Made by a program: the position numbers and the translations under genes
The notes under the pieces: model-generated
Database searches by the model: none
Seen by the model: the letters and a program-made list of their open reading frames with translations, nothing else
What the model was told of the DNA's origin: nothing
Source of the DNA: Bacilli bacterium
Lineage (GTDB): Bacteria > Bacillota_I > Bacilli_A > RFN20 > CAG-826
Direction: 5' to 3'
NCBI GenBank assembly: GCA_045132035.1
Contig: JBGURM010000001.1
Coordinates: 1-52,491, forward strand
DNA: 52,491 nt
Shown here: one piece after another, positions 1-52,491 of the stretch
How the letters are laid out: each line of letters opens with the position of its first letter
Numbering within the stretch: position 1 is the first letter of the stretch

Positions 1-2
1 TA

Positions 3-1103
3 GCAGATGCGATATGTCACCCAATCGTTTCTAATTTTGGTAAAACCGCTTCTAGCGGGGCCTTTACTGCTTTTATTTTCTCAATTAGTTTACTTAATCG
101 TGTCGATAAATATTTGGCTCTTCTCGCCTCAATTTCCGTTATTAGCGATATGATGCCGCTTTTAGACTATAATCGTAATTTATTACGTGCGATGTTTAAA
201 GAATATGAAGTCGGTGAATTTTACGCGGTTGACCTTTTAGCAGACCATGAAAAAATAGATGAAGTAGTGATCGGAATGAAAATCGCTCCTAGAATCAATT
301 CAATTGGCAGATTAATCGAAGATGACTCAATCAATAAGATTGTTAAATATTTCGTCACGAACGATGAAAGTTATATTTTAAACTACTATTCCTTTATTCT
401 TCAGGTTAATGAAGAAAGAAAGATGTATTCAAAAGTTGATTTAAGTGAATTAAATATTTCTGGAAACGAAGATGCGATTATTATTAAAGGAAATTATAAA
501 GAAGGGATCATTGGACTCGTCGCTAATTCGATCATGGTCAAATATTTAAAACCAGTAATTGTCTTTGCTCCAAGTTTAGATAATTCCCTTAAAGGAAGCG
601 CAAGAGCGCCAGAAGGATATGACATCGTTTCTGTCTTTAATGAACTTACTAATTATCTACTAACTAGTGGTGGTCACGCCTCCGCTGCAGGCTGCTCAAT
701 TAAAGAGGAAGACTACGATGAATTCAAAGAAAAATTCACTGAGATAATTTCTAAACAAGAAATTAAGAAGATTGAACATCCATATATTGATATCGGAATG
801 AGTGAATTAAGTGTCGAGAATTATCATCTCATTAATTCTTTTTCACCTTTTGGAGAAAGTTGGCCAGCTCCAAACTTCAGATTAAGACATATTAAAGTTG
901 ATACCTTAACTTATTCCAAAGATCATAAACATATCGTGACAACTTTAGGCAATAAACAAAAACTCGTTTTCTTTAATTATCCAGAGGATGAATTAGTAAA
1001 TAAAAGATTTATCGATGTCATCGGTTCTTTATCGCTTAAATCATATAAAGGATATGTCTATTTAGAGTTCTCCGCGAAAGAATTTGCTGATTGCGATAAT
1101 TAA
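3..1103 (+). CDS. recJ: Single-stranded-DNA exonuclease RecJ (5' truncated by window edge)
   Basis: Frame is open from base 3 (ADAICHP...SSGAFTAF). Has DMMPL, APRINSIGR, KGSAR and the DHHA1 motif GGHASAAG; lies upstream of rel as in Firmicutes. Confidence 0.9.
   Translation, partial: ADAICHPIVSNFGKTASSGAFTAFIFSISLLNRVDKYLALLASISVISDMMPLLDYNRNLLRAMFKEYEVGEFYAVDLLADHEKIDEVVIGMKIAPRINSIGRLIEDDSINKIVKYFVTNDESYILNYYSFILQVNEERKMYSKVDLSELNISGNEDAIIIKGNYKEGIIGLVANSIMVKYLKPVIVFAPSLDNSLKGSARAPEGYDIVSVFNELTNYLLTSGGHASAAGCSIKEEDYDEFKEKFTEIISKQEIKKIEHPYIDIGMSELSVENYHLINSFSPFGESWPAPNFRLRHIKVDTLTYSKDHKHIVTTLGNKQKLVFFNYPEDELVNKRFIDVIGSLSLKSYKGYVYLEFSAKEFADCDN
647..663 (+). repeat. Phased direct repeat TACTAA-ttatc-TACTAA (copy A, inside recJ)
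   Basis: TACTAA at 647 and 658 (11-bp period); the 17-mer is identical to the reverse complement of copy C. Confidence 0.7.
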
Positions 1104-1127
1104 ACTACAATTTCCATAATTAATAAC

Positions 1128-1163
1128 AAACGTTCCCGTTTTACAATTTTGGGGCGTTTTTTT
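1128..1163 (+). terminator. Probable intrinsic terminator after recJ
   Basis: Imperfect stem aaacgttcc...ggggcgttt followed by a T run. Confidence 0.55.
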
Positions 1164-1204
1164 ATCTTTAATTGATTAGCAAAAAATATTAAAATATTTT
1201 CGTT

Positions 1205-3424
1205 ATGGAAACTGAAAACAAACTTCTAGTTAATGGTGGCTATCCACTTCATACATTTGAACAGCTCCAAGACGTTTATCAAAATTACATCACTAATGAA
1301 GATGATCGTAAGAATATTGAAAGAGCGTACGCTTTTATACTAGAAAAACATAAAGACCAATATCGTCGTAGTGGAGAGCCATATTATCACCATCTTATAG
1401 AAGTTGCCTATATCTTAGCGAATCTTCAAGCTGGACCAGCCACAATTGTTGCTGGTTTATTGCATGATGTTGTTGAAGACACTGATGTAACAGTGGAAGA
1501 TGTTGAAAAGATGTGGGGAAGCGACGTCGCTAAACTCGTCGACTCATTAACCAAAATTCAAAGATTAAAACTTTCTAAAATAGAAAGTGAAGATTTCGAA
1601 GCCGAAGATCATCGTAAGATTTTCATCGGAATGGCCAAAGACATACGTGTCATTATCATTAAACTCGCTGATCGATTACATAATATGCGTACACTCGCAT
1701 CACTTAAGCCAGAAAGACAAATTGCTCTTTCTAAAGAAACTAAAGAAGTATTCGTTCCAATCGCTCACCGTTTAGGTCTTGATAATATCAAGTGTGAACT
1801 TGCAGATTTATGTTTAAAATATCTCGAACCTGAAAGATATAACGAAATTGTTTCTTTACTTTCTAAGAAAGAAAAGTCATTAAAGAAATCGCTTAATACT
1901 TTCCAAAAGAAATTAGCGGATATTCTTTTTGCCCATAATATTCCATTTGATATCTTCTCAAGAGTAAAGTCCATCTCTTCAATTTATGAAAAGATGTATG
2001 TCAAAGGACATACTTTTGATGAAATATACGACATTCTCGCTCTTAGAATCATTACTGACACCGAGATGAGATGTTATGAAATCTTAGGTTTAATTCACCA
2101 AAGTTATAAACCTGTCCCAATGAGATTTAAAGATTATATCGCGATGCCTAAACCAAATATGTATCAATCTTTACATACTACGGTTATTTCAGGTGATGGA
2201 AACTTCTATGAAGTTCAAATTAGAACTAAATACATGGATGAAATTGCTGAAGCTGGTGTTGCCGCTCACTGGGCATATAAAGAAAAGAAGGGTTATGACC
2301 CTAAAGAAGAACAAAAAGAAATTGAAAATAAATTACATTGGTTTAGAGACTTTGTCTCTATGAGTAATGAAGAACATGATACGGCCTCTGAATATATGGA
2401 GACCTTAACTCATGATATCTTCGAAGCTAATGTCTATGTCTTTACACCTAACGGTAAAGTCATCGAATTAACAAATGGTTCAACTCCAATTGACTTTGCT
2501 TATAGAATCCACACCAAAGTCGGTGATAGTGCGGTTGGAGCGATTGTTAACGGAAGTATGGTTCCACTTAACACTGTCTTAAAGACTGGTGATATGGTGG
2601 AAATCAAAACTAGTAAATCTTCTCCGGGACCAAGCGAAGGTTGGCTGGAATTTGTTAAGACAAATTTAGCGAAGAGCCAAATTAAAAAGTTCATTGCTAA
2701 AAAGAACGCTGATCTTGTTAGAGGAGAGAAAATTGCCAAAGGCAAACAATCCGCATTAGATGCCTTTAAAGACCGTGGAATCGAAGAAGCAGAAATGCTT
2801 GAATTACTCGATGATGAGAAATTATTAGAGCATTTCGAGATGAGTTCATTAGATGACTTATTCATCGGAATTACTAATCGTAAGCCAACAACAACCGCGA
2901 TTATTGATTTCTTAGGAATCAAGAAGCCACTTGTCTTACCAACAGGTAAAGCAAAAGTTAGAAATGAAGGAGATTCTTCCTGTCCAGTTTACTGTAAAGG
3001 GGCCGATCGAATCGCTATTCAACTCGCTAACTGCTGCACTCCAATTCCTGGAGATATGATTAAAGGATATATTACCAAAGGTAAAGGTATTACAGTCCAT
3101 CGACATAACTGTCCAAATATCAAAAATGACGAGAAGAGATTGATTGATGTTTACTGGAAAGAAGACATTGAATATTCAACTTATCCAGTCGATATTGCTT
3201 TAGAAGCAAATGATAGACCAAATCTTCTTATCGACATTATGAATACAATGAGTAGTGCGAAAGTCACCATTAGTTCGATTCACGCACAATTATTACATCA
3301 AAATCGTTCAATCACATTAGTGAAAATCACCATTTATGTCAGTGATTTAAAACGATTAAATGATATATTTAATATCTTACAAAACGTCAAAGGCGTTTAC
3401 GAAGTTAAACGCGTCATCCATTAA
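1205..3424 (+). CDS. relA: Bifunctional (p)ppGpp synthetase/hydrolase Rel
   Basis: HD motif LHDVVED, synthetase motifs RFKDY, YQSLHT and EVQIRT, then TGS, CC and ACT domains; 739 aa. Confidence 0.97.
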   Translation: METENKLLVNGGYPLHTFEQLQDVYQNYITNEDDRKNIERAYAFILEKHKDQYRRSGEPYYHHLIEVAYILANLQAGPATIVAGLLHDVVEDTDVTVEDVEKMWGSDVAKLVDSLTKIQRLKLSKIESEDFEAEDHRKIFIGMAKDIRVIIIKLADRLHNMRTLASLKPERQIALSKETKEVFVPIAHRLGLDNIKCELADLCLKYLEPERYNEIVSLLSKKEKSLKKSLNTFQKKLADILFAHNIPFDIFSRVKSISSIYEKMYVKGHTFDEIYDILALRIITDTEMRCYEILGLIHQSYKPVPMRFKDYIAMPKPNMYQSLHTTVISGDGNFYEVQIRTKYMDEIAEAGVAAHWAYKEKKGYDPKEEQKEIENKLHWFRDFVSMSNEEHDTASEYMETLTHDIFEANVYVFTPNGKVIELTNGSTPIDFAYRIHTKVGDSAVGAIVNGSMVPLNTVLKTGDMVEIKTSKSSPGPSEGWLEFVKTNLAKSQIKKFIAKKNADLVRGEKIAKGKQSALDAFKDRGIEEAEMLELLDDEKLLEHFEMSSLDDLFIGITNRKPTTTAIIDFLGIKKPLVLPTGKAKVRNEGDSSCPVYCKGADRIAIQLANCCTPIPGDMIKGYITKGKGITVHRHNCPNIKNDEKRLIDVYWKEDIEYSTYPVDIALEANDRPNLLIDIMNTMSSAKVTISSIHAQLLHQNRSITLVKITIYVSDLKRLNDIFNILQNVKGVYEVKRVIH

Positions 3425-3435
3425 GGAGAAACAAC

Positions 3436-4731
3436 ATGGAACAAATCAAAAATGTAAAAGGCACTCACGACATCTTCGGAGAAGAGAATAATGCGTATGA
3501 ACGCGTTGAATCTTTGATGAAGTCCATCGCTGAGATGTATGCATATAACGGAGTGAGACCTCCAGTTATCGAATATAATTCTGTATTCGTTAGAGGAGTA
3601 GGAGAAGGTAGTGACATTGTTAGAAAAGAAATGTATACATTTCCTGATAAAGGAGATCGCTTATTAACTCTTCGTCCAGAATTCACTGCTGGAATTATGA
3701 GATTAGTAGTTCAAAATAAGCTCTATGCGACTAGTGAATTACCAATCAAACTCTATTATTTAGGTCCTGTCTTTCGTTACGAAAGACCACAATTAGGAAG
3801 ATACCGCCAATTCAACCAATTTGGCGTTGAATCAATCGGTAACAATTCCCCAATGAACGATGTTGAAGTTATCGTTTTAGCGTATACCATCCTTTGTTCA
3901 TTAGGATTAGAAGGTGTAACAATTAAAATCAACACTCTTGGAGATGAAGCTTCTAGAGACAATTACCGTAAAGCTTTAAGAGAATATTTTAAAGACCATA
4001 TTGAAAATATGTGTGAAGATTGTAAGAGTAGATATGAGCTCAATCCTTTACGTATTTTAGACTGTAAAGTTCCTGAAGATCGTCCAGTCATTGATAAAGC
4101 TCCAAAGATTGGAGATTATCTTTCTGAACCAAGTAAAATCCGTTTTGAACAAATCCAAGACGCTTTAAGCGTTCTTCAAATTCCATATGAAATTGATGAA
4201 GGACTTGTTAGAGGATTAGATTATTATTCAGAGACTGTCTTTGAATTCCATTACACATCTAAAGCAGGTGTTGATTACGGGGCAATTGGCGCTGGTGGAC
4301 ATTATGGCAAGCTGATGCTTGAACTCGGTGGACCAGAACTCCCAGGAGTGGGATTCTCTTTCGGAATTGAAAGAATTGTTTCAGTCTTAAAAGATGATGG
4401 CTTATTAGATGACACTCAATCATCTTTAGATGCTTATATCATGCCTTTAGGAGATGAATCTGTATTAGTGGGAGAGGAAATTGCTGTCTTACTTCGTAAT
4501 GCAGGTGGATATCGCGTTGATATGTGCTTTGATAAAACCAAACTTGGCAATATGTTTAAACGCGCAACAAACAAGAATGCAAAATTTGCAGTAATCATCG
4601 GAGAAGAAGAAATCAAAAATGATTCTGTAATTGTTAAAAATTTAACAACACAAGAACAAATGTCAGTGAAAATCGATGACCTCATCGATAAGTTCGATGA
4701 TTTGTTTAGTGAAGAGGAGACTCAAGAATAA
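3436..4731 (+). CDS. hisS: Histidine--tRNA ligase
   Basis: LRPEFTA, FRYERPQ.GRYRQF, LVRGLDYY, GFSFGIER; SD aaggag. Confidence 0.97.
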   Translation: MEQIKNVKGTHDIFGEENNAYERVESLMKSIAEMYAYNGVRPPVIEYNSVFVRGVGEGSDIVRKEMYTFPDKGDRLLTLRPEFTAGIMRLVVQNKLYATSELPIKLYYLGPVFRYERPQLGRYRQFNQFGVESIGNNSPMNDVEVIVLAYTILCSLGLEGVTIKINTLGDEASRDNYRKALREYFKDHIENMCEDCKSRYELNPLRILDCKVPEDRPVIDKAPKIGDYLSEPSKIRFEQIQDALSVLQIPYEIDEGLVRGLDYYSETVFEFHYTSKAGVDYGAIGAGGHYGKLMLELGGPELPGVGFSFGIERIVSVLKDDGLLDDTQSSLDAYIMPLGDESVLVGEEIAVLLRNAGGYRVDMCFDKTKLGNMFKRATNKNAKFAVIIGEEEIKNDSVIVKNLTTQEQMSVKIDDLIDKFDDLFSEEETQE

Positions 4732-6464
4732 TGAAAAGAACATGTTTTAACACCGAACTTTCTTTAGAAAATGTCGGTCAAGAAGTAACCCTTATCGGAT
4801 GGGTTAGCAAAAAAAGAAATTTAGGTTCCATCGTCTTTATTGATTTAAGAGATCGTAGTGGAATCATCCAAATCACCGTTAATGAAGGGGTGGAAATCCC
4901 AGATATTCGTAACGAATATATCCTTTCAGTTACTGGTGTTGTTTCTAAAAAAGACAAAGCCAATCCAAACTTAAAAACTGGAGCGATCGAAGTTATTGCT
5001 TCTAAAGTAGAAGTCATTAACACCGCAAAAACGACTCCGCTTATTATCGCGGATGAGACAGACGCGCTTGAAGATACACGTTTAAAATATCGTTATCTCG
5101 ATTTAAGACGTCCAATCATGCAGTCTTATTTAGATATTCGTCACCAAATCAAATTAGCGGTTCACGAATATTTATCTAAAGAACACTTCATAGAAGTGGA
5201 AACCCCAATTTTAACTCTTTCTACTCCAGAAGGAGCAAGAGACTATTTGGTTCCTAGCCGTGTCCATCACGGAAAGTTCTACGCTTTACCACAATCCCCA
5301 CAAATCTTTAAGCAACTCTTAATGATTGGTGGAGTGGAAAGATATTATCAAATCGCTCGTTGCTTCAGAGATGAAGACTTAAGAGCGGACCGTCAACCAG
5401 ATTTCACTCAAATCGATATTGAAACCAGCTTTCTTGATCAAGATCAATTCTTAACAATGATGGAAGGATTAATCAAAGAAATCTTTGATAAGACTATTGG
5501 CTATGAAGTCAAACTTCCATTAAGAAGAATGCCATACCAAGAAGCGATGGATAACTATGGTAGTGATAAGCCTGACACTCGTTTTGATATCAAATTACAC
5601 GATGTTAAAGATATCTTCGCTAGAAGCGAATTTGGTGGCTTTAAAGATGTCGAAGCTATTAGAGCAATCGTCGTTCCAGGTGTCGCTGATGTCACAAGTA
5701 GAAAAGTTATTGATGAATTAACTTTAGAAGCTAAGAAGTTCGGTTTAGGTGGCTTAAGTGTCATCAAATATGAAAACGGTGAACTCACTGGTTCATTTGT
5801 TAAATTCCTTTCTGAAGAAGAAAAAGCAGCTTTGCTTTCTAGACTACCAATTAGTAACAATGATTTATTAATCATTGCAGCAGGTAAATATAATAGAGTA
5901 TGTCCATTACTCGGCGCTCTTAGATTAAGATACGGACGCCAACTTGGTTTAATTAAACCAGGAACATTCGATCTACTTTGGATTGTTGATTTCCCACTTT
6001 TTGAAAGAGATGTTGAAAACGGACAAATTACCTCCACTCACCATCCATTTACTCGTCCTAGAGATGAAGATTTAAAATATTTAGATAGTGACCCAACCAA
6101 GATTTTATCGTATGCTTATGATATAGTCATAAATGGATATGAAGCTGGTGGTGGTTCTTTAAGAATCTATAGCCAAGATGTTCAAAAGAAGATCTTTGAA
6201 GTTCTTGGTCTTTCCGACGAAGATATCAAACGTAAATTTGGTTTCTTTGTCGATGCTTTCCAATATGGCACCCCTCCACACGCAGGAATGGCCTTTGGCT
6301 TAGATCGATTAACAATGATTTTAGGTGGAACAGAGAACATTCGTGATGTCATCGCCTTCCCTAAAAACCTCGCTGCTGTCTGTCCAATGTCTGGAGCCCC
6401 TAACACAGTTGATGAAGATCAACTTAAAGACCTTGGAATCGCAGTTACAGACTACGAAAAATAA
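4731..6464 (+). CDS. aspS: Aspartate--tRNA ligase
   Basis: FIDLRDRSG, STPEGARDY, LPQSPQ, RCFRDEDLRADRQP, PPHAGMAFGLDR. Confidence 0.97.
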   Translation: MKRTCFNTELSLENVGQEVTLIGWVSKKRNLGSIVFIDLRDRSGIIQITVNEGVEIPDIRNEYILSVTGVVSKKDKANPNLKTGAIEVIASKVEVINTAKTTPLIIADETDALEDTRLKYRYLDLRRPIMQSYLDIRHQIKLAVHEYLSKEHFIEVETPILTLSTPEGARDYLVPSRVHHGKFYALPQSPQIFKQLLMIGGVERYYQIARCFRDEDLRADRQPDFTQIDIETSFLDQDQFLTMMEGLIKEIFDKTIGYEVKLPLRRMPYQEAMDNYGSDKPDTRFDIKLHDVKDIFARSEFGGFKDVEAIRAIVVPGVADVTSRKVIDELTLEAKKFGLGGLSVIKYENGELTGSFVKFLSEEEKAALLSRLPISNNDLLIIAAGKYNRVCPLLGALRLRYGRQLGLIKPGTFDLLWIVDFPLFERDVENGQITSTHHPFTRPRDEDLKYLDSDPTKILSYAYDIVINGYEAGGGSLRIYSQDVQKKIFEVLGLSDEDIKRKFGFFVDAFQYGTPPHAGMAFGLDRLTMILGGTENIRDVIAFPKNLAAVCPMSGAPNTVDEDQLKDLGIAVTDYEK

Positions 6465-6490
6465 TCAATTACATACTCAGTATGTATAAA

Positions 6491-6518
6491 TACTAATTTG
6501 ATACTAATTATTTACTAA
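6491..6518 (+). repeat. Phased direct repeat (TACTAA-N5)x3 (copy B)
   Basis: TACTAA at 6491, 6502 and 6513, between aspS and tkt. Confidence 0.8.
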
Positions 6519-6535
6519 CAAAGGAGAAAGTATTA

Positions 6536-8509
6536 ATGAGTCAAATTCAACAATTATCAATCGCTACAATTAGAAGTTTATGTATCGATATGATTAACAA
6601 AGCGAACTCTGGTCACCCAGGTATGGCCTTAGGTAGCGCACCAATTCTTTATACCTTATTCACTAAGCATTTAGTTGCGGACCCAAAAGACCCAGAATGG
6701 ATTAATCGTGACCGTTTTGTTCTTTCAGCAGGACACGCTTCAAGTTTGCTTTACACAATGCTCCATTTAAGTGGATACGAATTGTCTTTAGATGACTTAA
6801 AACAATTTAGACAGCTCGATTCCTTAACTCCAGGACATCCAGAATATCGTTGGACAAAAGGAGTTGACGCTACAAGCGGTCCTTTAGGACAAGGTATCGC
6901 TCAAGCTGTTGGTATGGCTTTAGCGGAAGAATCAATTGCCGCTAATTACGCTGATGGTCATAAAATTATGAATCATTACACATACGTATTATGTGGAGAT
7001 GGATGTTTACAAGAAGGACTTTCTCAAGAAGCAATCTCTTTTGCTGGTCATCAAAAATTAAACAAATTAATTCTTTTCTATGATGCTAATCAAGTTACAC
7101 TTGATGGTGGATTAGATTTATCATTCTCTGAAAACGTTAAACTCAGATTCCAAGCTAGTGAATGGAACGTCTTAGAAGTTAAAGATGGCAATGATATTGA
7201 TGCGATTGATAAAGCAATCATCGAAGCTAAAAAATCAAAAGATAAACCAACAATGATTCTTGTTCATACAGTCATTGGCTTTGGTAGTGCTAAACAAGGA
7301 ACATCAAAAGTTCATGGCGCTCCTTTAGGAGTTGAAGACGGTAAACACGCCAAAGTTGATGTTTATGGTTTTGATCATGAAGACTTCTATGTTCCAGAAG
7401 AAGTAAGAGCCCACTTTGAAGCCACCTTTGGTGCGCGTGGACAAAAAGCCCATGAAGACTATAGAAAAGCTTTTGAAGAATATCGTAAAGACCATGAAGC
7501 TCTTGCTACAAGATTTGAAAACCTCGAACATTTAGATTTATCTAAATATGTTCCAGAAGAATTACCAGACTTTGTCGCAGGTAGTACCACAAGTACACGT
7601 GTCGCAAGTGGAAGAGCGCTTAACGCCTATATGCTTTCTTGCCCAATGCTAGTGGGTGGAAGCGCAGACGTTGCCGGTTCAGTTATGACTAAACTCGATA
7701 ATGGAGTGAATTTCACTCCAGAACATCGTGAAGGACATAATGTTAACTGGGGTATTAGAGAATTCGCTATGGGATGTATCCAAAACGGTATGTTATTACA
7801 TGGTGGAATTAGAAGCTATGTTGGTTGCTTTGCTGTTTTCTCAGATTATATGAAACCTGCAATCAGAATGGCAGCCTTATCTCATTTACCAGCTATTTAT
7901 TTATTCTCTCACGATAGTATTGCTGTTGGAGAAGATGGTCCAACCCATCAACCAATTGAACAACTTGCAATGCTTCGTTCAATTCCAAATGTCAGAGTCA
8001 TTAGACCTGCTGATGAAAGAGAAACATATGCAGCGTGGAAGATTGCTCTAAAGAGCACTAATGAACCAACTGCTTTAATTCTTTCTAGACAAGGTTTACC
8101 ATTACTTGAAAATAGTAGTGATGAAGGCGCTTCTAGAGGTGCTTATGTTGTTTCTTATGAAAAGAAGAGAGCGGATTTAGTGTTAATCGCTACTGGTAGT
8201 GAAGTTGCTTTAGCAATTGAAGCCCAAAAGAAACTCTTAGAAAAGAGAATTGATGTCCGTGTTGTCTCTATGCCTTGCTGGGAAATCTTCCAAAAGCAAG
8301 ATTTGGAATATCGTAAATCAGTCTTACTATTACATAGTGATAGAAGAGTGAGCGTTGAAATGCTATCAACCTTTGGTTGGACAAGATGGGCCAAATACAA
8401 TATGGGTTTAGATAACTTTGGAACTTCCGCTCCAGCAAAAGATGCGATTAGGAAATTTGATTTCACAAGTGACCATTTAGTGAGCATTTGTGAAAATATT
8501 CTCAAATAA
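6536..8509 (+). CDS. tkt: Transketolase
   Basis: SGHPG, RDRFVLSAGH, GDGCLQEG TPP motif, GEDGPTHQPIE; SD aaggag. Confidence 0.97.
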   Translation: MSQIQQLSIATIRSLCIDMINKANSGHPGMALGSAPILYTLFTKHLVADPKDPEWINRDRFVLSAGHASSLLYTMLHLSGYELSLDDLKQFRQLDSLTPGHPEYRWTKGVDATSGPLGQGIAQAVGMALAEESIAANYADGHKIMNHYTYVLCGDGCLQEGLSQEAISFAGHQKLNKLILFYDANQVTLDGGLDLSFSENVKLRFQASEWNVLEVKDGNDIDAIDKAIIEAKKSKDKPTMILVHTVIGFGSAKQGTSKVHGAPLGVEDGKHAKVDVYGFDHEDFYVPEEVRAHFEATFGARGQKAHEDYRKAFEEYRKDHEALATRFENLEHLDLSKYVPEELPDFVAGSTTSTRVASGRALNAYMLSCPMLVGGSADVAGSVMTKLDNGVNFTPEHREGHNVNWGIREFAMGCIQNGMLLHGGIRSYVGCFAVFSDYMKPAIRMAALSHLPAIYLFSHDSIAVGEDGPTHQPIEQLAMLRSIPNVRVIRPADERETYAAWKIALKSTNEPTALILSRQGLPLLENSSDEGASRGAYVVSYEKKRADLVLIATGSEVALAIEAQKKLLEKRIDVRVVSMPCWEIFQKQDLEYRKSVLLLHSDRRVSVEMLSTFGWTRWAKYNMGLDNFGTSAPAKDAIRKFDFTSDHLVSICENILK

Positions 8510-8521
8510 TATCAACCAAAT

Positions 8522-8557
8522 AAATAAGGAAATGGCGTAGTCCATTTCTTTTATTTT
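8522..8557 (+). terminator. Intrinsic terminator after tkt
   Basis: Stem gaaatgg-cgtagt-ccatttc followed by ttttatttt. Confidence 0.7.
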
Positions 8558-8584
8558 GCGTTTCGATATATTTAAATATATAAT
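8556..8584 (+). promoter_or_regulatory. Sigma-A promoter of the nusB-xseA-xseB-dxs operon (near-leaderless)
   Basis: TTGCGT-17 nt-TATAAT; ATG 9 nt after the -10, no SD. Confidence 0.65.
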
Positions 8585-8593
8585 ATCCACGGT

Positions 8594-9013
8594 ATGGAAA
8601 TTAGTAGAAATCAACAACACTTCATCATTATGACCGTCATTTATAATGAACTCACTGATTTTACTTTCGGTGAAGGAAAGATGATTAGAAACGCTAACGA
8701 GATGATTAGCTCAATTTGTGAATGCGAAAATAGTGAAGTTGATTCATATATTACTGACACAGTCATTATGTCTTTAAAGAACTATGGTGAAATCAAAAGA
8801 GCCTATGAACCATATCTTAAAAATTGGAAATGGGAAAGACTCCCACTTTTAACTCAAGCTATTTTATTAATGAGTTATACTCATTATAAATATATTGAAA
8901 AGGTCGACAAGAAAGTCGTCATCAACATCGCTGTTGAACTCGCTAAAAAATATATCGACGATAAACAAGCTAAATTTATTAACGCCATACTTGATAATGG
9001 AGTTCTTGATTAA
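8594..9013 (+). CDS. nusB: Transcription antitermination factor NusB
   Basis: NWKWERL...AIL, VVINIAVELAKKY, FINAILD; synteny with xseAB. Confidence 0.9.
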   Translation: MEISRNQQHFIIMTVIYNELTDFTFGEGKMIRNANEMISSICECENSEVDSYITDTVIMSLKNYGEIKRAYEPYLKNWKWERLPLLTQAILLMSYTHYKYIEKVDKKVVINIAVELAKKYIDDKQAKFINAILDNGVLD

Positions 9014-9015
9014 TT

Positions 9016-10158
9016 ATGTATGAGAACACTCCAGTTCTTTCCGTTAGTGAGATCAATACTTATGTAAAAGCGGTACTCACTAGTGATGAAAGGCTAAAAT
9101 TTGTTCGTATTAAAGGAGAAATCTCCAACTTCAAAGCCTATCCAAGTGGGCATTTTTATTTTTCATTAAAAGACAATGAATCGGTAATAAGTGCGGTGAT
9201 GTTTAATACTTACGCGAAGCGTATAGCTTTTTCTCCAAAAAACGGAGATGAAGTTGTTGTCCTTGCTAGTGTTGACGCTTATGTCCCTAGGGGAAGTTAT
9301 AATCTTAACGTCTACGAGATGGAAGAAAGTGGCTTAGGACAGCAGTTATTAGAACTTGAAAAACTTAAAAAGAAATTACTTGCTGAAGGATTATTTGATG
9401 AAAGTCGAAAAAGACCAATCAACATCTACCCTAAAGCTATTGGGGTAATTACCGCTCCTAATGGAGCAGCGGTAAGAGATATCGTTACTAACATCAAAAG
9501 AAGATATCCGATCGCTGATATATATGTTTTTCCTTCATTAGTTCAAGGAGAACAAGCCCCAGCAGAACTATTAAAAGCGTTCAATGAATCACAAAAATAT
9601 GATTTAGACACTCTGATCATTGGTCGAGGTGGTGGCGCTAGTGAGGATTTAAGTGCGTTTAACGACGAAACTCTCGTAAGAGCAGTAGCAAATAGCAAAA
9701 TGCCAATTATCGCCGCTGTCGGCCACGAAATCGATATGACATTAATCGATTATGTTGCCGATAAAAGAGCCTCAACTCCTACTGGAGCGGCAGAACTCGC
9801 TACCGTTGATAAAAGAGAAATTGAAAAAGAATTCAGTTATGCTTCATTAACAATGGAACAAGCAATCACTAATTTAGTGAGTGATAAAAAAGAAGAAATT
9901 GAAACCTTAAAAGAAGATTTATTAGAAGCTTTACAGAGTAAAGTTGAGGACAAGAAGACTGAACTTAACCATTTAAAAGTTCAATTAGAACTTCTTAATC
10001 CAAAAAATGTTCTTTCTAGAGGATATTCCTTATCGCTAGATGAAAAAGGAAAGCCAATTACATCAATTAATCAAATTAAAGAGAATCAAGTAATAAACAC
10101 TTTACTAAGTGATGGTGAACTCGCTAGTAGAGTGATTGAGATAAAGGAGAGTAAATAA
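9016..10158 (+). CDS. xseA: Exodeoxyribonuclease VII large subunit
   Basis: GEISNF..SGHFYFSLKD, RGGGASEDL, AVGHEID, RASTPTGAAE. Confidence 0.95.
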   Translation: MYENTPVLSVSEINTYVKAVLTSDERLKFVRIKGEISNFKAYPSGHFYFSLKDNESVISAVMFNTYAKRIAFSPKNGDEVVVLASVDAYVPRGSYNLNVYEMEESGLGQQLLELEKLKKKLLAEGLFDESRKRPINIYPKAIGVITAPNGAAVRDIVTNIKRRYPIADIYVFPSLVQGEQAPAELLKAFNESQKYDLDTLIIGRGGGASEDLSAFNDETLVRAVANSKMPIIAAVGHEIDMTLIDYVADKRASTPTGAAELATVDKREIEKEFSYASLTMEQAITNLVSDKKEEIETLKEDLLEALQSKVEDKKTELNHLKVQLELLNPKNVLSRGYSLSLDEKGKPITSINQIKENQVINTLLSDGELASRVIEIKESK

Positions 10159-10355
10159 TGGAAGAGAAAGTAATTAATTTCGAAGAAGAATTAAATCGTC
10201 TTAGACAAATCGTTAACGATATTCAAAACAAAGATATCTCCATTGATGAAAGTCTTTCATTATATGAAGAGGGACAAAAAATCATCGCTACTTTATCTAA
10301 AGAGCTTGAAAAAGCTGAAAGCAAAGTTGAAAAAGTTATCAAAGTGGGTAAATAA
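10158..10355 (+). CDS. xseB: Exodeoxyribonuclease VII small subunit
   Basis: FEEELNRL...SIDESLSLYEEG; follows xseA with SD aaggag. Confidence 0.9.
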   Translation: MEEKVINFEEELNRLRQIVNDIQNKDISIDESLSLYEEGQKIIATLSKELEKAESKVEKVIKVGK

Positions 10356-10363
10356 TATTTACA

Positions 10364-12208
10364 ATGCCAAAAAAAGAACTCCGTCACATCGATATTAATT
10401 CCATCCAGAATCCTGACTTCTTAAAAGAGCTAAGTTATCAGGAACTAGATGTTTTAAGTGAGGACATTAGAAAATATATCATAGATATAACATCTAAAAA
10501 TGGTGGTCACCTCTCAAGTAATTTGGGGGTAGTGGAAACCGTCATTTCATTATGTAAAAACTTTGATTTTACAAAAGACAAAATCATTTTTGATGTTGGA
10601 CATCAATCATACACATATAAAATCTTAACCGGAAGAAAATTAGACACTCTCAGAAAGAAAGGTGGAATAAGTGGATTCCAAAAGATGAGTGAATCTCCTT
10701 ATGATCATTTTGAAGCCGGTCACTCATCAACCTCTATTAGTGTCGCCGCTGGAATGGCGACCGCTAGAGATTTAAAAGGTGAAAAATATAATGTCATCGC
10801 TTTTATTGGTGATTCCGCTCTACAAAACGGGTTAGCCTTAGAAGGATTAAACGAATTAGCCCAATCAGGACACAAAGTTATTATCATTTTAAATGATAAT
10901 GATATGTCAATTTCTCAAGGTGTCGGTGGTCTTTCTTCAATCTTTAGAAAATTCTCAACCTCAGTGATATATCGAAAGACCAAAGGTGCTTTTAGAAAAG
11001 TCTTAAGAGGAAGATTTGGTAGATGGTTACTTGTTAAATTCACCAGAATGAAGAATTGGCTTAAACGTCACTTCATTAATATGACAATGTTTGATAACCT
11101 TGGTTATACAGTCATCGGACCAATTGATGGTCACTATATTAGACAAATCGATCACGCCTTAGCGAGAGCAAAAAAACAAAATAAATCAGTTGTTATCCAC
11201 GTTAAAACCATCAAAGGTCGTGGTTATGAATACGCTGAAGAAGATAAAGACGGGGATTGGCATGGTGTTTCTACATTTAATGTTGAAACTGGAGAATTAG
11301 CCACTAAAGAGGCAATGGTCTCTTGGAGTAATCAATACGCCGTCCTTCTTAAAAACGAAATGGCGATTAATGATAAAATCATTACCATTGTTCCTGCTAC
11401 AGGACACGGAAGCGCTTTAGACTCTTTATTTGAATTCTATCCAAATCGCACAATCGATGTTGGTATTTCTGAAGAACACGCTTTTACTTTTGCTGGTGGA
11501 CTCGCTGTCAGTGGTTTCCATCCAGTAATTTCCATTTACTCAACTTTCTTACAAAGAAGTTATGATGAACTCTCTCATGATTTAGCAAGAATGAATCTAA
11601 ACGCGACTATTTTAATCGATAGAGCAGGTTTAGTGGGAAGTGATGGAGAGACTCACCAAGGAATATATGATGAAGCTTTCTTATATTCAATTCCTAATGT
11701 CACAATCACAATGGCAAGTAGAAGTAGTGAGGCTCTTTCTTTATTAAAAGAAAGTACATGTAACCATGGAGTGTTTGCAATTAGATATCCAAGAGAATAT
11801 TTCGCGATTAAAGGTGAAGAAGTAAAAAAGATTCCTTATGGAAGTTGGAAAGTTGAATTAGAAGGTAAAGAGACCGCAATTATTTCAACTGGTCCAATCA
11901 CTTTGAAATTAAAAGACGCTCTTATTGAAAGTAAAAAAGACGCAACTTTATTTAACGCGATTTATCTTCGTCCAATGGATGATAGTAAGATTAACGCTCT
12001 ACTTTCATATAGTAAAATCATCATTTATGATGCTTATGCAACTAAAGAGGGCTTCTCTAGCGCATTAGAAGCCGAACTCATTAAACGTAACTATAAGGGA
12101 GAAATTATTTCTCGCTCAGTCCCAACTATCTTTGTTAAACAAGCAACAATCGATGAACAAAGACAAGAATTTGGTTTAACTGTTGAAGATATCATTGCTC
12201 TAATTTAA
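10364..12208 (+). CDS. dxs: 1-deoxy-D-xylulose-5-phosphate synthase
   Basis: GGHLSSNLG, FDVGHQSY, GHSSTSIS, LNDNDMSI, DRAGLVGSDGETHQG. Confidence 0.96.
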   Translation: MPKKELRHIDINSIQNPDFLKELSYQELDVLSEDIRKYIIDITSKNGGHLSSNLGVVETVISLCKNFDFTKDKIIFDVGHQSYTYKILTGRKLDTLRKKGGISGFQKMSESPYDHFEAGHSSTSISVAAGMATARDLKGEKYNVIAFIGDSALQNGLALEGLNELAQSGHKVIIILNDNDMSISQGVGGLSSIFRKFSTSVIYRKTKGAFRKVLRGRFGRWLLVKFTRMKNWLKRHFINMTMFDNLGYTVIGPIDGHYIRQIDHALARAKKQNKSVVIHVKTIKGRGYEYAEEDKDGDWHGVSTFNVETGELATKEAMVSWSNQYAVLLKNEMAINDKIITIVPATGHGSALDSLFEFYPNRTIDVGISEEHAFTFAGGLAVSGFHPVISIYSTFLQRSYDELSHDLARMNLNATILIDRAGLVGSDGETHQGIYDEAFLYSIPNVTITMASRSSEALSLLKESTCNHGVFAIRYPREYFAIKGEEVKKIPYGSWKVELEGKETAIISTGPITLKLKDALIESKKDATLFNAIYLRPMDDSKINALLSYSKIIIYDAYATKEGFSSALEAELIKRNYKGEIISRSVPTIFVKQATIDEQRQEFGLTVEDIIALI

Positions 12209-12210
12209 TT

Positions 12211-12876
12211 ATGATTAAAAATCTTTCATTTTCGTTTTTAAAAGGGATCGCCGCTGGAGCGTCTATCGGTTTTGGCGGGTTTTTATATATTCTCATGGTC
12301 TTTCTTATTCCAGGAGAAGGGGGTAAAGTTTTAGGATCTTTATTATTCACAGTTGGTTTATTTACTGTCTGTTCCTTATCTTTACATCTATATACTGGGA
12401 AGATTGGTTTAATTTACGAGAAGAAACAAGAGAAAGAATTCTATCTTTCTTTACCAATCATGTTAATTGGTAACGCGATTGGAGCGATTGGACTAGGATA
12501 TCTTTGCTTTTTCATTTTTAATGAAATGGAAATTTTCCAAAGTGCGATTAACACAAGTAATGTGAGATTAAGTCTTTACACTTTTGATGACTATTTATCC
12601 TGTATGATTAAGTCCGCTTTATGTGGATTATGTGTCTATTTAGCGGTTAAATCTTTCGCCTATAAAAAGATTTCAGTAGTGGGCACTCTATTACTCGTCT
12701 TATTTGTGTTTATCTTCGTCTATTCAGGATTTCAACACTGTATCGCCAATATGTTTTACTTCTCATTTTCTAATAGTTGGGGATGGGAAGCAGTGGTTAA
12801 TTTGTTATTTTGTATTCTCTTTAACTCTATTGGTCCTGTCATTGGAGTCTTACTCATTAAAGCCATTCAAAAATAA
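12211..12876 (+). CDS. Formate/nitrite transporter (FNT) family protein
   Basis: About six hydrophobic helices; LYTG and GFQHCIANM motifs. Confidence 0.85.
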   Translation: MIKNLSFSFLKGIAAGASIGFGGFLYILMVFLIPGEGGKVLGSLLFTVGLFTVCSLSLHLYTGKIGLIYEKKQEKEFYLSLPIMLIGNAIGAIGLGYLCFFIFNEMEIFQSAINTSNVRLSLYTFDDYLSCMIKSALCGLCVYLAVKSFAYKKISVVGTLLLVLFVFIFVYSGFQHCIANMFYFSFSNSWGWEAVVNLLFCILFNSIGPVIGVLLIKAIQK

Positions 12877-12883
12877 AGATATT

Positions 12884-12915
12884 AGTTAACATAATAAATG
12901 AAAGCATTATAAAAT
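12884..12915 (+). promoter_or_regulatory. Leaderless dinB-xerD promoter overlapped by a XerD-type half-site
   Basis: TTAACA(12886)-18 nt-TAAAAT(12910), ATG 6 nt later; AGTTAACATAAT at 12884 is identical to 18793-18804 in dif. Confidence 0.55.
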
Positions 12916-12921
12916 AATGAT

Positions 12922-14109
12922 ATGGCAAAAGTAATTGTCCACATCGATTTAAATGCTTTTTTTGTTCGCTGCGAAGAAATACGTGATCCATCTTTAGAAA
13001 ATAAAGCGGTGGCGATTGGTCATGTCGGAAGAGCAGGAATTGTTTCAACATGCTCATACGAAGCAAGAAAATATGGGGTAAGAAGTGGAATGCCAATGAA
13101 TAAGGCAATTAAATTATGTCCTCATCTACTCGTCATTCACCCTGATTATCATTTTTATGTTTCAATGAGTCATCAATTTAGAAATTATATCCGTTCCATT
13201 ACTCCAGACATCGAAAAGGCCTCAGTGGACGAGTTATATGCGGATTTTACTGACGTTGTTAAAAAAGAAAAAGATGTCATCAAATATTTTAAGATGATTC
13301 AAAACACTTTGTATGAAACAACCGGCTTAAAGTGCTCTATTGGAGTTGCTCCCACTAAATTTTTAGCGAAGATGGGAAGCGATTATCAAAAGCCAATGGG
13401 CTTAACTATTATTCGTAGAAGAGATATCAAAAAGATTTTATATCCTTTACCAATCGAAGATATGTTTGGAGTTGGTAAAAAGACCGCTCCTAGACTCAAA
13501 GAAATGGGAATTAAAACGATTGGAGATCTCGCTAATAGTTTGAATAATAACGATGAAAAAGTATTAAATACTTTAGGTAAGTTTTCTGAAGAGCTCAAAG
13601 ATTGGATTAATGGAAAAGGGTCAGATAAAATCATTACCGAATATGATGATCCTAAATCAATCGGTAACTCAACCACTTTAAAAGAAGACACTGACCGATA
13701 TGATGAAATTAGACCAGTTATTGAAATGCTCGCTATGGAAGTATCTGAAAGAGCAAAAAAAGAAAATCGAATCGGTAATACGATTCAAATCATGGTCAAA
13801 GACACTAATTATAAGGCACATAATAAATCTTTTACTTTTTCTAATCACACGAATAACGCGAAAGATATCTTTAAATATGCGATTAAGTTATATGAAGAGA
13901 ACTTTTTAGATATGCTTATACGAGCGGTAGGTGTCACTTTACAAAATCTCATCGATATCAAAGATATGAAAGTACAAATGACTTTCTTTGACTATGAGAT
14001 GCATGAAGAAGAAAGTAAAACTAAATTACTAATAAATGATTTAAATAGAAAGATTAAAGGTAAGCCTTTAAAAAGAGCGAGTGAGGTAAAGAAGAATGGA
14101 CATCGTTGA
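12922..14109 (+). CDS. dinB: DNA polymerase IV
   Basis: HIDLNAFF, SYEARKYGV, SVDE catalytic motif, KFLAKMGSD; clamp-like QMTFF near the C-terminus. Confidence 0.95.
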   Translation: MAKVIVHIDLNAFFVRCEEIRDPSLENKAVAIGHVGRAGIVSTCSYEARKYGVRSGMPMNKAIKLCPHLLVIHPDYHFYVSMSHQFRNYIRSITPDIEKASVDELYADFTDVVKKEKDVIKYFKMIQNTLYETTGLKCSIGVAPTKFLAKMGSDYQKPMGLTIIRRRDIKKILYPLPIEDMFGVGKKTAPRLKEMGIKTIGDLANSLNNNDEKVLNTLGKFSEELKDWINGKGSDKIITEYDDPKSIGNSTTLKEDTDRYDEIRPVIEMLAMEVSERAKKENRIGNTIQIMVKDTNYKAHNKSFTFSNHTNNAKDIFKYAIKLYEENFLDMLIRAVGVTLQNLIDIKDMKVQMTFFDYEMHEEESKTKLLINDLNRKIKGKPLKRASEVKKNGHR

Positions 14110-14992
14110 CGCGCTTGATTTATATAAGCAATATCTTCTAGTAGAAAAAGGTTTATCAAGAAACACTGTTTCATCTTATGAAGATGATTTAAATAGTTTC
14201 TTTAGTTTTTATAAAAACTTAAATATGGAGAAAAAAGAAGTAAGCGACTTAGCAAGTGAGGACCTTCAATCTTTTTTGAATCATGAATTAAGTGAAGGAA
14301 AACATGCTTCGACCGCTTTAAGAAGATTATCTTCCATCAAAGGCTTCTACGCTTTTTTAACTAAAGAAGGATATTATCATGGAGAAATGCCTGATATTGA
14401 CCCTCCAAAGATGGAACAAAGGCTTCCAAACTGTTTATCCATTGAAGAAGTAGAGCTACTTCTTGACGCTCCAAATATGAATTCGCCGAGCGGAATAAGA
14501 GATAAAGCGATGTTAGAGTTAATGTACGCTAGTGGACTCCGTGTTAGTGAATTAGTTTCTTTGGAAAAGAAAAATGTTAATCTACAAAAAGGAATTGTCA
14601 CAATCTTTGGTAAAGGAGCAAAAGAAAGAAAAGTCCCGATGGGAGATTTCGCTTTAGATTATGTCGTTAAATATCTTAACGAAGTAAGAGACCAATTCCA
14701 TGGAAGTAAATCTAAGTATCTATTTTTAAATAGAAGTGGCAAACCAATTAGTCGAATCTATTTCTTTAAGCAAGTAAAGAAGTACGCAATGCAAGTTGGA
14801 ATTGATCCAGAAACTATCTCTCCTCATACTTTAAGACACTGCTTCGCTACTCATATGTTAGAAGGCGGAGCTCAACTACGAGCGGTTCAAGAAATGCTTG
14901 GTCACACAAACATTGCAACCACTCAAATCTACACTCATATCTCAACAAAACGAATTATGAGTGCATATGATTTGTTTATAAACAAAAAATAA
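14096..14992 (+). CDS. xerD: Site-specific tyrosine recombinase XerD
   Basis: LMYASGLRVSEL, GKGAKER, HTLRHCFATH, QEMLGH, TTQIYTH; upstream of deoB, as for B. subtilis ripX-drm. Confidence 0.9.
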   Translation: MDIVDALDLYKQYLLVEKGLSRNTVSSYEDDLNSFFSFYKNLNMEKKEVSDLASEDLQSFLNHELSEGKHASTALRRLSSIKGFYAFLTKEGYYHGEMPDIDPPKMEQRLPNCLSIEEVELLLDAPNMNSPSGIRDKAMLELMYASGLRVSELVSLEKKNVNLQKGIVTIFGKGAKERKVPMGDFALDYVVKYLNEVRDQFHGSKSKYLFLNRSGKPISRIYFFKQVKKYAMQVGIDPETISPHTLRHCFATHMLEGGAQLRAVQEMLGHTNIATTQIYTHISTKRIMSAYDLFINKK

Positions 14993-15028
14993 GATAAAAT
15001 ATAGAGTTGAATGAAAGGAGACATTAAG

Positions 15029-16252
15029 ATGTCATTCCCATATAAAAGAATATTTGTAATCGTCGCGGATTCTGCAGGAATTGGATATATGCCTGACGCT
15101 GACAGGTTTTTTAACGGAAATAGTAATGATGTTGGTAGTAATACCTTCGTCCATATCGCTGAAAAGATGCCTAATGGCTTAAATATTCCAAACATGAATA
15201 TGATGGGTATTGCCGATTTAGCGGATATTCGTGGCACTCATAAAGTAAGTCACCCACATTCATATGTTGCTAGAGCAAAAGAAAGAAGCAACGGTAAAGA
15301 CACAATGACAGGCCACTGGGAAATGATGGGTATAAATACCCAAGTTCCATTTAAGACCTTCACCGATACCGGCTTCCCAAAAGAATTGATTGACGAACTT
15401 GAAAGAAGAACAGGCCATAAAGTCATCGGTAACTGCGCTGCTAGTGGAACAGAAATCATTAAAGAATTAGGCGAAGAGCAAATTAGAGATAATTCCTTAA
15501 TCGTCTACACTTCAAGCGATTCAGTTCTTCAAATTGCCGCTAGTGAAGAAGTAACCGGCTTAGAAGAATTATATCGCTGCTGTGAAATCGCTCGTGAAAT
15601 TTGTATGAAACCAGAATGGATGGTGGGAAGAGTTATTGCTCGTCCATATGTTGGTAAAACTAAAGAAACATTTAAAAGAACAAGTAATCGTCATGATTTA
15701 GCCCTTAAACCAACATTACCAACCGTAATGAATGTCTTAGAAGAAAATGGTTTTACTACCAACTGTGTTGGTAAAATTGGAGATATCTTTGATGGATATG
15801 GAGTAGTTAAAACTCAAAAGACTGTTTCTAATGAAGATGGCATGGATAAGACCATTAAAGAATTAACAGATGTCGATTTCACTGGCTTATGCTTTGTTAA
15901 TCTTGTTGAATTCGATAGTGAATATGGTCATAGAAGAAACCCAATCGGCTATGGCGAATGTTTAGAAAGATTTGACAAAAGAGTGGGTGAATTCATCTCT
16001 AAGATGCATGACGATGATTTATTAATCATCACCGCAGATCACGGCAACGACCCAACTTGGGCAGGAACTGATCACACTAGAGAAAAAATACCTCTACTCA
16101 TGTATTCTCCTTCTATTAAAAATGGAAGATATCTCGAAGAAAGAGAATGCTTCGGTGATATAGGCGCAACTGTCTTAAAGAACTTCAACTTAAAGATGCC
16201 AAATAACTTAATCGGAAATCCAATTGAAGAACTATTAGACGATAACCGTTAA
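15029..16252 (+). CDS. deoB: Phosphopentomutase
   Basis: DSAGIG, GKDTMTGHWE, YTSSDSV, RVIARPY, TADHGNDPT, TDHTRE; start moved to ATG 15029 after SD aaggag. Confidence 0.95.
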   Translation: MSFPYKRIFVIVADSAGIGYMPDADRFFNGNSNDVGSNTFVHIAEKMPNGLNIPNMNMMGIADLADIRGTHKVSHPHSYVARAKERSNGKDTMTGHWEMMGINTQVPFKTFTDTGFPKELIDELERRTGHKVIGNCAASGTEIIKELGEEQIRDNSLIVYTSSDSVLQIAASEEVTGLEELYRCCEIAREICMKPEWMVGRVIARPYVGKTKETFKRTSNRHDLALKPTLPTVMNVLEENGFTTNCVGKIGDIFDGYGVVKTQKTVSNEDGMDKTIKELTDVDFTGLCFVNLVEFDSEYGHRRNPIGYGECLERFDKRVGEFISKMHDDDLLIITADHGNDPTWAGTDHTREKIPLLMYSPSIKNGRYLEERECFGDIGATVLKNFNLKMPNNLIGNPIEELLDDNR

Positions 16253-16260
16253 TTCATAGA

Positions 16261-16292
16261 ATTAAAAGCTTAGGGCGACCTAAGCTTTTAAT
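16261..16292. terminator. Bidirectional terminator between deoB and the ABC permease
   Basis: Perfect 14-bp stem attaaaagcttagg-gcga-cctaagcttttaat. Confidence 0.85.
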
Positions 16293-17053
16293 TTGAATAC
16301 TCTCTTAATCACACTCATGAGTAAAGACACGATTAGCATTATTAATATCGCAATGAATGAATAGGCGAATGTTGGAACTAAACCATTTGTGGAATTAATA
16401 TAGACATTATTGATTGCTCCCCCAATTCCAGGAGCAGAACTTCCAGAAATAACTTCCGCCATAATTTCAATTTTAAATGAAAGAGCGAAACTACTTACTA
16501 AACCGAGTCCAATAGTCGGCATCGCTAGTGGAAATTTGATATAAACATTTTCTTGTAGTCTACTAGCTCCATCAACTTGGCTCGCCATAAGTATTTGTTC
16601 ATCTAAAGATGAATATCCCGCAACAGTAGCTTCATAAACAATAGGGAAAACAATAATTGTCACAATATATATTGGAGCGTTTTTTAGTCCTGCTAAAACT
16701 AAAAATAAGAAAGTTAAAGCAGCAGTGGGAATAGCTTTTAAAGCTACCATAGTTGGATTAAAAACATATTTTAATTTGGTAAAGTTACCAACTATTACCC
16801 CAATAATGATTGCCGCAATTGCGCCAATAGAAAAACCAATTAACATTCTATAGAATGAACCCCAAATACATTCATATGTAAATGGATCACCTAAATATAT
16901 AAATGTTTGATTAAGTGTTTCTATAGGAGAAGGGAAAACAGAACTTCTTTGTCCTGCCACTAGATAAATAAGAAACCAAATAAGAAAAAAGAAAACGATT
17001 CCAACAACTGTTAGAAGATATTTATTGGAAAGAATTTTCTTTATTTGTTTCAT
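16280..17053 (-). CDS. ABC transporter permease, NitT/TauT/SsuC-like
   Basis: FPSP motif, about six TM segments, EAA-like loop ILMASQVDGAS, AEVI..GIG. Confidence 0.85.
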   Translation of the reverse strand: MKQIKKILSNKYLLTVVGIVFFFLIWFLIYLVAGQRSSVFPSPIETLNQTFIYLGDPFTYECIWGSFYRMLIGFSIGAIAAIIIGVIVGNFTKLKYVFNPTMVALKAIPTAALTFLFLVLAGLKNAPIYIVTIIVFPIVYEATVAGYSSLDEQILMASQVDGASRLQENVYIKFPLAMPTIGLGLVSSFALSFKIEIMAEVISGSSAPGIGGAINNVYINSTNGLVPTFAYSFIAILIMLIVSLLMSVIKRVFKLKA

Positions 17054-18003
17054 TAGAGTTTAATATATCCATCATTTTCAATGATGTTTTTAGTTGCCGC
17101 TGCATCTTTAACATCATATGTATCAAGTTCTAAATTACCATAAAGGTAATTGAAGACTTTACCTGGAATACCATTCTTTTGGAAATATAAGACATGGTCA
17201 CCTTTATTCATGATTCCGTCTTTATCTCTTCCAGTAGAAAGAACATACATATTACCAAAGGTAATAGTCGCTGCAATTTGATAGTTAGCGCCTTCATCGA
17301 TAATCTTCTTTAGACCATCATTTGTTGGTGCAACAATGATGTCATAATTATTTGTTAAGAATTGAGATAGTGGTGCTCCAGTAGTGAAATTATTGTCTTC
17401 AGCGTGATTATAAAACGCGACTGCAGGAGCTCCAGGTGGACAAATGACTTTAACATCGCTGACATCAGCAATTAAATCGTGGTCATTTTTATCAAAGATA
17501 TATTGATTATCTATACTTTGTATAGATGGTTCAACAACACTCATAAAGTTTTCAACTTGAGATTTAATAGCAGAAGTCCATTCAAATCCTAAGGAGAATC
17601 CATTTCCGTCTTTAGTGACATTAAAGGCCGCTCCAGCAGCAACACCAAATTTTGCTGATTGAGCTTCAGTAGAACCAGCTTTTTCAATGCCGGTTTTAAT
17701 CAAAGCTGGACTACCAGTACCAGCAGAGATATCAGATGATAAGTAATCTAAATAAGAATAGACTTTATTTTGATCAGAAGCCTTATTAACAAAGACTGAT
17801 GCTTGGATGATTCTTTTTTGAGTCTTAGCAATGAAATCATCTTGAACATTTTTAAAGACTGGGAAATTTTTTGCCTTGGTTGCAAAGACAACTGGCTGGG
17901 CAGTAAAGATATAGTCAAAATAGATTTCGCTTGGTTGGTTATTGTTATTACATCCCGCTAAAGCAAATAGAACAGCAGGAATTAATAGTGGAATTTTTTT
18001 CAT
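17053..18003 (-). CDS. ABC substrate-binding lipoprotein (NMT1/SsuA-like), apparently circularly permuted
   Basis: Lipobox LAGC; motifs P.GAPA, DIIVAPTN, TFGN.Y, AQP and QASVFV; translationally coupled to the permease. Confidence 0.75.
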   Translation of the reverse strand: MKKIPLLIPAVLFALAGCNNNNQPSEIYFDYIFTAQPVVFATKAKNFPVFKNVQDDFIAKTQKRIIQASVFVNKASDQNKVYSYLDYLSSDISAGTGSPALIKTGIEKAGSTEAQSAKFGVAAGAAFNVTKDGNGFSLGFEWTSAIKSQVENFMSVVEPSIQSIDNQYIFDKNDHDLIADVSDVKVICPPGAPAVAFYNHAEDNNFTTGAPLSQFLTNNYDIIVAPTNDGLKKIIDEGANYQIAATITFGNMYVLSTGRDKDGIMNKGDHVLYFQKNGIPGKVFNYLYGNLELDTYDVKDAAATKNIIENDGYIKL

Positions 18004-18021
18004 TTTTATTTACCTCTCAGA

Positions 18022-18050
18022 TTGATATTCTATATCAAGAAATATATAAT
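18022..18050 (+). promoter_or_regulatory. Sigma-A promoter of the Crp/Fnr regulator
   Basis: TTGATA-17 nt-TATAAT. Confidence 0.65.
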
Positions 18051-18053
18051 ATA

Positions 18054-18069
18054 TGTGACTTGAATCACG
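18054..18069. promoter_or_regulatory. CRP-type operator TGTGA-N6-TCACG
   Basis: 9/10 match to TGTGA-N6-TCACA, between the divergent Crp/Fnr gene and the ABC operon. Confidence 0.75.
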
Positions 18070-18072
18070 AAT

Positions 18073-18663
18073 ATGGAAAAAACTTTAATAAAATATATAA
18101 AAAAGAATAATAGTGTGAACGTCGAGGAGATTTCGGCCTCAAGGAACAAAACTCTCCATTTTGAAGGTGATGAATGTAAAAAAGTTGGCATAATAATCTC
18201 AGGGAAGGTTAATATTGTTTCTTATTATTCTGGTGGACAAGAAGTCGTCTATAACGAGTTAAGCAAGGGTCAAATGTTTGGAAGTAACTTAATCTATTCG
18301 TCAAATCCATTTTTTAGAGGAGACGTCGTCGCCATTGAAGAATCAGTTATTGGATACGTTTCTAAAAGCGACTTACTAAAAGCGTTATCAAGCGATCAAG
18401 ATTTTCTAGAGCTCTATTTAAAACAGCAATCAGATTTTAGTAAGCAACTCAATTTTAAAATCAAGTTACTGACAATAAGCTCCGCAAAAGACAGAATTAT
18501 CTATTATCTTACATTTAATAGAAATCAAATCTCATATAAGTCAGTTACTAAGCTCGCTAAAGAATTATATTTGACCAGGGAGACACTAAGTCGAACAATG
18601 TATAAAATGGCCAAAGACGGCGAGATCAAAATAGAAAACAAAGTAATTACTCTGAACATGTAA
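18073..18663 (+). CDS. Crp/Fnr family transcriptional regulator
   Basis: cNMP-binding-like barrel (EGD, SGKV, GQMFG) and C-terminal HTH with recognition helix TRETLSR. Confidence 0.9.
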   Translation: MEKTLIKYIKKNNSVNVEEISASRNKTLHFEGDECKKVGIIISGKVNIVSYYSGGQEVVYNELSKGQMFGSNLIYSSNPFFRGDVVAIEESVIGYVSKSDLLKALSSDQDFLELYLKQQSDFSKQLNFKIKLLTISSAKDRIIYYLTFNRNQISYKSVTKLAKELYLTRETLSRTMYKMAKDGEIKIENKVITLNM

Positions 18664-18670
18664 ATAAAAA

Positions 18671-18687
18671 TTAGTAGATAATTAGTA
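18671..18687 (-). repeat. Phased direct repeat TACTAA-ttatc-TACTAA (copy C)
   Basis: TTAGTA at 18671 and 18682 on the + strand. Confidence 0.75.
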
Positions 18688-18706
18688 GGTGGAAAACTCA
18701 CATAAT

Positions 18707-18715
18707 TGTGGATAA
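18707..18715 (-). promoter_or_regulatory. Consensus DnaA box with two degenerate neighbours
   Basis: TGTGGATAA (= TTATCCACA on the - strand); GGTGGAAAA at 18688 and TGTGGATTT at 18722 in the same orientation. Confidence 0.5.
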
Positions 18716-18792
18716 ATCAGATGTGGATTTAAACGATGATAACCGAATGTTATCTATTTTTTATTTGATTAAATCTATTAAAAAGTATTTAA

Positions 18793-18820
18793 AGTTAACA
18801 TAATGGACATTATGCGAAGT
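18793..18820 (-). other. dif: dif chromosome dimer resolution site (XerC/XerD)
   Basis: Minus strand reads ACTTCGCATAA-TGTCCA-TTATGTTAACT, an 11-6-11 layout resembling E. coli and B. subtilis dif; intergenic, at the gene-orientation switch. Confidence 0.9.
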
Positions 18821-18832
18821 AATCATTTTAGC

Positions 18833-18860
18833 AAAAAATAAAGGAGAAAGTGGATTCTCC
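18833..18860 (-). terminator. Intrinsic terminator after nadD-yqeK
   Basis: Minus strand ggagaa-tccact-ttctcc followed by tttatttttt. Confidence 0.7.
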
Positions 18861-18891
18861 AATATGTTATAAGTTTAGTCACTTCACCATC

Positions 18892-19989
18892 TTACTTCAA
18901 ATAATAACTAAGACATTCTCTGGTGAGTCTATTATTGTAATCTATTCCTTTTTCTTTAAAGTATTCAACGTTAGCCTTTAAAACAGCGACAAATCCATCG
19001 GTTACACTACATAACATAGCATTTATTAGGTCAGTTGAGTCAAATCCACGACCTGGTTCGATCTTATCGGCGGCGTAAACAATCTTAGCAACATCACTCA
19101 TATTAGCCTTTCCAGTAGAGTGATATTTGATTGCGTCCACTATTTCTGGATCAGTAATTTGATACTCTTTTTTTACTTTTTCAGCACCGATTATTTGATG
19201 ATATAAAACTGGTTGGAGGTCGCCAAATTCCTCTTTATATGGAGCGAATTCCACCACTTCTCTTTCCTTGTCTTTATATTTTGCAACATCATGTAATAAG
19301 GCGGCTATTAACGCCTTTTTTGGTGCTTTTATTTTATTAGTTTTTGCAATAATGTAGGCTAATTTTGCCACTCTTTTGCTGTGTTCGTACCTTTTTTGGC
19401 CTATTTCACTACCGATTTTCTTCATGAAGTAAAGGTCGTTGTCGATTATGTAGTCGATAACTGAGTCGAATGTGTCTAGTGACTGGAGTTCTCTAATCTT
19501 GGTGGAACTATAATCATTCACTTCTCCCACTAGTCTATTCATTTTGTAAGTCTTAATGTTCTCTTCGTTTAAATTCTCGTCTAAGCGTCCAAAAAACACT
19601 ATCTTGACGAGTTTAGATAGTTCGAGTGCGTCTTTCCACAAATGGAATTTATCGACTTGATCTTGGCCAATTAATAAATATAGATTGTCGTTAGGATATT
19701 CTTTTTTAAAGTGTCGGACTGTATCAATTGTGTAAGATACATCATCTCCACTTTTATCAATCTCATAAGTTGATATAGAAAATCTATCTTTATATTTACT
19801 TTCGCCTATGGCGAGCTTAATCATATTGATTTTGTGCTCTGGAGAGACAGAATCATTTTTCCATACGGAAATCTTAGCAGGTATAAAAATAACGTCAGCG
19901 GACAGCTGTTCGCTGGCTTTTTCTGCCATATTGATATGTCCGAAATGAATCGGATCAAATCCTCCACCAAAAAGGACTATATTTTTCAT
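18892..19989 (-). CDS. nadD: Nicotinate-nucleotide adenylyltransferase fused to a YqeK-type HD-domain (Ap4A) hydrolase
   Basis: N-terminal FGGGFDPIHFGH, SYTIDT, SSTKIR; C-terminal RYEHS..V, LLHDVAK, AIKYHSTG, YAADKIEPGR. Confidence 0.92.
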   Translation of the reverse strand: MKNIVLFGGGFDPIHFGHINMAEKASEQLSADVIFIPAKISVWKNDSVSPEHKINMIKLAIGESKYKDRFSISTYEIDKSGDDVSYTIDTVRHFKKEYPNDNLYLLIGQDQVDKFHLWKDALELSKLVKIVFFGRLDENLNEENIKTYKMNRLVGEVNDYSSTKIRELQSLDTFDSVIDYIIDNDLYFMKKIGSEIGQKRYEHSKRVAKLAYIIAKTNKIKAPKKALIAALLHDVAKYKDKEREVVEFAPYKEEFGDLQPVLYHQIIGAEKVKKEYQITDPEIVDAIKYHSTGKANMSDVAKIVYAADKIEPGRGFDSTDLINAMLCSVTDGFVAVLKANVEYFKEKGIDYNNRLTRECLSYYLK

Positions 19990-20276
19990 TTTAGTTTGAT
20001 TTTTGGATTCTCTTTATTCCTGCGGAATAGAACTATAACTCTTCCTACAACAGAAACGACATCCGCATGTAGTTTGCTTGATAAATCAAGCGTTAGTTCC
20101 ATTATTGGAGTAGTCGCACTACTAAGGACATCGATTTTAATTAATTCTCTAGCTTCTAAAGCTTTGTCTAACATCGTAATTAAAGATTCGGTAATTTCAT
20201 TCTTACCGACTTGATATTTTGTTTTATCTTTATCGCTTAAAGCTTTTAGGAGCTTCTTTTGTTCTTTTGTAATCAT
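19986..20276 (-). CDS. yhbY: YhbY/CRM-domain RNA-binding protein
   Basis: QVGKN.I, LEARELIKI, VGRVIVLFR; in the yqeG-yqeH-yhbY-nadD operon. Confidence 0.9.
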   Translation of the reverse strand: MITKEQKKLLKALSDKDKTKYQVGKNEITESLITMLDKALEARELIKIDVLSSATTPIMELTLDLSSKLHADVVSVVGRVIVLFRRNKENPKIKLK

Positions 20277-21416
20277 TTATCTCACCTTAGAAAGACATTC
20301 TTTAATCGCAACACCTTTTGGTAAAAGGACTCTTAATTTTTGTCCTTTGCCTCTTGTTGAGAACCAGCAAAGTCCTTCAACAGAGATGTCGTGTCTTAAA
20401 TCATCATCTTCTAATTCATATTCAAATAAATCGTAATCTCTAAAAGAGAGGAATCTCTCGCTGACAGGACGGCAGAATTTCTTGCGTCTATTTTCTTCCA
20501 TCATTTGGTCAACTTTACTATTAGCGACCACTTTGACTTCAGTTTTCTCACCCATAAAGATACGGATGGAAGCACGTCTACCGCTTAAAACATATAAGCA
20601 AGCAAGGTTACCAACCATAATCGCACTTCCTTCTCCAATAAATCTTCTTGTCATTACAACTTCTTTTCTTGGAGCAATTTGCTTTAACAAATCTTTTTCC
20701 ACTTTAGAGGCAACTGAGGTTGAGTTACTTAAATCTGGAAGTTGATATAAAAATGAGGAATTAGAAAGTGGAATTTCTAAAACATCAGAATTTGTTCCTG
20801 GATATAATTCAGTTTTGATTTGCCATTTTGTTTTATTAACATAAGTTTTCAAGAACTTGTTAACAAAGGTGGTTTTGCCACTGTTGACTTCACCAATTAA
20901 GTAAATATCGCGATATTTTCTTTGGTTTGCGACTTCTTGAACGATTGGATTGATATCGATGGAGTTATCATCGCTACCAATTAATTTAATTGCAACTGGA
21001 TTAATGCCTTCTTCTGCAAATCTTTCATCAAGATATCTGATAAGCATCTCATCGGTAACACCAGTTTTGAATAAATCTCTTTTTGAGCCAACAACAATAA
21101 CATTGAGTTTCTTTACTTTTTTGACAACATCTGGATTTAATGTTCCATTAAAGGAGAAAAGATCAACCATCCATACGATTAATGAATCGGTTGCAACTGC
21201 GTCATTAAGAATTTTAATGATATCTTTATCAGTTTCATGTTGAAGATCACTTGTATTGAGTTCAAGCATCTTTTCATAGCAGCTATTGCAATATGGAATC
21301 TTTGGAACTCCATTTTCAACGATTGCTTTAGAAATGAAACCAACTTCTTTCTTGCTGTTTGTTTGTAAGATCGCGCCACAATTGTGACATCTTAACACTC
21401 TTTTTGCTGTTGCCAT
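20277..21416 (-). CDS. yqeH: Ribosome biogenesis GTPase YqeH
   Basis: N-terminal CxxC...CxxC zinc finger; G4 (SKRD) precedes G1 (GEVNSGKTT); YPGT. Confidence 0.85.
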   Translation of the reverse strand: MATAKRVLRCHNCGAILQTNSKKEVGFISKAIVENGVPKIPYCNSCYEKMLELNTSDLQHETDKDIIKILNDAVATDSLIVWMVDLFSFNGTLNPDVVKKVKKLNVIVVGSKRDLFKTGVTDEMLIRYLDERFAEEGINPVAIKLIGSDDNSIDINPIVQEVANQRKYRDIYLIGEVNSGKTTFVNKFLKTYVNKTKWQIKTELYPGTNSDVLEIPLSNSSFLYQLPDLSNSTSVASKVEKDLLKQIAPRKEVVMTRRFIGEGSAIMVGNLACLYVLSGRRASIRIFMGEKTEVKVVANSKVDQMMEENRRKKFCRPVSERFLSFRDYDLFEYELEDDDLRHDISVEGLCWFSTRGKGQKLRVLLPKGVAIKECLSKVR

Positions 21417-21937
21417 TATTTATTCCTCCAATCAATGAGATTGCCTCTTTTTTTATGATGTTTCCTTATTGGACGATCAATTAATCGATTGATATGTGTC
21501 GTCCATTGGTCTTCTTTGACGATTTTTTCTGTTAACACAACGCGTATCTTCGCGCCTTTAGCCGCAAGCACGTCCGTCATCATTTGATCGCCTACAAGCA
21601 TTACATCATCGGGCGTTAGGCCTCTACGCGATATCTCATTTCGTAATCGCTTAGAGAATGGTTTCATCGCGCTACTTAAGAATTCGATTCCAAGTAAATT
21701 CGCATAACCAGAGACTCTTTTAGCTTTGTTATTACTTATGATCACTGGGGTTATTCCGTTATCTTTAAGTTTTTTAACATAGTCGATTGTTCTTTGCTTT
21801 GGTTCACGTGCTTTATAGCTATCTAACGTGTTATCCAAATCCATGAACAAGGTTTTTACGTGGTTTCTTATATAGAATTCAGGTTCAATTTCATAAATTG
21901 ACTGACTATGTGCGAACGGGATAAATCTCTTAAACAT
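21416..21937 (-). CDS. yqeG: YqeG family HAD IIIA phosphatase
   Basis: DLDNTL, ISNN, AMKP, VGDQMMTD. Confidence 0.92.
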   Translation of the reverse strand: MFKRFIPFAHSQSIYEIEPEFYIRNHVKTLFMDLDNTLDSYKAREPKQRTIDYVKKLKDNGITPVIISNNKAKRVSGYANLLGIEFLSSAMKPFSKRLRNEISRRGLTPDDVMLVGDQMMTDVLAAKGAKIRVVLTEKIVKEDQWTTHINRLIDRPIRKHHKKRGNLIDWRNK

Positions 21938-22043
21938 AAAATGTACAATATAATTGTAAACGAAAAAGCTAATATAATGTAGAGTTTTGTGATTTATTTG
22001 ATTTTTTGGTTTCTTAAAAAGAAAAAGTAGCCATTTAGATATA

Positions 22044-22071
22044 TACTAAATAACTACTAATTTTCTACTAT
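22044..22071 (+). repeat. Phased direct repeat (TACTAA-N5)x3 (copy D)
   Basis: TACTAA 22044, TACTAA 22055, TACTAT 22066; partly overlaps a hairpin downstream of parC. Confidence 0.75.
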
Positions 22072-22100
22072 AATTATATGTTATATAACTGTGTTATATC

Positions 22101-24728
22101 TTAATCCAAATCATCGAAGATTGAGATCTGTTCATAACTGCCTGGTTCTTTATCAGATTCTTCAGCTTGATTATCGTTATCTTTTTCCTCTTCAGCTGGT
22201 TCAATTACTTGAGGTTCGACTGGTGAAGATTCCTTTTCGATGATTGGATGAGAGACGTTATGTTTTCCAACATTAACAATCGTTGTATCAAAGACGAAAC
22301 TGATATGTTGTTTCAAAGTCATCCGATCAATATTCTTCTTTGCGTATTGAGCCTCAGTGTTTGTTAAGTCATTTACCTCTAGAGGTAAAATTACGCGGTC
22401 ATTGAGATATAGATTTAAAGTGAATGATTCTCTACTATCTGGTTTCATTGCAAAGATAACACTATGAGGATCGCCTTTGAAGCTTTGTAATATTGTTTGA
22501 ACCTTGCCTAAACGGTTAGTTCTAAAGAATTTCGTGCTATCAGTTACGCGTAGGTGTCCCTTATTAGTAATTAAGACAATCTTACTTCTTTCATCTCTTT
22601 CAAATGCAAGAAGAGCGACAGCTTGATTACTGCCTAATGAGGAGATTGATTTAACTCCACCTGCTTTATTTCCGATGATTGTTAATTCATTCTCGTTATA
22701 GAGAGAACAATTACCGTTATTAGTTATAACTAATAAGTCACTATCTCCACTAATGAGTTTTAAGTCAGCTACTTGGTCATTAGTGAGTAGTTTCATGTAT
22801 TTTGCAGGTCTATTTCTTTTAACGAGTTCGATTTGAGAAAGAGCCATACGTTTGATTTGACCAAATTTAGTTAAAATAGCTAAATATAAGTCATCTCACA
22901 TCTCGCTAATAGTCATTGCTCTAATGATTTTTTCTCCACTAGCAAGAGTGACAAACTCATTGATATGAGTTCCTTCGTCTTTCCACTTATTATCGGTGAG
23001 ATTATGGACTCCAATACAAGTATAGTTACCTAAATTTGTAAAACAAATTAGGTAATCAGTGGTAAATGCTTGTCCAATTCCCACCATCATATCGCCATCT
23101 TTTAGGCCAGGCATACCACCATTAGAGCTACCATAGCTCCTTAAAGAGCTACGTTTTAAATAGCCGTCATATGTGACAGTAACCATAACTTCTTCTTTAG
23201 CGATTAATTCACGTTTATCAATTTCTTTTGTTTCGCCTTTTTCGATGATTTGAGTTCTTCTATCATCGCCATATTTATTGGCGATCGCTTTTAAATCACG
23301 AACGAGAACACGATTGAGTTTTTCTGGATCTTCAATGATTCCATGTAATGTTTCGATATCATTTTGAAGTTGAGTTTTCTCTTTTTCCAAAATCAATTCA
23401 TCGGTGTGACTTAATTTGTATAAAGGCATGGTAACAATTGCTTCTGCTTGAGCGTCAGTTAGTTCATATCTTTTAATCAAATTGGCCTTAGAATCGGCTT
23501 TATCATTACTTTTTCTAATGATTTCAACGATTTCGTTGATGTTAAGGGCCGCTAAAATTAAGCCTTCAACAATATGGAGTCGATCACTGAACTTTTTGAG
23601 ATCAAATTTGCTTCTACGAGTAATGACATCAACTTGGTGAGCGATATAAGCATCGACAAAATCGAGTAAACTGAGGGTTTTTGGTCTTCCATCCACAATA
23701 GCGACCATATTCGCGGTATAACCAGTTAATAAATTGGTTTTCTTCATTAAATATTGAAGAATGAGGTCCGCTTTTGCGTTCTTTTTGACATCAACAACGA
23801 TTCTAATTCCTTTATAATCAGATTCATCTCTAACTTCAATGATGCCATCAATCGCTTTTGAGTGCCTAATTTTGTCTATTTCATAGACAAGTTGAATTTT
23901 CACCACTTTATAAGGAATTTCTGTGATGATAATTTGATTGATATCCTTTTTTTCAACGATTTCAGTTTTAGCGCTTACTTCAATTCTACCTCTACCTGTT
24001 TGATAGATACTTTCTAGGCCTTGTGACTTATAAATATAGCCTCCGCCAGGAAAATCTGGGCCTTGAACAAATTGCATTAAATCTTCAACTGTTGCGGTCT
24101 TATGACCAATACGATAAATCGTCGCATCAATGACTTCTTTTAAGTTATGAGGTGGGATTTCAGTTGCTAAAGCAACTGCGATACCTTCTGTTCCGTTCAC
24201 TAATAAGTTAGGGAAACGGGATGGTAAAACGATTGGTTCATATTCGGTATCGTCAAAGTTAAGCTGCATATCAACAGTTTGTTTTTCAATATCGACGATG
24301 AGTTCGTTTGATAATTCAGAAAGTCTACTTTCTGTATAACGGTACGCGGCTGGAGAGTCGCCATCGATTGAGCCGTTATTACCTTGGAAGTCAATTAATG
24401 GATATCTAACTTTCCAGTCTTGACTCATTCTTGCTAAAGCTTCATAGATTGAGGTGTCACCATGTGGGTGATAAGTTCCCATGACCGCTCCAACAGTATG
24501 AGCGCACTTTTTGGTTGGTTTATTAAAAGTGTTTCCACTTTTATACATCGAAAAAATGATTCTTCTTTGAACTGGTTTTAATCCGTCTCTAACATCTGGA
24601 ATTGCACGATCTTGAATGACATATTTCGCATAAGTTGCGTATCTATCACTCATTACATCTTCAAGAGGTTCAACGGAAATATTTTCTTGAATAATTTCTT
24701 CTTCGACGTTTTCTTTTTTCTTCGCCAT
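22101..24728 (-). CDS. parC: DNA topoisomerase IV subunit A, interrupted by one in-frame TGA at 22896-22898
   Basis: RAIPDVRDGLKPVQRR, HPHGD, AAYRYTE; no GyrA box. ORFs 22896..24728 and 22101..22847 are in the same frame (...ISEM*DDLYLAILTKFGQIKRMALSQ...), 875 codons in total. Confidence 0.9.
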
Positions 24729-24729
24729 A

Positions 24730-26667
24730 TTACTTGACCTCCTTCATAAATGTATCAACGCTATTGAAGTCAACGTTTTCTTCGACCCATTTTCTTCTAA
24801 TAGAGGCATCATTACCCATTAATATTTTGACTCTTTTCTCTACGAGAAATGGGTCATTAATATCAACTTGAATTAAGAATCTTGTCTTTGGATCCATAGT
24901 TGTTTCTTTAAGTTGAATGGCGTCCATTTCACCAAGACCTTTGTAACGTTGGACTTTGCTTGCTGCACCCATTTTCTTTTTGGCTTTTGCAAGTGATTCA
25001 TCATCCCAAGCATATTCATGAATTGTTCTTTTACCGTCTTGTTTAGAGACGCTATAAAGAGGTGGAACGGCAATATAGATGTGTCCACTTGTAATGAGTT
25101 GTCTCATGTAGTGATAGAAGAATGTTAAAAGTAATGTTTGAATATGAGCACCATCAGTATCAGCATCGGTCATGATGATGATTTTTCCATATTTGATATC
25201 TTCAATATCAAAACTTTGTCCAAATCCAGCACCGATTGTGTTAATAATTGTTGCGATTTCTTCATTATGAAGTAATTTGTCTAAAGAAATAGAATCTGTG
25301 TTAAGTGGTTTACCACGTAGTGGTAAGATTGCTTGATGAATTCTATCTCTACCTTTTTTAGCTGTTCCACCAGCGGAATCACCTTCAACGATAAATAATT
25401 CATTTTTGAGGTAATCTTTGCTTTGTGCTGGAGTGAGTTTATCCGAAAGGATAACTTCTTGTTTATTGGCTTTCTTGCTACTTCTTGCTTCTTCTTTAGC
25501 TTTTCTAGCAGCAATACGAGCTTGTTGAGAATCGACACATTTCTTGATGATTCTCATTGCGTTTTCTTTGTTCTCGGTTAGATAATAAGTAAACTTATTA
25601 TAAATGAGGTTACTAACAACTGGGTTAGCTACTGGAGTGCCAAGTTTTCCTTTGGTTTGTCCTTCAAATTCAAGGAGTTCCTCAGGTACTTTAAGTGAAA
25701 CAATCGCGGTTAAGCCTTCTCTAACATCGCTGCCTTCAAGCTTCTTTCCTTTAAGCATTCCCACCATTTCTGCAAAATCATTTACAGCACGGGTAATACC
25801 ATTTCTAAAACCTGATTCATGAGTGCCACCATCAGAAGTTTTTACGTTATTAACGTAAGAGTAGATGGTTTCGTTATAATCTTCATAGCAAAATTGCAAA
25901 GCAATTTCAGTTTCAATATTTGTCACCGCATCAACTTCAGAAAAACTAACAACATCAATAATTGGTTTTTTCTCTTCGTTGAGGTTTGTGATATATTCGA
26001 CAAGACCGTTTTGATAGAAGAATTCTTGTTTATCTCCGCTTCTTTCATCGATGATCATAAAGCGGACGCCTTTCATCAAAAAGGCGCTTTCTTGTAAGTG
26101 AGAGGCAATAGTATCGTATTTAAAATCGACAGTTGAAAAGATTGTGGCGTCTGGTTTGAATCTCACTAAGGTTCCGTGTTTTTTACTGTCACCAATTTGT
26201 TCAAGTGGGGTTACTAAATGACCACCATTTTCAAATCTTAAGTGGTAAATTCCACCGTTTTGATAAACGGTGACATCACACCATTCACTTAAAGCGTTAG
26301 TAACTGATGCACCAACACCATGTAATCCACCAGCACTTTTATAAACTTGTGAATTGAATTTTCCACCAGCGTGAAGTTCAGTAAAAACAATCTCGACACC
26401 TGGTCGACCTGTTTCCTTATTGATTCCAACCGGAATTCCACGTCCTTCATCAAGTACTGAGCAGCTTCCATCTTTATGGATTGTGACAGTAATATTCTTA
26501 CCATATCCACTTAATGCTTCGTCAACTGCGTTGTCGACAACTTCCCAGACTAAATGATGTAGACCGCTTGAGTTTGTGCTTCCGATATACATTGCAGGTC
26601 TTTTTCTAACACCTTCAAGGCCTTGCAAAATATGGATATCGTTCGCAGTATATTGTCTCTCCGCCAT
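24730..26667 (-). CDS. parE: DNA topoisomerase IV subunit B
   Basis: VRKRPAMYIG, EVVDNAVDE, GGLHGVG, EGDSAGG, PLRGK, TDADTDG, QRYKGLGEM; divergent from plsY; start set at ATG 26667. Confidence 0.93.
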   Translation of the reverse strand: MAERQYTANDIHILQGLEGVRKRPAMYIGSTNSSGLHHLVWEVVDNAVDEALSGYGKNITVTIHKDGSCSVLDEGRGIPVGINKETGRPGVEIVFTELHAGGKFNSQVYKSAGGLHGVGASVTNALSEWCDVTVYQNGGIYHLRFENGGHLVTPLEQIGDSKKHGTLVRFKPDATIFSTVDFKYDTIASHLQESAFLMKGVRFMIIDERSGDKQEFFYQNGLVEYITNLNEEKKPIIDVVSFSEVDAVTNIETEIALQFCYEDYNETIYSYVNNVKTSDGGTHESGFRNGITRAVNDFAEMVGMLKGKKLEGSDVREGLTAIVSLKVPEELLEFEGQTKGKLGTPVANPVVSNLIYNKFTYYLTENKENAMRIIKKCVDSQQARIAARKAKEEARSSKKANKQEVILSDKLTPAQSKDYLKNELFIVEGDSAGGTAKKGRDRIHQAILPLRGKPLNTDSISLDKLLHNEEIATIINTIGAGFGQSFDIEDIKYGKIIIMTDADTDGAHIQTLLLTFFYHYMRQLITSGHIYIAVPPLYSVSKQDGKRTIHEYAWDDESLAKAKKKMGAASKVQRYKGLGEMDAIQLKETTMDPKTRFLIQVDINDPFLVEKRVKILMGNDASIRRKWVEENVDFNSVDTFMKEVK

Positions 26668-26751
26668 ACTATACCATCCTTTTCGCAAGACATTATAAAC
26701 GAAAAATATTGAAAATATAAAGCAATTCAGTAGAATATATAGGGGCCAAAA

Positions 26752-27519
26752 ATGGATATTATAATATATAATATTTTGATTGCAATTTCTGTCACATTAG
26801 TCGGATACATCTTCGGATCAATCCCAAATGGTATTTGGATTGGAAAGGTATTTTTCCACAAAGATCCAAGAGATTACGGAAGTGGAAATTCGGGCGGCAC
26901 AAACGTCGGAAGAGTTTTCGGTAAGAAAGTTGGACTTATTGTCATCATCTTAGACGCCGCAAAAGCTATCGTTCCACTTTACATGATTTGGCTATTTATG
27001 GTTAAAGTCCCACTATATAATAACTTGCCTTTGCTTCCAGACATGGTTACAAAATATTGTGGAGGAGACACAACAAATTATTTAGTTCAATGGCCAGTTT
27101 ATTGGTTATCTTTTGTTGGTGCAACCTTTGGACACTGCTATCCAATCTTCTACAAATTCAATGGTGGAAAGAATGTTTCGGTGTTTTATGGAACCGCAAC
27201 CGCTGCTGGATGGCTATTTGGAATTGTTCCAGGACTCTTCTTCTTTGTTGTTCTCAAACTTAAGAAATGGGTTTCTCTTGCTAGTGTCTCTTGCGCATGG
27301 TTTTCCGTCCTTCTTTCTTGGATTTGGGCCATCTTACTTATGACTGGAGTAGTGAATGGCACTAACGCTTGGTTAGCAAGTTATGGACCTGCTCTTGAAT
27401 GCAATTATGTGTTTGCAATAGTCATGACAATCGGCGCAGTAATTTTAACCATCAAGCACAGAGCCAATTTTGAGAGAATCAAGGCTGGTACAGAAAGCAA
27501 AATCAAATGGATGAAATAA
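26752..27519 (+). CDS. plsY: Glycerol-3-phosphate acyltransferase PlsY
   Basis: GYIFGSIP, GSGNSGGTNVGR, GHCYPIF..F.GGK, KHRANF.RI..GTE. Confidence 0.93.
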   Translation: MDIIIYNILIAISVTLVGYIFGSIPNGIWIGKVFFHKDPRDYGSGNSGGTNVGRVFGKKVGLIVIILDAAKAIVPLYMIWLFMVKVPLYNNLPLLPDMVTKYCGGDTTNYLVQWPVYWLSFVGATFGHCYPIFYKFNGGKNVSVFYGTATAAGWLFGIVPGLFFFVVLKLKKWVSLASVSCAWFSVLLSWIWAILLMTGVVNGTNAWLASYGPALECNYVFAIVMTIGAVILTIKHRANFERIKAGTESKIKWMK

Positions 27520-27523
27520 TTGG

Positions 27524-27551
27524 TTAGTATAAAATTAGTAGTTAATTAGTA
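27524..27551 (-). repeat. Phased direct repeat (TACTAA-N5)x3 (copy E)
   Basis: TTAGTA at 27524, 27535 and 27546 on the + strand. Confidence 0.8.
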
Positions 27552-27572
27552 TATTTAAACCAATGTGAATAG

Positions 27573-27606
27573 AGTTTTCCACACAATCGGAAAACTTTTA
27601 TTTTTT
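27573..27606 (+). terminator. Intrinsic terminator after plsY
   Basis: agttttcc-acacaatc-ggaaaact followed by a T-rich run. Confidence 0.65.
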
Positions 27607-27701
27607 CTTGATTATATCTTGTGCTTTTCATTGACTTTTATATTGAATAGTTAGTGATGTGGATTATTTTAAGGTCCGCTACCACTACTTTGAATCAAGA
27701 C

Positions 27702-27734
27702 AAAATAAAAACGTCGACTTCGAATATCGACGTT
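27702..27734 (-). terminator. Intrinsic terminator after efp-yneF
   Basis: 8-bp stem aacgtcga...tcgacgtt with a T-rich tail on the - strand. Confidence 0.65.
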
Positions 27735-27760
27735 GATATTTATTAACCTATTAAGATTAA

Positions 27761-27991
27761 CTATTTTTGTTGTCTTCTGACAGCATTCATTGTGCGTTGG
27801 ATGTCAGCTTCACTTGGCTTTCTTCCGACACTTTGATAGAGCGCTCTAATCATCTTTTCATTGATTGGAGGGTTCTTTTCAAGTTGTCTTTTGAATAAGA
27901 ATCTTGCTCCGAAGAATCCGGCCGCAAGAGCAGCGATAACTGCAGCAGCGAGAATGCCACCCCAAGCAGCATCTGCTAATAAAATAACCAT
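27761..27991 (-). CDS. yneF: YneF/UPF0154 family small membrane protein
   Basis: TM helix then GFFGAR...KNPPINEKMIR...GRKPSE; SD aggag. Confidence 0.9.
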   Translation of the reverse strand: MVILLADAAWGGILAAAVIAALAAGFFGARFLFKRQLEKNPPINEKMIRALYQSVGRKPSEADIQRTMNAVRRQQK

Positions 27992-28002
27992 ATGTGCTAC
28001 TC

Positions 28003-28560
28003 CTATGCTCTTCCGTCGTAATCGCCGTTATCGGTTCTTACTAAGACGACTTCGCCTTCTTCAATGAATAATGGGACTCTGACTTTAAGTCCTGTTTCAA
28101 GTTCAGCGTCTTTCATTGCTTTGTTAACTGTATCGCCTCTAATGGCTGGTTCACAGTGTGTGATCTTTAAAGCAACTTTAGCTGGTAAGTTGATACCAAG
28201 GACTTCACCTTCGTAACTTGTGATTTCAACAGTCTCTTCGCCTTTTAAGAATTGAATTTCCCATTCAAGTCTATCTTTAGAAATTTCGATTTGTTCATAT
28301 GTTTCTTGATCCATGAAGCATAATGCATCGCCTGTATCATAGAGATATTGCATTTGACGTTTCTCTAATCTGATAGTTTCAATTCCGTATCCACTATTAC
28401 GAGCCATTTCTGTAACAGCGCCAGAGCGTAAGTTCTTGACTTTGACCTTAGCAACCATTTTTCTCATCGCAGTTTTATTTAATAAAATGTCTAAAACTTG
28501 ATAGATGTTGCCTTCTTCAATGACGTAGTTTCCTGGTCTTAATTCAGTAACGTTAACCAT
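28003..28560 (-). CDS. efp: Elongation factor P
   Basis: MQYLY, FMDQETYEQ, P.IRGDT, K.A.LETG..V.VPLFI; tip loop KTAMR. Confidence 0.95.
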   Translation of the reverse strand: MVNVTELRPGNYVIEEGNIYQVLDILLNKTAMRKMVAKVKVKNLRSGAVTEMARNSGYGIETIRLEKRQMQYLYDTGDALCFMDQETYEQIEISKDRLEWEIQFLKGEETVEITSYEGEVLGINLPAKVALKITHCEPAIRGDTVNKAMKDAELETGLKVRVPLFIEEGEVVLVRTDNGDYDGRA

Positions 28561-28607
28561 TTCTAATTTCCTTTCTTTTTTAAAATCTTATGTATTATAT
28601 CAAATAA

Positions 28608-29243
28608 TTAATATCTTAAAAAGTGGTTAAATTCAATCTCAGTCTTTAAGACTGTGTTTGGTCCGTGACCTGGGTAGATTTTTGTCTCTATTGGAAGAGT
28701 CTTTATTTTTTCTAATGATTCTCTTCTTTTAGAAGGGATAGCACCTGGCAAATCATCTCTTCCAACACTCATTTTAAAAAGAGTGTCACCACTAAAAAGT
28801 AACTTATTATTTATAAAATAATAGCAAACTGATCCTCTAGTGTGAAATGGAGTGTGAATCACTTTGATATCATCTTCATCAAATATCTTTAATATTTCAT
28901 TATCACTTACTGTGATAGGAGTTGATTCAACAATAAATTCACCTTCAAAGTGAGAACAGTTTAAATATGAATCTTTTAAATAATCTTCTTCATCAAAATG
29001 AATATATAAAGGAGCTTTAAACTCTTTAACTAATCGATCTACTCCTCTAATATGGTCAAAATGACCATGAGTAAGTAAAATAGCTTTTAAAGTTAAATTA
29101 TGGCGATTAATAAAACCACTAATGGAGTCATTATCTACTGATGGGTCAATAACAATCGCGTTATTTTTATCATCATAGGCAACATACGTATTAGCGTTTA
29201 AGTCGTCAAAATCGTTATATAAGAATTTCTCTACCTTAATCAT
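28608..29243 (-). CDS. Metallo-beta-lactamase-fold hydrolase (glyoxalase II-like)
   Basis: THGHFDH, TPFHT.GS, FSGDTLF, YPGHG. Confidence 0.9.
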   Translation of the reverse strand: MIKVEKFLYNDFDDLNANTYVAYDDKNNAIVIDPSVDNDSISGFINRHNLTLKAILLTHGHFDHIRGVDRLVKEFKAPLYIHFDEEDYLKDSYLNCSHFEGEFIVESTPITVSDNEILKIFDEDDIKVIHTPFHTRGSVCYYFINNKLLFSGDTLFKMSVGRDDLPGAIPSKRRESLEKIKTLPIETKIYPGHGPNTVLKTEIEFNHFLRY

Positions 29244-29273
29244 AATTTGGATAAGAAAAAAAATAGGTATAAC

Positions 29274-29438
29274 CTATTTCTTTTTCTCACGATGTAATGT
29301 TCTTTTTTGGCAACGTGGGCAATATTTCATTTTCTCTAAACGATCTGGATTGTGCTTTTTATTTTTAGAGGTGAGATAATTTTCCTCGCCGCATTCTGTA
29401 CACTTCAATGTGAGTGAGATTCTTTCTTCTTTGGCCAT
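29274..29438 (-). CDS. rpmG: 50S ribosomal protein L33, zinc-ribbon type (54 aa, not in the ORF track)
   Basis: Hand translation [54 protein letters not shown]; SD aaggag. Confidence 0.95.
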
Positions 29439-29533
29439 AGATAGTTTCTCCTTAAATTGCTATGTAATACTAACACAACAAAACGAATAATAAAAGTATA
29501 TTTATTAAAATAATGGAGTAAAATGATTATGAT

Positions 29534-30583
29534 ATGAAAAGAAACGAAACAAGACAAATAAAAGTTGGAAACCTTTTGATTGGCGGACAAGACAAAGTAG
29601 TCATCCAATCAATGTGTAACATTAAAACAGAAAACTACATTGAAGTGAGCAATCAAATCAATGAATGCGAGAAGTTAGGTGCTCAATTAATGCGCGTCTC
29701 CGTAATGGATGAAAAAGACGCTCTCGCGATTAAAGAAATCAAGAAAAGAATATCAATTCCTTTAGTAGCGGATATTCATTTTGATTATCGTCTAGCTTTG
29801 CTAGCAATGGAAAATGGTGTCGATAAGATTAGAATCAACCCAGGAAACATTGGAGACATTGAAAACGTTAAGAAAGTCGTCTCAATGGCTAAAGAAAAAC
29901 ATATTCCAATCCGTATCGGAGTTAATTCTGGCTCTTTAGATAAAACAGTTCACGATTATTCAACAAGTTACACAGCTGAAAAATTAGTCGCATCCGCTAA
30001 AAAGCACGTTGATATATTAGAATCATTAGGTTTTTACGATATCGTTATTTCTTTAAAAGGAAGTAATGTTTTAGAAACAATTGCCGCATATCGATTGGCA
30101 AGTGAGACTTTCCCATATCCACTTCATTTAGGAATTACTGAGGCTGGATTTAAAGATATCGCTGTTATCCGCTCTTCAGCTGGTTTAGCACCTCTTCTAT
30201 TAGAAGGGATTGGTGACACGATTAGAATTTCCATCTCTGGAAGCGTAAAAGATGAAATCATCACTTGTAAGAGATTGCTTCATGATTGTGGATTATATCC
30301 AAATTATCCAACTTTAGTTGCTTGTCCAACTTGCGGAAGAACTCAAGTTGATGTTGAATCCCTTGCAAGAAAAGTTATGGATTATTTAGAAACCATCAAT
30401 AAGCCAATTCATGTTGCAGTTATGGGTTGTGTCGTTAACGGACCAGGAGAAGCCAAAAACGCCGATATTGGCATTGCCGGTGGCCATCATGAATTTGTTA
30501 TCTTTAAAAAAGATAAAGTAATTAAAAAGGTTCCAGAAGCTGAAGCCTTTGAAACCTTAAAAGAAGAAATTAATAAGTTCTAA
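29534..30583 (+). CDS. ispG: 4-hydroxy-3-methylbut-2-en-1-yl diphosphate synthase
   Basis: PLVADIHFDY, RINPGNIG, HLGITEAG, CPTCGR, MGCVVNGPGEA. Confidence 0.96.
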   Translation: MKRNETRQIKVGNLLIGGQDKVVIQSMCNIKTENYIEVSNQINECEKLGAQLMRVSVMDEKDALAIKEIKKRISIPLVADIHFDYRLALLAMENGVDKIRINPGNIGDIENVKKVVSMAKEKHIPIRIGVNSGSLDKTVHDYSTSYTAEKLVASAKKHVDILESLGFYDIVISLKGSNVLETIAAYRLASETFPYPLHLGITEAGFKDIAVIRSSAGLAPLLLEGIGDTIRISISGSVKDEIITCKRLLHDCGLYPNYPTLVACPTCGRTQVDVESLARKVMDYLETINKPIHVAVMGCVVNGPGEAKNADIGIAGGHHEFVIFKKDKVIKKVPEAEAFETLKEEINKF

Positions 30584-31464
30584 TCTCTCCAATTAGAAAC
30601 ATATTTACCGCTCCTTAGCATTTCAATTTCTTGCTTATAAGGAGCTTTTTCATTGTAATAAGGAGTCTCTAATATCATTGGGATACCAATGAGTTTTGGA
30701 TGATGAACGACATTATATAAAACGTCAAATCCTAAATAACCATAGCCAATATTCTCGTGACGGTCTTTATGCGCACCGATTGGGTTTTTAGAATCATTAA
30801 CATGAACAACAAGGAGTCGATCTAAACCAATGACTCTATCAAATTCATCAAGAACTTGGTCAAAATTATTCTTAACATCATATCCAGCATCTGAAATGTG
30901 ACATGTATCTAAGCAAACGCCTAGACGGTCTTTATGCTTACAGCTATCGATAATTGATCTAATTTGTTCAAAGGTAATTCCAATTTCGTGACCTTTACCC
31001 GCCATAGTCTCTAAGGCGATTTTAACATCAGTGCCATCGACATCAAACACTAGGTCAAGAGCTTTAGCTAATGCTAAAATACCATTTTCAGCACCTAAAC
31101 CAACGTGGCTTCCTGGATGGAGAACCATAATATGAGCGCCAAAACCTGCCGTTCTTCTTACTTCGCTGACGATTGTGTTGATCGACATCTCGTATAAATC
31201 TTCTTTAGAGAAATTAGCAGCGTTAATGATATATGGAGCGTGAACAATTAATTTATTTTCATCGATTCCGGCTTCTTGAATGAGTTTTCTACCTTCCTGA
31301 ATTTTTAATTCAGACAAAGGCTTTCTAAATGAATTTTGTGGGGCACCTGTATAAAACATAAAGGTGTTTGCATTATATGAAAGTGCTTCTTTAACACTTC
31401 CTAAATAAAAATCAGGGGCGTTCATTCCAACATGACTTCCAATAAATATATCTTCTTTTTTCAT
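30580..31464 (-). CDS. nfo: Endonuclease IV
   Basis: IGSHV, HAPYIIN, LHPGS, ETMAGKG, CLDTCH, HVNDSK, DRHENIG, ILETP. Confidence 0.96.
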   Translation of the reverse strand: MKKEDIFIGSHVGMNAPDFYLGSVKEALSYNANTFMFYTGAPQNSFRKPLSELKIQEGRKLIQEAGIDENKLIVHAPYIINAANFSKEDLYEMSINTIVSEVRRTAGFGAHIMVLHPGSHVGLGAENGILALAKALDLVFDVDGTDVKIALETMAGKGHEIGITFEQIRSIIDSCKHKDRLGVCLDTCHISDAGYDVKNNFDQVLDEFDRVIGLDRLLVVHVNDSKNPIGAHKDRHENIGYGYLGFDVLYNVVHHPKLIGIPMILETPYYNEKAPYKQEIEMLRSGKYVSNWRD

Positions 31465-31498
31465 ATTTAAATACCTTCAAATATGTTAACATATTTTT

Positions 31499-32359
31499 AT
31501 GAATGTTGCATTAATCAAACCACAAGGATTTTGTTCAGGAGTCACTTTAGCGGTTAAGACTGCCTTGAAAGCTAAAGAAGAGAATCCTAATAAAAAGATC
31601 TATATCCTTGGAATGCTCGCACATAATCAAATACTCATTGATGATTTATCTAAAGATGGTTTTATAACTTTATTCGGTGATGAATTTGAAGAGATCAAAA
31701 AACTCTACAAAGGAGATGTTTTAGTTTTTACAGCGCATGGTCATGATGAAAAATTAGATGAAATCGCTAAAGAAATCGGTCTAATTACATATGATGCAAC
31801 CTGTTTTAAAGTCAAAGATAACTTAAGAAAAATTAAAGAAGAAATTAACGCTGGTCACCAAGTAATTTATATCGGTCAATCAGGACATAAAGAAGCAAAT
31901 GCCGCTTTAGCGGTTTCTAAAAATGTATCATTATATGATACAAAACTACTAATTAACTACTATTTAATTACTGATGAATCTCCGCTTGTCATTAATCAAA
32001 CGACCTTAAATTTCTATGAGCTAAATAAGTATCATGAAGATATAAAAAGTCACTTCCCAAAGGCTCGAATTGAAAACGAAATCTGTAACGCAACTAGATT
32101 AAGACAAGAAGCGATTTTAAAGATTGATAAAGACACTGATTTGATTGTTATTGTTGGACACGAGAAATCTAGTAATACCAACAAACTATATGATATTGCT
32201 TTAGCAAATTACCCTAACGCTCAAGTTGTTATGGTTAATAGTCTAAGCGAATTAAAAGAAATTAACATTGAAGGCAAAAGAAAAGCCGCTGTTGGATCAG
32301 GGGCTTCTACTCCACAATATATTGTGGATGAAATCTATAATTACTTAATTAGCAAATAA
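31499..32359 (+). CDS. ispH: 4-hydroxy-3-methylbut-2-enyl diphosphate reductase
   Basis: GFCSGV, TAHG, DATC, QTT, ICNAT..RQ, SSNT, GASTP. Confidence 0.95.
   Translation: MNVALIKPQGFCSGVTLAVKTALKAKEENPNKKIYILGMLAHNQILIDDLSKDGFITLFGDEFEEIKKLYKGDVLVFTAHGHDEKLDEIAKEIGLITYDATCFKVKDNLRKIKEEINAGHQVIYIGQSGHKEANAALAVSKNVSLYDTKLLINYYLITDESPLVINQTTLNFYELNKYHEDIKSHFPKARIENEICNATRLRQEAILKIDKDTDLIVIVGHEKSSNTNKLYDIALANYPNAQVVMVNSLSELKEINIEGKRKAAVGSGASTPQYIVDEIYNYLISK
31947..31974 (+). repeat. Phased direct repeat (TACTAA-N5)x2-3 (copy F, inside ispH)
   Basis: TACTAA 31947, TACTAT 31958, TACTGA 31969; the 16-mer TACTAATTAACTACTA is shared with the reverse complement of copy E. Confidence 0.7.
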
Positions 32360-33119
32360 CCTTTGGTTCTTTTTCGTGATCAATACAAATAATTTCAATT
32401 GACTCATCTAGTTCGTGGATGAGTTTTTTCATTGTTGGAACGAAAATCTTTTCGATCTCATGAGGCATATCTAAATAGTTATATTTAGCGTTAACGATTT
32501 CTCTTCTGACATGATGAGGAACGTCACCTGAAATAAAAATATCATAGCCAGCTTCTTTAGCGACTGGCCAATATCCGCTTCCAGCTCCTCCAATGATAGC
32601 AACTCGCTCAACGGTCTTACTACCTTTATTAATTAATAAAGAATAGTTAACATTTAGGCATTTAATCGCGTATTTAGCGAATTCTTCAATATCCATTGGA
32701 GTTTCTAATCTGCCTCCACGCATCATAATGTTATTTTCTATAACTTTGACATCTTTTAGATGTAAAGCTTCCGCTAAAGCATCATTCATCCCACCTAAAG
32801 CTGTATCAAAATTTGTGTGCATGCTATAAACAGGAACATTAATTCTATCTAAAGCGTCACATAATTCTTTTTTTGAAGGATCTCTTTTAAAGACTTTAGA
32901 CCTTAGTCCATAGACTAAAGGATGATGAGTTAAAACTAAATCTGGTTTCTCTTTTTCAATTTGAGGAAAGATTTCCCAATCGCAGTCTAAGCAAAGAACA
33001 ATTTTATGAACTTCATTTGGGAGTTTACCTGTCATTAAACCAACGAAGTCATGATTCATCTTCGCATATTTCTTTGGAAATCTCTTGCCAAGTTTATTTA
33101 ATAAACTTTTTGTGTTCAT
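32349..33119 (-). CDS. Nif3-like dinuclear metal centre protein
   Basis: D.VGL..G, THHPL, HTNFD...GGMN, GGAG, SGD..HH, D.PH..E. Confidence 0.9.
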   Translation of the reverse strand: MNTKSLLNKLGKRFPKKYAKMNHDFVGLMTGKLPNEVHKIVLCLDCDWEIFPQIEKEKPDLVLTHHPLVYGLRSKVFKRDPSKKELCDALDRINVPVYSMHTNFDTALGGMNDALAEALHLKDVKVIENNIMMRGGRLETPMDIEEFAKYAIKCLNVNYSLLINKGSKTVERVAIIGGAGSGYWPVAKEAGYDIFISGDVPHHVRREIVNAKYNYLDMPHEIEKIFVPTMKKLIHELDESIEIICIDHEKEPKVIC

Positions 33120-33775
33120 AAGATAGTTCTAATCCTCTCTTTTTCCATACTGAGTTTTTTAATTTTCTCAGTCGGAATGTTTTCTTTTTTAAGAAGTTTA
33201 TCAATCTCTTCAATTCTTGAATTATATTTTGCTTTGAATGTCACTGATTTTTCATTTCTTAAAATTGGGCCAAATTCAATATCTGGGTCATCGAGATAAA
33301 TCGCTTCACCTCTAATGAATTTTATTATTTCATAATAAATTCCTGCTTCAAACACCATATCTTCATCAGCGATGATAAATCCCATTTTAGAAACTTGTCT
33401 ACGTAATTCAGGGACGGCGTTATGAGCGTCAACAATAATTGTTGAAACATTTTTAAGCTTTCCTGGGTGTTTTTTTAAAATATCAATCACATTAAAACCG
33501 CCCATCCCAGCAATAACAACCGTGTCTACATCAGTAGGAAGTTCACTAATTCCATCAGATAACATTGGAATAACGTTATCTTGGACACCATGAGTGTTAA
33601 TTGCCTTAACTAAGCGGTTATAAGGTCCTTTTTTGTTTTCTATCGCATATCCTTTAGAAATTACTCCATTTTCAAAGAGGGAAATAATTAATTTCCCGTG
33701 GTCACTTCCAACATCTGCGGTGACTCCAGAAGGAACCATATCATAAATGGATTGTAATCTCTTGGATAATTTCAT
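33116..33775 (-). CDS. trmK: tRNA (adenine22-N1)-methyltransferase
   Basis: LSKRL, ADVGSDHG, IAGMGG, YYEII, FGPIL; follows sigA. Confidence 0.9.
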   Translation of the reverse strand: MKLSKRLQSIYDMVPSGVTADVGSDHGKLIISLFENGVISKGYAIENKKGPYNRLVKAINTHGVQDNVIPMLSDGISELPTDVDTVVIAGMGGFNVIDILKKHPGKLKNVSTIIVDAHNAVPELRRQVSKMGFIIADEDMVFEAGIYYEIIKFIRGEAIYLDDPDIEFGPILRNEKSVTFKAKYNSRIEEIDKLLKKENIPTEKIKKLSMEKERIRTIL

Positions 33776-35040
33776 TATGAGTTACGATAGTCTCCTAATT
33801 TCTTTCTTCTTGTTGGGTGTTTAAGCTTCTTAATCGCTTTCGCTTCGATTTGACGAATACGTTCACGAGTAACACCAAATTCTTTACCAACTTCTTCTAA
33901 GGTTCTTGGACGATTGTCGTCTAAACCATAACGAAGTCTTAAGACTCTTTCTTCTCTATCGGTTAAATCCTTAAGAATGGAGTCTAATTCTTCTTTAAGA
34001 AGAATCTTTGTTGTGTAATCAACAGGTGATTCATTGTCTTTATCTTCAATAAAGTCGATTAAGTGTGAATCATCTTCTTCGCCGATTGGAGTTTCAAAAG
34101 AAACTGGTTCAAGAGCGATTCTTTGAATTTCTCTAATTCTTTTTGGAGTGAGTTCTCCACCCATTGCTTCAGAAATTTCTTCAGCGGTTGGGTCTCTATC
34201 TAAATCTTGAACGAGTTGACGTTGAACACGTGTCATCTTGTTGATAGTTTCAACCATATGAACTGGAATACGAATAGTTCTAGCTTGGTCCGCAATTGCT
34301 CTAGTGATCGCTTGACGGATCCACCATGTCGCATAAGTTGAAAACTTAAATCCTTTTGTGTAGTCGAATTTATCAACAGCCTTCATTAAGCCAAGGTTAC
34401 CTTCTTGAATTAAATCTAAGAAGAGCATGCCTCTACCAACATAGTGCTTAGCAATATTAACAACCAAACGTAAGTTTGCGTTAATTAATCTTTGCTTAGC
34501 TTCTTCATCGCCTTCTAAAATTTTAGCAGCGAGAATTGGTTCTTCTTCTGGCTTAAGTAATTCGTATTTACCGATTTCTTTAAGATAAATCTTAACGGAG
34601 TCGTTAACTTTAACGTCTCCACCGATGGTTGCGTCTAAATGATCAATATCAAAGTCGATATCTTCTTCTTCAATATCGCTATCAGTGGCATAGAAGTCAT
34701 CATCATCGGCTTCTAAATCAACCATCTTGCTTTCATCAAAGTCTTCATCATCGATTTCTTCATCTTCTTCGGAGCCATCTTCTGAAATAACTTCAATGTT
34801 TTGCTTTGCAAAGTATTCAATTAAATCATCAATGACGTCATCTTCTAATTCATAATTGTTAAGAGCGTCATAAATATCGCTTTGGTCTAAAGAATCACCA
34901 TTAGCTTTAGCTTTTTTAAGAAGTTTAGCTTCAATTTCTGCTAAAGTGGCAAGAGTTTCGTTATCTCTCTTTTTGGTTTTCTTTGTTTTCTTTTCTGCAG
35001 TTTTGGCTGGTGCATCAGCGTTTTTTCTTGGTCTTCCCAT
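33775..35040 (-). CDS. rpoD: Primary sigma factor SigA/RpoD
   Basis: [53 protein letters not shown]; start set at ATG 35040 after SD agggag. Confidence 0.97.
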
Positions 35041-35079
35041 TGTTTCGTTCTCCCTACCCAACAATTTTCAACTCTAAGT

Positions 35080-36870
35080 CTATTTGTTTTTCATCTTGCG
35101 TTTTCTGAACTCTGCAATGATTCTTGCTTGTTCAAGTTCAGATTTTCCTTTTAAGGAATCTGCTAAGATATCTTCTTCAGTGATTCGACTTTTCTCGTCG
35201 TTTATCGTGGTTAACAAGTTATCTAGTAACTCGATATCGCACTTTTGTGGATGCGTCTCCACCATCAACGATGTCAAATCATCAATGATTTCATCTTTGT
35301 TTTCTAAGTCACTGCTTTCCACAAGAACAATGACTCCATTAACGTCCATTTCTTCATGCGATTCCGCATATTCGACCATGAACATTGCGATTTGGCGGTA
35401 GATGTCATCATAGAATCCACCGATTTTATCCTCGTAAAAGCTCACAGCAAGCTTGTTTTGACTCATTTGGTATAAAAGCTCACGCTCAGCAGTTACGAGC
35501 TTCTGGAGGGCTTCTCTTTCAGGATGGAATGATTTAAACACTTCCCGATTGATTCCTTGTCCAGAATTGACACTAATACGAGTTTTCTTAAGTAAATCTC
35601 TAATTGATTCGGCATCAAACCCAGTAATCTTCTCTAACTTACGTAGGTAATTGTCTAGTTCAATTTGGCTATTAATTTTTAATAGAACTGGTAAGAACTC
35701 TTTAATTAGTGTTTTCTTTTCTTCGTTTGTTTTAAGTGGATTGCTTCTTAAATAATAGTTAAGAGCAAATTCATTATGATCCACTAGCTTATTTAAATAA
35801 GCTTCTAAGGCTTCTTTTCCGTCTTGATTCAATATTTCATCTGGATCACGGTCACTACCTTGATTATCAACAACCCGGAACTTAAGTCCATTTTTAGCAA
35901 GGACTTTAGCAGCTTTCATCATTGCTGTCTGTCCAGGAAGGTCGCCATCTAGGCAAAGCCTAATTTCAACATTAAGACTTCTTAAGACTTGGATGTGCTC
36001 TGCCGTTAAGGCTGTTCCCATAATCGCAACAGCAGCGTCAATTCCAATTTTTCCTAAGGCATAAACATCCATGAATCCTTCGCATACATAAATGTATCCC
36101 TTAAGTTTAGCGGCGTCTTTTGCAATATGAATGTTATAAAGGTTATTAGTCTTGTGAAACACGTATGTTTCAGGTGTATTCATATATTTAGCACTATCAT
36201 CATTTTTAAGTCTTCTAGCGCTAAAACCAATAACGTTACCATCAATATCGCATATTGGGAAGACAACTCTTCCTTCGTTCATATCGCGGTAATTACCAGC
36301 AGAGATTGTTCTAAGAACGCCTGTATCTTCAATTGTAACGATTGAATGTTTCTTCTTTAATAAGAAGTCAATTGTCGCTTTTCCATCTTTAGGAGCGTAA
36401 CCTAGCTTGTACTTATTTCTTAAAGAAATATCAAGGTTACGAGACTCAAAATAGTCGAGTCCTTCTTTTCCTTCAGGTGTATTGAGTGCGAATTGATAAT
36501 AGAGGTTTAAATCGAATAAGCACTTGAGTAAAGTTTCTCTTTTCTCATCCACATGAGCAGGCCTAGACATGCTTTCTAGTCCTTTAGGATGATAATCGCA
36601 AATATCAGCGACCTTCTTAACAGCCTCTCCAAAGGAGACGTGTTCATATTTTTGTACAAAAGTGAAGACGTTTCCACCAGTGCCACAGACAAAGCATTTA
36701 AAGAGTTGCTTTTCAGGAGACACAACTAAAGATGGATTTGTATCATCGTGGAAAGGACAAACTGCCTTATAGTTCTTGCCTTGCTTGATTAAAGTCAAAT
36801 AAGAACCGACCACTTTAACAATATCCGAATGCTTTAATACATCATCTGCAATTGAACTGTTAAATGCCAT
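35080..36870 (-). CDS. dnaG: DNA primase
   Basis: CPFHDD.NPS...CFVC zinc finger, KYMNTPET, CEGFMDV, LDGDLPG, DPDE. Confidence 0.96.
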   Translation of the reverse strand: MAFNSSIADDVLKHSDIVKVVGSYLTLIKQGKNYKAVCPFHDDTNPSLVVSPEKQLFKCFVCGTGGNVFTFVQKYEHVSFGEAVKKVADICDYHPKGLESMSRPAHVDEKRETLLKCLFDLNLYYQFALNTPEGKEGLDYFESRNLDISLRNKYKLGYAPKDGKATIDFLLKKKHSIVTIEDTGVLRTISAGNYRDMNEGRVVFPICDIDGNVIGFSARRLKNDDSAKYMNTPETYVFHKTNNLYNIHIAKDAAKLKGYIYVCEGFMDVYALGKIGIDAAVAIMGTALTAEHIQVLRSLNVEIRLCLDGDLPGQTAMMKAAKVLAKNGLKFRVVDNQGSDRDPDEILNQDGKEALEAYLNKLVDHNEFALNYYLRSNPLKTNEEKKTLIKEFLPVLLKINSQIELDNYLRKLEKITGFDAESIRDLLKKTRISVNSGQGINREVFKSFHPEREALQKLVTAERELLYQMSQNKLAVSFYEDKIGGFYDDIYRQIAMFMVEYAESHEEMDVNGVIVLVESSDLENKDEIIDDLTSLMVETHPQKCDIELLDNLLTTINDEKSRITEEDILADSLKGKSELEQARIIAEFRKRKMKNK

Positions 36871-36888
36871 ATAATAATATTATAAACC

Positions 36889-36916
36889 TACTAATTTATT
36901 ACTAATTTTCTACTAA
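36889..36916 (+). repeat. Phased direct repeat (TACTAA-N5)x3 (copy G)
   Basis: TACTAA at 36889, 36900 and 36911; the third unit contains the glyS stop codon. Confidence 0.8.
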
Positions 36917-38286
36917 TAGAATAATTTGTCTGATAAGTATTTTTCTAACTCATCAATTGAGATACGGACTTGTTCCATTGAGTCTCTATCTCTGATAGTA
37001 ACTTGATTATCTTCAAGTGTTTGGAAGTCGACTGTGACACAGAAAGGTGTTCCGACTGCGTCTTGACGACGATATCTCTTACCGATACTTCCAGTATCAT
37101 CATATAAAACTGGGAAGTGTCTATTGAGCATCGCTTCTAATTCACGAGCTTTTTCTTCAAGTTTTTTGCTTAATGGAAGAATTGCTGCTTTAATTGGAGC
37201 AACAAATGGAGAGAGATGCATAACGATACGAGTATCGTTTTCACCCACTGCTTCTTCATCATAAGCATTACATAAACACATAAGAACCAAACGGTCTAGA
37301 CCAACAGATGGTTCAATACAATAAGGAATATATCTTTCGTTTGTTTCTGGGTCTAAATAATCAAGTGATTCACCACTATAGGATGAATGACGTTTTAAAT
37401 CGTAATCGGTACGATCAGCGATACCCCAAACTTCACCCCATCCAAATGGGAATTTGAATTCGATATCGGTTGTTGCTTTGGAATAAAAAGCAAGTTCTTC
37501 TGGGTCGTGATCACGATAACGAAGATTTTCTTCTTTAATTCCTAAGTCTTCAATGAATTTCAAACATTGTTTCTTCCAATGTTCAAACCACTCTAAGTCG
37601 GTTCCTGGCTTACAGAAGAATTCCATCTCCATTTGATCGAATTCACGAGTTCTGAAAGTCATTTGACCTGGAGTAATCTCGTTTCTGAAAGCTTTACCGG
37701 TATTACAAATACCGATTGGAAGTTTTCTTCTTGTAGTACGAATAACGTTTTTAAAGTTAACGAACACTCCTTGAGCGGTCTCAGGTCTAAGATAGACGGT
37801 TGATTTGCTGTCTTCTGTAACACCAATATGTGTTTTGAACATCATATTGAATTGACGAATATCAGTAAAATTCTCTGAGCCACAGTTAGGACAAGCGATG
37901 TGATTAGAGCGAATATAATCCATCATTTGTTCATTAGTCATTGAAGTGACAGGAGCTTCAGGGGCTGCTTGTTCAATTAATTGATCAGCTCTAAAACGTT
38001 GTTTACAGTGTTTGCAGTCAATTAATGGATCATTGAATGTTTGAACATGTCCTGTTGCTTCCCACACTTTTGGGTTCATTAAGATTGCGGCGTCAATTCC
38101 TACATTAGTAGGACTTTCTTGAACGAATTTCTTCCACCACATCTTTCTGATATTGTTTTTAATTTCGCTACCTAATGGGCCATAGTCCCATGTATTAGAT
38201 AAACCGCCATAGATTTCACTGCCTTGGAAATAATATCCAGACGAAATAAAATGGCTACATAATTTATCGAAACTAAATTCACTCAT
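36913..38286 (-). CDS. glyS: Glycine--tRNA ligase (alpha2, single-subunit type)
   Basis: [47 protein letters not shown]; start set at ATG 38286 after SD ggagg. Confidence 0.95.
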
Positions 38287-38386
38287 TTTGAGTTCCTCCG
38301 TAAATTGCACGGATAAAAGATTACTGGTTTTTTGGTGTATTTGTCAACCCACTATGAGTGTATTTTTATATTTTTATTCAATTTAT

Positions 38387-39097
38387 TTAGAATAAGGCTT
38401 TGATGGTGAGTAAATTCACACCATCCATATCGGATACATATTGGACTAAGTTGTTTAAAACAACTTCCTTGTCTACATCTGAGAACATTTCGCTCTTAGG
38501 ACAATCGTAGTTAGGAGCCTTGAAAATATATCTGATGAGTTTTAATTGTTCAGGTTTTAAATCTACAGGTGTTGAATCAACCGCGCAGTTGCGGCAAACG
38601 AATCCACCATCAACAAAAGAGAAAGTGATAACATCTGAAGTTGTTCCACAAAATACGCATCGATCAACTTCTAAATCTCCACCAGCAAACTTAATCGCAT
38701 TGGCTAAGAAGATTGAAACAACCATTAGATGGTTCTTTCCTTTTTGAAGCGCCTCTATTGCTTGCTCTATATGAGGGAAGAGTTTATATCTTTCTTCTTC
38801 CGCTAAAACTTTTGTAGCAATCTCCGTAATTGCAGAAATTGAGCATAAATAGTCAAGTGGATCTCCTCCTTTAATAGGAGAGCGGATCAATTTTGCTTCT
38901 TTTAAGGTTGGATATTTATATCTTTTGTCAGAAAATTCAACATCAGCGATCGTTAAAGGATTGTTAAGCCAGACATATTCAGATTTATTGTCTTGCCCAC
39001 GAAACGCTTTAAAAGAAAGTGAGCCTATTTCCGAGATCGCGTTATATATAACGTCGTTTTCTTTAAACTTACTTAGTGATAACACTATTATTTTCAT
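38387..39097 (-). CDS. recO: DNA repair protein RecO
   Basis: N-terminal KEND motif, CVFCG...GGFVCRNC zinc motif; follows era. Confidence 0.85.
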   Translation of the reverse strand: MKIIVLSLSKFKENDVIYNAISEIGSLSFKAFRGQDNKSEYVWLNNPLTIADVEFSDKRYKYPTLKEAKLIRSPIKGGDPLDYLCSISAITEIATKVLAEEERYKLFPHIEQAIEALQKGKNHLMVVSIFLANAIKFAGGDLEVDRCVFCGTTSDVITFSFVDGGFVCRNCAVDSTPVDLKPEQLKLIRYIFKAPNYDCPKSEMFSDVDKEVVLNNLVQYVSDMDGVNLLTIKALF

Positions 39098-39099
39098 AG

Positions 39100-39987
39100 T
39101 TACTGTTTTTTGCTTTTATATCCGTATAACTCGAGGAGTTCATCGTTGTCCCTCCAATCATTTTGGACTTTGACAAACAACTCTAAATAAACATGTTTAT
39201 TTAATAATTTCTCAATATCGCGACGTGCTTTAAGTCCGATATCTTTGATGCGCTTTCCACCCGCACCAATAACGATTCCTTTTTGAGAATCTTTTTCAAC
39301 AATTATTGTTGCTCTAATATGAAGTGGGTTCTCTTCCCATTCAATATGATTGACATAAATTGCAATTGAATGTGGAACTTCGTCTCTAAGAGTTTTAAGA
39401 ACCTTTTCACGAATGATTTCTTTGATTTGGAAAATCTCATCTTTATCAGTCACTTCACCATCAGGATAATATTCTGGTCCTTCTGGGAGGAGTTTTTCCA
39501 CTAAGGCGATTAATTCCTCTAAATTGAACTTTTCGCTTGCTACCGTGTCAATAAAGTGGCTTCCTGGTAATTTTTCGTTATAGATAGCCTTTAACTTTTC
39601 AACTTCGGTAATACGAGCTTGATCAATTTTATTAAAAACGATGATTAATGGAGCGTTATGTATATCAAGGTGATTTAATAAGAACTCATCTCCATCGCTA
39701 TAAGGTTTAGAGGCATCCACCACTAAAACATTAACATCAGCTTCGTGAGCGCTGGAATACGCCATAGTGTTCATCTCAACCCCGAGTTTAGCGTGAGGTT
39801 TATGAATCCCAGGAGTGTCAATAAAGATGATTTGACTATTTTCACCACGATAAATCCCTCTAATCACATTACGTGTAGTTTGGCTTTTATCGGTGACGAT
39901 AGAAATCTTTTTATTAATGATTCCGTTTAAAATCGTTGATTTTCCAACGTTTGGATGACCTAAGATAGCAACAAAACCTGATTTCAT
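39100..39987 (-). CDS. era: GTPase Era
   Basis: GHPNVGKST, QTTR, DTPG, NKID, KH-domain GIVIGAGG. Confidence 0.97.
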   Translation of the reverse strand: MKSGFVAILGHPNVGKSTILNGIINKKISIVTDKSQTTRNVIRGIYRGENSQIIFIDTPGIHKPHAKLGVEMNTMAYSSAHEADVNVLVVDASKPYSDGDEFLLNHLDIHNAPLIIVFNKIDQARITEVEKLKAIYNEKLPGSHFIDTVASEKFNLEELIALVEKLLPEGPEYYPDGEVTDKDEIFQIKEIIREKVLKTLRDEVPHSIAIYVNHIEWEENPLHIRATIIVEKDSQKGIVIGAGGKRIKDIGLKARRDIEKLLNKHVYLELFVKVQNDWRDNDELLELYGYKSKKQ

Positions 39988-40388
39988 TATTTCAAATCAT
40001 CCTCACTGAAAGCGAATGGTAATAATTCGTTAATATTAGTTTCTTGATACGCTCCTTTGAGATTAGTCATAATAATGACTCCATCTTTTGGGAAGAGTTC
40101 ACTAATGACTTGACGGCACGCCCCACAAGGAGAACATGGTCCATCCGTATCAGCTGATAAGGCAAGAGCGACAAAATCGTTTTTTGTATACCCATGCATA
40201 TAAGCGTTATAAAGTGCGTTTCTTTCAGCACACATGCACAAAGGATAAGCCGAATTTTCAATATTTGCGCCAACAAAAACTTGGCCATCCTTTGTCAAAA
40301 GTGCGGCGCCAACTGCGAAATGACTATAAGGTGAGTATGATAATTTTCTCGCCTCAATCGCCTCTTTTACTAATTCTTTCTTATCCAT
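39987..40388 (-). CDS. cdd: Cytidine deaminase
   Basis: YSPYSHFAVGAA, GANIEN, CAER, SPCGACRQ, LLPFAF. Confidence 0.96.
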   Translation of the reverse strand: MDKKELVKEAIEARKLSYSPYSHFAVGAALLTKDGQVFVGANIENSAYPLCMCAERNALYNAYMHGYTKNDFVALALSADTDGPCSPCGACRQVISELFPKDGVIIMTNLKGAYQETNINELLPFAFSEDDLK

Positions 40389-40390
40389 AA

Positions 40391-40846
40391 CTAAATTCCT
40401 TTTTCTTTTAATATCGCTTCTTGTAATGTAAACATTACTTCTTCATCTTCCTTCGTCATATGGTCATATCCAAGTAGATGGAGTAAGCCATGTACAAATA
40501 GAAATGATAATTCTCTTTTAATTGAGTGACCATATTCATTAGCCTGTTCGATTGCTTTTTCAACTGAGATATAAATATCTCCAAGAGCGACCATTCCTTC
40601 TTTGAAAAGGATTATATCATATTGATGTCCATCATCAAGGAAGGCAAAGCTAATAACATCGGTTGGTCGATCAATCCCACGATATTTCTTATTGATTCGA
40701 TGAATGTATCGATTGTCCACTAAAGAGACTGAAACAATTGGATCACACTTCACCCCTAATTTGGCTAAAGTGATTTCCATTAATGAGAGATATTCCTCTT
40801 CGTATGATTCGTATTCTTTAAACTTAGTGTTATAATCGAGTTCCAT
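40391..40846 (-). CDS. ybeY: rRNA maturation endoribonuclease YbeY
   Basis: PTDVISF, LGDIYIS, HGLLHLLGYDH. Confidence 0.96.
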   Translation of the reverse strand: MELDYNTKFKEYESYEEEYLSLMEITLAKLGVKCDPIVSVSLVDNRYIHRINKKYRGIDRPTDVISFAFLDDGHQYDIILFKEGMVALGDIYISVEKAIEQANEYGHSIKRELSFLFVHGLLHLLGYDHMTKEDEEVMFTLQEAILKEKGI

Positions 40847-40880
40847 CTTGTTTAGTTTATCATAGATAAGACATTAGAAT

Positions 40881-42077
40881 CTACGAATTCTTACTTTCGA
40901 ACTCTAAAGAGTTGATTAATTTCGCTTTGACGTGATCAAATTCTTCGTCTTTAGAAGAGTATTCGATGATTTTCGCGAATTGTTGTTTTAAAAACACGCT
41001 GATACATAAATAGAAGACAACAAAGGTGATATTGAATGTCTTTGTTAATGTAGTTGTTAGAATGATTGCTAATAGCAATAGTCCAACTTCTAAATATGTA
41101 ACGATGTTTCTACTAAACCCTAACTTATACGATTCATCTCTCGCATTGGTGACCAGTAGTTTGAACTGTTGATCGTTTTCTGAATCCAAAATTTCTTTTT
41201 CTTTGTCCACGACTTCTGCTTCTTTATTTTTAAAATATGGACCATAAACAAGGACTTGAAACGCCGCTAATAGGAGAGGCAAGAAAACATAAATCGCATT
41301 AATAGAAGCGTTCATTACCAAAATGATTGAAATAAAGACAGCGATTAAACAAGAATAGATGAAATTAGGCAAGATAGTTAAAGATATAACTCGATATTTT
41401 TCAATTGTAATGAATATTTCATTATAGTCTTTTTCTTCACCTTTAAATTGATAAGAGAAGATATTTTCATCCATCCTTTTCATCGCTCCCACTAGATTAC
41501 CTCTAAAGATGATTTCAAAGATTAAAAATAAGGCGAAAAAGATAATTGGGAGATAAATTTGAGGATTACTAACAAAATATGTACCAAGAAGTAGACTTAT
41601 TCCACTTAGGATTTGAAATATAGGGAGAGATATCTTGTCCTTTTTAGAGATAAAATCTGGAAATACTTCTTTACATTTTGTTTTTGTGAACTCAAACACC
41701 ACTAACGCTCTTTGATTCCATTCTTTAAAGAATAATTCAGTGTTAATCTTTCTTTTTCCGATTTCTGGGTCATAAACTGTGACAAATCTTGGGTTAGCTT
41801 TTAAAACAAGCACACTATGACGTTGTTTCTTCCTTTGTAGAGTGACGACGATTGGAAAGGTACTACATTTAAATAGTTCCTCTGGTTGAGAAATCTTAAT
41901 TCCTCTAAGAGTCATTTGATGCTCTTTAGCAATATTAGTAAGTTCAAGAAAACTATAAGCATCGCCTTTAGTAGATTGAAGATAAAGATAGTTTCGATCC
42001 TTATGATAATTTGCGAGCATCATTTTTAGGCAAGCAAAACCGCAATCTTGTTCACCTAATTGGGATATAAAATACAT
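40881..42077 (-). CDS. C39 cysteine-peptidase domain plus membrane domain, no ATPase domain (398 aa)
   Basis: Q....DCGFACL, HSVLV, VYDP, then about six hydrophobic segments; start moved to ATG 42077 after SD aaggagg. Confidence 0.8.
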   Translation of the reverse strand: MYFISQLGEQDCGFACLKMMLANYHKDRNYLYLQSTKGDAYSFLELTNIAKEHQMTLRGIKISQPEELFKCSTFPIVVTLQRKKQRHSVLVLKANPRFVTVYDPEIGKRKINTELFFKEWNQRALVVFEFTKTKCKEVFPDFISKKDKISLPIFQILSGISLLLGTYFVSNPQIYLPIIFFALFLIFEIIFRGNLVGAMKRMDENIFSYQFKGEEKDYNEIFITIEKYRVISLTILPNFIYSCLIAVFISIILVMNASINAIYVFLPLLLAAFQVLVYGPYFKNKEAEVVDKEKEILDSENDQQFKLLVTNARDESYKLGFSRNIVTYLEVGLLLLAIILTTTLTKTFNITFVVFYLCISVFLKQQFAKIIEYSSKDEEFDHVKAKLINSLEFESKNS

Positions 42078-42170
42078 TTGTTCCTCCTTCTGAAGAGAAA
42101 AAGTCCCTTCACTATAAATAAGAGGAGGAAAATGCGATTTTTTTGAAAATTTTCTTAAACTTTTTTTGAA

Positions 42171-42196
42171 AAAATTAAAAAGACCCATAGGGTCTT
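42171..42196 (-). terminator. Probable terminator after dnaJ
   Basis: aagaccc/gggtctt stem with a T-rich tail on the - strand. Confidence 0.6.
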
Positions 42197-43325
42197 ATTT
42201 TTTGAACATTTTTTTGAATTTCTCAAATAGTGAGTCATCTTTCTTACTAGCGTCCCGATATGCCTCGAGTGCTTCTTTTTGCTTCTTGTTGAGTGAAGTT
42301 GGGCACTTAATATCGAGGTGAACATATTGGTCACCTGGCTTACCAGTTCGTAAATCTTTAATTCCTTGTCCTTTTAAGCGAAGAATTTGTCCAGGTTGAG
42401 TTCCTTCAGGAACAGTCATTGTCATATCCCCGTTAACAGTTGGGATATCAATTTTAGTTCCTAATATCGCATCAACGAAATCGAGTGGAACATTAAGATG
42501 GATATCATTTCTTTCACGTTTGAAATATGGATGTTCTTTGATATTGATTTCAATATAGAGGTCACCATGTTCTCCTCCATTTTTACCAGCGCCGCCCATA
42601 CCCGCTAAACGGATTTGTTGACCATCATTGATTCCAACTGGAATATGAATCTTTTGAACTTTCTTGATACGTTTATAGCCATTTCCGTTACAAACGGAAC
42701 ATTTCTTAGAAACAATTTTTCCTCTTCCACCACAATCAGGACAGACAGTCTCTGTACTTACCATTCCGAATATACTTCTAGTTTGGCGAGTAACTGAGCC
42801 ACGTCCTTTACAGGTTGGACAAGTTTTGACATCGCTAGGTGAATCCGCTCCACTTCCATGACAATGTGGACAATCATCATCAAAATCGAATGACACTTCT
42901 TCATCTTTTCCGTTCACCGCATCCATAAATTCGACGCGTAAATGCATAAGAACATCATCGCCACGGATTGGTCCAGTTTGTCTACGACTACGTGAAGCAC
43001 CTCCACCAAAGAAGCTACCGAAGATATCACCTAAATTAATATCTTCTCCGCCAAAGCCGAATCCGCTGAATGGATTACCTCCAGCAGGTCCACCGCCTGT
43101 TTGATCAAACGCTGCATGACCAAATTGGTCATAAGCACTTCTTTTTTGGTCATCGAAAAGGATGTCATATGCTTCTTGGATCTCTTTAAACTTCGCTTCA
43201 TCACCAGTTTCTTTGTTATCTGGGTGATATTTTTTAGCAAGTTTACGATAAGCTGACTTGATTTCATCTTTAGAAGCAGTTTTCGCTACCCCTAAGACTT
43301 CATAGTAATCTCGTTTTGTTGCCAT
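42195..43325 (-). CDS. dnaJ: Chaperone DnaJ
   Basis: J domain with HPD, G/F region, four CxxCxGxG repeats. Confidence 0.97.
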   Translation of the reverse strand: MATKRDYYEVLGVAKTASKDEIKSAYRKLAKKYHPDNKETGDEAKFKEIQEAYDILFDDQKRSAYDQFGHAAFDQTGGGPAGGNPFSGFGFGGEDINLGDIFGSFFGGGASRSRRQTGPIRGDDVLMHLRVEFMDAVNGKDEEVSFDFDDDCPHCHGSGADSPSDVKTCPTCKGRGSVTRQTRSIFGMVSTETVCPDCGGRGKIVSKKCSVCNGNGYKRIKKVQKIHIPVGINDGQQIRLAGMGGAGKNGGEHGDLYIEINIKEHPYFKRERNDIHLNVPLDFVDAILGTKIDIPTVNGDMTMTVPEGTQPGQILRLKGQGIKDLRTGKPGDQYVHLDIKCPTSLNKKQKEALEAYRDASKKDDSLFEKFKKMFKK

Positions 43326-43387
43326 ATTAGTCCTTTCTTACCACCAAAGAGGGCATTTGCCCTCCTTGTGGAAATAGTTGATATTAA

Positions 43388-45220
43388 TTACGCTTTGTTT
43401 TTATCGGAGTAGTCAGCGTCCACTACATCGTCTGGGTTGCTACCTGGGGTGCCATTACCTGGGTTACCACCTTGAGCACCAGCTTGACCGCCTTGTTGAC
43501 CTTGCATATAGGCAGCGGCTTGTTCTAATTCAGAGATTCTCTTTTTAAGAGTTTCGATATCATTATTATCTAAAGCAGTCTTAAGTTCATCTCTTAATTT
43601 TTGTGTTTGTTCTTTTTGAGTTGGGTCGATGCTATCGCCTTTTTCTTGTAAAGAAAGGTCAATATCATTAATTAAGGTTTCAGCCTTATTTTTGATTTCG
43701 GTTTCTTCTTTACGTTTAGCATCTGCTTCAGCGTTTTCTTCAGCTTCTCTAACCATTCTATCGATATCTTCTTTAGATAATCCGTTAGAACCACTGATGG
43801 TAATTTGTTGTTCTTTTTGAGTATCTAAGTCTTTAGCGGTAACTTTAACGATGCCGTTAACGTCGATAGAGAATGTGACTTCAATTCTTGGTTCACCACG
43901 TCTTGCTGGTTTAATACCAGTTAATTGGAAGTGACCTAATAATTTATTGTCATGGGCCATTGGTCTTTCGCCTTGATAAACTGAGATATCAACAGCAGGT
44001 TGATTATCAGCAGCGGTTGAGAAGATTTGGCTTTGTGTGGTTGGAATTGTGGTATTTCTCTTAATAAGAGGAGTGAGGACTCCGCCTAAGGTTTCAATAC
44101 CTAAGGTAAGAGGAGTGACATCGAGAAGGACAACGTCCTTAACATCACCACTAACGACACCACCTTGATAAGCAGCACCGATAGAAACAGCTTCATCTGG
44201 GTTAACAGATAAGTTTGGTTTCTTGCCTGTTAATTGAGCGACTAATTCTTGAACGGCTGGCATACGGATAGATCCACCGATTAATAAGACTTGGTCTAAT
44301 TCACTTGCGGACATATTCGCATCGGCTAAAGCACGTCTAACTGGTTCTTCACATCTCTTTAAGAGGTGTCTTGTTAAGTCTTGGAATTTCGCTCTTGTGA
44401 GAGTGTATTCAAAGTGGACTGGTCCATTAGCGTTCATTGAAATGAATGGAAGAGAGATTGTTGTGTCTAAGGAAGAAGATAATTCAATCTTTGCCTTTTC
44501 AGCAGCTTCTCTAATTCTTTGCATACTACCTTTATCGGTAATAGTCACACCACTTTGTTCTTTGATTTGAGCTTTGATATATTGATCGACGACTTCATCC
44601 CAGTCATCACCACCTAAGTGGTTATCTCCAGCGGTAGAAACAACTTCGAATGTGCCATCCCCAATATCAAGGATAGAGACATCGAATGTACCACCACCTA
44701 AGTCAAAGACTAAGATTTTTTCGGATTTGTCGGTTTGTAAGCCATAGGCTAATGCGGCTGCGGTTGGTTCGTTAATAATACGGACAACATCTAAGCCAGC
44801 GATTTGACCAGCGTCTTTGGTCGCTTGTCTTTGAGAGTCATTGAAGTAAGCAGGAACAGTAATAACTGCCTTTTTCACTTCGTGACCGATGTGTGCTTCA
44901 GCGTATTTCTTCATGTAAGCAAGAATTTTCGCTGAGATTTCTTGTGGGGTGAAGTCTTTATTCACACAGTTAATGTGAACTTTTTCTGCACTACCCATCT
45001 TTCTTTTAATAGATGAGACTGTATCTGGGTTAGTACTCGCTTGTCTTTTAGCAGCGTTACCAACGATTTCTTCACCACTTGCTTTAAAAGCAACAACTGA
45101 TGGAGTGGTCATTGTTCCTTCTGGAGAAGGGATGACTTTGACAGTGCCATCTGCTTGTAAATAGGAAACAACTGAGTTAGTTGTACCAAGGTCAATACCT
45201 AAGATAATTTCTTTTGCCAT
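43388..45220 (-). CDS. dnaK: Chaperone DnaK
   Basis: [36 protein letters not shown]. Confidence 0.98.
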
Positions 45221-45233
45221 AATTTATTTCCTC

Positions 45234-45791
45234 CTATGCATCAGATTCTTCTTCTGATTGATTATTGTTATCTTTTTCAATTTCTTTATGAACACTCACT
45301 TGGACCCCGGCAGGTCTAATGATGCGATCATGAAGTTTGTATCCTTTTGTGTAAACTTTGACAACTTTGTTGTCTTCGTCTCCTTCCACTGTATCGACAG
45401 CGTTCATCGTCACTGGTGAGAAGGTATCTCCAATATTTGGAGAGACTTCACTAACGCCTTCGTTTTCTAAAACGGAAACAAGGTTACGATAGATGAATTG
45501 GAAGCCGATTAGATAGTTCTTTAAGGTTGGATCTTCAGGTTCGTTTCCTAACGCCATATGGAAGCTATCTAGAATTGGAAGAAGTTCTTCAATAAACCCT
45601 TCAGTTCGATACTTTAACGACTCACGATAATCTCTTTCAAGATTATTTCTGAGGTTTTTCGTATCGGCGTACGCTCGATAATATTCATTTTTCCAGTGTT
45701 CAACATCCGCTTGTAACTTTTCGAGTTCTTCCTGGAGTTTTTCCACTTTCTTTTTTTCTTTCTTATTTAATTCTTCAGTTTTCTCCGCCAT
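45234..45791 (-). CDS. grpE: Nucleotide exchange factor GrpE
   Basis: LLPILDSF, KGYKLHDRIIRPA.V; start moved to ATG 45791 after SD aaggagg. Confidence 0.93.
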   Translation of the reverse strand: MAEKTEELNKKEKKKVEKLQEELEKLQADVEHWKNEYYRAYADTKNLRNNLERDYRESLKYRTEGFIEELLPILDSFHMALGNEPEDPTLKNYLIGFQFIYRNLVSVLENEGVSEVSPNIGDTFSPVTMNAVDTVEGDEDNKVVKVYTKGYKLHDRIIRPAGVQVSVHKEIEKDNNNQSEEESDA

Positions 45792-46815
45792 CCGATTGGC
45801 CTCCTTTGTCGTTAAAATACTTTTCAAGTTCTTGAGAGAGATATTCTAGGGCTGAAAGAGCTTTGTCATAGTCCATTCTTTTTGGTCCCACTAGTGTGAT
45901 GGTGTTCTCACTATCAGGTCCAATACGAACTTTTGTGGTGACTATTGCGACATCTGGGTTTCCTTCAACATCTCCAATATTAATTGCTGTGTCAGAATCA
46001 CTTTCGAGTTGATAATCAACTTTCTTTAATAATGAAGCATTATCGAGTAATTTCATTACTCTCATCAATGCATCAGTATCATTTTTGAATTCTGGATGAT
46101 TGAATAATTCGTTTCGTCCATATAAAGAGAGACGATCACCAGCGAATCTAAGAAGTGATTCTAAGATTGCTTGATAGACAACATCATGAGAGACGATGTA
46201 ATCGGAGAGAACTGGTTTTAAAGATTCCATCTTGTCCACTAGTTCACTAACTGGTGTTCCCTTAAGTCGATCATTGAGGAGTTGAACGCATTTCACTATT
46301 TCATCAGGTTTGATGCTTTCATCCAAGATGAAGGTTTTGTTTTGAACATATCCTCTATCAGTAACAAAGATCGCGGTGATTGTGTTTTCGTTAATTGGAA
46401 CGAGCTGGACGCTTGCTAAGTGCTCAGCGTTTTCATCTGGTCCCATAACGATACTGACAAGATTAGTCATATGAGATATAATCTCACAGCTTCTTTTGAT
46501 TACTTCTTCAACCGATTGGATTTTGGAATCGAGAACTGATTGAAGTGAATAACGGATACTTTCGTTTAACTCTTTATCTCTAAGATGTTGACAATAATAT
46601 TCATATCCTTTTGAAGAAGGAACACGTCCAGCGCTCGTATGAGGCTTTTCGATATATCCCATCTTTTCTAGAGCAGACATTTCATTTCTAATGGTCGCAC
46701 TACTATATGGAAGTTGATATTCTTCAATTAATGTATGACTACCAACTGGTTCAGCAGTTTTGATGAAGTATTCAACAATCATTTTAAGAATTGTTTCACT
46801 ACGGGTAAGTGACAT
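45775..46815 (-). CDS. hrcA: Heat-inducible transcription repressor HrcA
   Basis: EPVGS, SSATIRNEM, PHTSAGRVPS, VGPKRMDY; start moved to ATG 46815 after SD aaggag. Confidence 0.96.
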   Translation of the reverse strand: MSLTRSETILKMIVEYFIKTAEPVGSHTLIEEYQLPYSSATIRNEMSALEKMGYIEKPHTSAGRVPSSKGYEYYCQHLRDKELNESIRYSLQSVLDSKIQSVEEVIKRSCEIISHMTNLVSIVMGPDENAEHLASVQLVPINENTITAIFVTDRGYVQNKTFILDESIKPDEIVKCVQLLNDRLKGTPVSELVDKMESLKPVLSDYIVSHDVVYQAILESLLRFAGDRLSLYGRNELFNHPEFKNDTDALMRVMKLLDNASLLKKVDYQLESDSDTAINIGDVEGNPDVAIVTTKVRIGPDSENTITLVGPKRMDYDKALSALEYLSQELEKYFNDKGGQSDGGEN

Positions 46816-46831
46816 AATCTGCTCCTTCCTT

Positions 46832-46858
46832 TTAGCACTATTCACTCTCAAGTGCTAA
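46832..46858. promoter_or_regulatory. CIRCE element 1
   Basis: TTAGCACTA-N9-AAGTGCTAA. Confidence 0.92.
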
Positions 46859-46862
46859 TTCT

Positions 46863-46890
46863 ATTATATTCCAAGTGTTAGCACTGTCAA
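46863..46890 (-). promoter_or_regulatory. Sigma-A promoter of the hrcA-grpE-dnaK-dnaJ operon
   Basis: TTGACA-16 nt-TATAAT on the - strand. Confidence 0.85.
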
Positions 46891-46904
46891 CAAATAAGTG
46901 CTAA
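46878..46904. promoter_or_regulatory. CIRCE element 2 (overlaps the -35)
   Basis: TTAGCACTG-N9-AAGTGCTAA. Confidence 0.92.
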
Positions 46905-46959
46905 AAATAAAAATTACCTAATAGGTAACTTTTTCAAAAATCATAAGAAAATATGTAAT

Positions 46960-48063
46960 TTAATCAAATAAATCGACAATAATTTTGTCTAAAATCATCA
47001 TTCCTTCGAAGGTTGCAGTGAGGTGATTGTCCTCTAATATTAGGTGTCCACTATTGATGTAAGAGTCGATTATTTCTTTTTTACTAATATATAAATCCTT
47101 ATTAAATAATTTATTAAAGAGAGCGAGATCTAAACCTTCACTAGTTCTTAGATTTAATAAAATCTGATATTCATATAAGTCTTTAGCCGAGACTTTTTCC
47201 TCTATTTTTTCATTAATACCTTTTAGGTATAAAGACAAATTATCAGTGTTTTTATATCTAATGTCATCGATATAGCCTGACGCTCCTAGTCCGATTCCGT
47301 AATAATGTTCATTTCTCCAATAAGTGAGATTATGTTCGCTCCTATAGTTAGGTTTTGCCCAGTTTGAGACTTCATAATGTTCATAACCATTTTTACATAA
47401 TAAATCATTCACCATTTTATATGCGTCATAAGAGAAATCATCGCTTGGAGGAAGGATGTTATTTAAGAAAAACACTGTGTGTTCATGAACAGTTAAGGAA
47501 TAGCAAGAAATATGATTTGGATTTAAAGACAAGATATTATAAATATCTTTTTCTAACATTTTAATAGAAACATTAGGTAAGCCTAATATCAAATCTAAGT
47601 TGATGTTATTAATTCCTTCTTTTCTTAAATTATTAACCGCATTAATGACATCATTAAAAGTATGATGACGATTAATTGCTTTTAACACTGTGTCATCTGT
47701 GGATTCCACTCCGATGGAGACACGATTAACTCCATATTCTTTCATCATTTTTATCTTTTGTAAAGATAATGATTCTGGATTACATTCAAATGTATATTCG
47801 GTTACACCTTTAGAAAATGGTTCAATCATTTTTAATAATTCTAAAAACAAATCATCTTCTAAAGAAGTTGGGGTTCCTCCTCCAACATAGATTGTTTTAA
47901 GTGAAGTGGAAGGTACTTCACTATTAAGTTGTTCTTTGAGCTTTTCTAAATAAGAAAGAGCGAAATTACGAAAATACTGCAACTTCGTAAAGTCACAGTA
48001 ATCGCATATAGATTCGCAAAAAGGAATATGAATATATAAGGAGTTAGCCTTATTCTTCTTCAT
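46960..48063 (-). CDS. hemW: Radical SAM heme chaperone HemW
   Basis: LYIHIPFCESICDYCDF, GGGTPT, YEVSNW, HNLTYW (HNxxYW). Confidence 0.92.
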   Translation of the reverse strand: MKKNKANSLYIHIPFCESICDYCDFTKLQYFRNFALSYLEKLKEQLNSEVPSTSLKTIYVGGGTPTSLEDDLFLELLKMIEPFSKGVTEYTFECNPESLSLQKIKMMKEYGVNRVSIGVESTDDTVLKAINRHHTFNDVINAVNNLRKEGINNINLDLILGLPNVSIKMLEKDIYNILSLNPNHISCYSLTVHEHTVFFLNNILPPSDDFSYDAYKMVNDLLCKNGYEHYEVSNWAKPNYRSEHNLTYWRNEHYYGIGLGASGYIDDIRYKNTDNLSLYLKGINEKIEEKVSAKDLYEYQILLNLRTSEGLDLALFNKLFNKDLYISKKEIIDSYINSGHLILEDNHLTATFEGMMILDKIIVDLFD

Positions 48064-48271
48064 CCTTATATTCTTCTACCGCTTTAGCGGTTTCTTCATC
48101 TTCGATTGGTTTAAGGACACGATCCATCTCTTCGTGAAGGATTTGTTCTTCAGTTGGTTTATCATCATGTTTTAAACGTGGTTTTAAATATAAATAAATC
48201 AAGAAAGCGACAACGGCAATAAGGACAGCCGCTCCAAGGACTACGAGGAAGGCAATTAATTCAGTTGACAT
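48050..48271 (-). CDS. Small hypothetical membrane protein (73 aa)
   Basis: One N-terminal hydrophobic helix and an acidic tail; fills the gap between the Fic-like gene and hemW and overlaps the hemW start. Confidence 0.75.
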   Translation of the reverse strand: MSTELIAFLVVLGAAVLIAVVAFLIYLYLKPRLKHDDKPTEEQILHEEMDRVLKPIEDEETAKAVEEYKDEEE

Positions 48272-48280
48272 ATTTTATTC

Positions 48281-49789
48281 TCACTTTCTTTCTACTGGTG
48301 TGTAGACAAATTTCTTTCCAACTTGTTCTTTTCGGTAGTAACCGAACTCTACAAGTTGATCCATTGATGTACGAGCGGTTTCATAAACGCATTTGACTGC
48401 TTTCTTATATTGGTCGATTGTGTAATACATGCCAAGAGTGCAGTGTCTAGCGTAGAAATACGCTTGTCCTTTTTTAAGACGTACGTCTAATTCTAATAAA
48501 TGTTTTTCTAATCTTAAAGCAGTTTTTTCATCGAGTTCTGGTGGAATGAAGTTGATTGCAAGTCCAGAAGGATGATTTTCAACAGGTTTCACAACTTGTT
48601 GTGGCTTTTCAATTTTCTTTTCTTCCACGACCACTTTTTCAACTGGAACTTCTCTAATGATTTCTCTCACTACTTCTCTAACAACCTGAGGCTGTGGTTG
48701 TGGTTCTTCTTTTTTGACTTCCTCTTTCTTTTCTTCAACAGGTTCACTAAATAGTGAAAGTTGTTCCGCTCCATTGCTAGATTCTTCGTGAGTAGATGGT
48801 TCATCATCCAAGCGATAGAAATCTTTTTTAAGCATTTCAGATGAGAATTCAACGATTCCATCAAGCATTTTATTGATGATTCTTTCCGTTGAATCAAGAG
48901 CGTAAGTCAAATAATAAGTGACATCGGAAGTTGCTTGAACTTCATCGAATAAACGATGAACTTCATTTTGATTATCGTTTAATAAAGCTTCAAAAGGAAT
49001 ATTAATTGCAAATTCCCCAAGACGGTCATGGGCTAAAACAGATTTCGCTAATAAAACAGCAATCTCATCATTATAGTCTTTAAATGGTCTAACAAATTCT
49101 ACATAGTAGAATGTAATTAATGATTTGTTTAATGAACTAAGTTGTTGCCTGCTTAAGAAATTAAATAGGCCATCCATCATTTGGGAAATTAACGCAGCTG
49201 GGGCACTCTTATAGCGGCGAGAAATAACAGCAGTTGAGTTAGGATCTTCACTATCAAATTCACGATAGAAATAGGTTAATTCGTAATTGCCGGTAACCGC
49301 ACTATATAAATCGGATAAATAATCAACATCAATAGTCTTTGAATAATTGTTTTTAATGTATTTAAGAGCTTCGTAATAGTTAGCGATATCAAGGTTTGAT
49401 TTCTTTCCTTGAACGATTTGTCTAATGATATCTTCATCACTGACGAGGTTCTTTTTAACGGCGACGTTTTGTAAACATTTGATAATGTTTGTTTGTTCAA
49501 AATAACTAGCGTCTCCATTGACTCTATTAAGTTTATTGTATTCGTTAATTAAGTTAAGAATTCTACTATCGACACGGTCACTCTTATTAGCGACAGTTGG
49601 ACATAAACACACTCTTAATTGATTTTTATCAATTCCTTTAATTAAAAGATATGTGTTGAATCCTGAACGGTACGCTAAAATCTTGTCCCAGATTCCGTCG
49701 ATAACCGAAATCTTTAATTCATTTCTAACTTCATTTTTTGTCGCGTATCTTTTTTCTGTGAAACGCACACCGAGCTCATTATTTACCAT
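48281..49789 (-). CDS. Fic-like protein with degenerate active site, QLSLF motif and C-terminal winged helix
   Basis: RPFKDYNDEIA aligns with HPFxDGNGR; C-terminal YTIDQY...YETARTSMDQLVEFGYY...GKKFVY. Confidence 0.65.
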   Translation of the reverse strand: MVNNELGVRFTEKRYATKNEVRNELKISVIDGIWDKILAYRSGFNTYLLIKGIDKNQLRVCLCPTVANKSDRVDSRILNLINEYNKLNRVNGDASYFEQTNIIKCLQNVAVKKNLVSDEDIIRQIVQGKKSNLDIANYYEALKYIKNNYSKTIDVDYLSDLYSAVTGNYELTYFYREFDSEDPNSTAVISRRYKSAPAALISQMMDGLFNFLSRQQLSSLNKSLITFYYVEFVRPFKDYNDEIAVLLAKSVLAHDRLGEFAINIPFEALLNDNQNEVHRLFDEVQATSDVTYYLTYALDSTERIINKMLDGIVEFSSEMLKKDFYRLDDEPSTHEESSNGAEQLSLFSEPVEEKKEEVKKEEPQPQPQVVREVVREIIREVPVEKVVVEEKKIEKPQQVVKPVENHPSGLAINFIPPELDEKTALRLEKHLLELDVRLKKGQAYFYARHCTLGMYYTIDQYKKAVKCVYETARTSMDQLVEFGYYRKEQVGKKFVYTPVERK

Positions 49790-49856
49790 ATTTTAGTACC
49801 TACTGCTCTTATTATATTTGAGATTTTCTTGTAAAACAAGTTATTACCTAAAAATC

Positions 49857-49873
49857 TACTAATTTTCTACTAT
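49857..49873 (+). repeat. Phased direct repeat TACTAA-ttttc-TACTAT (copy H)
   Basis: Units at 49857 and 49868; the second contains the lepA stop; identical to 22055-22071. Confidence 0.7.
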
Positions 49874-51684
49874 TCATCCTCATCGTCAATTGAGAGAATG
49901 GACATGAATGCTTCTTGTGGAACTTCAACAGATCCAACTTTCTTCATTCTCTTTTTGCCTTCTTTTTGCTTCTCTAAAAGCTTTTTCTTACGGGAGATAT
50001 CTCCACCATAGCATTTAGCTAAAACGTCTTTTCTAACGGCCTTAACGTCCACTCTAGCGATAATCTTTCCTCCAATTGCGGCTTGGATTGGGATTTCAAA
50101 TTGTTGTCTAGGAATGACGGTTTTGATTCTACGAATAATACCTAAGCCCCTATTATACGCCTGTGGGCGGTAGACGATGCTACTAAGAGCATCGACAACT
50201 TGTCCGTTAAGTAAAACATCCATCTTGATTAAGTCGCTAGCGCGATATGAAGATGGTTCGTAGTCAAAGGAAGCATACCCTTTAGTGCAACTTTTAAGTT
50301 TATCAAAGAAATTGTAAACAATTTCAGATAGAGGCATATCATAGACAAGAATCATTCTTGTATCATCAAAATATTGTAGATCCTCATAGATTCCTCTTTT
50401 CTCTTGGCAGAGTTCCATAATTGGACCGACATATTCTTTTGGAGTCATGATGTTAGCCTTAACGTAAGGCTCTTCAATACGGTTTATCTTAGAAGAATCT
50501 GGTAATTTAGATGGGTTATCGATTTGAATCATCTCTCCGTTAGTGAGATATACATTGTATATAACTGATGGAGCGGTCAAAATCAAATCGATATTGTATT
50601 CTCTTTCAAGTCTCTCTTGAATGACATCCATATGTAACAATCCTAAGAAGCCACATCTAAAACCAAAGCCTAAGGCTTGTGAGGTTTCAGGAACAAAATG
50701 TAATGATGCATCATTAAGTGTTAACTTTTCTAAAGCGTCTTTTAAGTCTTGATAATCATCACTATCGACTGGGTAAAGGCCACAGAAGACCATTGGATTG
50801 ATATTTCTATATCCTGGAAGAGCTTCTTTAGCAGGTCTATCATAGATAGTAACTGTATCACCAGGTCTAACATCTTTAATGTCTTTAATTTGAGCGCAGA
50901 TATATCCAACTTGTCCGCATTTAAGTTCTTTTAACTTAATTTCATTTGGTGTTCTAATTCCAAGTTCAGTAACAAGGTAATCCTTGTTTGATTGCATGAG
51001 TTTAATATGATCTCCAACTTTAACTGAGCCTTCTTTAATTCTCACCATGATGACCACTCCACGATATGAATCGTAGAAACTATCAAAGATAAGGGCTTTT
51101 AATGGAGCAGATTCATCTCCACTAGGAGCAGGGATATATTTAACGATGGATTCTAGTAAATCATGGACGTGATATCCGGTTTTAGCGGATACTTCAACAG
51201 CCTGATCACTTGGAATACCAATTCTCTTTTCAATTTCTTCTTTAGCCCATTCAGGCATCGCGCTTGGTAAATCAACTTTGTTGATAACTGGTAAGATTTC
51301 TAAGTTATTATCGATCGCTAAATAGACATTAGCAAGGGTTTGAGCTTCCACTCCTTGAGTAGCGTCCACTACTAAAACTGCGCCTTCACAAGCCGCTAAA
51401 GAGCGAGACACTTCATAAGTGAAGTCGACGTGCCCCGGAGTGTCAATTAAATTAAAAATATACTCGTGTCCATCATCACTTTTGTAGGATATTGTGACTG
51501 CGTTGAGTTTAATGGTAATTCCTCTTTCTCTTTCAAGTTCCATGGAGTCAAGAATTTGATCTTTCATTTCTCTTTCGGAGATTGCTCCAGTCAATTCTAA
51601 AATACGATCCGCAAGAGTGCTCTTGCCGTGATCGATGTGGGCGATGATTGAGAAGTTACGTGTATATTTTTGATTGAAATCCAT
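49870..51684 (-). CDS. lepA: Elongation factor 4
   Basis: [52 protein letters not shown]. Confidence 0.98.
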
Positions 51685-51711
51685 AATAACTAGTGAATTA
51701 TAACATTAATG

Positions 51712-52491
51712 TTAATTTTTGAAAAACTTTTGTAATGAGCTTATAACATCTTCTTCTGAAAGGACGATTTCATAATTCTCCCATTCTTTTTTAAAAAGAA
51801 TACGGTAATCATTCCATGTATATCTTTCATCAATTAATAACGCTGCGCCTTTATCGGTTTCGCTTCTAATGAGTCTGCCAACTGCTTGCATGACTTTATT
51901 CATTCCTGGATATGTATAGGCGTAATTAAAACCATCAATCTCTTGATTTTTATAATATTCAACAACTTGATTGCTTTCGTAATTGATTTTTGGTAAACCA
52001 ATTCCAACAATAACCACCCCAATAAGAGAATCTCCCACTAGGTCGATTCCTTCTCCGAAGGCTCCTCCAATGATTGCTAAGCCCACGACTGTTTTTTCGT
52101 TATCTTCTTTAAAGTGAGAAATAAATTCATTTTTATCTTTCTCGCTCATATCACGATTTTGGATATAAACATCGACATCTTCTGGGAAAGAAATGACATT
52201 TAAAAGATTATTTAAATATTCATAACTTGGTAAATATATGAAGTAATTCCCTTTTTTAGCGTTTATAAACGCTAGAATGTATTTAGCAACTTCTCCATAT
52301 GTCTTATCTCGATTACGATATCTCGTTGAGATTTTAGGAGCGATTAATAGTTTTAGATTCTCTTTTGGGAAAGGAGATTCTAAAGCAAGTGTTGGGGTGT
52401 TACGATCTCCACCAAGAACATCAACGTAGTAATTGATTGGGCTAAGAGTTGCTGAAAACATCACTGTAGAGTTTACTTGGCTCATAGAGCC
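51712..52491 (-). CDS. DinG/XPD (Rad3)-family helicase, C-terminal part (5' truncated by window edge)
   Basis: FSATL, YLPSY, FGEGID, VGIGLP, QAVGRLIRS..D.G...LIDER. Confidence 0.9.
   Translation of the reverse strand, partial: GSMSQVNSTVMFSATLSPINYYVDVLGGDRNTPTLALESPFPKENLKLLIAPKISTRYRNRDKTYGEVAKYILAFINAKKGNYFIYLPSYEYLNNLLNVISFPEDVDVYIQNRDMSEKDKNEFISHFKEDNEKTVVGLAIIGGAFGEGIDLVGDSLIGVVIVGIGLPKINYESNQVVEYYKNQEIDGFNYAYTYPGMNKVMQAVGRLIRSETDKGAALLIDERYTWNDYRILFKKEWENYEIVLSEEDVISSLQKFFKN

Follow-up and report, generated by a model that had tools for sequence, protein, structure and literature searches.

Phased TACTAA repeats around dif and a candidate Fic-fold/winged-helix binder suggest a distinct way of marking the terminus in an uncultured order of Bacilli

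INTRODUCTION

In the MatP system, a ribbon-helix-helix dimer binds matS, a 13-bp palindrome whose copies span about 800 kb. In plasmids, the Xer sites cer and psi carry accessory sequences that flank the XerC side, and the XerD unloading sites of B. subtilis resemble the XerD half of dif. To our knowledge, RTP does not occur beyond close relatives of Bacillus, nor MatP beyond some gamma-proteobacteria. How the terminus is marked and handled in most Firmicutes is an open question, and it is the one addressed by the repeat and protein pair that we report here. The tus and rtp genes are described as lying in the terminus region with a site in their own promoter (PMC10331603), and XerD is reported to unload SMC at the terminus region in a sequence-specific manner (PMC12322038).

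We analyzed a stretch of 52,491 nt (the window), which is contig C1 of a 1.65-Mb assembly whose genome is 97% complete. It carries dif and, around it, arrays of a TACTAA-N5 unit. Our best reading is that these arrays are one half of a new way of marking the terminus and dif by a protein-DNA system, with a function that we infer.

RESULTS

An 11-bp repeat confined to the dif-bearing contig

A previous sequence-only reading of the window had named eight loci where the unit recurs with an 11-bp period. All eight lie where it placed them and on the strands it gave (Table 1), and the long words that it saw shared by arrays A and C, by E and F, and by D, G and H are as described. Our recount on both strands of the window agrees with its nine exact TACTAA-N5-TACTAA pairs at six loci, and three more pairs carry one mismatch. 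These counts are far above chance: dinucleotide-preserving shuffles of the window yield on average 0.01 exact pairs, with none of 100 shuffles reaching nine, and 0.43 pairs with one mismatch. The excess is peculiar to a spacing of 11. Exact TACTAA pairs in the assembly number nine at this spacing, three at 22 and zero to four at each other spacing from 6 to 44, and pairs with up to one mismatch on contig C1 number 12 at spacing 11 against zero to two at the other spacings from 8 to 15.

The entire 1.65-Mb assembly holds no exact pair beyond the nine of the window. In the remaining 1.6 Mb, pairs at spacing 11 with up to one mismatch (14, against 12-31 at other spacings) are at background, and the dif-bearing 52-kb contig therefore holds every exact pair and the whole one-mismatch excess. 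The density is not uniform over the genome, as it might have been, but specific to the terminus. Read on the other strand, the unit becomes TTAGTA(G)-N4; by sequence comparison it resembles neither arm of dif, unlike the XerD unloading sites of B. subtilis.

Table 1. Arrays and other features of the window (distances are relative to dif)
Feature	Position	Strand	Exact-pair starts	One-mismatch pair starts	Description
Array A	647..663	+	647		2 units, exact pair, inside recJ
Array B	6491..6518	+	6491, 6502		3 exact units, spacer between aspS stop and tkt start, -12.3 kb, points toward dif
Tyrosine recombinase	14096..14992	+			XerC/D type; Pfam Phage_integrase and SAM-like N domain; 3.8 kb from dif
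Crp-like gene	18073-18663				beside dif
Array C	18671..18687	-	18671		2 units, between convergent genes, dif-proximal, points away from dif
DnaA box	18707..18715	-			perfect, TTATCCACA, between array C and dif
dif	18793..18820	+			11-bp arm, 6-bp centre, 11-bp arm
Array D	22044..22071	+	22044	22055	3 units, the last TACTAT; +3.25 kb, points away from dif
Array E	27524..27551	-	27524, 27535		3 exact units, between convergent genes, +8.7 kb, points toward dif
Array F	31947..31974	+		31947	inside ispH; units TACTAA, TACTAT, TACTGA
Array G	36889..36916	+	36889, 36900		3 exact units, +18 kb, points away from dif
P0003 (candidate binder, 502 aa)	48281..49789	-			Fic-fold N domain, linker, C-terminal winged helix
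Array H	49857..49873	+		49857	2 units, one-mismatch pair, 68 bp upstream of the pseudo-Fic/wHTH gene

The gene context is also as first described, with two arrays inside coding sequences and two between convergent genes; short spacers between co-directional genes hold B, D, G and H. The Crp-like gene ends 8 bp before array C, which is itself 105 bp ahead of dif, and array E lies 5 bp past the plsY stop. Array D follows the stop of a ParC-CTD-like ORF by 30 bp and precedes the yqeG start by 107 bp, while array G overlaps the glyS stop, with the dnaG start 19 bp further on. An element acting at the RNA level is ruled out, since arrays run both with and against transcription and also lie between convergent genes. 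Three units do yield TAA or TAG in every frame, but a role as three-frame stop codons accounts neither for the restriction to the terminus nor for the arrays inside genes.

The arrays are conserved around dif in three families

The relatives that we compared are all metagenome-assembled genomes and, being kin, do not count as independent. Arrays are present in all 22 congeners, each of which has 2-9 exact pairs against 0-4 for a reversed-pattern control (129 against 24 when summed over the table). Most of the matches listed fall on one contig per genome, and several congeners have equal inter-site distances of about 3.37, 5.47 and 9.4 kb. In the three congeners that we fetched (G007, G001 and G022), arrays B, C, D and E stand at the same gene junctions, with B orthologous in each, and in G007 and G001 so do F, G and H. 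We could rule out a mis-binned contig because these genomes carry identical arrays in identical gene order. Arrays at about -12.5 kb that point toward dif, as B does, are also found in G041 and G174, and array E has a counterpart in the same place and orientation (+8.5 to +8.8 kb) in G007, G001, G024, G174, G041 and G099.

A check for constrained synonymous positions had been suggested for both arrays within genes. Of 10 genomes from genera g1 and g3, 8 retain the nucleotide sequence of the array F codons of ispH (CTA CTA ATT AAC TAC ...), although CTA makes up only 7.3% of Leu codons; the protein segment concerned varies in other genera. Array A, on the other hand, is absent from the orthologous recJ codons of all three fetched congeners and is a species-specific site that is possibly young or arose by chance.

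Beyond the genus, arrays occur in three families of the order, the window's own and two others (f1, f3 and f7). Where loci were picked solely for clustered exact pairs, dif lay inside the cluster at 14 of 15, the remaining locus being cut by a contig end. In G072, for instance, a 78-kb stretch around dif, on an 879-kb contig, contains 15 of the 20 exact pairs, and in general the satellite arrays spread over roughly ±40 kb on either side of it. In each of five genomes from families f4 and f5, the 3 kb around dif hold 0-1 pairs, and in four of these five the genome-wide counts are at the level of the control. The five genomes checked from families f2, f6 and f8 have no arrays beside dif, and summed pair counts are at control level in f2 (12 against 11) and f8 (8 against 30). 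Part of the terminus clustering within f1 could be inherited synteny. Taken together, these observations support the view that the arrays are non-random and conserved, that they are restricted to the terminus, and that they are of a type on which site-specific DNA-binding proteins act.

A fixed array and a DnaA box next to dif

The arms of dif differ by 0-2 mismatches across the 13 fetched loci with a secure assignment (that of G099 is uncertain), and we take the left arm to be XerD-like by comparison with E. coli dif. The cumulative GC-skew maximum of the window lies 59 bp from dif, and the skew switch falls within 400 bp of dif in 7 of 10 loci. At all 14 fetched loci of families f1, f3 and f7 with a securely placed dif, the last TTAGTA unit begins 108-132 bp ahead of the XerD-like arm, at distances that group near -110, -122 and -131, or about one helical turn apart. 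The arrays next to dif are the densest and the best conserved of all. These dif-proximal arrays always lie between convergent genes. Genus g45 goes further, with 6-10 pairs within ~350 bp on both sides of dif. A DnaA box in the same orientation and with at most one mismatch is found at -84 to -116 from dif at 11 of the 14 loci, and is perfect at eight. The box of the window is one of 17 perfect ones in the assembly, and the same consensus forms an eight-box cluster beside dnaA on contig C106. In three families, sites have been placed beside dif so that their helical register relative to the XerD-like arm is fixed, and a DnaA box usually separates the two.

This arrangement raises the question of whether the array protein, perhaps with DnaA at the adjacent box, builds a fixed nucleoprotein structure that sets the timing or direction of XerC/D recombination at dif. 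The conserved distance and phase from one arm, the intervening DnaA box and the crowding of pairs in g45 all argue for such an accessory role, and putative protein sites at a fixed distance from the Xer core recall the accessory sequences of cer and psi, which work with PepA, ArgR and ArcA. However, arrays 3-40 kb away cannot act on an Xer synapse, and such fixed sites, present at 14 of 14 loci in f1, f3 and f7, are found at none of five in f4 and f5, where the protein described below is nevertheless encoded. The arrays also flank the XerD-like side, whereas the plasmid sequences flank the XerC side, and they belong to a chromosomal dif with FtsK-gamma, involve different proteins and come with further sites kilobases away. 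In addition to the recombinase of Table 1, the genome encodes a second Xer paralogue (contigs C53/C22) and an ordinary FtsK with a gamma domain, so standard Xer control is present, which counts against this explanation. We consider it unlikely.

The Crp-like protein encoded beside dif was set aside as a binder: its gene adjoins dif only in family f1, where it is missing from that place in G036 and G026, and Crp family proteins bind palindromes.

A candidate binder encoded in the window

The sequence-only reading had attributed the arrays to an undescribed protein. Conserved, terminus-restricted sites of a protein-binding type bear this out, but the binder need not be regarded as wholly unknown, since the window encodes a strong candidate, P0003. 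Its N-terminal Fic-fold domain (residues 1-325) is joined by a disordered linker (about 334-410) to a C-terminal winged helix (421-498). Pfam Fic matches P0003 itself at an E-value of 0.087 only, but a profile of 60 homologues matches Fic chains of the PDB (best 4rgl, E 3e-17), and Foldseek with the AF2 model (pLDDT 85.6) retrieves 8cil and 3eqx at E about 3e-7 with ~450 columns aligned. These two structures, CbFic2 and SoFic, share the two-domain fold of a Fic domain with a C-terminal winged helix. P0003 differs from them by an inserted disordered linker of about 80 residues and by the replacement of the catalytic motif: HxFx(D/E)GNGRxxR is absent, with its His found in 0 of 41 aligned homologues, and all 41 carry [KR]PFxxxN[ED]E in its place, within the longer consensus [KR]PFxxxN[ED]E..A.L..K.

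The winged helix is near-invariant, with a YETARTSMD helix and 14 invariant columns in 39 sequences, and it thereby matches the invariance of the half-site, which we count as a link between protein and site. Its profile finds nothing below E 0.17 among PDB sequences. A fold search returns only proteins of a generic MarR/ArsR-like type and binders of centromeres, with no E-value of 0.001 or less; AspA and TubR score with the best of these non-significant matches (E 0.004-0.03). Those two proteins and ParR of R1 (parC, tubC) also use 11-12 bp direct repeats on one helical face, where binding is cooperative as we propose here, but theirs are plasmid partition sites next to their own operon, unlike these chromosomal, terminus-centred arrays. 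Direct hexamer repeats with an 11-bp period are likewise found in OmpR/PhoB-type boxes, a likeness of geometry only, and P0003 has no receiver domain.

A further link comes from the gene's own promoter. A repeat with at most one mismatch lies 50-107 nt upstream of the homologous gene, on its strand, at 27 of 39 loci (opposite strand, 1 of 39), and persists even where the gene and dif are on different contigs. The operator of the array H type, the protein and its recognition helix are all kept in f4 and f5, whereas the protein is detected in only 1 of 11 genomes of f2, 0 of 1 of f6 and 3 of 12 of f8 (weak matches), families in which the five genomes checked have no arrays beside dif. In this sample the protein family does not extend past the order, with matches in only 2 of 265 genomes from other families of the class. 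On this sequence evidence, P0003 is the likely binder of the arrays, and array H a putative autoregulatory operator through which it would control its own promoter. The link is drawn from a conserved promoter site and from shared distribution, so the arrays could instead be bound by a different factor with the same distribution, one that simply regulates the P0003 gene. The retention of protein and operator in f4 and f5 without arrays at dif also implies that a dif-centred role is not universal to the protein.

P0003 might be a transcription factor of the ordinary autoregulated kind, with a regulon (tkt, yqeG-nadD, dnaG-sigA and itself) that lies near the terminus by conserved gene order. No site is as widespread as the operator at its own promoter, which in f4 and f5 is almost the sole one. 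Arrays just upstream of genes, in a tally that relies on crude ORF calls, are in the orientation of this operator in 30 cases and in the opposite one in 11, so some of them could be ordinary operators. Yet 23 intergenic arrays, including every dif-proximal one, are upstream of no gene, and the pairs crowded around dif in g45 have no promoter to serve. Many arrays lie 0-20 bp from a start codon inside operons and not at promoter distance, array F is kept within a coding sequence, and no site is found elsewhere in 1.6 Mb. We therefore regard a purely transcriptional role as very unlikely.

Array orientation does not fit a fork trap

The sequence-only reading had seen no polarity toward dif of the KOPS/SRS kind. 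This stands, and these arrays also differ from KOPS and SRS in not being genome-wide, with none outside the dif contig. Their orientation is not random, however: 42 arrays are directed away from dif against 25 directed toward it (16 and 4 in G099), a bias short of strong polarization.

Such a bias could be expected if the arrays were polar Ter sites and P0003 a contrahelicase, which would be a third independent invention after Tus and RTP. Besides the majority pointing away, the inner arrays flanking dif have opposite orientations in G036, G096 and G026, 5 of 10 loci have the skew switch no more than about 100 bp from dif, and the P0003 gene lies in the terminus region with a site in its own promoter, as do tus and rtp. 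We also take the half-site to resemble part of the B. subtilis Ter core. The geometry nevertheless leads us to reject a strict fork trap. If the dif-facing end blocked forks, arrays D and E would enclose parC-parE-plsY in a segment closed to them; if the other end did, the paired arrays of G036, G096 and G026 would enclose dif itself. Arrays B and E, perfect three-unit arrays conserved in the genus and beyond, point the wrong way. The sites match no known system. Searches of the window's genome for RTP (PF02334), Tus (PF05472) and MatP (PF06303) gave no match, while the control searches found B. subtilis RTP, E. coli Tus and E. coli MatP; nor does RTP appear in the 50 best fold matches to the winged helix. 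We accordingly give very little credence to a fork trap of any form.

The clustering of sites in both orientations at and around dif would also suit places where SMC-ScpAB is unloaded or blocked at the terminus, a role like that of XerD in B. subtilis. The weak fold matches to the winged helix include TrmBL2, an archaeal chromatin protein (E about 0.02), but these matches are not significant, and we find this explanation improbable.

DISCUSSION

The reading that we favor, to which we assign a probability of about one half, is that P0003 docks on the TACTAA-N5 arrays, marks the terminus and organizes or positions the dif region for late segregation. The arrays would be docking sites for an enzymatically dead Fic-fold protein with a flexible linker and a winged helix. 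One winged helix would occupy each 11-bp unit, so that 2-5 protomers would line up head to tail on one helical face. As there are sites beside dif, with the others within roughly ±40 kb of it and nowhere else, such a system would mark the replication terminus. Its most likely job may lie in the final stages of chromosome segregation, for which it would organize or position the dif region, and the Fic-like domain might serve as a protein-protein adaptor, by analogy with the way in which MatP or RacA tethers a chromosome region.

Among described systems, MatP/matS offers a close parallel, in that dispersed, mostly non-promoter sites are confined to the region around dif and a small DNA-binding domain is joined to a separate interaction domain. 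Unlike matS, the arrays are phased direct repeats within about ±40 kb, densest beside dif, and the protein is of the Fic and wHTH type. With RTP and Tus, this locus has in common sites in the terminus region and, at the 27 loci noted above, a site in the promoter of the protein's own gene, where regulation is predicted; with RTP it also shares a winged helix and, as proposed here, several protomers per site. It lacks the two opposed groups of sites that, in RTP/Ter and Tus/Ter, let forks enter but not leave. More tentatively, we consider it possible that this uncultured order of Bacilli has a separate terminus system in which the dead Fic/wHTH protein, polymerized on the repeats, and DnaA at the conserved box together assemble a defined nucleoprotein structure beside dif, with satellite sites over about ±40 kb. 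Such a structure would tie the completion of replication to the resolution of dimers, to decatenation or to division.

Our literature search returned no paper tying a Fic protein to dif or to the replication terminus, and nothing on a TACTAA motif at these places or on this protein. Sequence alone here yields a testable pair, an 11-bp repeat and a small, well-folded candidate binder, together with a genomic signature that extends across dozens of genera: sites only around dif and in fixed phase beside it. The hosts are uncultured bacteria of the gut and rumen, and both parts of the pair can be synthesized. The pair also gives a first cellular role to seek for dead Fic proteins, and the conserved box beside dif raises the question of what job DnaA may have at the terminus. 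If this more tentative reading is correct, P0003 would be the first Fic-fold pseudoenzyme to act as a chromosome-architecture factor, no chromosomal dif before this one would have had a protein-bound accessory module, and these bacteria would possess a terminus system unrelated to MatP, Tus or RTP.

Phased arrays in the terminus contig

The window carries eight arrays of TACTAA units with an exact 11-bp period, two units long in A, C and H and three in B, D, E, F and G. The sequence-only reading had placed all of their repeat pairs, and we confirmed every coordinate and strand, giving nine exact TACTAA-N5-TACTAA pairs at six loci plus three one-mismatch pairs. Dinucleotide-preserving shuffles of the window yielded 0.01 exact and 0.43 one-mismatch pairs, which bears out the claim that the repeats exceed chance. 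The assembly comprises 1.65 Mb in 116 contigs (97% complete), and the window is the whole of one of them, C1. Across the assembly, exact TACTAA pairs occur nine times at spacing 11, three times at spacing 22 and 0-4 times at each other spacing from 6 to 44, in line with the proposed preference for 11 bp. All nine exact pairs of the assembly lie on C1, the contig with dif (the Xer recombination site), as anticipated for sites clustered at the terminus. One-mismatch pairs in these 52 kb number 12 at spacing 11 versus 0-2 at the other spacings from 8 to 15; the remaining contigs (1.6 Mb) hold 14 versus 12-31 and therefore show background only.

The array-bearing region is the replication terminus. 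Gene direction is forward as far as 16.2 kb and predominantly reverse beyond it, and the GC skew changes sign at the same switch. The dif site has 0-2 arm mismatches across 13 fetched loci with secure assignment. In the window, 59 bp separate dif from the cumulative skew maximum; 7 of 10 loci place the two within 400 bp of each other, and the remaining three 2.2-2.7 kb apart. On a different contig, C106, eight clustered DnaA boxes accompany dnaA. The genome also encodes two Xer paralogues and an FtsK that has a gamma domain.

Features of the terminus contig
Feature	Position (strand)	Remarks
Array A	647(+)	in recJ
Array B	6491(+)	
Crp/Fnr-like gene	18073-18663(+)	cNMP-binding domain and HTH_Crp_2
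Array C	18671(-)	
DnaA box TTATCCACA	18707-18715	between array C and dif; about 85-115 bp from dif across three families
dif	18793-18820	
Array D	22044(+)	
248-aa ORF	22101-22847(-)	just downstream of ParC; weak match to GyrA/ParC C-terminal part
ParC	22896-24728(-)	only 610 aa, lacking the C-terminal domain
Array E	27524(-)	
Hairpin and T-run	27552-27610	follows array E; resembles the plsY terminator
Array F	31947(+)	in ispH
Array G	36889(+)	
435-aa ORF	40881-42188(-)	C39 peptidase domain; between ybeY and dnaJ
Candidate binder	48281-49789(-)	502 aa; array H 68 bp upstream
Array H	49857(+)	

Each intergenic array of the window begins within 30 bp of the upstream gene's stop codon or overlaps that stop. 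The housekeeping run around the C39 peptidase ORF is otherwise standard. The 248-aa ORF beside ParC scores E 3e-10 to 5e-9 with NCBIfam and E 0.002 with Pfam DNA_gyraseA_C, and the same split layout is found in G007, G022, G001, G024, G026 and G033.

Conservation of the arrays

The phased repeat arrays form a conserved set centred on dif. The expected conservation in related genomes was found in all 22 congeners, with 2-9 exact pairs per genome versus 0-4 for a reversed-pattern control (129 versus 24 when summed by hand). Most of the matches listed for these congeners lie on one contig per genome, and inter-site distances are common to several genomes. Arrays B, C, D and E recur, with unchanged orientation, at the corresponding gene junctions of the fetched congeners G007, G001 and G022; F, G and H are also present in the first two, and the G022 contig stops short of them. 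Arrays C to G were found in a genome of a different genus (G024). In a sample of 201 genomes from the order, which we take to be RFN20 for CAG-826 in GTDB, the motif is well above control in families f1, f3 and f7 and at control level in f2 (12 versus 11) and f8 (8 versus 30; both summed by hand). In G072, 15 of 20 exact pairs fall inside 78 kb around dif on an 879-kb contig. The related loci are recorded as belonging to uncultured Bacilli, 'Erysipelotrichaceae' or 'Bacillales' MAGs, many of them of rumen or gut origin; one is named 'Coprobacillus sp. CAG:826'.

Synonymous constraint had been suggested at the genic sites, and this held for ispH only. In 8 of 10 genomes from genera g1 and g3 the nucleotides of array F themselves are retained. 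They include two consecutive CTA leucine codons (CTA makes up 7.3% of leucine codons in the window's genes); synonymous positions close by are variable, and other genera do not preserve this stretch of the protein. The recJ site, array A, was missing from 3 of 3 congeners examined.

Arrays and a DnaA box beside dif

The core of the array system sits beside dif. Fifteen loci of genera g45 and g53 were chosen solely for several exact pairs close together, and a dif-like site lies inside the repeat cluster in 14 of them, the last being cut by a contig end. In these 14 loci (~6 kb each), the 6-10 pairs are all packed into the roughly 350 bp to either side of dif; in g45 the half-sites are often arranged as the palindrome TTAGTACTAA. 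In loci of f1, f3 and f7 from 11 other genera, an array oriented away from dif flanks the same arm in 14 of 14 cases, an arm that we take to resemble the E. coli XerD arm. The start of its last unit is 108-132 bp away from dif and clusters near -110, -122 and -131, positions about one helical turn apart. A second array, also oriented away, lies 150-300 bp past the other arm in G036, G096 and G026. An accessory role in Xer recombination is an alternative reading of the arrays and their associated protein.

In 11 of these 14 f1, f3 and f7 loci, a DnaA box of constant orientation (at most one mismatch, perfect in eight) lies between array and dif, against a background of 0.24 per 600 bp on both strands. 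Such a box was found near dif in G007, G001, G022, G036, G033, G096 and G053 (loci L010, L017, L014, L001, L007/8, L035 and L037), and in none of the 14 g45/g53 loci. The Crp/Fnr-like gene adjoins array C and dif in f1 (g1 and G024) and is missing beside dif in G036 and G026.

Orientation and fork-barrier geometry

Twelve loci hold 84 arrays, 64 intergenic and 20 genic by crude ORF calls. More than 1 kb from dif, 42 are oriented away from it versus 25 toward it, with the dif assignment in G099 uncertain. Two arrays oriented toward dif, B and E, each consist of three perfect units and are kept in the genus, E also across several f1 genera. Geometry excludes that all arrays are strong polar fork barriers, whichever end blocks: if the dif-facing end did, D and E would seal off parC-parE-plsY in the window; if the other did, the dif sites of G036, G096 and G026 would themselves be shut in between paired arrays. 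Weak fork pausing, condensin unloading and plain transcription control are alternative readings. By the same crude ORF calls, 30 of the intergenic arrays immediately precede a gene in operator orientation, 11 do so in the opposite orientation only and 23 precede no gene.

A pseudo-Fic/winged-helix protein associated with the arrays

The gene downstream of array H, without significant Pfam match, is strongly associated with the arrays. We fetched 40 homologue loci from more than 20 genera, 39 with a usable upstream region. TTAGTA-N5-TTAGTA (TTAGTA being TACTAA on the other strand) with at most one mismatch stands on the gene's strand, 50-107 nt before the start codon, in 27 of the 39, and a repeat of the same quality on the opposite strand in one. 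This putative operator is kept where gene and dif are on separate contigs, as in G026, G047 and G096.

The protein comprises a helical Fic-fold N domain, a disordered linker (~334-410) and a C-terminal winged helix. It shares its overall architecture with SoFic and CbFic2, but all 41 aligned homologues have a degenerate version of the Fic catalytic motif. The winged helix hardly varies (mean column identity 61%, against about 28% identity for the N domain), which fits a half-site unchanging across the order. No description of the motif or the protein was found in the literature searched. A search of 1.84 billion clusters gave 498 representatives of the family at E <= 0.001, and 409 loci were counted among species-representative genomes. 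In the rest of the class, matches came from only 2 of 265 sampled genomes, both of f11 and both in shorter ORFs of 301 aa (G278:C27:26217-26426 and G384:C3:40326-40544); the winged-helix profile match within them suggests that they may carry a related DNA-binding domain on a different N-terminal part. One homologue, in a congener (G018:C12:29883-30053), has an in-frame TGA ahead of the winged-helix part; the gene may be broken or split, or the stop may be a sequencing error.

Homologues occur in 65/65 genomes of f1, 63/66 of f3 and 30/31 of f7, with the operator in most loci checked and arrays beside dif in the 14 loci and the g45/g53 clusters. They are scarce in f2 (1/11), f6 (0/1) and f8 (3/12, weak hits), where no arrays lie beside dif (0-1 one-mismatch pairs in the surrounding 2-3 kb in 5/5 genomes). 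Within 400 bp of dif, two f8 genomes have other short repeats, of AATGTA type (G037, L182) or AAAGTACTTT-type palindromes (G045, L183), and in G040 (L197, f5) a 14-bp direct repeat adjoins dif; different sites flanking dif may be in use in other lineages.

Families f4 (2/2) and f5 (11/12) retain the protein with the same recognition helix, and the operator in 4/4 usable loci, with no arrays beside dif (0-1 pairs in 3 kb, 5/5 genomes). Their genome-wide pair counts are at control level in four of five, the exception being G028, with 6/6 hits on the dif contig. These data count against a simple one-to-one link between protein and arrays. The protein and its operator therefore either predate the dif-centred arrays or have a wider distribution. 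We infer that the pseudo-Fic/winged-helix protein binds the arrays head to tail, regulates its own gene, and marks or organises the terminus.
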